Notes: generated from the sequence alone by a model not told the origin. Counted from the first letter of the stretch, positions 1-32,000 are shown. The stretch is DNA of 32,000 nt from Microlunatus sp. GCM10028923 (GCF_042666975.1 NZ_JBHTFF010000005.1:1321-33320), one strand, 5' to 3'. Program-made: numbers and translations.

Positions 1-680
1 CCGGCCGGATCCTGCTGGTCAGCCAGAACTACCGCTTCCAGCCGGCCGCCCGGACCGCCGCCAAGCTGGTCGCGGAGCAGGCGCTCGGCCGGCTCGGCGC
101 CGTCCGGGTCGACTTCCGGAAGTGGGCGAACGACAAGGAGCCCGGCACCCACAAGCACTACCGGCTGCACCACCCGCTGCTCTTCGACATGGCGATCCAC
201 CACTTCGACCTGATGCGGTTCATCCTCGGCCGGGAGGCGAAGTCGGTGTTCACCCAGGTCACCGACCCGCCGTGGAGCCGGTTCGTCGAGGAGGCCGCGG
301 CGACCGTCACGGTGACGTTCGACGACGACACCGTGGTCAGCTACCGGGGCAGCTGGGTCAGCCCGGGCGAGCCGACCACCTGGAGCGGCGACTGGCATCT
401 GGAGTGCGAGCAGGGCGAGATCTTCTGGACCGGCCGTTCGGGCGACGACGACGCCCCGCACGAGGTCGTACGGCTTCGCCAGCGCGGCGCGGAGACGGCG
501 GAGGACGCCGAGTTGATCAAGCTGGACCGGCTCGGCCGGGCCGGTTCCCTGACCGCGCTGGTCGAGGCGATCGAGAGCGGCGAGGAGCCCGAGACCTCCG
601 GCCGGCGCAACCTCGGCACCCTCGCCCTGATGGAGGCCGCGGCCCGGTCGGCCGTGTCGGGCCAGGTCGAACAGGTCTGA
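1..680 (+). CDS. Gfo/Idh/MocA-family oxidoreductase, C-terminal portion (5' end outside window)
   Basis: Frame 3 is open from the window edge to TGA 678-680. The translation (..GRILLVSQNYRFQPAAR..HHPLLFDMAIHHFDLMRFILGREAKSVF..GSWVSPGEPTTWSGDW..) resembles the C-terminal domain of Gfo/Idh/MocA dehydrogenases. Codons are G/C-ending throughout. Confidence 0.75.
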   Translation, partial: GRILLVSQNYRFQPAARTAAKLVAEQALGRLGAVRVDFRKWANDKEPGTHKHYRLHHPLLFDMAIHHFDLMRFILGREAKSVFTQVTDPPWSRFVEEAAATVTVTFDDDTVVSYRGSWVSPGEPTTWSGDWHLECEQGEIFWTGRSGDDDAPHEVVRLRQRGAETAEDAELIKLDRLGRAGSLTALVEAIESGEEPETSGRRNLGTLALMEAAARSAVSGQVEQV

Positions 681-683
681 TCC

Positions 684-846
684 AGTGGGGTGCCGTCCGG
701 ATACGTTGACGACTGGCGGCGTCCAGGTGCGTGCATCGCCAGGCCGACGAGGAAGGCATATCGGGTCATATGTCGACTGAGGAGAACGCCGCGAGGCGCG
801 TGCCTGGGCGTCGCCAGTCGTTGACGTATCCGGACGGCACTCCACT
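684..846 (+). repeat. Long imperfect inverted repeat / predicted RNA hairpin (56-position stem, ~51-nt loop with apical mini-hairpin)
   Basis: Positions 684-739 pair antiparallel with 846-791: 47 Watson-Crick pairs, 8 G:U pairs and 1 mismatch (A735/G795). The DNA-level core 690-718 / 812-840 matches 27 of 29. A small apical hairpin lies at 755-774. The structure starts 4 nt after the upstream stop codon and ends 2 nt before GTG 848. Confidence 0.8.
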
Positions 847-847
847 T

Positions 848-1717
848 GTGACGACGGCGGTGGTGTCGGCGGTGCTGCGCTGGTACGGCAGCGAGGCCCG
901 CGACCTGCCCTGGCGCCGGCCCGGCACCACCCCGTGGCAGATCATGATCAGCGAGTTCATGCTGCAGCAGACCCCGGTGGCGCGGGTGCTGGAGCCGTGG
1001 CAGCGCTGGGTCGACCGGTGGCCGGTGCCGGCGGCCCTGGCGGCCGAGCCGTCCGGCGAGGCGGTCCGGGCCTGGGGCCGGCTGGGCTATCCGCGGCGGG
1101 CACTGCGGCTGCACCGGGCCGCGGTGGCGATCGACCATGATCACGACGGCGAGGTGCCGGCCGACCTGGCCGCGCTGCGCGCCCTGCCCGGCGTCGGCGA
1201 CTACACCGCCGCCGCGGTCGCCAGCTTCGGCTTCGGCCAGCGGCACCTGGTGCTGGACACCAACGTGCGCCGGGTGATCACCCGGATCGGCGCCGGCCTG
1301 CAATACCCGGCCACCTCGCTCAGCGCCGCCGAACGCGCACTGGCCGAGACGTTCCTGCCCCGGCCGGCACCCCGCGCGGCCCGCTGGGCGGCCGCGTCGA
1401 TGGAACTCGGCGCCGTCGTCTGCACGGCCCGGTCGCCGCGCTGCGATGTCTGCCCGGTCCGGTCCCGGTGCGCCTGGCGGGCCGCCGGCTACCCGGCCTG
1501 GGCGGGACCGCCTCGCCGTGGCCAGACCTACACCGGCACCGACCGGCAGTGCCGGGGCGCCGTCCTCGCCGTACTCCGGGAGCGGGACGATCCCGTACCG
1601 GCCGAGGAGCTGGCGACGGCCTGGCCGGACCAAGATCAATATCGGCGGGCGCTGGCCGGTTTGATCACCGACGGCCTGATCACCGAGGGCTCGTTCGGTT
1701 ACGCACTGCCGAGCTAG
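848..1717 (+). CDS. mutY: A/G-specific adenine DNA glycosylase (MutY)
   Basis: HhH-GPD and Fe-S cluster motifs are present: LRWYGSEARDLPWRR, WQIMISEFMLQQTPV, LPGVGDYTAAAV, and CTARSPRCDVCPVRSRCAW (4-Cys loop). Stop is TAG 1715-1717. I chose GTG 848 as start because codons upstream (791-847) are rich in A/T-ending rare codons (agg, cct, ttg, tat, act, cca, ctt) and form the hairpin arm. In-frame alternatives are ATG 770 and GTG 731. Confidence 0.88.
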   Translation: MTTAVVSAVLRWYGSEARDLPWRRPGTTPWQIMISEFMLQQTPVARVLEPWQRWVDRWPVPAALAAEPSGEAVRAWGRLGYPRRALRLHRAAVAIDHDHDGEVPADLAALRALPGVGDYTAAAVASFGFGQRHLVLDTNVRRVITRIGAGLQYPATSLSAAERALAETFLPRPAPRAARWAAASMELGAVVCTARSPRCDVCPVRSRCAWRAAGYPAWAGPPRRGQTYTGTDRQCRGAVLAVLRERDDPVPAEELATAWPDQDQYRRALAGLITDGLITEGSFGYALPS

Positions 1718-1724
1718 CGGACGT

Positions 1725-2339
1725 TCAGGACCGGGGTGAGCGCCGGGTCCGCCGGTAGTGGTCCCGGGAACGGTTCTTGGCTCCGCAGTCCTCGGCCGAA
1801 CACCAGCGGCGGTTGCGGCGCGGTGAGGTGTCGAGGTAGATCCAGCCGCAGGCCTCGTCGGCACACTGCTTGACCGGGGCCGGCTCCTCGAGGAGGATCC
1901 GGACCGCCTCGTGGCCGAGGCGCAGCGCCACCGAACGATGATCAACAAAGCGTTCCCGGGTTCGCCAGGACCCGTCGGCGCGTTCGAGTTCCACGCGCCC
2001 CCACCAGTCCCGGTCCAGCTCGAGCAGGGCGTTGGCCCCCTCCGGGTCACCGTCGATCACCGCCGCATGGACGTGTTCCCGGGTGCTCCGCAGTTCCGCT
2101 GACAACGCGCCGGTCGACTGCGCGGCGAGCAGCGCAGCCTCCTCCTCGGTGCACACCCCGAACGCCGTCGCCCAGGCCAGCGCCGCCGCATCATCGGGCA
2201 GGCGGTCCTGGCGCCGGCTCGGATCCAACCGCCAGGCGACCGTGTTCACCAGGTCCAGGCAGCGCTCGCCGGCCCGGGCCAGGAATCCCCGGTCCCTTCC
2301 GACCTCACGGGTGATCGCTAGTTCAGGCATGAGAATCAT
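1725..2339 (-). CDS. CGNR zinc-finger domain protein (ABATE-like N-terminus)
   Basis: Start is ATG at 2339 (MILMPEL..) or 2330. The C-terminus CADEACGWIYLDTSPRRNRRWCSAEDCGAKNRSRDHYRR carries the CGNR zinc-finger signature. The rest of the 661-aa track ORF (2340-3710) is a shadow of the MFS gene. Confidence 0.85.
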   Translation of the reverse strand: MILMPELAITREVGRDRGFLARAGERCLDLVNTVAWRLDPSRRQDRLPDDAAALAWATAFGVCTEEEAALLAAQSTGALSAELRSTREHVHAAVIDGDPEGANALLELDRDWWGRVELERADGSWRTRERFVDHRSVALRLGHEAVRILLEEPAPVKQCADEACGWIYLDTSPRRNRRWCSAEDCGAKNRSRDHYRRTRRSPRS

Positions 2340-2355
2340 GTTATCGTCCCATTCA

Positions 2356-2379
2356 ACGGGTGACTCGATGATTACCCGT
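2356..2379. promoter_or_regulatory. Inverted repeat in the divergent CGNR/MFS intergenic region (possible operator)
   Basis: ACGGGTGA (2356-2363), 8 nt, then TTACCCGT (2372-2379); 7 of 8 positions are complementary. It lies within the 84-bp divergent intergenic region. Confidence 0.3.
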
Positions 2380-2423
2380 GAGAATTCCGGATCTTCGCCG
2401 CGGCGCCGGCCGATCTGAAGGCG

Positions 2424-3719
2424 GTGGGGTCGTTGTCGGTTCGCTTCAGGATCGACCTCACGCCGCTGCGCGCGTCGCGCGACTTCAGGATCCTGTTCGG
2501 GTCGGGCACCGTGTTCGCGCTGGGCCTGATGTTCGGCTTCGTCGCGGTGCCGTACCAGCTGTTCCAGCTCACCGGGTCGAGCCTTGCCGTCGGGATCATA
2601 GGCGCGGTCGAACTGGTCCCGTTCATCGTGTTCGGCCTGTACGGCGGCTCGCTGTCGGACCGACTGGACCGGCGCACCGTTCAGCTGGTCACCGGCGCCG
2701 GGCAGGTGCTGCTCGCGATGATCCTCTTGATCAACGCACTCTTGGACGCCCCGCAGGCGTGGCTGCTGTACGCGGTGGCCGGACTGACCGCCGTCCTGTC
2801 GGCACTGCAACGGCCGAGCCGGGACGCACTGCTCCCCCGGGTTGTCGATCATGAGGACATCCCCGCGGCGGTGGCGCTGTCGTCGTTCGGCCTGCAGCTC
2901 GGCATGCTGGTCGGGCCGGCCGCGGCCGGGCTGGTCATCGCCGGTGCCGGATTGCCGGCGGCGTACGCGATCGAGGCGATCGGGCTCGGCGCGGCCACCG
3001 TGTGCCTGCTCGGGCTCCGGCGGCATCCGCCGACGGGTGGGCCGGCCACCGGGCACCTGGCGGCGATCGGCGCCGGTCTGCGGTACGTCAGGCAGCGCCG
3101 GGACCTGGTGGGGACCTACCTGGTCGACCTGGTCGCCATGGTGCTGGCAATGCCGATCGTCCTGTTCCCGGCGTTCGCCCTGCAGGTCGTGAACCGGCCC
3201 GACCTGCTCGGCCTGCTCTACGCGGCCGGTGCGGTCGGCTCGTTGATCACGACGCTGACCAGCGGTTGGACCCGCCGGGTCCGACGGCACGGCCGGGCCG
3301 TCGCGCTGGCCGCGATCGGCTGGGGCGCCGCGATCGCGCTGGCCGGGCTGGCCCCGAACGTGTGGATCACCCTCCTCTTCCTCGTCCTGGCCGGCGGGTT
3401 GGACACGATCAGCGGACTCTTCCGGTCCGTGATCTGGAACCAGACCGTCCCCGACGCCCTGCGCGGCCGGCTGGCCGGGATCGAGATGATCTCCTTCACG
3501 GTCGGCCCGGTCGGCGGGCAGCTGCGGTCCGGGATCATGGCCGACCTGAGCACGGTCCGTACCGCCATCGTCAGCGGCGGGATCCTCTGCGTGGTCGGGG
3601 TCGCCGCGGTCGCCGTCGGGTTCCGCGAACTCTGGCGGTACGACTCCGGTACCGACGAACACGCCGTCAACCAACGCACCGTCCGAACGCAGCGAAGGAT
3701 CGCCAGCCATGCCGAATGA
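2424..3719 (+). CDS. MFS transporter
   Basis: 431 aa with a GTG start. The protein is hydrophobic throughout with a multi-TM pattern. The N-terminal LRASRDFRILFGSGTVFALG and the loop GGSLSDRLDRR are typical of MFS (EntS-like) exporters. Confidence 0.85.
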   Translation: MGSLSVRFRIDLTPLRASRDFRILFGSGTVFALGLMFGFVAVPYQLFQLTGSSLAVGIIGAVELVPFIVFGLYGGSLSDRLDRRTVQLVTGAGQVLLAMILLINALLDAPQAWLLYAVAGLTAVLSALQRPSRDALLPRVVDHEDIPAAVALSSFGLQLGMLVGPAAAGLVIAGAGLPAAYAIEAIGLGAATVCLLGLRRHPPTGGPATGHLAAIGAGLRYVRQRRDLVGTYLVDLVAMVLAMPIVLFPAFALQVVNRPDLLGLLYAAGAVGSLITTLTSGWTRRVRRHGRAVALAAIGWGAAIALAGLAPNVWITLLFLVLAGGLDTISGLFRSVIWNQTVPDALRGRLAGIEMISFTVGPVGGQLRSGIMADLSTVRTAIVSGGILCVVGVAAVAVGFRELWRYDSGTDEHAVNQRTVRTQRRIASHAE

Positions 3720-4536
3720 TCATGAAATCCTGCCCCGCGCCGCCGGCACGGACGACGCCTCGGCCGCCATCGAGGCCAACCTGGACGCGTTCCTGTTCGC
3801 CCTCGGCCGGGCCGGCGGCGCCGAGGAGCGCTCCGATCCGACGGTGCGCTGGACCATCGGCGGTTCGCCGATCGACTACCACAACGCCGTCACCCGGGCC
3901 CGGCTCCCGGCCGACGAGGTGGACGCGGTCATCGAGGAGATGATCAACACCTGCCGCCGGCATCGGGTGCCGGGCAGCTGGCACGTCGGGCCGTCCATGC
4001 GGCCGACCGACCTGGGCGACCGGCTGCGGTCCCACGGGCTGAGCCCGGACGGCGCCGAACCGGGCATGGCTCTCGATCTGAGCCGGTTCGATCATGCTCC
4101 GGTGCCGGCCGGCGTCGAGGTCCGGCGGGTGGCCGACCGAAATGATCTTGATGCCTGGGTCCGTACCCTCGGGGCCGGGTTCGGCGAGGGACCGCGCGAG
4201 GCGGCCTGGGTCGGCCGCATGTATGCCCGGCTCGGGTACGAGAGTCCGGAACCCTGGCGGCACTACCTCGCCCGGTCCGACGGCCGGCCGGTGGGCACCG
4301 CCTCACTCTTCACGGCGGCGGGCGTCGTCGGCGTCTACTTCGTCTCGACCCATCCCGACGTTCGCGGCCGGGGCATCGGGTCGGCGGTCACCGCGGCCGC
4401 GCTCCGGGACGTCACCGGGCTCGGCTACCGGACCGCGGTCCTGAACGCGTCGAAGGCCGGCCACCCGGTCTACCGCCGGCTCGGCTTCCATGATCACTGC
4501 ACGTTCCACAGCTACACCTTCGACCCCCGGCGCTGA
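3709..4536 (+). CDS. GNAT-family N-acetyltransferase
   Basis: 275 aa. An acetyl-CoA pocket motif is present (VSTHPDVRGRGIGSAVTAAAL..AGHPVYRRLGF). A GAAGGA Shine-Dalgarno sequence lies upstream of ATG 3709. The gene overlaps the MFS stop by 11 nt. Confidence 0.8.
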   Translation: MPNDHEILPRAAGTDDASAAIEANLDAFLFALGRAGGAEERSDPTVRWTIGGSPIDYHNAVTRARLPADEVDAVIEEMINTCRRHRVPGSWHVGPSMRPTDLGDRLRSHGLSPDGAEPGMALDLSRFDHAPVPAGVEVRRVADRNDLDAWVRTLGAGFGEGPREAAWVGRMYARLGYESPEPWRHYLARSDGRPVGTASLFTAAGVVGVYFVSTHPDVRGRGIGSAVTAAALRDVTGLGYRTAVLNASKAGHPVYRRLGFHDHCTFHSYTFDPRR

Positions 4537-4540
4537 CGGG

Positions 4541-5578
4541 TCACCCGCCGCCGTCGAGGTCGGTCCGTTGCCGGCCGAGCCGCAACTCCGAGCCGACGAA
4601 GTCGATCTCGTAGAGCTTGCCGCGAGCGTTGTTGAAGGGCCGGTGCAAGATCAACAACGGGCGGCTGTCCCGGCCGAGGGTGGTGAAGATCATTCCGTGC
4701 CCGCTGTCCTGACGGACGAGCGGCGGGTGCTGGGTCCAGGGACCGGCCAGCCGGCCCGATTCCGACACGGCATAGGTCTGCACGTAGCCGCCGCTGACCT
4801 GCTTGCGGTTGGTGTTCTTCTCATAGGTGGACCAGAGCATGATCAACGCGCCGTTCGGAGCCCGGTAGAGCTGCGGCCCGTCGGTGACGTACGGGGCGAA
4901 CTGGGCCGTCGAGGGCTCCGGAAGCTCCTCACCGAGCCAGGTCGCGTCGGAGCCCTTGAAGAGATGGATCGGGTCGCCGGCGGCCCGGCTGAGATCCTCC
5001 TCGAGCGGTACGGCTTCGATCGTGCCGTCGATCTTCTGCAGCCATTCGTGGGCGTACACCATCCAGGGCCGGCCGTCCGGGTCGACGTGCAGCGTCCCGT
5101 CCAGGTGCATGAAGTTCTCCGGGCCGGCCGGGCGGTCCTGGAGCGGCACGAACGGGCCGGACAGGCTGTCGGCGACGGCGATGATCGTCCCGCGCTGGTA
5201 GTTCGCCAGCTGCACCGGCAGGCCGTACGCATCCGGGGGCGGCACCGGGATCGGCTTGTCCTCGTTGTGCAGCGTGGTGAACAGGTAGTAACGGCCGCGG
5301 TACGCGTGCACCTCCGGGGCCCACGCTCCGTCGGTCGCCCACCTGCCCGGTTCGGTCCGGAACACGACGACCGGCCGGGTCCAGTCGCGGAGGTTGCGAC
5401 TGCGGTAGACCATCGTGCCGGTGACCGTCTCGCCGGTCAGCGACGAGACGTTCGACGTGTACAGGTGGTAGTGCTCGGTCTTCTCGTCCACCACGACGTA
5501 CGGGTCATGGAGCGGCATCTCCGGCAGCCGCAGGGGATAGTCGGCGGCGGAACTGAAGGTGCGCCCGGACGGTGACAT
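4541..5578 (-). CDS. Glycoside hydrolase family 43-like protein
   Basis: 345 aa. The N-terminal LHDPYVVVDEKTEHYHLYTS, and later ..WAPEVHAYRGRYYLFTT.. and ..HLDGTLHVDPDGRPWMVYAHEW.., resemble the GH43 five-bladed propeller signature. Confidence 0.75.
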   Translation of the reverse strand: MSPSGRTFSSAADYPLRLPEMPLHDPYVVVDEKTEHYHLYTSNVSSLTGETVTGTMVYRSRNLRDWTRPVVVFRTEPGRWATDGAWAPEVHAYRGRYYLFTTLHNEDKPIPVPPPDAYGLPVQLANYQRGTIIAVADSLSGPFVPLQDRPAGPENFMHLDGTLHVDPDGRPWMVYAHEWLQKIDGTIEAVPLEEDLSRAAGDPIHLFKGSDATWLGEELPEPSTAQFAPYVTDGPQLYRAPNGALIMLWSTYEKNTNRKQVSGGYVQTYAVSESGRLAGPWTQHPPLVRQDSGHGMIFTTLGRDSRPLLILHRPFNNARGKLYEIDFVGSELRLGRQRTDLDGGG

Positions 5579-5603
5579 GCGTGATCACGACTCCTCGGTG
5601 CGG

Positions 5604-7088
5604 TCAGGGTTGCGGTTCCGTCGCGGGCAGCCGGACCCGGAAGGTGGCGCCGCCGTCGGCGTTGGTCTCAGCGGTCACGGAGCCGCCGTGCGCCTGGGTG
5701 ACCGCGGCGACGATCGAGAGGCCGAGCCCGGCGCCGCCGTGATGGCGTACCCGCGACTCCTCGGTCCGGTAGAACCGCTCGAAGATGTGCTCGCGTTCCT
5801 CCTCGGGCAGGCCCGGCCCGCTGTCCGAGACCTCGATCACCGCGTCGCCGCCGTCGCGGCGGACCCGGACCACCGACGGCGTGTCCGGCGGGGTGTGCTG
5901 GATGACGTTGGAGAGCAGGTTGCCGAGCACCTGGCGGAGCCGGTGCGGATCGCCCTGCACCACCACCGGGTCCTCGCCCGCCCCGGCGTCCGGCGCGTCC
6001 AGCCGGATGCTCCGCCCGGGATCGGTGACGACGGCGTCGGCGACCGCGTCCGAGGCCAGATCGGTCAGGTCGACCGGCTCCCTTTCCAGCGGCCGGCCCT
6101 GGTCCAGCCGGGCCAGCAGCAGCAGTTCGTCCACCAGCAGGCCCATCCGGTGTGCCTCGGACTCGATCCGGCGCAGGATCTTGGCCAGGTCGTCCGGCCG
6201 GGCCGCGGCGCCGCGGCGGAACAGTTCGGCGTGACCGCGGATCGTCGCGATGGGTGTCCGCAGCTCGTGCGACGCGTCCGCGACGAACCGGCGCAGCTGC
6301 TGCTCCGAGGCGGCCCGTTCGGCGAAGGCGCGTTCGATCTGGCCGAGCATCGCGTTCAGCGCCGACGACAGCCGGCCGATCTCGGTGCTCGGCCGGGCCG
6401 GCGGCACCCGCCGGGTCAGGTCGCCGGAACCGATCTCGCGGGCCACCTCGGCGATGTCGTTCAGCGGGCGGAGGCCGCGCCGGACCACGGTCACCGAGAG
6501 CAGCGCGACCGCGATCAGGGCGACCACGCCGGACACGGTCGCGGCGCTGGCCACCCGGCGCATCAACTCGTCGGATGCCTGGGTCCGCATCCCGACGATC
6601 AGCTGCTCGCCGCCGTCGCCGACCCGGCTGGACCGGAGCAGCCAGCCCGGGTCGCCGTTGCCCTCGGCGAGCGCCGTCTCGGCCTCGTTGAACGCCTCGC
6701 CGTCGGGATTCTCGGCCGTCGGTTCGACCGGCCAGTACGCCTTCGGCAGCGGCTCGGGCAGGTCCGGCGCCGACCCGTACACGACGGTCTGGATCACCAT
6801 GCCGTCCGCGGACCGCAGCTGGAAGAACGACGGCAGCTCGCCGTCCTGGGAGGCCAGCGTCGACCAGGTCCGCCAGACGTCGTCCTCGGCACCGTCGCGC
6901 AGCCGCAGCCGGGGCTCCGGCCGGGCGACCAGCTCGGTGCTGAGCTGCCGGCCGACCGCGGTGAGCACGTCGTCGTTGCGGTCGGTCTGCCAGTCCTGCA
7001 GCGCGCCGGCGGTGGCGCCGAGCGCGACTCCGCAGCCGAGGACGAGCAGGCCGAGCACGGTCAGCACCAGGCGGGTGCGCAGCGACAT
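5604..7088 (-). CDS. Sensor histidine kinase (TM-sensor-HAMP-HisKA-HATPase)
   Basis: 494 aa. There is an N-terminal TM segment (LVLTVLGLLVLGCGVAL) and a second TM segment (VSGVVALIAVALLSVTVV). Motifs: H-box ASHELRTPIATIRGHAEL, N-box LLSNVIQHTP, G-boxes DSGPGLP and GGAGLGLSIV. Confidence 0.9.
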   Translation of the reverse strand: MSLRTRLVLTVLGLLVLGCGVALGATAGALQDWQTDRNDDVLTAVGRQLSTELVARPEPRLRLRDGAEDDVWRTWSTLASQDGELPSFFQLRSADGMVIQTVVYGSAPDLPEPLPKAYWPVEPTAENPDGEAFNEAETALAEGNGDPGWLLRSSRVGDGGEQLIVGMRTQASDELMRRVASAATVSGVVALIAVALLSVTVVRRGLRPLNDIAEVAREIGSGDLTRRVPPARPSTEIGRLSSALNAMLGQIERAFAERAASEQQLRRFVADASHELRTPIATIRGHAELFRRGAAARPDDLAKILRRIESEAHRMGLLVDELLLLARLDQGRPLEREPVDLTDLASDAVADAVVTDPGRSIRLDAPDAGAGEDPVVVQGDPHRLRQVLGNLLSNVIQHTPPDTPSVVRVRRDGGDAVIEVSDSGPGLPEEEREHIFERFYRTEESRVRHHGGAGLGLSIVAAVTQAHGGSVTAETNADGGATFRVRLPATEPQP

Positions 7089-7089
7089 G

Positions 7090-7815
7090 TCAGCCCCCGG
7101 CGCCGCGCCGGCGGACCGAACTGTCCCCCTCCGGAAGCCGGACGATGTAGCCGATCCAGGGGATGGTGTGGATCAGCGGCGGGTCGTAGGCGTCGATCTT
7201 GCGGCGCAGGTACGAGATGTAGGTCTGCACCACGCCGTCGTTGCCGGCGAAGTCGTACTCCCAGACATGGTCCAGGATCTGCCGCTTCGACAGCACCTTC
7301 CCGGCGTGCGCGACCAGGTAGCGGAGCAGCTTGAACTCGGTCGGGGTCAGCTCGATCGGCTCACCGTGCCGCCGCACCTCGTGCGCGTCGTCGTTGATCT
7401 CCAGATCCGCGAAGCCGATCCGGCTGCTGCCCGTGTCCGGCTTGGACCGGCGCAGCACCGCCTGGACCCGCAGCATCAGCTCGTCCAGGCTGAACGGCTT
7501 GGTGACGTAGTCGTCGCCTCCGACGGTGAGGCCGGCGATCTTGTCCTCGGTCGCGTCCCGCGCGGTGAGGAAGACCACCGGTGCGTTCTGGCCGTTGGCC
7601 CGCAGGGTCCGGCAGGTGTCCAGGCCGGAGCCGTCCGGCAGCATGACGTCGAGCACGATCAGGTCCGGATCGAACGTGGACACCTGTTCGATCGCCTCCC
7701 GGCCCGTCCCCGCGACGGACGTCTCGAACCCCTCGTACCGCAGCGCGGTCGCGATCAAGTCAGCCAGATACTGCTCGTCGTCGACCACGAGGACTCGTGT
7801 TGTTGATCCGCTCAC
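7090..7815 (-). CDS. OmpR/PhoB-family response regulator
   Basis: GTG start at 7815 (MSGSTTRVLVVDDEQ). The receiver Asp is in DLIVLDVMLPDGSG. The C-terminal winged helix contains ..VQTYISYLRRKID..IHTIPWIGYIV. The stop lies 1 nt before the kinase ATG, so the two form an operon. Confidence 0.9.
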   Translation of the reverse strand: MSGSTTRVLVVDDEQYLADLIATALRYEGFETSVAGTGREAIEQVSTFDPDLIVLDVMLPDGSGLDTCRTLRANGQNAPVVFLTARDATEDKIAGLTVGGDDYVTKPFSLDELMLRVQAVLRRSKPDTGSSRIGFADLEINDDAHEVRRHGEPIELTPTEFKLLRYLVAHAGKVLSKRQILDHVWEYDFAGNDGVVQTYISYLRRKIDAYDPPLIHTIPWIGYIVRLPEGDSSVRRRGAGG

Positions 7816-7844
7816 GGGGTCCAGTCTGACAAGTCCACCGGCGG

Positions 7845-7900
7845 AGAGTTCATAGAGAACTCTGTGACAGCAACCTCTCAGACCGATCGCACGCCGATCG
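7845..7900. promoter_or_regulatory. Candidate operator repeats in the divergent RR / MMPL intergenic region
   Basis: Inverted repeat AGAGTTC (7845-7851), 5 nt, GAACTCT (7857-7863). Direct repeat CCGATCG at 7883-7889 and 7894-7900 with an 11-bp register, followed by GATCGG at 7903-7908. All lie 20-80 bp upstream of the MMPL GTG at 7926. Confidence 0.3.
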
Positions 7901-7925
7901 AAGATCGGTTTGGTGGTCTGGTGTC

Positions 7926-10145
7926 GTGGAAACCTTGTCGCGCTTCGTCCTCGCCCGTGGTCGGTTGATCACGCTGCTCACCGTCATCGCCGTCGCCCTC
8001 GGCGGCGGCGCACTCGCCCTCGTCCTGGCGAACGTGTCCGAGAAGAACGAGTACCCCGGGCTGCCCGGCTACGAGGCCAACCGGCAGATCCTGCAGACCT
8101 ACGGGACCGGCGGGTACGAACGCCCGTACGTCCCCGTGATCACGCTGCCGGAGGGCATCACCGCCGACAGTCCGGAGGGCCGGGAGGTGCTCGCGGCGGC
8201 GTTCGCCGCGGCCGACCGGGCGACCGGGGGCCGGGTCGTCTCCTACGCCGACACCGGTGACGCCCGGTTCGTCGGCGACGACGGCCGGACCACCTTCGGC
8301 CTGATCTTCGGCGGGCCGGTCGAGCAGGGCGGGATCCCCGGCAGCGCCCTCGGCGAGGGCAGCACGCTGAACCTCACCATCGACGCGGCGATGCGGCCGG
8401 TGCTGCCGCCGGGCACCACGCTGTTCGTCACCGGGCTCGACCCGCTGGCGACCGGCGAGGACACCGGCGGGCTGAACGTCGGGGTGAAGTTGTTGATCAC
8501 CATTGCCGCGGCGATCGTCGTGCTGGCCTGGGTGTTCCGCTCCGCGATGGCCGTGGTGCCGCTGCTCACCGCGTTGATCACGCTGCCGGTGTCGTTCATC
8601 GGCCTGCTGGTGGCCAGCTTGATCACCGAGGTGCACGAGACGACGACCACGATGATCCCGCTGCTCGGCCTGGGCATCGCGATCGACTACGCGTTGATCT
8701 TGGTCACCCGGTGGCGCGAGGAACGGGCCGCGGGCCGGGTCGGCGACGAGGCCGTCCACCGCGCCATGGCAACCGCCGGGCACGCCATCGTCTTCTCCAG
8801 TGTCGCGGTGGCGATCGGGCTGCTGGCCATGATCGTGCTGCCGATCCCGATCATGCGCAGCCTCGGCGTCGGCGGCATGCTGGTCACCGCGACCAGTGCC
8901 GTGGTGTCGCTCACCGTCCTGCCGTTGATCTTGTCCTGGACCGGGCGGCGGCTGGACCGCCGGGCCGCGGCCGGGAAGCCGATACGGCCCACCGGGTACG
9001 AGCGCGCGGGCCGGTTCTGGACCGCCTGGGCCCGGGGTGTGGTCCGGCACCGCTGGATCGTGGCGATTGGCTCCGTCGCCGCGCTCGGCGCGCTGACCGT
9101 GGTCGCGCTCGGGATCAACCTCAACGTTCCGGTCACCGGCGGCCTGTCCCGGTCCGGTCCCGGCCACGACGGCCTGGTCGCGCTGCAGAACACCGGCGTC
9201 CCCTCCGGGCCGCTGACCTCCTTCGACGTGTACCTCCCGCCGGGCACCGACCCGGTCGCGGTGGCCGACGGAATCCGTCCCCTGCCAGGGATCTACACCG
9301 TCGTCACGCCCCAGGGGTCCGACTGGCGGGCGGCCGACGGCTCGGCCCTGCTGACCGTACTGCCGGTCGACGAGGGCGGCTCACCGGCCGGCCGGGAGAC
9401 CATCCAGCGGGTGATCGACGCGGTGCCGGACGGGGTCCTGGTCGGCGGCAACGTGACCCAGCAACTGGACTACGTCGACGCGACCTATGCCGCCTTCCCG
9501 TGGATGCTGGCGCTGATCGCCTTGATCACCTTCGTGATGCTGGCCCGGGCCTTCCGTTCGGTCCTGCTGCCGCTGAAGGCGATCGCGCTGAACCTGCTCT
9601 CGCTCGGTGCGGTGCTGGGCGCGATGGTGATCTTCTGGCAGTGGGGCTGGGGCACCGAGGCACTGCTCGGCATCCAGCCGAACGGGACCGTCGGCACCTT
9701 CATCCCGGTGACCATCTTCGCCTTCCTGTATGGGCTCTCGATGGACTACGAGGTCTTCATCATCGCCCGGATGCGGGAGGAGTACGACCGCACCGGCTCG
9801 ACCGAGGAGGCCATCGTCCAGGGCATCGGCCGGACCGGCCGGCTGGTCACCTGCGCGGCGTTGATCTTGTTCTTCTCGTTCGCCTCGATGGCCGGCGGCG
9901 GCGAACTGGATGTCGCCGTCTTCGCCTCCGGCGTTGCCCTCGGCATCATCCTGGACGCGACCTTGATCAGATCCCTGCTGGTGCCCGCCACCGTCGCCAT
10001 GATGGGCCGCTGGAACTGGTGGCTGCCGGCCTGGCTGGCCCGGATCCTGCGGGTCGACCCGTCCCCGGTCCGGAACGAGGCTGTGCTGAAGGGGAACGGT
10101 GCCCCGGATCCGGAGCCGCGGGTACCGGTGAGCAGCGGCGTCTGA
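7926..10145 (+). CDS. MMPL-family (RND superfamily) membrane transporter
   Basis: 739 aa with a GTG start. It has two repeated blocks of about six TM helices separated by soluble loops, and contains ..GIAIDYALILVTRWREE.. and ..GLSMDYEVFIIARMREEY.., the characteristic MMPL motifs. Confidence 0.9.
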   Translation: METLSRFVLARGRLITLLTVIAVALGGGALALVLANVSEKNEYPGLPGYEANRQILQTYGTGGYERPYVPVITLPEGITADSPEGREVLAAAFAAADRATGGRVVSYADTGDARFVGDDGRTTFGLIFGGPVEQGGIPGSALGEGSTLNLTIDAAMRPVLPPGTTLFVTGLDPLATGEDTGGLNVGVKLLITIAAAIVVLAWVFRSAMAVVPLLTALITLPVSFIGLLVASLITEVHETTTTMIPLLGLGIAIDYALILVTRWREERAAGRVGDEAVHRAMATAGHAIVFSSVAVAIGLLAMIVLPIPIMRSLGVGGMLVTATSAVVSLTVLPLILSWTGRRLDRRAAAGKPIRPTGYERAGRFWTAWARGVVRHRWIVAIGSVAALGALTVVALGINLNVPVTGGLSRSGPGHDGLVALQNTGVPSGPLTSFDVYLPPGTDPVAVADGIRPLPGIYTVVTPQGSDWRAADGSALLTVLPVDEGGSPAGRETIQRVIDAVPDGVLVGGNVTQQLDYVDATYAAFPWMLALIALITFVMLARAFRSVLLPLKAIALNLLSLGAVLGAMVIFWQWGWGTEALLGIQPNGTVGTFIPVTIFAFLYGLSMDYEVFIIARMREEYDRTGSTEEAIVQGIGRTGRLVTCAALILFFSFASMAGGGELDVAVFASGVALGIILDATLIRSLLVPATVAMMGRWNWWLPAWLARILRVDPSPVRNEAVLKGNGAPDPEPRVPVSSGV

Positions 10146-10173
10146 TGTCCTTGCCGGGCAGACTTCTCACAGG

Positions 10174-11013
10174 TCAGTGACTCGCACCCCACGGCGGTAG
10201 CGCCGTGATCAATTCGCTCACGAGAGCCGCGAAGGCCGGCGGAACCGCGGGGTCGCCCTGCGCGGCCGATGCGGCGATCTGGGGTATCGGGCTTCCCGGC
10301 GCAGCGGCCTGCACCCGCAGGACGCTGAGCGCCTCGGCGGTGGCGGCCGAGGCGTGCTCGTCCTCCCGGTGCCGCTGGAATCCGACGACGAACTCGCTGA
10401 CGTCAATCGCCTGGAGAAGCCTGAACACGTCCAGTGCATCCTTTTCCTTCACCCGATCGCGCTGATTGGCCGCTTGCTCGAGACGCTCGCCGATCTTGAT
10501 CATCTTTGCCGTCAGCAGTGCGGCCGGCCCGGCGACGCGCAGGTCGCTCGTCCTGGGATCGCTCTGGTCGAGGGACACAAGGGTCACCATCTCGTTGTCG
10601 ATCAAGGCTGGTTCGAGGCCGTGCGCAATCCGTGCAGTGGCCTTCTCGTGCGGTGCGATCCGGGCCGCCCGCGCGGAGCGCCTGTCGGTGCCCGCCTGGT
10701 GCGGCACAACCATGAGGTCGATCGCGACGTCGCTCAGCGCCACCCAGTGGCCGGGATTCGCACCCGGCCTGAAACCCGCCGCCCGCAACTGCGAACCGAT
10801 CTCCGGCGCGTCGGCAAGCTGACGTGTGTCGACAGCAAGATCAGCATCCGTCGTCATCAGCGGGACGTTCAGGTCCGTCGCTCCGGTGTGGTGGTAGACC
10901 GCCTGGGCACCCACCAGAACGAGACTGGACAGGTGGCTGTCCAGAGCTGAGAGAGCGTGGAGCAGCACTTTGCGTGCAGCCACGTACTCGGGTGCAGGTT
11001 CATCCATGATCAT
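10174..11013 (-). CDS. Nucleotidyltransferase-fold protein, AbiEii-like putative toxin
   Basis: ATG 11013 overlaps the upstream stop as ATGA and is preceded by GGAAGGA; GTG 11022 is an alternative start. An NTase-like motif is present: LVLVGAQAVYHH..PLMTTDADLAVD (G-x-x-A .. D-x-D). Size and gene order match AbiEi-AbiEii pairs. Confidence 0.6.
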   Translation of the reverse strand: MIMDEPAPEYVAARKVLLHALSALDSHLSSLVLVGAQAVYHHTGATDLNVPLMTTDADLAVDTRQLADAPEIGSQLRAAGFRPGANPGHWVALSDVAIDLMVVPHQAGTDRRSARAARIAPHEKATARIAHGLEPALIDNEMVTLVSLDQSDPRTSDLRVAGPAALLTAKMIKIGERLEQAANQRDRVKEKDALDVFRLLQAIDVSEFVVGFQRHREDEHASAATAEALSVLRVQAAAPGSPIPQIAASAAQGDPAVPPAFAALVSELITALPPWGASH

Positions 11014-12092
11014 TCCTTCCACAGCGGGTCCGTTGCCGCTAGCGCGTTCATGAGCTGCTGCGCCTCCGCATCGGAACGGCCGGGCAACGTCATCAGGTCC
11101 GCGACGACCAACGGAAGCGGAGCTGTCACGAGCGTCCCGGGGTCACCGGCGGGCATGAGGATGTCCGAGTCCTGCGGCCGCGCGATGATCACATTCGCGG
11201 TCGCAGGTTCCGCATCGATCAAGCCGAGAGGGGCGGCGACCTGTACCGGGTCCGCCGAGTAGAGGGCAAGGAGGCGGAGGGGGACAACGGATGTCACTGA
11301 CTCCGGAAGCAGTCGACGCGCAGCGGCTGATCCGGTGAGGGCAACGCCGGTCAGATCACCGAGACGGGCCATCGCCCGGTCCAATCCCCTCGCCGCGATG
11401 AGATACCGGACCGAATGATTGGTCCTGGCGAAGGCGTAGTCCGCCACCCACCGACGTATCAGACCGCGGCGCCGGACGGCGACGACGCCGCCGTCCTTAC
11501 CTCGGTCGACGATGCCCTCCGCGGCCAAGGTGGCCAGAAGCTTGGACACCGAGCCCGGCGACACACCGGCGATGCCGGCGAGGGCTCGGACTCGGACGGG
11601 CAACTCGGTCATCGCCAGACTGCGAATGATTCGACTTGCTGCAAGTCCGTTGAGCCTGGTCACCGCTGCGGACTTGACGGGTGAACGCGGCGATCGAGCT
11701 GCACCTTGTCCGGTGAGAAGCACGAGGGGCTTGATTGAGGCGACCCGAATCCAGCCGGTCGAGTCGGCAAAGCTGAAGTCTTCAGCGGCCAGTGTGTCCC
11801 GCAGTGCAGGCCCGATGTAGTCGGAAACGAACAGGATCGGAACACCGCCGTTCGAGCGTTGAAGATCTCGGAGCGCGCGAACGAGCACCGAGCTGGAGAG
11901 TGCGCCGGACCGCTTCGCTTCGACCAGAAACGAGAGCCGTGCAGGAGCCGGTCCTACGAGTTCGACGAGTCCGTCTGCTTTCGAGTCGCCAGACTCCTGG
12001 TTGTAGTCGATGCGCCAGGATGTAGGCAGCAGCGCGGCGAGTCGAGCGAGCGCCTCACCTACCATTGATTCTCGAAGTGGCGTGTTTCCCAT
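11010..12092 (-). CDS. AbiEi-like putative antitoxin / transcriptional regulator with an extra N-terminal PD-(D/E)xK-like region
   Basis: 360 aa. The central winged-HTH-like stretch is VRVRALAGIAGVSPGSVSKLLATLAAEGIVDR. The C-terminal region resembles AbiEi C-domains. The N-terminal ~130 aa contains ADGLVELVG..LSFLVEAKRS, which fits a D..ExK nuclease-fold pattern. Codon usage is atypical. Confidence 0.5.
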   Translation of the reverse strand: MGNTPLRESMVGEALARLAALLPTSWRIDYNQESGDSKADGLVELVGPAPARLSFLVEAKRSGALSSSVLVRALRDLQRSNGGVPILFVSDYIGPALRDTLAAEDFSFADSTGWIRVASIKPLVLLTGQGAARSPRSPVKSAAVTRLNGLAASRIIRSLAMTELPVRVRALAGIAGVSPGSVSKLLATLAAEGIVDRGKDGGVVAVRRRGLIRRWVADYAFARTNHSVRYLIAARGLDRAMARLGDLTGVALTGSAAARRLLPESVTSVVPLRLLALYSADPVQVAAPLGLIDAEPATANVIIARPQDSDILMPAGDPGTLVTAPLPLVVADLMTLPGRSDAEAQQLMNALAATDPLWKE

Positions 12093-12144
12093 GGCGAGAA
12101 ACAGGCTATTTCAAGAAACGTCTCACATCAACCTGCTCCTCGAC

Positions 12145-12307
12145 GACTGGAGCCTCGTTGGTCGCCTGGGGCGGCGCTGATCTTGGTCTTCTCGTTCGCC
12201 TCGATGGTCGGCGGCGGCGGCCTGGACGTCGCCACCTTCGCCTCGGAATGAGAAACGGCTCCGGATCCGGAGCCGCGAGTGCCGGTGAGCACCGGCGTCT
12301 GATTTCC
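12145..12307 (+). pseudogene. Degenerate remnant of an MMPL-gene 3' end
   Basis: 12171-12246 aligns to 9855-9930 with about 9 mismatches in 76 nt (..ALILVFSFASMVGGGGLDVATFAS vs AALILFFSFASMAGGGELDVAVFAS). About 165 nt are then missing, and 12252-12307 aligns to 10094-10150, including the stop-codon context GGCGTCTGAT. An in-frame TGA lies at 12249-12251. Confidence 0.75.
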
Positions 12308-12449
12308 TGTTAGCTCAAGCTTATCGCAGTCCCACCCCGCGCCGCCTCCGGTTTATCGGCCCGTGAAATCGGGCTACCGGACCGGCTCGGAAGCTGCGCA
12401 CAATGACCCGGCTCGGCCAGGAGACTCCTAGCTGACCAGGAGGTTCGTT

Positions 12450-14345
12450 GTGTCAGCGGATGACACGGCCACGGCCGGCGGCGAGGTTCGCCGCCGGCTT
12501 GCCGACAGTCCGGTCCGCTATCTCCGGCACGCGCAGGTGCTCTGGCGGGCCTCCCGCGGGTGGACCGCGCTGAGCACGCTGCTGGTCCTGCTCGACGCTG
12601 TCGTCCGGACCCTGTTGATGATCATGATCGGCCGGTTCGCCGGCGCGGTCGCGGCGGCCGTCCGGCCCGGCGCCCCGGCGTCGGAGGTTGATCAGGTCTG
12701 GAGCTCCCTGGTCGCGATCGCCGCCCTGCTGCTGCTCGGCCCGGCGGTGCAGTCGCTGAAGGCGGTGACGGCGGCGCGCTGCTCGGCGGCCTACCTCGCG
12801 TACGTCTTCGATCTCCTGGCCGAGGCCGGCGTCGGGCCGCGCGGGATCGGGCACCTGGACAGCCCGGGTCCCGCGGGCCGGCTCCGCGCCATCGCCGACG
12901 CCACGAAGGACTGGTCGTTCCTGATGGGGATCGACTCGACCTGGTCGGTGCTGACCTCGCGGCTGGCCGCGGTCGGCGCCCTGGTCCTGCTGCTGCCCTG
13001 GCGCTGGTGGGTGCCGCTCCTGGTCGCCGCCACCTTCGTCCTGCTGTCGTACGTGTTCATGGGCTGGATCGGCCTGGCGTTCGACCGGCTGCTGCAGACC
13101 ACGGGTGACCAGCGCCGGCGGGCCGGCTATCTGCGCGGCCTGATGCTCGGAACCGAGGCGGCGAAGGAGATCCGGCTGTTCGGCCTGGCGGACTGGCTCG
13201 GCGAGACGTACCGGTCGACCTGGACCGAGGCCATGACGGGACTGTGGCAGTCCCGGCAGCGCGGCCTCGGGCCGGTGCTGGGCGCCTGCCTGGCCGTGGC
13301 CGCGACGACCGGCGGCGCGTTGATCATGATCGGGGTGGACGTCGTCGCCGGGGCGGTGACGCTGGGCGGCGCGGTGACGCTGGCCCAGGCAGTGCTGCGG
13401 CTGCAGATGTTCGGCCAGCTCGGGAACCCGAGCTCCGCCCTGACCCGGAACACCTCGACGCTGAACGCCCTCGCCGAGCTGCGCCGGGAACTGGGACTGC
13501 CCGCGGTCCGCACGCTTCCCGGTACGGCCCGCCCGGCTGGTCCCGATCGTGGCCCGGCCGCGGTCCGACTGGACGGCGTCAGCTTCGGCTATCCGAGTCG
13601 GAGGACCCTCGCCCTGGACGGGGTCAGCCTGGACGTGCCGGCCGGGCAGTCGATCGCCGTGGTCGGCAGCAACGGCGCCGGCAAGTCGACCATGATCAAA
13701 CTGCTCTGCGGGCTCTACCAGCCGGACCAGGGCACGGTCCGGGTGGACGGCGCCGACCCGGCGGTCGACGAGACCGCCCGGAGCCGGGTGGCGGTGATCT
13801 TCCAGGACTTCGTCCGCTACCACCTGCCCTTGCGGGACAACGTCCGGCTCGACGCCGGCGATCATGATCACGAGGTACTGGAGCGGGCCCTCGCCGATGC
13901 CGGCGGCGCCGGTCTGCTGAACCGTCTCGATCATGGTTGGGACACCGTGCTGTCGGCGGCGTACGACGGCGGCACCGACCTGTCCGGCGGCCAGTGGCAG
14001 CGGGTCGCGCTGGCCCGGGCGCTGGCCGCGGTGGCCGACGGTGCCGGCGTGTTGATCTTGGACGAGCCGACCGCAGCGCTGGACGTGCGGGCCGAGGCGG
14101 AACTGTTCGACCGGTTCCTCGAGGTGACCCGCGGCGTCACCACGATCCTGGTCAGCCACCGGCTGTCCAGCGTCCGGCACGCCGACCGGATCGTCGTGCT
14201 GGCCGACGCCGCGGACGATGATCAGGGAATCGTCGAGGACGGGACGCATCAGGAACTGATGGACCGCGGCGGCCGGTACGCGGCCATGTTCCGGCTGCAG
14301 GCGCGGCGCTTCGCCCGCGACGACTCCGGCGAGGAGGCCCGATGA
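12450..14345 (+). CDS. ABC transporter, fused permease/ATP-binding protein (exporter half-transporter)
   Basis: GTG start, 6 nt after CCAGGAGG. The N-terminal TM domain is followed by Walker A GSNGAGKST, signature LSGGQWQR and Walker B VLILDEPTAALD. The stop overlaps the next start (ATGA at 14342). Confidence 0.9.
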   Translation: MSADDTATAGGEVRRRLADSPVRYLRHAQVLWRASRGWTALSTLLVLLDAVVRTLLMIMIGRFAGAVAAAVRPGAPASEVDQVWSSLVAIAALLLLGPAVQSLKAVTAARCSAAYLAYVFDLLAEAGVGPRGIGHLDSPGPAGRLRAIADATKDWSFLMGIDSTWSVLTSRLAAVGALVLLLPWRWWVPLLVAATFVLLSYVFMGWIGLAFDRLLQTTGDQRRRAGYLRGLMLGTEAAKEIRLFGLADWLGETYRSTWTEAMTGLWQSRQRGLGPVLGACLAVAATTGGALIMIGVDVVAGAVTLGGAVTLAQAVLRLQMFGQLGNPSSALTRNTSTLNALAELRRELGLPAVRTLPGTARPAGPDRGPAAVRLDGVSFGYPSRRTLALDGVSLDVPAGQSIAVVGSNGAGKSTMIKLLCGLYQPDQGTVRVDGADPAVDETARSRVAVIFQDFVRYHLPLRDNVRLDAGDHDHEVLERALADAGGAGLLNRLDHGWDTVLSAAYDGGTDLSGGQWQRVALARALAAVADGAGVLILDEPTAALDVRAEAELFDRFLEVTRGVTTILVSHRLSSVRHADRIVVLADAADDDQGIVEDGTHQELMDRGGRYAAMFRLQARRFARDDSGEEAR

Positions 14346-16123
14346 GCCCGGCCCTGCGCGGGATCGGCATCGTGCTGCGGACGGCGGTCCGGGTCAGCCC
14401 CTGGCAGTCACTGCTGTGCCTGGTCGAGACGGTCGGCAAGGTGCTGGCCGCGCTGGCGCCGCTGTTCATCGGGATCTTCGCCGCCGGGGCCGTCGACCGC
14501 GACCTCGGCCGGATGGCCGGCGCGGCCGCCGCCCTGGTCGGTTCGACCGCCGTCACGAACGCGTTCTCGGCCCTCGGCGTGAACGCGCAGGTGAAGCAGC
14601 ACGAACTCGTCGGGCACACCCTGGACGCCGAGATCGCCCACCGCACCGCGCGGCTGCCGACCCTGGACCACCTGGAGTCCGCCCGCTTCCAAGATCGACT
14701 GCAGCTCCTGAAGGACGGCGAGGGCGTGCTCGGCGGAGCCTTCAGCCTGCTGGTCCACACGATCAACATCCTGGCGTTCTCGGTCGCCGTGCTGATCGTG
14801 GCGGCCACGGCGGACTGGCGGCTGTTGATCTTGATCGCGATCGGCGGGGTCCGGATGCTCAGCGCCCGCTGGACCGTCCGCTGGGAGCGGGACGCCGAAG
14901 AGGCCGGCGCCGCCGCGAGCCGGCTGTCCCGCCATCTGCTCGACCTGACCGGTTCGCCCGCGGCCGGTGCGGAGACCCGGGTCTTCGGCCAGCAGCAGCC
15001 GCTGCGCCGCCGGCTCCGGGCCGCGGTCCTCGGCTGGCGTACCCCACTGGTCCGGGCCGGCGACCGGACCAGTGTGCTGGACGCCGGGCACCTGCTCGTC
15101 TTCTACGCCGTGGCCGCGCTGATTCTGGCCTGGATGACCCGGGATGCCTTGGCCGGAACGGTTTCCGTGCAGGCCCTGGTGGTCGCCGTCGGGGTGCTCG
15201 GCTCCCTGCACGGCGTGAGCTCGTCCTTCGTCGAGGCGATCCGCAACTTCAGCAGGATCGGCCGGAACTGCGCCCGGCTGGTCTGGCTGATCGACTACAC
15301 CGACCGGGTCACGGCGGAGCAGCCGGCCCGGACCGTACCGCCGGCTCGGATCGAGCACGGCCTCCGGATCGAGAACCTGAGCTTCGGCTACGGCGACGCC
15401 GACCGGCCGGTGCTGACCGGCATCGATCTCGACCTGCCGGCCGGAACGGTGATCGCCCTGGTCGGCGAGAACGGCGCCGGCAAGTCCAGCCTGGTGAAGT
15501 TGATCAGCGGGCTGCACCGGCCGACCGGCGGCCGGATCATGATCGACAACCAGGACCTCGCCGACCTCGACCCGGCCTCCTGGCGGACCCGGCTGTCCGG
15601 AGCGTTCCAGGACTACGCCCGGTTCGAGTTCACCGCGCAGCACGCGATCGGCGTCGGCGACCTCCCGGCACTGGACCGGGAGGACCGAGTCCGCCGGGCC
15701 CTGCACGACGCGGCCGCCGAGGACGTCATCGCCGCCCTGCCGCAGGGACTCGGCACCCAGCTCGGCACCACCTGGCCGGCCGGCGTCGACCTCTCCGGTG
15801 GCCAGTGGCAGCGGATCGCCATCGCCCGCGGCATGATCCGCCCGGCCCCGCTGCTGCTGATCCTCGACGAACCGACCGCGGCCCTCGACGCCGCCACCGA
15901 GCACGCCCTGTTCGAGCGCTACGCGGCCGCCGCCCGCACCGCCGCCGGCCACGGCGCGATCACTCTGCTGGTCACCCACCGCTTCTCCACCGTCGCGGCC
16001 GCCGACCTGGTCGTCGTGCTCGACCAGGGCCGGGTCGTCGAGACCGGCACCCACGAGGACCTGATCGCCGCGGGCGGTCGGTACGCGGAGCTGTACGAAC
16101 TCCAAGCCCGCGGCTACCGCTGA
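14342..16123 (+). CDS. ABC transporter, fused permease/ATP-binding protein (partner half-transporter)
   Basis: 593 aa. The TM domain is followed by Walker A GENGAGKSS, signature LSGGQWQR and Walker B LLILDEPTAALD. It is translationally coupled to the upstream paralogue, which suggests a heterodimeric exporter. Confidence 0.9.
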   Translation: MSPALRGIGIVLRTAVRVSPWQSLLCLVETVGKVLAALAPLFIGIFAAGAVDRDLGRMAGAAAALVGSTAVTNAFSALGVNAQVKQHELVGHTLDAEIAHRTARLPTLDHLESARFQDRLQLLKDGEGVLGGAFSLLVHTINILAFSVAVLIVAATADWRLLILIAIGGVRMLSARWTVRWERDAEEAGAAASRLSRHLLDLTGSPAAGAETRVFGQQQPLRRRLRAAVLGWRTPLVRAGDRTSVLDAGHLLVFYAVAALILAWMTRDALAGTVSVQALVVAVGVLGSLHGVSSSFVEAIRNFSRIGRNCARLVWLIDYTDRVTAEQPARTVPPARIEHGLRIENLSFGYGDADRPVLTGIDLDLPAGTVIALVGENGAGKSSLVKLISGLHRPTGGRIMIDNQDLADLDPASWRTRLSGAFQDYARFEFTAQHAIGVGDLPALDREDRVRRALHDAAAEDVIAALPQGLGTQLGTTWPAGVDLSGGQWQRIAIARGMIRPAPLLLILDEPTAALDAATEHALFERYAAAARTAAGHGAITLLVTHRFSTVAAADLVVVLDQGRVVETGTHEDLIAAGGRYAELYELQARGYR

Positions 16124-16244
16124 CCCCTCCTCCCCCAACCCCCGCTGACTGGGCACAAAAGCAGGCGTTTGGACGGCGTGTCGCTGCGGTTGTGCCGAGT
16201 CGACGGAGCCCGGGGTCGTCGGTTCGGAAGGGGAATCGCGACCT

Positions 16245-16264
16245 GCCGGATCACGAGATCCGGC
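16245..16264 (+). terminator. GC-rich hairpin downstream of the ABC operon (possible terminator, no U-tract)
   Basis: GCCGGATC-ACGA-GATCCGGC: a perfect 8-bp stem with a 4-nt loop, about 120 nt after the ABC stop. Confidence 0.3.
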
Positions 16265-16342
16265 CGGCGGTGTCCGATCCGACCGGGCCCGTTCGTGGTG
16301 AGGGCAAGGAGACCCTTTCACCCCGAACGAGGAGATTTGATC

Positions 16343-16792
16343 ATGAAGGAATTCGCCACCAAGCCCGGTACGAAGATCGCGGTGTGGATCGTGTCCGCCC
16401 TGCTCGCGGCGTTCTTCGTGTTCGTCGGCGGCAGCAAGGCCCTGATGGCGTGGGAGGTGCTGGAGGCCGCCTCGATGGGGATCCCGGTGATCCTGCTCAA
16501 GACCGCCGGGTTCGCGGAACTGTTCGGCGCGGCCGGGCTGATCCTGCCCGCGCTGACCCGGATCGCCCCGGTGCTGACCCCGATCGCCGCAGCCGGCCTG
16601 GTGCTGACCATGATCGGCGCGACCGGGGTGGAGATCGCGCTGGGCCATCCGGTCACCGCGGTCCAGGCCGGGGTCGCCGGCCTGCTGTCCGCCTTCGTCG
16701 CCGTCGTCCGGTTCGCCGGGTTGCGGGCGACCACGCCGAGACGAGTTCGGACGATCGGCACCCGTACCGGCGTGTCTGCTGGTGCGGCCTGA
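16343..16792 (+). CDS. DoxX-family membrane protein
   Basis: ATG 16343 is preceded by GGAGA. 149 aa with four hydrophobic helices (IAVWIVSALLAAFFVFVGG.., ..LKTAGFAELFGAAGLILPAL.., etc.). The track ORF upstream of 16343 is Arg-rich and non-coding-like. Confidence 0.75.
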   Translation: MKEFATKPGTKIAVWIVSALLAAFFVFVGGSKALMAWEVLEAASMGIPVILLKTAGFAELFGAAGLILPALTRIAPVLTPIAAAGLVLTMIGATGVEIALGHPVTAVQAGVAGLLSAFVAVVRFAGLRATTPRRVRTIGTRTGVSAGAA

Positions 16793-16816
16793 GACCGTAC
16801 GCGATGATCTTCGGAC

Positions 16817-18199
16817 TCAGGCGGCCTGTTCGCCGCGATCAGCGGTGAGCAGGCCGTCGACGAATCTGGTGGTGTGCCGGGCGGCAGCGAAGTCCGGGTC
16901 GGTGATCAGCCGGCGCAGCAGCGGGATGGTGGTCCGGACCCCGGGACCCTCGACGACATACTCGGCCAGAGCCCGATCGGCGCGGGCAATCGCCTGCTCC
17001 CGGGTCGGCGCCCAGACGATCAGCTTCGCGATCAACGAGTCGTAGTGCGGCGACACCGTGTCGCCCTGGACGAAGCCCGAGTCGATCCGCACCCCCGGTC
17101 CGCCCGGCTGCCGCAGCTCGGTCAGCCGGCCCGGGGTCGGCGCGAAGCCGCGGTCCGGGTCCTCAGCGTTGATCCGGCACTCGATCGCCGCCCCACGCGG
17201 CCGAACGTCGTCCTGCTCGTAGCCCAGCCGTTCGCCGCCGGCGACGCGGAGTTGCTCGGCGATCAGGTCGAGGCCGGTCAGCATCTCGGTGACCGGGTGC
17301 TCGACCTGGATCCGGCCGTTGATCTCCATGAACGTCGCCCGGCCGTCCGGGTCGACCAGGAACTCCATGGTGCCGGCGCCGACGTACCCGATCGCCTTCG
17401 CGCCGGCCACCGCATACCGGCCCAGGTCGGCCCGCAGTTCGTCGGACAGTCCCGGCGACGGGGCCTCCTCGACCAGCTTCTGGTGCCGCCGCTGCAGACT
17501 GCAGTCCCGCTCCCCCAACGACACCGCGGTGCCGTGGCCGTCGGCCAGCAGCTGGACCTCGACGTGCCGGGCGGCGGGCAGGAAGCGTTCCAGGTAGACG
17601 TCGCCGTTGCCGAAGATCTGCCGGGCCAGCGCGACCGTGCGGCGGTACGACTCCGGCAGCTCGGCCGCCGTGTGCACCACCTGGATGCCCCGACCGCCGC
17701 CACCCGCCGCCGCCTTCAGCACCACCGGATAGCCGATCCCGGCGGCGATCGCGACCGCGTCGGCCTGGGTCGGCACGGCCCCGTCGCTGCCCGGCAGCAC
17801 CGGCAGCCCGGCCTCGCGCATCGCGACCCTGGTCCGGGCCTTGTCGCCGAGCTCTTCCATCACCGCGGGCGGCGGGCCGACGAACACGATCCCGTTCTCG
17901 GCGCAGATCCGGGCGAAGTCCGGGTCCTCGGACAGGAAGCCGTAGCCGGGATGGATCGCGTCGACGCCGTGCCGCAGCGCGGTCTCGATCAGGCTCGGCA
18001 GATAGAGGTAGCTGCGCTTCGCCGCGGGCGGCCCGATGTGGGCGGTCTCATCGGCGTAGCGGGCGACAGCGCTGTCCAGATCCGCGCTGGAACAGACGGC
18101 AACTGTACGGATGCCGAGCTCGCGACAGGTCCGGGCGATCCGCAGCGCGATCTCGCCGCGGTTGGCGATAAGCACCGACCGGATCGGCTTGGTGATCAT
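16817..18199 (-). CDS. accC: Acetyl-CoA carboxylase, biotin carboxylase subunit
   Basis: ATG 18199 (MITKPIRSVLIANRGEIALRIARTCRELGI..), 460 aa, with ATP-grasp motifs (..GYPVVLKAAAGGGGRGI.., ..MEFLVD..FMEINGRIQVEHPVTE..). The start overlaps the BCCP stop (ATGA). Confidence 0.92.
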   Translation of the reverse strand: MITKPIRSVLIANRGEIALRIARTCRELGIRTVAVCSSADLDSAVARYADETAHIGPPAAKRSYLYLPSLIETALRHGVDAIHPGYGFLSEDPDFARICAENGIVFVGPPPAVMEELGDKARTRVAMREAGLPVLPGSDGAVPTQADAVAIAAGIGYPVVLKAAAGGGGRGIQVVHTAAELPESYRRTVALARQIFGNGDVYLERFLPAARHVEVQLLADGHGTAVSLGERDCSLQRRHQKLVEEAPSPGLSDELRADLGRYAVAGAKAIGYVGAGTMEFLVDPDGRATFMEINGRIQVEHPVTEMLTGLDLIAEQLRVAGGERLGYEQDDVRPRGAAIECRINAEDPDRGFAPTPGRLTELRQPGGPGVRIDSGFVQGDTVSPHYDSLIAKLIVWAPTREQAIARADRALAEYVVEGPGVRTTIPLLRRLITDPDFAAARHTTRFVDGLLTADRGEQAA

Positions 18200-18675
18200 G
18201 AGACCGCCTCCCGGATCCGGACCAGCGGTTCGCCGAACTCGACCGGCGCGGCGTCGGCGACCAGCACCTCGACCACCTCGCCGGACCGGTCCGCGGCGAC
18301 CGGGTTCATCAGCTTCATCGCCTCGATGATGCCGATCGTCTGCCCGGCCTCGACCCGGTCGCCCGGCCGGACGAACGGGTTCGCGCCCGGCTCCGGAGCC
18401 ACGTAGAAGGTGCCGACCAGCGGCGCCGGGATCACCTCCCCCTCGATCTCGGCGATCTGCTCCGGCTCGGCTGCCGGGCCCTGCGGAACGGCCCGCGGCG
18501 CCGGGGCGGCCGCGCCGTCCGGCAGCACCATCGCCGGCTCGGCCCAGGTCACCTCGAGCGAACACTCGCCGGACCGGACCGAGACCCGCGACACCGGGCC
18601 CGGCACGGTCTTGACCAGGCTGCTCACCTCTTCCCGGAGCAGCCGCAGCGTGCTGTCGTCTGACTCGGCGTTCAT
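18196..18675 (-). CDS. accB: Biotin carboxyl carrier protein (BCCP)
   Basis: ATG 18675, 159 aa. It has an Ala/Pro-rich linker and the biotinyl-lysine motif GIIEAMKLMN. ATGA overlaps occur at both ends. Confidence 0.9.
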   Translation of the reverse strand: MNAESDDSTLRLLREEVSSLVKTVPGPVSRVSVRSGECSLEVTWAEPAMVLPDGAAAPAPRAVPQGPAAEPEQIAEIEGEVIPAPLVGTFYVAPEPGANPFVRPGDRVEAGQTIGIIEAMKLMNPVAADRSGEVVEVLVADAAPVEFGEPLVRIREAVS

Positions 18676-20336
18676 GCGGTCACCCCCAGTGCGCGGAACC
18701 GGTCGAAGCGCTGCTGCCGGCACTTCTCGCCCGACCAGCCGGCCACCGCGTCCAGCTCGGCCATGATCATCGAGCGGACGGTCGCGGTGGTCTCGTCCGG
18801 CGCCGTGTGCGCGCCGCCGTCGGGTTCCGGTACGACCGCGTCGACCACGCCGAGCTTGATCAACTCCGGCGCGGTGATCTTCATCGTCTCGGCCAGCCGG
18901 GCCGCCTCGCCGGCGTGCCCGTACAGGATGGTCGAGCAGCTCTCCGGGCTGATCACCGAGTAGCAGGCGTTCTCCAGCATCAGGACCCGGTTGCCGACGG
19001 CCAGCGCGAGCGCGCCACCGCTGCCGCCCTCGCCGGTGATCACGCTGATCACCGGGACGGTCAGCTCGGCCATCCCGGCGATGCACTCCGCGATCGCCCA
19101 GGCCTGGCCGCGTTCCTCGGCCGCGACGCCGGGGGCGGCGCCCTGGGTGTCGACGAAGGTGATCACCGGTACGTCGAGCCGTTCGGCCAGCCGGAGCAGC
19201 CGGAGCGCCTTGCGATAGCCCTCCGGCTGCGGCATCCCGAAGTTGCGCAGCACCAGGGTCGCCGTGTCGTGGCCCTTCTCGTGGCCGAGCACCATCACGG
19301 TCCGGCCGCCGATCGAGGCCAGCCCGCCGACCACCGCCGGGTCGTCGCCGTGGGTCCGGTCGCCATGCAGCTCGACGAAGTCGTCGCAGATCGCCTCCAG
19401 ATAGTCGGAGGTGACCGGCCGCTGGATCTGCCGGGCCAGCTTGAGCACGTCGGCGGCCGGCCGCTGCCGTACCTCCGCGGTGTCGAGTCGATCATGGAGC
19501 GCGGCGCTCCGGTCGTCCCCCGCGGACCGGCCGGCGTCCAAGATCAACAAGCGGGTCAGCGTCGAGCGCAGGCTCTTCCGCGGCTCCACCCGGTCGATCA
19601 TCCCGGCACCGTGCAGGTATTCGGCGGTCTGGAAGCCCTCCGGCAGCCGTTCCCGGGTGGCGTTCTCGATCACCCGCGGCCCGGCGAAGCCGATCATGGC
19701 GCCCGGTTCGGCGATCAGCACGTCGGCCAGCGTCGCGAACGACGCGGTCACCCCGCCGTAGGTCGGATCGGCCAGCACCCCGATGGTCAGGATGCCGCGC
19801 CGCCGTGCCTCCGCCATCGCCTGCGCCGTCTTCGCCAGCTGCATCAGCGACAAGCACCCCTCCTGCATCCGGGCCCCGCCGGACGAGACCAAGATCAGGT
19901 ACGGCCAGCCGCGGTCCATCGCATCCTCGGCACCGCGGGTGATCACCTCGCCGACCGCCGAGCCCATGCTGCCGCCGAGAAACCCGAAGTCCATCGCGGC
20001 CAGAACCACCGGCCGGCCGCCGATCGTCGCCGTGCCGTGCACCGCCGCCTCGTCCAGCCCGGACCGGCGCCGGGCCCGCTGCACCCGTTCCGGGTACGGC
20101 AGCGTGTCGCTGAACCCGAGCGGATCCGCGCTCCGCGGTTGATCATCGGCCGGCACCCAGGAACCGGGGTCGACCAGCTGGTCGATCCGTTCCCCGGCAC
20201 CGATCCGGTGGTGGTGGCCGCAATCCGGGCAGACCTGCTGGTCCCGGCGCAGCCGCGGCTCGTACAGGGTCACCGAACAGCGCGGGCAGCGCACCCAGGC
20301 GCCGGCCGCGGTGTCCACCGGTGGTGACAGGGTCAT
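18672..20336 (-). CDS. Acetyl-CoA carboxylase carboxyltransferase, fused beta-alpha (AccD-AccA) protein
   Basis: 554 aa. The N-terminal Zn-ribbon CPRCSVTLY..CPDCGHHHR and ..GFLGGSMG.. belong to the AccD half. The AccA-like half follows (..VITFVDTQGAAPG..AEERGQAWAIA..). Confidence 0.9.
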   Translation of the reverse strand: MTLSPPVDTAAGAWVRCPRCSVTLYEPRLRRDQQVCPDCGHHHRIGAGERIDQLVDPGSWVPADDQPRSADPLGFSDTLPYPERVQRARRRSGLDEAAVHGTATIGGRPVVLAAMDFGFLGGSMGSAVGEVITRGAEDAMDRGWPYLILVSSGGARMQEGCLSLMQLAKTAQAMAEARRRGILTIGVLADPTYGGVTASFATLADVLIAEPGAMIGFAGPRVIENATRERLPEGFQTAEYLHGAGMIDRVEPRKSLRSTLTRLLILDAGRSAGDDRSAALHDRLDTAEVRQRPAADVLKLARQIQRPVTSDYLEAICDDFVELHGDRTHGDDPAVVGGLASIGGRTVMVLGHEKGHDTATLVLRNFGMPQPEGYRKALRLLRLAERLDVPVITFVDTQGAAPGVAAEERGQAWAIAECIAGMAELTVPVISVITGEGGSGGALALAVGNRVLMLENACYSVISPESCSTILYGHAGEAARLAETMKITAPELIKLGVVDAVVPEPDGGAHTAPDETTATVRSMIMAELDAVAGWSGEKCRQQRFDRFRALGVTA

Positions 20337-20659
20337 CGCGGGCCTCCTTCCGGAGTCCAGCTGTAGAAGCCGGAGGCCATCGCGTCGGCCGGGCTGCGCC
20401 AGGTCGCCGGGTCGTACGGCGCGATGAACGCATCGAGGTCCGAGCTCAGCTCGCGGAAGTCGTCCCGCCCGCGGGCCTCGGCCATCGCCGCGGCCGGGTC
20501 GCCGGCGAACTCGACCTGGTGGAAGTACAACCCCTGGTACTCGTACAGGTCGCGCCGGACCACCCCGAGCGCGCGCGGCAACTCGGTCCGGTCCGAAGCG
20601 CCGAACAGCCGCGCGACGTCGCCGGCGGCACCCGGCCTGATCCGGGCCACGATCAGCAT
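20333..20659 (-). CDS. TcmI-family type II polyketide cyclase
   Basis: ATG 20659 (MLIVARIRPGAAGDVARLF..QGLYFHQVEF..FIAPYDPATWRSPADAMASGFYSW) is collinear with TcmI as I remember it. Codons upstream of 20659 in the track ORF are A/T-ending and non-coding-like. The stop overlaps the carboxyltransferase start. Confidence 0.85.
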   Translation of the reverse strand: MLIVARIRPGAAGDVARLFGASDRTELPRALGVVRRDLYEYQGLYFHQVEFAGDPAAAMAEARGRDDFRELSSDLDAFIAPYDPATWRSPADAMASGFYSWTPEGGPR

Positions 20660-20708
20660 CCTTGTCGTCACTGGAATCCCTCTCCCTGTTAGGAATCGCA
20701 CCTCTGAC

Positions 20709-21464
20709 TCACGACACTAGAAACCCGTCCGGCCGCTGTCGCCCGCCCGGAATGGGAACTTTGATCTCCCCCCGCGGTCGGTCCTCCACTCCCGGAGGCG
20801 GAGATCCGGACGAGATGCCGTTCTCGTACGCGTAGATCACGACCTGCACCCGGTCCCGTACCCCGAGCTTCTGGTACAGGTGCTGCACGTGCGACTTGAT
20901 CGTGCTCTCGCCGAGCACCAGGTGCTGCGCGATCTCGGCGTTGTTGTAGCCCTGCACCAGCAGCAGGAACACGTCGTACTCGCGGCCGGTCAGCGCGGCC
21001 AGGCCGGTGCCGTCGGTGGTCGGCCCGAGCGCGGGCCGGCGGACGAACTCCCTGATCAACATCCGGGTCACGGTCGGTGACAGCAACGCGTCGCCGGACG
21101 CGACGGCCCGGACCGCCTCGACCAGCTGGGTGCCGGTCGACTCCTTGAGCAGGAAGCCGCTGGCGCCGGCCCGCAACGCCTCGAACACGTGCTCGTCCTG
21201 GTCGTACATGGTCAGGATGATCACCTTCGGACCGGGCCGGCCGTCGGCGCACAGCTGCCGAGTCGCTTCCAGCCCGTCCATCCGCGGCATGTTGATGTCC
21301 ATCAGGACGACGTCCGGATGGTGCCGGCGGACGTCCCGGATCGCTTCGATCCCGTTCCCCGCCTCGCCCACCATGATCATTCCCGGCTCGTCGGCGATCA
21401 CCGATCCGACACCGTGCCGGACCAGCGGCTGATCGTCGACGATCAGGATCTTGATCTCATCCAC
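20709..21464 (-). CDS. NarL/FixJ (LuxR-type HTH) response regulator
   Basis: GTG start at 21464 after GGGGGAGAGG. Receiver: ILIVDDQPLVR..VVLMDINMPRMDG. LuxR HTH: LTGREYDVFLLLVQGYNNAEIAQHLVLGESTIKSHVQHLYQKLGV. Confidence 0.9.
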   Translation of the reverse strand: MDEIKILIVDDQPLVRHGVGSVIADEPGMIMVGEAGNGIEAIRDVRRHHPDVVLMDINMPRMDGLEATRQLCADGRPGPKVIILTMYDQDEHVFEALRAGASGFLLKESTGTQLVEAVRAVASGDALLSPTVTRMLIREFVRRPALGPTTDGTGLAALTGREYDVFLLLVQGYNNAEIAQHLVLGESTIKSHVQHLYQKLGVRDRVQVVIYAYENGISSGSPPPGVEDRPRGEIKVPIPGGRQRPDGFLVS

Positions 21465-22234
21465 GACCTCTCCCCCCGCAGTGCCGAAAGGTCCTCCGGG
21501 CCGGCCGGCAGGATCGCCTCGATGAAGAAGCGCCGGTCATCCCTGCTGCCGTAGCCGAACGATCCGCCCTGTTCGGCCACGCGTTCCTCCAGGCCGCGCA
21601 GCCCGCCGTCCACCCGGTCACCGGCGGCGACCTGACGATGCGCCGCCACCTCGTTGATCATGGTGATCCGGACCTGAACGCCGAACGACACCGTCACGTC
21701 CACCGAGCCGGTGCCGTACTTGAGTGCGTTGGTCAGGCCCTCCTGGACCACCCGGACCGTCGTATGCCGGACTCCGGCCGGCAGCGTCCGTTCCAGCTCC
21801 GCGTTCTCGAAATGCAGGCCGCCGCCCGGGTTCACCCGGGTGAACAGCTCCACGATCTCGGCCACCGCGTCGCTGGTGCCGGTAACGATCTCCCGGTCCA
21901 GCCCCACCGTGGACGTACGCCGGAGCAATCCCAGGATCCGGCGCAGTTCACCCATCGCGTCCCGCGACGTCTCCTCGATCGAGCGGGCGTGCGTCGCCCC
22001 GTCGTCCCGATCGACCTCCATCCGCCGGGCCGTCATCATGATCACCACCAGCCGATGGCCGATCACGTCGTGCAGTTCGCGCGCGATGCGCCTCCGTTCC
22101 CGACCGACGGCGTCGCCGATCCGCTCTGTCCCGTTGACAATCCCCGCATCCGGTTGGATGACGTTCCCCGCTGAACTTCGGACTCCCTCACAGTTACCGA
22201 ACCTCAACCCGATCACCTCCCTTGCGAAGACCAT
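21443..22234 (-). CDS. HisKA_3-type histidine kinase lacking any sensor or transmembrane region
   Basis: The H-box RIARELHDVIGHRL places the phospho-His at residue 55 of the longest ORF. HATPase motifs are present (VQEGLTNALKYG, ..GGLRGLEERV..GGSF). There is no hydrophobic segment before the H-box. The start is uncertain: ATG 22234, or TTG 22207 lying 8 nt after AAGGGAGG. The gene overlaps the regulator start by 22 nt. Confidence 0.8.
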   Translation of the reverse strand: MVFAREVIGLRFGNCEGVRSSAGNVIQPDAGIVNGTERIGDAVGRERRRIARELHDVIGHRLVVIMMTARRMEVDRDDGATHARSIEETSRDAMGELRRILGLLRRTSTVGLDREIVTGTSDAVAEIVELFTRVNPGGGLHFENAELERTLPAGVRHTTVRVVQEGLTNALKYGTGSVDVTVSFGVQVRITMINEVAAHRQVAAGDRVDGGLRGLEERVAEQGGSFGYGSRDDRRFFIEAILPAGPEDLSALRGERSWMRSRS

Positions 22235-22495
22235 AATCTTCGCAGTGAAGTGTCACAAGGTTGTCCAAAGATAACGTTCGTTACAGTCGTACGAATTCTT
22301 TCCCACAGTCGACAAGACGCATATCCGGCATAACTGTTGAACTTCGAAGCAATTCGAGATCCCTTGCACGCAAGGGATTCACTGCGCTCTGATCATCACG
22401 GATATTCGTAGATCCGGACGCGAGAAATTCGCGAAGACGCCCGAATCGGATCGCGCAGTTCGCAACCCTCGAAATCCCCGCAGAATTCGAATTCT
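22223..22495. promoter_or_regulatory. Cluster of short palindromes in a lower-G+C spacer between the PKS operon and the kinase operon
   Basis: TGCGAAGA-N6-TCTTCGCA (22223-22244) spans the kinase ATG. The others are CTTCGAAG (22342-22349), ATCCCTTG-CACG-CAAGGGAT (22359-22378), TTCGCGAA (22428-22435) and AGAATTCGAATTCT (22482-22495). Confidence 0.4.
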
Positions 22496-22653
22496 TCCGA
22501 CCACACCAGGCGGGTGAGCGCAGAACGATCCCCCGGAATCGGCGCTGGTAGGACTCCACGGTAACCGACGCCGGTGCAGTCGACCCGGGTAAGTTTCTGT
22601 GAGCTTTGTGTGAAGTCACCCGGGAGGTCCGGTGTGCCCTCCGTCACCGTGTC

Positions 22654-23874
22654 TCAGGTGCCGGGACGGCGCAGCACGGCGGCGGCGTTGAAGCCGCCCG
22701 CGCCCCGCGCCAGGACCACGACGGCGCGCAGATCCGGCACCGGACGGGCCTCGGTCACCAGGTCCAGCGAGGTCGCCACGCCGTCCAGGTTGACCGACGG
22801 CGGCAGCACCCCGTGACGCAGCGCCAGGGCCGCCCAGGCGACGTCCAGGGCGGCGCCGCCGGAGCAGAGCCGGCCGACCATCGTCTTCGGTACGCAGACG
22901 GCCACGCCGCCCGGCCCGAATACCTCGCCGATCGCGGCCTCCTCGAGCCGGTCCAGCCGGGGATCGCCGGCCGCGTCGGCGAACACGGCGCCCACTTCCG
23001 CCGGGGCACAGCCGGCCCGGTCCAGCGCGGTCCGCAGCGCCCGGGTCAGCTGCCGGTGATCGGGCGCCGGGTCGGTCGGGTGGTGGGCGTCATGGGTGGC
23101 CGCGGTGCCGGCCAGTTCCGCGTACGCGGTCGCGCCGCGCTCGGCCGCGAAGCCCGGCGACTCCATGATCAACATCGCGCCGCCCTCGCCCGGCACCTGG
23201 CCGGTCGCGTCGGCCGCGAACGGGCGGTAGGCGGTGGCCGGGTCGCGGCCCGTGCTCAGGCCCGGCTGGCTGGACTGGCAGACGATCGCGTACGGGGACA
23301 GCGGCGCCTCGGTACCGCCGACGACGGCCGCCCCGACCCCGCGCCGGATCGACCGGCTCGCCGCGGCGAGGGCGTCGAGCCCGCCGGCCGCGTCGGAGAC
23401 GATCACGCCGCAGGATCCCTTGAGCTGCTCCTTGATCGAGATCTGGCCGCTGCTGGCGGCGTAGAACCAGCCGATCGACTGATAGGCGCTGACCGCCCGC
23501 GGGCCCTGCCCCCAGAGGGCGTGGATCTCTCGCTGACCAAACTCGTTGCCGCCGGAGGCGCTCGCGGTCACCACCGCGAGCCGGTACGGATCGTGGTCGG
23601 CCGGGTCCAGCGCCGCGTCGGCCAGGGCCAGCCGGGTCGCCTCGAGGGCGTACCAGGTCCACCGGTCGGTCTGCACCCGGAGCTTGCTGTCGGTCCGCTC
23701 GGCCGGGTCGAAGCCGGGCACCTGGCCGACCACGCCGATCGGCAGGCCGCTCGCGTCGTACCCCTCGACGGGGCCGAGCCGGCAGGTCCTGGTCAGGGTC
23801 TGTTGCCAGTGATCGGCAACCCCGATCCCGGTCGGTGCGACCACCCCGATCCCCGTGATCACCGGATTCATCAT
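22654..23874 (-). CDS. Type II PKS ketosynthase beta / chain-length factor (CLF)
   Basis: 406 aa with a KS fold. Gln replaces the active-site Cys (FYAASSGQISI). ATGA overlap with the KS-alpha stop. Confidence 0.92.
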   Translation of the reverse strand: MMNPVITGIGVVAPTGIGVADHWQQTLTRTCRLGPVEGYDASGLPIGVVGQVPGFDPAERTDSKLRVQTDRWTWYALEATRLALADAALDPADHDPYRLAVVTASASGGNEFGQREIHALWGQGPRAVSAYQSIGWFYAASSGQISIKEQLKGSCGVIVSDAAGGLDALAAASRSIRRGVGAAVVGGTEAPLSPYAIVCQSSQPGLSTGRDPATAYRPFAADATGQVPGEGGAMLIMESPGFAAERGATAYAELAGTAATHDAHHPTDPAPDHRQLTRALRTALDRAGCAPAEVGAVFADAAGDPRLDRLEEAAIGEVFGPGGVAVCVPKTMVGRLCSGGAALDVAWAALALRHGVLPPSVNLDGVATSLDLVTEARPVPDLRAVVVLARGAGGFNAAAVLRRPGT

Positions 23875-25142
23875 GCTGCGACCTCCGCCACTCGTGAGAA
23901 CACCATCGCCGACTGGAAGCCGCCGAAGCCGCTGCCGGCGGACAGCGCATGATCAACTCGGACCTCGCGCGCCACCTGCGGCGTGTAGTCGAGGTCGCAC
24001 TCGGGATCCGGCGTCTCCAGGTTCGCCGTCGGCGGCACCACCCCGCGCTGGATCGCCAGCGCACAGGCGGCCATCTCGATCGAGCCGATCGCGCCGAGCG
24101 AGTGCCCGACCACCGACTTGATCGAACTGATCGGCACCCGCCGGGCATGATCACCGAGCGACCGCTTGTAGGCGGCCGTCTCGTGCCGGTCGTTCTGCTT
24201 GGTGCCCGAGCCGTGCGCGCTGATGTACGAGATCTGGTCCGGGTTCAGCCGGGCCTGGCCCAGCGCGTCGACGATCGCGTCGCCGAGTTCGACCCCGTCC
24301 GGGCGCAGCCCGGTCATGTGAAACCCGTTGGCCCGCGCCGCGTAGCCGCCGATCTCGCAGTAGATCTCGGCGCCCCGGGCCAGCGCGTGGCCGAGCTCCT
24401 CGACCACCAGCACGGCCGCGCCCTCGCCGAGCACGAAGCCCTGCCGGTCCGCGTCGAACGGCCGGGAGGCGCGTTCCGGGTCGGCGTTGCGCGGCGTGGT
24501 GGCTCGGATCGCGTCGAAGCAGGCCACCGTGATCGGTGTGATCGGCGCGTCCGCCGCGCCGGCGATCATGACGTCCGCCTCGTCGTCCTGGATCAGCCGC
24601 AGCGCATGGCCGATCGCGTCGATGCCGGAGGTGCAGCCGGTCGACACGACGGTGGCGGCGGCCCGGGCCCCGAACCGGACCGCGAGCTCGGTCGCTGCGC
24701 TGGACGGGACCAGCGACTGGTAGAGGAACGGCATCGCGTGCCGGTGATCGACCAGCCAGTCCCGACCATGATCGCTGGCGACCACGTACTCGTCCTCCAG
24801 GGTGATCGACGAGCCGACCGCCGAGCCGAGCGAGATCCCGCGCCGGTCGCCGTCGTCCTGGTCGGGTTCGACGGCCAGCCCGGAGTCGGCAACCGCCTCG
24901 CCGGCCGCCGCGAGCGCCAGCTGGACGAACCGGTCGGTGCGCCGGCAGATCCGCGGCGTGAGGCCGTACCGGGACGGCTCGAAGTCCACCTCCGCAGCGA
25001 TCTGGGACCGGAACCCGGTCGGGTCGAACGCGGTCACCCGGCGGATCGCCGGCTTCCCGTCGACGATCCGCTGCCAGAAGTCCTCCCGGGTCGGGCCGCC
25101 CGGCGCGACCACGCCGACGCCGGTGACGACGACTCTTCTCAT
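23871..25142 (-). CDS. Type II PKS ketosynthase alpha
   Basis: 423 aa. The active-site Cys is in VVSTGCTSGIDAIGHA and the catalytic His residues in ..ISAHGSGTKQND.. and ..SIKSVVGHSLGAIG... ATGA overlap with the upstream cyclase gene stop. Confidence 0.95.
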   Translation of the reverse strand: MRRVVVTGVGVVAPGGPTREDFWQRIVDGKPAIRRVTAFDPTGFRSQIAAEVDFEPSRYGLTPRICRRTDRFVQLALAAAGEAVADSGLAVEPDQDDGDRRGISLGSAVGSSITLEDEYVVASDHGRDWLVDHRHAMPFLYQSLVPSSAATELAVRFGARAAATVVSTGCTSGIDAIGHALRLIQDDEADVMIAGAADAPITPITVACFDAIRATTPRNADPERASRPFDADRQGFVLGEGAAVLVVEELGHALARGAEIYCEIGGYAARANGFHMTGLRPDGVELGDAIVDALGQARLNPDQISYISAHGSGTKQNDRHETAAYKRSLGDHARRVPISSIKSVVGHSLGAIGSIEMAACALAIQRGVVPPTANLETPDPECDLDYTPQVAREVRVDHALSAGSGFGGFQSAMVFSRVAEVAA

Positions 25143-26017
25143 CGCCCGACACCTGATCGGCTCGCCGCGCCGTCGCCGACCAGGACGGCCCGCTCCTCCG
25201 GGCCCGGCTCGGTGTCGACGTGGCCGAGCTGCGGTGCCGGTGCGAGCGGGCTGAGCTGGAACACCGCCAGCGCCTCGTCGTCGCCGATGTTGATCAAGCG
25301 ATGCCGTACGTTGCGCGGCACCAGCAGCGCGTGCTCGCCCGGCACCGTGACCGCCTCGCCGTCCAGGTCCACCTGCAGCGTCCCGGACGCGACGAACAGG
25401 AACTCCTCCGAGTACGGGTGGTAGTGCTCCGAGACCCGTTCGCCCGGGGCCAGCCGGACCGCGCCGCAGAAGCCGGACGAGGACCCGACGTTCGGCGGAG
25501 CGATCATGGTCCGCAGGTCGCCGCCGCGCCGCCGGTTGGCCGGCACGTCGCCGAACCCGACCACCAGCCGGCGCCGCTGCTCCACCCGGTCCTTGATCAA
25601 CTTCAGCTGGACCGCGCTGTTGCGGTTGATGTTGTCGGTCATCCAGGCGGTGTCCACCGGCGCGTCCGGCCGCATCTCGAAGTCCTGCACCCAGCGCAAT
25701 TCGGTCCGGTCCGGACCCAGCTCCCGGTAGGTCCAGGTCAGGTTCATGAACTCGAACGGGCCCTTCTCGATCCGGCGGGCCCGGACTACGCCCTGCTCGG
25801 TGTCCCAGCGCCGCTCCGAGACCCAGGACCAGACCCGACCTTGATCATCGGGATGCATGGTCAGCCGGAACGTCGCGGAGTTCTCGGTCTCCTCGAGGAT
25901 CTCGATCTCCGCGTACTCGGAGAACAGGTTGGGCCAGTCGCTCAGGTTGTTCGTCTGGGTCCAGACGAAGGAGCTCGGGGCGTCGATCTCGATGGCGTTG
26001 TCGGTGTGTCCGATCAT
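25139..26017 (-). CDS. Fusion protein: SRPBCC (TcmN/WhiE-ORFVI-like) aromatase/cyclase domain + cupin (TcmJ/WhiE-ORFII-like) domain
   Basis: 292 aa. Residues ~1-150 (IEIDAPSSFVWTQTNNLSDWPNLFSEY..FMNLTWTY..) look like a polyketide cyclase/dehydrase. Residues ~165-270 carry both cupin motifs (GERVSEHYHPYSEEFLFVASG and GEAVTVPGEHALLVPRNVRHRLIN). Confidence 0.85.
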   Translation of the reverse strand: MIGHTDNAIEIDAPSSFVWTQTNNLSDWPNLFSEYAEIEILEETENSATFRLTMHPDDQGRVWSWVSERRWDTEQGVVRARRIEKGPFEFMNLTWTYRELGPDRTELRWVQDFEMRPDAPVDTAWMTDNINRNSAVQLKLIKDRVEQRRRLVVGFGDVPANRRRGGDLRTMIAPPNVGSSSGFCGAVRLAPGERVSEHYHPYSEEFLFVASGTLQVDLDGEAVTVPGEHALLVPRNVRHRLINIGDDEALAVFQLSPLAPAPQLGHVDTEPGPEERAVLVGDGAASRSGVGR

Positions 26018-26029
26018 GATGCGCTCCTC

Positions 26030-26302
26030 TCAGGCCTGGCCGGACAACCGGGCGTTGACCAGGTCGCGGATCCCGGCCGGCGTGGCCTCCGCGGTCAGGT
26101 CCGGCTCGATCTCGACCCCGAACTGATCTTGGATCCGGCCGGCGATCTCGACCCGGGCCAGCGAGTCGAGGTCGAGCTCGGTGAAGGTCGACTGGTAGGA
26201 CTCGGGCACCGCGGCCGCGGTGTCCAGTCCGACCGCCAGCAGCAGCTGGCGAAGATCATCGTCGGTCAGGCCGGCGGTGGTCACTACGGTCTCGTTGGTC
26301 AT
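26030..26302 (-). CDS. Type II PKS acyl carrier protein
   Basis: ATG 26302 after GAAGGGA, 90 aa. The phosphopantetheine attachment motif is ELDLDSLARVEI. Confidence 0.9.
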   Translation of the reverse strand: MTNETVVTTAGLTDDDLRQLLLAVGLDTAAAVPESYQSTFTELDLDSLARVEIAGRIQDQFGVEIEPDLTAEATPAGIRDLVNARLSGQA

Positions 26303-26315
26303 GATCAAGTTCCCT

Positions 26316-26657
26316 TCAGGAGGAGGTCGTGGTCGGTTGGGCCGAGGTCTCGGCACAGATCTCGAAGCGGAGCGAGCGCGCCTCGGTGAAGCACTTCCGC
26401 AGCGGTGCGGCCAGTTCCCGGTGCTCCTCGGTGGCCTCCCAGGCCACGAAGGAGTCCAGGTCCCGCCATTCGCTGGTGATCATCCACTGCTCGGGATCGG
26501 TGGCCGACCGGCAGACCTGATCACGCAGGTGTCCGGGTACGCCGCGGGCCACCTCGTAGCGGATCTGTTCGTAGGCGTCCAGGAAGTCGTACTCGTACTC
26601 GAGCGGAACCTTGAGCAGGAAGACGATCCGGGCCCGGAAGCCCTCGGTGCCCGTCAT
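26316..26657 (-). CDS. Antibiotic biosynthesis monooxygenase (ABM; TcmH/ActVA-Orf6-like)
   Basis: 113 aa with a ferredoxin-like ABM pattern (ARIVFLLKVP..FLDAYEQIRYEV..PGHL..TSEWRDLDSFVAWEATEEHRE). ATGA overlap with the SDR stop. Confidence 0.8.
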   Translation of the reverse strand: MTGTEGFRARIVFLLKVPLEYEYDFLDAYEQIRYEVARGVPGHLRDQVCRSATDPEQWMITSEWRDLDSFVAWEATEEHRELAAPLRKCFTEARSLRFEICAETSAQPTTTSS

Positions 26658-27532
26658 CGCGCACCTGCCTGGGCCGGCGCGCCGGTGGCGGGTGCCGCGG
26701 AGGTACGGGCTCCCGGCGGCGGGCCACCCACCCCGGGCGGCGGCCCGCCGGCCAGCGCCGAGCTGTAGGAGAACTTGCCGAGCACCGGGACGACGCTGCC
26801 GTACAGGCCGTCCGACTCCGGACTGGTCAGGAAGCCGACCGCCCGGGCCACCAGGGCCGGGTCCACCGTGTGATCAAGATCAAGACCGGGCCGCTCGGCC
26901 CGCATCTTCGGCGTGTCCGCGATCGTCATCGACACCACGTTGGCGTGGATGCCGCGCCGCTTCACCTCGTGCGCCATGGACCGGACCCAGGTGGTCAGCG
27001 CCGCCTTCGCGGCCGAGTAGGCCGACAGCGCGGCCAGCGGCTCGACCGCCAGCGGGGTGCTGAAGTAGACCAGCCGGCCGCCCTCGGTCAGGTGCGGCAG
27101 CACCGCCTGGGTGGCCACCACCGCGGAGCGGAAGTTCGACATGATCAACTCGTCGTAGACCGCGACGTCGGTGAGCATCACCGGGCCGAAGCCGAACCGG
27201 CCGATCAGGTGGACCAGACCGCCGAGCCCGTCGAATCGTTCCGCGGCCCGGGCGGCCGCCTGCTGGGCGCCGTCCGGCTGGGCGGCGTCGGCCTGGAAGG
27301 TCTCGATCACGCCCGGCGCACCGTACCGGCGGTCCAGGTCGGCCAGCCGCTCGGCGTTGCGGCCGGTCAGCAGCAGCCGGTGGCCGCGGTCGGCGAGCAC
27401 CCGGACGATCGGCTCGGCCAGCGGGCCGGTGGCGCCGGTGATCAACAGGGCCGGGGCCGTCTTTTCGGGGTCCCCGCGGCCCGGTTCGGGGGAGCGAAGC
27501 GGAGGAGAATCGGGTCGTGGGGTGTTTCTCAT
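26654..27532 (-). CDS. SDR-family oxidoreductase (putative polyketide ketoreductase)
   Basis: ATG 27532 gives 292 aa. Motifs: LLITGATGPLAEPIV (NAD(P)-binding Gly motif) and catalytic YSAAKAAL. The N-terminus is disordered and the tail is Pro/Gly-rich (GGPPPGVGGPPPG). ATGA overlap with the upstream gene. Confidence 0.85.
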   Translation of the reverse strand: MRNTPRPDSPPLRSPEPGRGDPEKTAPALLITGATGPLAEPIVRVLADRGHRLLLTGRNAERLADLDRRYGAPGVIETFQADAAQPDGAQQAAARAAERFDGLGGLVHLIGRFGFGPVMLTDVAVYDELIMSNFRSAVVATQAVLPHLTEGGRLVYFSTPLAVEPLAALSAYSAAKAALTTWVRSMAHEVKRRGIHANVVSMTIADTPKMRAERPGLDLDHTVDPALVARAVGFLTSPESDGLYGSVVPVLGKFSYSSALAGGPPPGVGGPPPGARTSAAPATGAPAQAGAR

Positions 27533-27888
27533 GTGGACGCCTCGAGGGTGGCGACCCGGGTGGTGACGTGCTCCATCATCGCCCGGCCGAAGAACGCCCG
27601 GGCACCCTCCGGTGTGCTGAGGTCCCGCGGCTCGGCCAGGAAGGGATCGAGGTCCCGCTCCAGCTGCTGGATGCTCGGCTGCCGGGCCAGGTGGGCCATG
27701 ATGCTCGGCAGTGGCCCGTCCACCTCCATCATCCGGACCACCAGCCCGTCCTTGATGAAGATCGAGGTGCCGAGCAGGCGAGCCCCGTCCGGGGTCACCC
27801 ACTCCGGCGGTTCGTAGCCGGCCAGGAGTTCCTTGACCTGGTCCTCGGTTCCGGGCCTGACCCGGAACATGATCGCGTATCGCTGCAT
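27529..27888 (-). CDS. SchA/CurD-like (TcmI-fold, spore-pigment-cluster type) small protein
   Basis: ATG 27888 lies 5 nt after GGGAGGA, giving 119 aa. MQRYAIMFRVRPGTEDQVKELL..SIFIKDGLVVRMMEVDG..DPFLAEPRDL.. is collinear in pattern with TcmI-type alpha+beta barrel proteins, and its position as first gene of the PKS operon fits. The family assignment is from memory, not a search. Confidence 0.6.
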   Translation of the reverse strand: MQRYAIMFRVRPGTEDQVKELLAGYEPPEWVTPDGARLLGTSIFIKDGLVVRMMEVDGPLPSIMAHLARQPSIQQLERDLDPFLAEPRDLSTPEGARAFFGRAMMEHVTTRVATLEAST

Positions 27889-28071
27889 CGTTCCTCCCGC
27901 GTCGTCGTCTGCTTCCAGCCTGGACATCAGCGCGGTCGCTGTCTTCCACCCGGTGGAGGAGATCCGGGCTCCCCTGCCTGGTGGACCGGGAGTTCATTCC
28001 GCCGACGGAAGACGATCATGGTCCGACCTGCGTACCGTCGTGATCATGATCTTGGAACCTCGGAACGTACG
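27889..28071. promoter_or_regulatory. Divergent promoter region between the minimal-PKS operon and the monooxygenase/methyltransferase operon
   Basis: A 183-bp gap separates divergent starts 27888 (-) and 28072 (+). It contains the palindrome TCCACCCGGTGGA (27945-27957) and GATCATGATC (28042-28051), the latter 20 nt before the monooxygenase ATG. Confidence 0.5.
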
Positions 28072-29277
28072 ATGAGCCCGCCGGCCACCGCCGTGATCAT
28101 CGGCGGCGGGATCGGCGGTCTCGCGACCGCCCGGGCGCTGCACCGGCAGGGCATCGCCACCACCGTGTACGAGCGCCGGGCCGAATCGACCGACGCCGGC
28201 GCCGGGAACGGCCTGGTGGTCTGGCACAACGCGACCATCGCGCTGCGCGGCCTGGGCCTGGAGCGCGAGCTGGCCGGCGCCGGGATTCCCTTGCAGCGTT
28301 ACCTTTTCCGGTCCGCCACCGATCATGACCTGGCCACCTGGTCGCTGGCCGACGGCGCCCGGCGGACCGGCGCGGCCGCGTACACGGTGGCTCGTCCGGA
28401 GCTGCACCGGCTGCTCGCCGAGGCGGCACCCGGCCCGATCGAGTACGGTGCGCACTGCGTCGGCTTCGCGGAGGATGCCGACGGCGTTCTGGTCCGGTTC
28501 GCCGACGGCCGGGAGGTGCGGACGGACCTGCTGGTCGGCGCCGACGGGATCCGCTCGGTGGTCCGGCGGCAGCTGATCCCGGCCGAGCCGCCGCCCCGGC
28601 ACGCCGGTGTCCGGGCCTGGCAGGGCGTGGTCGCCGACCCCGGCGGGCTGCCGGACGGCGCGTTCGTGAACACGTTCGGTCGCGGGCTGTGGTTCGTCTG
28701 CTACCGGCTGGCCGGGGGCCTCGTCTACTGGGACGGGGTGGTCAGCGACGAGGTCGCGCGCGATGATCACCGGCTGCGGGACGGGCAGCTCGGTGAGCAG
28801 GGCAAGGCGTTCCTGACCCGGCTGTTCGGCGACTGGCCCGGCCCGATCCCGGAGCTGATCGCGGCGACGCCGGCGAACGCCCTGCAGCCGGTCGACATCG
28901 CCGACCGCGACCCGGTGCCGCGCTGGAGCACCGACCGGGTCACCCTGGTCGGCGACGCCGCGCACCCGATGACGTTCAACCTCGGCCAGGGCGCCAACCA
29001 GGCGATCGAGGGCGCGACCGTGCTGGCGGGTTCGCTGGCGGCCGGTCCGGACCTGACGACCGCGCTGCGCCGTTATGACGCCGCGCGCACCGACCGGACC
29101 GCCCGGCTGGTCCGGCAGTCCCGGGCCAACGGCGTGTTCAGCCGCTGGCGGCATCCGGTGGTCTGCGCGGCCCGGGACGCATTCATGCGGATCGCGTTCC
29201 CGCGCCTGGTCTACCGCAAGACGTACCAACTGACGATGGATCTGAATCCGCTCACCACCACCGAAGGACGGCCATGA
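28072..29277 (+). CDS. FAD-dependent aromatic-ring monooxygenase (WhiE-ORFVIII/TcmG class)
   Basis: ATG 28072 places the GxGxxG fingerprint (VIIGGGIGGLATA) at the N-terminus. Other motifs: DLLVGADGIRS and GDAAHPMTFNLGQGANQAIE. Codons 28018-28071 are A/T-ending, so the longer start is unlikely. Confidence 0.9.
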   Translation: MSPPATAVIIGGGIGGLATARALHRQGIATTVYERRAESTDAGAGNGLVVWHNATIALRGLGLERELAGAGIPLQRYLFRSATDHDLATWSLADGARRTGAAAYTVARPELHRLLAEAAPGPIEYGAHCVGFAEDADGVLVRFADGREVRTDLLVGADGIRSVVRRQLIPAEPPPRHAGVRAWQGVVADPGGLPDGAFVNTFGRGLWFVCYRLAGGLVYWDGVVSDEVARDDHRLRDGQLGEQGKAFLTRLFGDWPGPIPELIAATPANALQPVDIADRDPVPRWSTDRVTLVGDAAHPMTFNLGQGANQAIEGATVLAGSLAAGPDLTTALRRYDAARTDRTARLVRQSRANGVFSRWRHPVVCAARDAFMRIAFPRLVYRKTYQLTMDLNPLTTTEGRP

Positions 29278-30116
29278 CGACCCTGCAGCAGCCCACCACC
29301 GGCGTCAGCCGGACCGCCGTGATCATCGCCCAGGCCCGCGCCGAGGAGCACCGCCGGCCGGACCGGTTGTTCGACGACCCGCTGGCCCAGCACTTCGTCG
29401 ACACGATCGGCTGGATCCAGGTCGCCCAGGCCGGCCGGCTGAACCAGGAGCACTTCGTCCTCCGGACCCGCTTCTTCGACGACTACCTGCGCTCGACGAC
29501 CGCGGCCGGCCGGCGGCAGGTGGTGCTGGTCGCCGCCGGGCTGGACACCCGCGCCTACCGGCTGGACTGGCCGGACGGGACCCAGCTGTTCGAGATCGAC
29601 CTGCCGGGCCTGGTCGCGTTCAAGCAGGCGGTGCTCGGCGTGCACCGGGCCGAGCCGCGCTGCCGGCGCACGGTGGTCCGGGCCGATCTGCGGGACGACT
29701 GGCCGGCCGACCTGATCGCCGCCGGCTTCGACCCGACGCGACCGACCGCCTGGCTGATCGAAGGTCTGCTGATGTACCTCGAGCGGGCCGACAACGACTC
29801 GCTGCTGGAACGGATCGGCGGCCTCTCCGCGCCCGGCAGCGCGATCGCACTGGAGCACATCAACCAGGCCTACGTCGACCTGCCGGAGATGCGGGCCGTG
29901 CACGAGCGGCTGAAGAACGTCGGCGCGTCCTGGCACTCGACGGTCGAGGACCCGGTGGCCTGGCTGGCCGGGCACGGCTGGACCGCGTCGGTGACACCGC
30001 AGACCGCGCTGGCCCAGCGGCACCGCCGGCCGGTCCCGCGGCTGACCGACCCGGCGATCGTCGACGACGCCCGGATGTGGCTGGTCAGCGGCGAACGCCA
30101 CGCCTCAGCCCTTTGA
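29274..30116 (+). CDS. Class I SAM-dependent methyltransferase (LCMT/TIGR00027-like O-methyltransferase family)
   Basis: 280 aa. GVSRTAVIIAQARAEEHRRPDRLFDDPLAQHFV.., VLVAAGLDTRAYRL and WLIEGLLMYL are typical of this family. ATGA overlap with the monooxygenase stop, and GAAGGA lies upstream. Confidence 0.85.
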   Translation: MTTLQQPTTGVSRTAVIIAQARAEEHRRPDRLFDDPLAQHFVDTIGWIQVAQAGRLNQEHFVLRTRFFDDYLRSTTAAGRRQVVLVAAGLDTRAYRLDWPDGTQLFEIDLPGLVAFKQAVLGVHRAEPRCRRTVVRADLRDDWPADLIAAGFDPTRPTAWLIEGLLMYLERADNDSLLERIGGLSAPGSAIALEHINQAYVDLPEMRAVHERLKNVGASWHSTVEDPVAWLAGHGWTASVTPQTALAQRHRRPVPRLTDPAIVDDARMWLVSGERHASAL

Positions 30117-30117
30117 G

Positions 30118-30232
30118 TCGGTACGGTCACCGCGCCCCTGAGGCCGTACCGTCACCGCTCCCTGAGCCGTACCACCACCGCTCCCTGAGCCTGTCGAAGG
30201 GCATGCCATGATCGGGCCGTACCCACTCCCGA
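30118..30232 (+). repeat. Intergenic tandem repeat array, 3 copies of 23-25 bp plus a degenerate fourth
   Basis: Copies: tCGGTACGGTCACCGCGCCCCTGAG (30118-30142), GCCGTACCGTCACCGCTCCCTGAG (30143-30166), CCGTACCACCACCGCTCCCTGAG (30167-30189). A partial copy CCGTACCCACTCCCGAT lies at ~30214-30230. The array sits between the methyltransferase stop and the AKR ribosome-binding site. Confidence 0.8.
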
Positions 30233-30248
30233 TCCGTTGGAGGCCTGT

Positions 30249-31085
30249 ATGACCGGCGTCGCCCCGCTCATCCAACTGCGCAACGGCGCGAAGCTGCCCG
30301 CCCTCGGCCTCGGCACGTACGGACTGACCGGTGACGCCGGCGTCGCTTCCGTACGGACCGCGCTGCAGGCCGGCTACCGGCTGCTCGACACCGCCGAGAA
30401 CTACCGCAACGAGGAGACCGTCGGGGCCGGCGTCGCCGCGTCCGGCGTGCCCCGGTCCGAGGTGTTCGTCACCAGCAAGTTCAACCGCGAATGGCACAGC
30501 GTCGACGGTGCGCGGAAGGCGTTCCAGGCCAGCATCGAACGGCTCGGCCTCGACTACCTGGACCTGCTGCTGATCCACTGGCCGAACCCGGACCAAGATC
30601 AGTACGTGGACGCGGTGCGCGGTCTGCAGGCGCTGCTGGAGGACGGCCTGGTCCGGGCGATCGGCACCTCGAACTTCAAGCCGGCCCACCTGCGCCGGGT
30701 GATCGACGAGACCGGGATCGTGCCGGACGTCAACCAGATCCAGCTCAGCCCGTTCCACCCGCGGGAGGAGGACCGGGCCTTCGCCGCGGAGCAGGGCATC
30801 GTGATCGAGTCCTGGACGCCGATCGGCGGCTCCGGCGACGGGCTGCGGAGCGACCCGGTGATCACCGAGATCGCCCGGGCCCACGACAAGACGGCGGCCC
30901 AGGTGATCTTGCGCTGGCACCACCAGCTGGGCCTGGTGGCGATCCCGAAGTCCGGCGATCCGCAGCGGCAGGCGGAGAACCTGGCGATCTTCGACTTCGA
31001 GCTCACCGACGACGAGCTGGCCGCGATCTCGGGTCTCGATCGACGCGGCGAGGGACTGGCCGATTCCGACCGCCAGGGCCACTGA
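30249..31085 (+). CDS. Aldo/keto reductase (2,5-diketo-D-gluconate reductase-like)
   Basis: ATG 30249 lies 5 nt after GGAGG. Motifs: LRNGAKLPALGLGTYGL, LDTAENYRNEE, DLLLIHWPNP and IPKSGDPQRQAENL, the AKR signature blocks. Confidence 0.9.
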   Translation: MTGVAPLIQLRNGAKLPALGLGTYGLTGDAGVASVRTALQAGYRLLDTAENYRNEETVGAGVAASGVPRSEVFVTSKFNREWHSVDGARKAFQASIERLGLDYLDLLLIHWPNPDQDQYVDAVRGLQALLEDGLVRAIGTSNFKPAHLRRVIDETGIVPDVNQIQLSPFHPREEDRAFAAEQGIVIESWTPIGGSGDGLRSDPVITEIARAHDKTAAQVILRWHHQLGLVAIPKSGDPQRQAENLAIFDFELTDDELAAISGLDRRGEGLADSDRQGH

Positions 31086-31091
31086 GGCAGG

Positions 31092-32000
31092 TCAGTCGAC
31101 CGGCGGCGGGTCGGCGGCCCGGCGGGTCCGGGTCGCCCCGACGCTCGCGATCACCACACAGGCCAGCGCGATCCACTGGGTCACGCTGAGGAACTCGGCC
31201 AGCATGATCATCCCGGCCAGGGCGGCGACGCCCGGCTCCAGGCTCATCAGGATCCCGAACACGCCCGGTGGGATCCTGCGCAGTGCCAGCATCTCCAGGC
31301 TGTACGGGATCACGGAGCTCATCAGGCCCACCGCGACGCCCAAGATCAACACCTGCGGCTGCAGCAGCGACGGCCCGGATTCGGCGACGGCGAACGGGGT
31401 CAGCCCGACCGTCCCGATCAGGCTCGCCACCGCAAGACCGGACAGGCCGGACCAGCTGCGGCCGGTGCGGGCGCTGAGCAGGATGTAGCAGGCCCAGCAC
31501 AGGCCGGCCAGCAGGGCGAAGGCGACGCCGGGCAGGTTCAGCCCGGCCGGCGAGAAGCCGAGGATGGCCACCCCGGCGCCGGCCAGGATCACCCAGGCCA
31601 GGTCCCGGGCTCGCCGGGACATGATCACCGCCACCGCGAGCGGGCCGAGGAACTCGATCGTCACCGCGACGCCGATCGGGATCCGGGCCATCGACTGGTA
31701 GATCGCCCAGTTCATCACCATCAGGATGAGCCCGAAGCCGATCACCAGCAGCCAGTCCTGCCGGGACCGGCCGCGCAGCCGAGGCCGTACCATGATCAAC
31801 AACAGCACCGCGGAACTGGTCAGCCGGAGCCAGACCATCGCGGTCGGCGAGACCACGTGGAACAGGTTCTTCGCGATCGCGGCGCCGAACTGGACCGACA
31901 CGATGCCGATCAACACCAGCCAGACCGCCGGCACCCGGCCGGCCAGCCGATCCAGCCGCCCCGGCGGGTCGGCCTCCCCCAAGGACTCCGCGGACGTCAC
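31092..32000 (-). CDS. EamA/DMT-family exporter (RhtA-like); 5' end at or beyond the window edge
   Basis: About 10 TM helices. The N-terminal helix VWLVLIGIVSVQFGAAIAKNLF resembles RhtA/EamA transporters. A GTG occupies 31998-32000, so the gene may be complete at 302 aa, but the frame is still open at the window edge. Confidence 0.8.
   Translation of the reverse strand: MTSAESLGEADPPGRLDRLAGRVPAVWLVLIGIVSVQFGAAIAKNLFHVVSPTAMVWLRLTSSAVLLLIMVRPRLRGRSRQDWLLVIGFGLILMVMNWAIYQSMARIPIGVAVTIEFLGPLAVAVIMSRRARDLAWVILAGAGVAILGFSPAGLNLPGVAFALLAGLCWACYILLSARTGRSWSGLSGLAVASLIGTVGLTPFAVAESGPSLLQPQVLILGVAVGLMSSVIPYSLEMLALRRIPPGVFGILMSLEPGVAALAGMIMLAEFLSVTQWIALACVVIASVGATRTRRAADPPPVD

Follow-up and report, generated by a model that had tools for sequence, protein, structure and literature searches.

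[quoted passage not shown] Genes were called from third-position GC and Pfam scans, and every gene named in a preliminary description of positions 12450-31085 was found at the coordinates given there. The motifs reported for the synthase (VSTGCTSG, ASSGQISI and DSL) were all read in the sequence, and adjacent genes encode KS-alpha with its Cys and two His residues, a KS-beta (CLF) with Gln and a discrete ACP with DSL, as expected of a type II PKS; the label tcm/whiE-like type II PKS is supported. All cluster genes are full length and retain their catalytic residues. No stops were found in cluster genes of the window or in their Microlunatus parietis orthologs, and no gene was broken. Comparison with the M. 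parietis orthologs (dS approximately 0.2 for cluster genes) indicated purifying selection on 17 of 17 cluster genes tested, with dN/dS values of 0.02-0.54.

Table 1. Features of the locus; positions are counted from the first nucleotide of the window.
Position	Strand	Feature	Basis or remark
5604..7088	-	HAMP/HisKA sensor kinase HK2, membrane-bound	Pfam; two TM-like segments
7090..7815	-	OmpR-type response regulator RR2	Pfam
7926..10145	+	MMPL/RND-type transporter	Pfam MMPL; 14 TM-like segments
10174..12092	-	Two genes, weak NTP_transf_8-like and HTH protein	GC3 0.72-0.79
12450-14345	+	ABC half-transporter, fused TMD-NBD exporter	Pfam ABC_tran
14342-16123	+	ABC half-transporter, fused TMD-NBD exporter	Pfam ABC_tran
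16343-16792	+	DoxX_2 membrane protein	Pfam
16817-18199	-	Biotin carboxylase (BC)	Pfam
18196-18675	-	BCCP	Pfam; EAMKLM biotinylation motif
18672-20336	-	Fused AccD-AccA carboxyltransferase (CT)	Pfam, NCBIfam
20333-20659	-	TcmI-type ferredoxin-fold late-ring cyclase	PF04673, E 1e-38
20709-21464	-	NarL-type response regulator	Pfam; NCBIfam NarL-like matches
21443-22234	-	Short soluble HisKA_3 kinase	Pfam
22235..22653	.	Intergenic region, 419 nt, 55% GC	Between both minus-strand operons; candidate promoter/operator
22654-23874	-	KS-beta/CLF	Pfam; ASSGQISI
23871-25142	-	KS-alpha	Pfam; VSTGCTSG, active-site Cys
25139-26017	-	Aromatase/cyclase and cupin fusion	Residues 1-150 WhiE-ORFVI-like SRPBCC; ~165-260 metal-binding cupin
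26030-26302	-	ACP	PF00550; DSL serine (LDSL)
26316-26657	-	ABM-fold protein	PF03992
26654-27532	-	SDR, tailoring reductase	Pfam; YxxxK present
27529-27888	-	SchA/CurD-domain protein	PF04486, E 1e-39
27889..28071	.	Divergent promoter region (predicted)	Between SchA operon and FAD-monooxygenase operon
28072-29277	+	Class A FAD monooxygenase	Pfam; HpxO/PhzS/NicC-like matches
29274-30116	+	LCM/TcmP-type SAM methyltransferase	PF04072, E 1e-54
30249-31085	+	Aldo-keto reductase (AKR), DkgA-like	Pfam, NCBIfam

Gene junctions were as previously described. Overlaps of 4 nt (ATGA) join SchA to SDR, SDR to ABM, cyclase to KS-alpha, KS-alpha to KS-beta, TcmI to CT, CT to BCCP and BCCP to BC, and gaps of 13, 12 and 49 nt separate ABM from ACP, ACP from cyclase and the NarL-type regulator gene from TcmI, respectively; the HisKA_3 kinase and regulator genes overlap by 22 nt. 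Two translationally coupled minus-strand operons, as proposed earlier, are plausible from these junctions. The intergenic region between them contains blocks conserved with M. parietis and all three copies of the motif AGAATTCG, of which 0.22 were expected; no Rfam match was found within it. The predicted divergent promoter region is 88% identical to that of M. parietis, a higher identity than the dS of cluster genes would predict, and contains the paired palindromes GATCATGGTC and GATCATGATC.

Both KS-alpha and KS-beta gave the act KS/CLF (PDB 1TQY) as best PDB match. In act numbering the CLF pocket comprises N109, G112, I116, I133, A139, S140, Y194 and A195, with N109, G112 and I116 at the gate, where act has the larger residues F, T and F. 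Among the 120 closest CLFs listed (56-96% identity), N109, G112, A139 and Y194 are invariant, whilst I133 and A195 are present in 119 and 118. Chain length was read from a published residue signature with act as the characterised reference CLF: I/V133, A139 and S/T140 in KS-beta are common to all producers of chains of at least 24 carbons (PMC4383371), and the window CLF matches at all three positions. Six KS-beta residues are reported to occur in the Frankia clade alone (PMC4383371). Two of these, N109 and A195, are shared by the window, with conservative changes at E110 and S192 and differences at A118 and A129. On these grounds of pocket signature and shared clade residues, the nearest characterised clusters are therefore those of frankiamicin and whiE, although no Frankia CLF occurs among the 120 closest listed. 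The SDR was considered as a C-9 ketoreductase and rejected, since generic SDRs were its best PDB matches and HedKR matched only at E 4e-10; neither the actinorhodin nor the landomycin ketoreductase was named among its 60 best PDB matches. Its similarity to solved polyketide ketoreductases does not exceed that to generic FabG. A chain unreduced at C-9 is supported, as is a length of at least 24 carbons, both in agreement with the long unreduced chain suggested beforehand.

The fused cyclase-cupin contains PF03364/PF10604 and PF07883 domains, and its AF2 model had a pLDDT of 93.5. The cyclase domain matched WhiE ORFVI (PDB 3TL1/3TVR) at E 1e-57 and TcmN at E 1e-43, with identities of 59% (residues 1-148) and 49%, respectively. 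It is thus of the WhiE ORFVI monodomain type, here joined to a cupin. Across 36 homologs neither the pocket residues nor the His/Glu ligands of the cupin vary. The fusion is present as first noted but is a family trait rather than a peculiarity of this locus, as 120 of 120 listed homologs are fused, each covering at least 92% of the query. The product of the separate TcmI-type gene matched TcmI (PDB 1TUW) at E 6e-15. The ABM protein, initially termed TcmH-like, corresponds better to the WhiE ORFI N-terminal domain (PDB 9LMN residues 41-142, E 3.7e-24), and the SchA/CurD protein matched the central part of the same structure (residues 162-267, E 2e-29) as well as AbxO (9LTX, E 7e-10). Together these two proteins appear to correspond to a split WhiE ORFI.

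Amongst the remaining tailoring genes, the methyltransferase scored 253 bits against TIGR00027 (cut-off 94) and matched ML2640 and Rv0731c in the PDB. TcmP is a member of the same PF04072/TIGR00027 family, and the window thus contains the TcmP-family methyltransferase of a tetracenomycin-type cluster. The monooxygenase-methyltransferase pair occupies the same divergent position in Streptomyces, Actinoplanes and Cryptosporangium, and the SDR is kept at 59-65% identity within the family. The AKR was present, among related loci, only in M. parietis; it appears Microlunatus-specific and its membership of the pathway is uncertain. A heteromeric (E. coli-type) acetyl-CoA carboxylase is encoded in full, consisting of BC, BCCP with its biotinyl-lysine motif, and AccD and AccA halves in one 554-aa protein, with the accA model passing its cut-off and accD narrowly missing its own (316.1 vs 317.45 bits). 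The TcmI-CT-BCCP-BC module was also found in Cryptosporangium, Actinomadura, Amycolatopsis and Microbispora. These genes had been listed among unusual additions, a view not sustained because the pentangular clusters xan and ltm normally contain both a CurD-like gene and an acetyl-CoA carboxylase encoded by three genes, for a fused carboxyltransferase, BCCP and BC (PMC9127795). Similarly, the ACP-first order is present as noted but is that of frankiamicin (PMC4383371), and the embedded two-component pair, although present, is a family trait found in most related loci. The reported absence of a SARP regulator within 12450-31085 was confirmed.

The NarL-type regulator/kinase pair adjoins the TcmI cyclase across the family. 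Its kinase has no TM segment and keeps the H-box, N-box and G2 box; G1 is missing family-wide, and because this ATP-binding motif is absent the protein may not be an active kinase. The earlier borders omitted the MMPL transporter and OmpR-type pair (5604-10145), which co-occur with PKS genes in five genera and stay beside them in three different arrangements. RR2 orthologs (68-73% identical) adjoin PKS genes in 10 related loci, with a 54% homolog in locus L011. HK2 orthologs (53-62%) do so in Streptosporangium, Streptomyces and Actinoplanes, and in Cryptosporangium a HAMP/HisKA kinase gene, cut by the locus end, lies at the HK2 position. MMPL orthologs (58-68%) accompany PKS genes despite rearrangements; the MMPL protein matched the NCBIfam ActII-type MMPL and MmpL3 models below cut-off. 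As they travel with PKS genes across genera, these three genes are assigned to the cluster. Judged by co-occurrence alone, the MMPL protein likely exports the product and both two-component systems may regulate the cluster.

The earlier borders had also taken in the ABC pair, DoxX and AKR, which have no close counterpart in related loci outside Microlunatus. The ABC genes gave MsbA/CydCD-like matches below cut-off and, outside Microlunatus, matched unrelated ABC genes only in part and at approximately 30%; this Microlunatus-specific pair may provide extra export or resistance. DoxX_2, found among related loci only in M. parietis (88%), likewise appears to be a Microlunatus-specific neighbour. 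The two genes at 10174..12092 have a dS of 0.44 against approximately 0.2 for cluster genes, lie on the opposite side of the ABC genes in M. parietis, are absent from related loci in other genera and gave no PADLOC or NCBIfam family; they interrupt the conserved cluster and probably stand outside the pathway. The conserved cluster extends from about 5604 to 30116 and is broken at 10174-16792 by a block specific to Microlunatus.

The cassette ACP, fused WhiE-ORFVI-like cyclase-cupin, KS-alpha, KS-beta is the hallmark of an orphan family, which we define by this four-gene order with SRPBCC and cupin in one polypeptide. The window contains the cassette and all six CLF residues N109, G112, I133, A139, Y194 and A195; elsewhere the cassette was read directly in six loci (L013-L018) and by tblastn in loci L001-L011. 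The 120 closest CLFs and 120 closest fused cyclases listed came from Streptomyces, Streptosporangium, Nonomuraea, Actinomadura, Actinoplanes, Cryptosporangium and soil metagenomes. An identical 18-gene order was found in Cryptosporangium minutisporangium and near-identical gene sets in Actinoplanes campanulatus, Streptomyces filamentosus and Streptosporangium. An Amycolatopsis relative carries a KR-ABM-ABM module, and the CLF of S. coelicoflavus, a relative of S. coelicolor, derives from a glycosyltransferase-containing variant of the family. The cluster is no one-off but part of a large orphan family. No characterised counterpart was found in comparisons that included the listed best CLF and fused-cyclase matches, and its description as uncharacterised stands.

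The tcm cluster shares with the window TcmN-, TcmJ- and TcmI-type cyclases and a TcmP-family (PF04072) methyltransferase, and such a tailoring set suggests a C20 tetracenomycin-like decaketide as product. However, the window CLF, unlike that of the C20 system tcm, carries the signature of at least 24 carbons and has gate residues smaller than those of act, and the cyclase is nearer to WhiE ORFVI, which belongs to a C24 system, than to TcmN, making a decaketide quite unlikely. TcmN is, moreover, fused to an O-methyltransferase in tcm but to a cupin in the window, and tcm lacks the acetyl-CoA carboxylase, MMPL and two-component systems present here. Likeness to the whiE spore-pigment cluster of Streptomyces coelicolor is closer, extending to the ORFVI-type cyclase, the ABM and SchA/CurD domains that jointly match ORFI, a cupin, a TcmI-type cyclase, a divergent FAD hydroxylase and the product class, a long unreduced aromatic polyketide; many carriers of the family are sporulating actinomycetes. 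The whiE genes run ORFI, II, III, IV, V, VI, VII, with ORFVIII divergent from ORFI. The window instead reads SchA, SDR, ABM, ACP, cyclase-cupin, KS-alpha, KS-beta, so that ORFI is not a single ABM and SchA/CurD protein but two genes with the SDR between them, ACP comes first, cyclase and cupin form a single protein, the TcmI cyclase belongs to the second operon, and only the FAD monooxygenase, divergent from SchA, matches by position. The methyltransferase, SDR, acetyl-CoA carboxylase, MMPL and two two-component systems are additions relative to whiE. No model whiE strain is the source of any CLF among the 120 closest listed, and the S. coelicoflavus CLF sits in the different, glycosyltransferase-containing variant. 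Sporulation-dependent expression and a spore-colour phenotype characterise whiE-type clusters, and Microlunatus is a coccus not known to sporulate. That this is a plain whiE ortholog making the same structurally unsolved pigment is consequently unlikely.

The locus might also be read as a pentangular polyphenol cluster of canonical form, like those for frankiamicin, pradimicin or benastatin, that makes a five-ring C24 product by the established pentangular route. The fkm cluster of Frankia sp. EAN1pec (PMC4383371) has a TcmI-type cyclase, ACP, TcmN-type cyclase, cupin, KS-alpha and KS-beta in like order, a histidine kinase and LuxR-family regulator upstream at the same end as ACP (fkmR1 and fkmR5 being separated by three conservon-type genes), no SARP regulator, and a KS-beta with N109, A195 and the I/V133, A139, S/T140 signature; in the Actinoplanes relative the order kinase, regulator, TcmI, ACP, cyclase, cupin, KS-alpha, KS-beta parallels fkm. 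The window also has the TcmN/TcmJ (cupin)/TcmI-type trio of pentangular clusters (PMC4383371), the first two as one protein. The xan, ltm and arx clusters, which build C26 chains, share the three-gene acetyl-CoA carboxylase (fused carboxyltransferase of ~560-570 aa, BCCP, BC) and a CurD-like protein. They likewise encode the trio of TcmI-type, cupin and TcmN-type enzymes, along with ABM proteins and FAD monooxygenases (PMC9127795). The KR-ABM-ABM module of the Amycolatopsis relative also fits. Pentangular clusters nevertheless always have an adjacent PdmH/PdmI-like ABM pair and a PdmG/BenL/LanV-type ketoreductase (PMC4383371). The window has no adjacent co-directional pair but a single PF03992 gene, between those for ACP and SDR, whose product is most like the WhiE ORFI N-terminal domain, and its SDR, encoded between ABM and SchA, shows only generic similarity. 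In fkm the ketoreductase and both ABM genes lie downstream of KS-beta, whereas the apparently unrelated SDR, one ABM and SchA/CurD genes of the window are all upstream; cyclase and cupin are separate genes in fkm, the carboxylase genes and PKS operon of the window are differently arranged around the shared core, and fkm lacks the acetyl-CoA carboxylase, FAD monooxygenase, TcmP-type methyltransferase, MMPL and OmpR-type pair. The xan, ltm and arx clusters differ in order (cyclase, cyclase, KS-alpha, KS-beta, ACP, cyclase), in their C17/C19 ketoreductases, paired ABM genes and SARP regulators, and in having many more tailoring genes (amidotransferase, P450s, glycosyltransferase). A canonical pentangular identity is accordingly possible but doubtful. 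Loss of the kinase G1 box and the rearranged five-gene block that breaks up the conserved cluster might be read as signs of a decaying or permanently silent locus without current function, but G1 loss is a conserved trait of the family and not a local lesion, the genes are intact as described above, and enzyme genes have dN/dS values of 0.02-0.3 against M. parietis with few gaps, so that decay is highly improbable.

We regard the locus as probably an intact type II PKS cluster belonging to a widespread uncharacterised family related to frankiamicin and whiE and operating as follows. Malonyl-CoA would be supplied by the dedicated heteromeric acetyl-CoA carboxylase, and KS-alpha, CLF and ACP would build from it a chain that is acetate-primed, has at least 24 carbons and is unreduced at C-9. 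The WhiE-ORFVI-like domain would close and aromatise the first two rings, with the cupin domain and TcmI-type cyclase closing later rings, and the ABM and SchA/CurD proteins may assist cyclisation or quinone formation. Subsequent reduction by the SDR, hydroxylation by the class A flavin monooxygenase and methylation by the TcmP-type methyltransferase, possibly at the terminal carboxyl, are proposed; the roles of these three enzymes, and of ABM and SchA, are assigned from family and position only. The MMPL transporter would export the product. Control of expression would fall to two systems, the embedded NarL-type regulator together with its soluble kinase and, beside MMPL, the membrane-bound OmpR-type pair. 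The predicted product class is a large aromatic polyketide of an orphan cluster family, and the cluster represents a sound yet fairly ordinary lead for genome mining.

Genes were chosen by third-position GC together with Pfam matches in a window of ~71% G+C, and each gene named for region 12450-31085 in the preliminary description was found at full length. The motifs VSTGCTSG, ASSGQISI and DSL were read in the translations, as was EAMKLM, and the junctions carried ATGA overlaps, 12-13-nt gaps and a single 49-nt gap exactly as had been noted. The chain length factor (CLF, KS-beta) shares 96% identity with its counterpart in Microlunatus parietis DSM 22083, with the next relatives at 64-68%, which places the origin of the window in a Microlunatus species. 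Alignment with M. parietis showed no stops in any of the 17 comparable cluster genes, with dN/dS at 0.02-0.3, except for 0.54 in BCCP, which carries a low-complexity linker, at a dS of ~0.2. Judged by its sequence the cluster appears alive, and it is real, intact and accurately described in that earlier account. An Rfam scan of the whole window returned no match and a tRNA scan no tRNA, whilst for the PKS, cyclase, ABM and SchA proteins the NCBIfam names were no more specific than those of Pfam. The genes on both flanks appear unrelated, of housekeeping or accessory type.

Features of the polyketide cluster and its surroundings, with positions in the window
Feature	Position	Strand	Remarks
Left flank	1-5578		GFO/IDH fragment, HhH-GPD glycosylase, MFS_3, GNAT, GH43
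HAMP/HisKA kinase (HK2)	5604-7088
OmpR-type regulator (RR2)	7090-7815
MMPL transporter	7926-10145
NTP_transf_8-like (weak) and HTH genes	10174-12092		overlapping; GC3 0.72-0.79
Variable block	10174-16792		the preceding pair, two ABC genes, DoxX
Two ABC half-transporters, DoxX, biotin carboxylase (BC), BCCP, fused AccD-AccA carboxyltransferase	within 12450-31085
TcmI-type cyclase, NarL-type regulator	within 12450-31085
Short HisKA_3 kinase	21443-22234		within 12450-31085; 263 aa
Kinase/KS-beta intergenic region	22235-22653		419 nt, KS-beta stop to kinase start
KS-beta, KS-alpha, SRPBCC cyclase-cupin fusion, ACP, SDR	within 12450-31085	minus
ABM	26316-26657	minus	within 12450-31085
SchA/CurD	27529-27888	minus	within 12450-31085
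FAD-monooxygenase/SchA divergent region	27889-28071
Palindrome pair	28014-28051		within the divergent promoter region
FAD monooxygenase, LCM/TcmP-type methyltransferase, AKR	within 12450-31085	plus	divergent
Right flank	31092-32000		EamA transporter, ORF starting at the very window edge

The window cluster belongs to an orphan type II PKS family that is widespread. Among the CLFs listed, the nearest 120 are those of Streptomyces (filamentosus, ipomoeae, coeruleorubidus, bicolor and others), Streptosporangium, Nonomuraea, Actinomadura, Actinoplanes, Cryptosporangium, Amycolatopsis, Thermomonospora and many soil metagenomes, and not one of them carries a product name. The best 120 cyclase-cupin homologs listed are all fused (253-350 aa, at least 92% of the query covered) and bear generic names only. 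In the neighbourhoods of related loci ACP, fused cyclase-cupin, KS-alpha and KS-beta form a constant cassette, usually accompanied by SchA, SDR and ABM upstream, by a divergent FAD monooxygenase and LCM methyltransferase, by HisKA_3 kinase, NarL-type regulator and TcmI cyclase, and by the MMPL transporter with the OmpR-type regulator and HAMP kinase; the carboxyltransferase, BCCP and BC trio is often present. In Cryptosporangium minutisporangium 18 genes are identical in kind and order to those of the window. A tblastn search of a plasmid collection with the CLF found a single family member, in Nonomuraea gerenzanensis (65%), the other matches being ~50% identical CLFs of other clusters without product names. 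A partial literature search (Microlunatus or MMPL with type II PKS; the cryptic type II PKS of S. roseosporus) yielded no description of this cluster type, and within that partial coverage no publication linking the cassette to a compound was found.

The family has diversified chemically, as tailoring sets around the core cassette differ. In Amycolatopsis thailandensis (L017) the cassette is surrounded by an APS kinase, CysD/CysN-like genes, a sulfotransferase and two MMPL genes, in Streptomyces coelicoflavus (L014) by a glycosyltransferase, PIG-L, flavin reductase and an MFS gene, and in Actinomadura graeca (L015) by an anthrone oxygenase and an amidohydrolase. Identification of the S. coelicoflavus CLF (60% identical) as whiE was considered and rejected, its gene context showing another variant of the family. 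A 2.9 kb Logan contig (P0121) from a public sequencing run carried a fused cyclase with 99% identity to the window protein, and a CLF 81% identical (P0002) was present in another such run, indicating that close relatives of the host exist in unassembled public data. An exact-protein look-up gave no entry for the KS-alpha of the window.

The borders first proposed, 12450-31085, enclose the genes assigned to them but omit the MMPL transporter, OmpR-type regulator and HAMP kinase, which travel with the PKS genes. Orthologs of these three proteins (58-68%, 68-73% and 53-62% identical, respectively) adjoin PKS genes and fall in the same identity range as the PKS proteins. They are found near the PKS genes in three different arrangements, adjoining KS-beta in Streptosporangium and Actinoplanes, adjoining BC in Cryptosporangium and lying between KS-beta and TcmI in Streptomyces. 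That they are kept together through rearrangement argues for a functional link to the PKS genes. The variable block had no close counterpart in the related loci of other genera, and its order differs even in M. parietis. Its NTP_transf_8-like/HTH pair has a lowered GC3 and a dS of 0.44 versus ~0.2 for its neighbours. In M. parietis this pair flanks the ABC genes on their opposite side, suggesting that it is mobile or rearranged; searches for PADLOC defence systems and NCBIfam families gave no match to it. Among related loci AKR was found only in Microlunatus. Since the transporter and its two regulatory genes co-travel while the variable block and AKR are limited to Microlunatus, the conserved cluster is that spanning ~5604-30116, with a lineage-specific insertion.

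The kinase/KS-beta intergenic region is 55% GC in a genome of 71% GC and shares long identical blocks with M. parietis. Three copies of the motif AGAATTCG(W)A(Y), including the palindrome AGAATTCGAATTCT, are present in this region and nowhere else (0.22 expected). The region is a candidate operator/promoter. A pair of 10-nt palindromes, GATCATGGTC and GATCATGATC, is spaced 28 nt apart in the FAD-monooxygenase/SchA divergent region, which is 88% identical to M. parietis, a conservation exceeding that of synonymous sites. A sigma-70 promoter and terminator scan of 20200-28300 gave nothing above chance. The HisKA_3 protein is without a transmembrane or sensor domain and retains the H-box, N-box and G2 box, with G1 (DxGxG) absent in every aligned family member (homologs from loci L001-L018), so that its activity may be that of an atypical kinase or of a phosphatase.

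The CLF was aligned to the act CLF (1TQY_B), with act numbering set via the F109, T112, F116 triad. The residues at the pocket positions are N109, G112, I116, I133, A139, S140, Y194 and A195, all invariant or nearly so among the 120 listed relatives. According to Ogasawara et al. (PMC4383371), every producer of at least 24 carbons in their training set has I/V133, A139 and S/T140, and N109 and A195 are two of six residues seen exclusively in the Frankia KS-beta clade. That clade lies within a large diverged group of uncharacterised clusters, from which the C24 pentangular compound frankiamicin A was the first product to be characterised (PMC4383371). A KS-alpha 'A110/S204' Frankia signature was dropped because act itself has A110 in PDB numbering, making the mapping unreliable. 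On these published signature residues, with act as the sole characterised CLF sequence compared, the PKS would produce a chain of at least 24 carbons.

In the fused cyclase, the N-terminal domain shares 59% identity with WhiE ORFVI and 49% with TcmN. Cyclase pocket residues and cupin His/Glu ligands are invariant in 36 homologs, and the AlphaFold model is confident in both domains (pLDDT 93.5, pTM 0.83). ABM and SchA/CurD match residues 41-142 and 162-267, respectively, of the recently solved WhiE ORFI (PDB 9LMN, 397 aa), and thus together constitute an ORFI divided over two genes, the SDR gene lying between them. The SchA part is also related, more weakly, to AbxO (9LTX). Although a YxxxK motif is present in the SDR, its similarity is of a generic SDR kind (HedKR, E 4e-10 in PDB), no actinorhodin or landomycin ketoreductase being named among its best 60 PDB matches; this generic similarity suggests a tailoring reductase rather than a C-9 ketoreductase. 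The monooxygenase is class A, closest to HpxO, PhzS, NicC and salicylate hydroxylases, and the methyltransferase belongs to TIGR00027/PF04072.

Comparison with known clusters showed this one to be less unusual than claimed. The three-gene acetyl-CoA carboxylase and CurD-like gene, initially counted among unusual additions, are standard in the xan and ltm pentangular clusters (PMC9127795). The ACP-first order does differ from tcm/whiE as noted, but is known from the frankiamicin (fkm) cluster, where the histidine kinase fkmR1 and LuxR regulator fkmR5, with three conservon-type genes between, are followed by TcmI-type cyclase, ACP, TcmN-type cyclase, cupin, KS-alpha and KS-beta, matching the family; this order was seen directly in the Actinoplanes relative. 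Pentangular clusters invariably contain an adjacent PdmH/PdmI-like ABM pair and a PdmG/BenL/LanV-type ketoreductase (PMC4383371), whereas the window cluster is without such a pair, and no such ketoreductase was seen in it on comparison against PDB proxies. The whiE cluster differs in gene order and in encoding ORFI as a single polypeptide, which the window cluster does not. The cluster therefore takes a place intermediate to the spore-pigment class and the pentangular/Frankia class, as a variant with a distinct architecture. All enzyme families here are known, and this is no new kind of system; the family architecture, with fused cyclase-cupin, split WhiE ORFI, MMPL and two two-component systems, is its own.

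What is observed is the presence of the genes, their motifs, their conservation and the families to which they belong, and each chemical step is one that we infer. The chain, predicted to be unreduced at C-9, would be cyclised by a whiE/tcm-type cyclase set, the cyclised product would be reduced, hydroxylated and methylated, and MMPL would export it. A fuller reading, which we advance tentatively and consider rather unlikely, is that the family makes a conserved, cell envelope-directed aromatic polyketide with a new ring system and a physiological role. Its skeleton would be built by the fused aromatase-cupin cyclase and split WhiE-ORFI proteins, exported by the co-inherited MMPL transporter and controlled by the cluster's own membrane sensor system, and instead of being an antibiotic it would serve as a protective pigment, a redox agent or a signal. 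Such a role, if true, would explain retention from mycelial sporulating genera to the non-mycelial Microlunatus, and the family would then make the chemistry of whiE-type pigments, long unsolved, accessible by a tractable route.

This is a large, taxonomically broad type II PKS family with no characterised member found in the searchable literature. The compact Cryptosporangium and Actinoplanes versions and the genetically tractable S. filamentosus version are better entry points than the Microlunatus copy. One solved member would give a product class to more than 100 clusters now annotated only generically, and could also inform the structure of whiE-type pigments.
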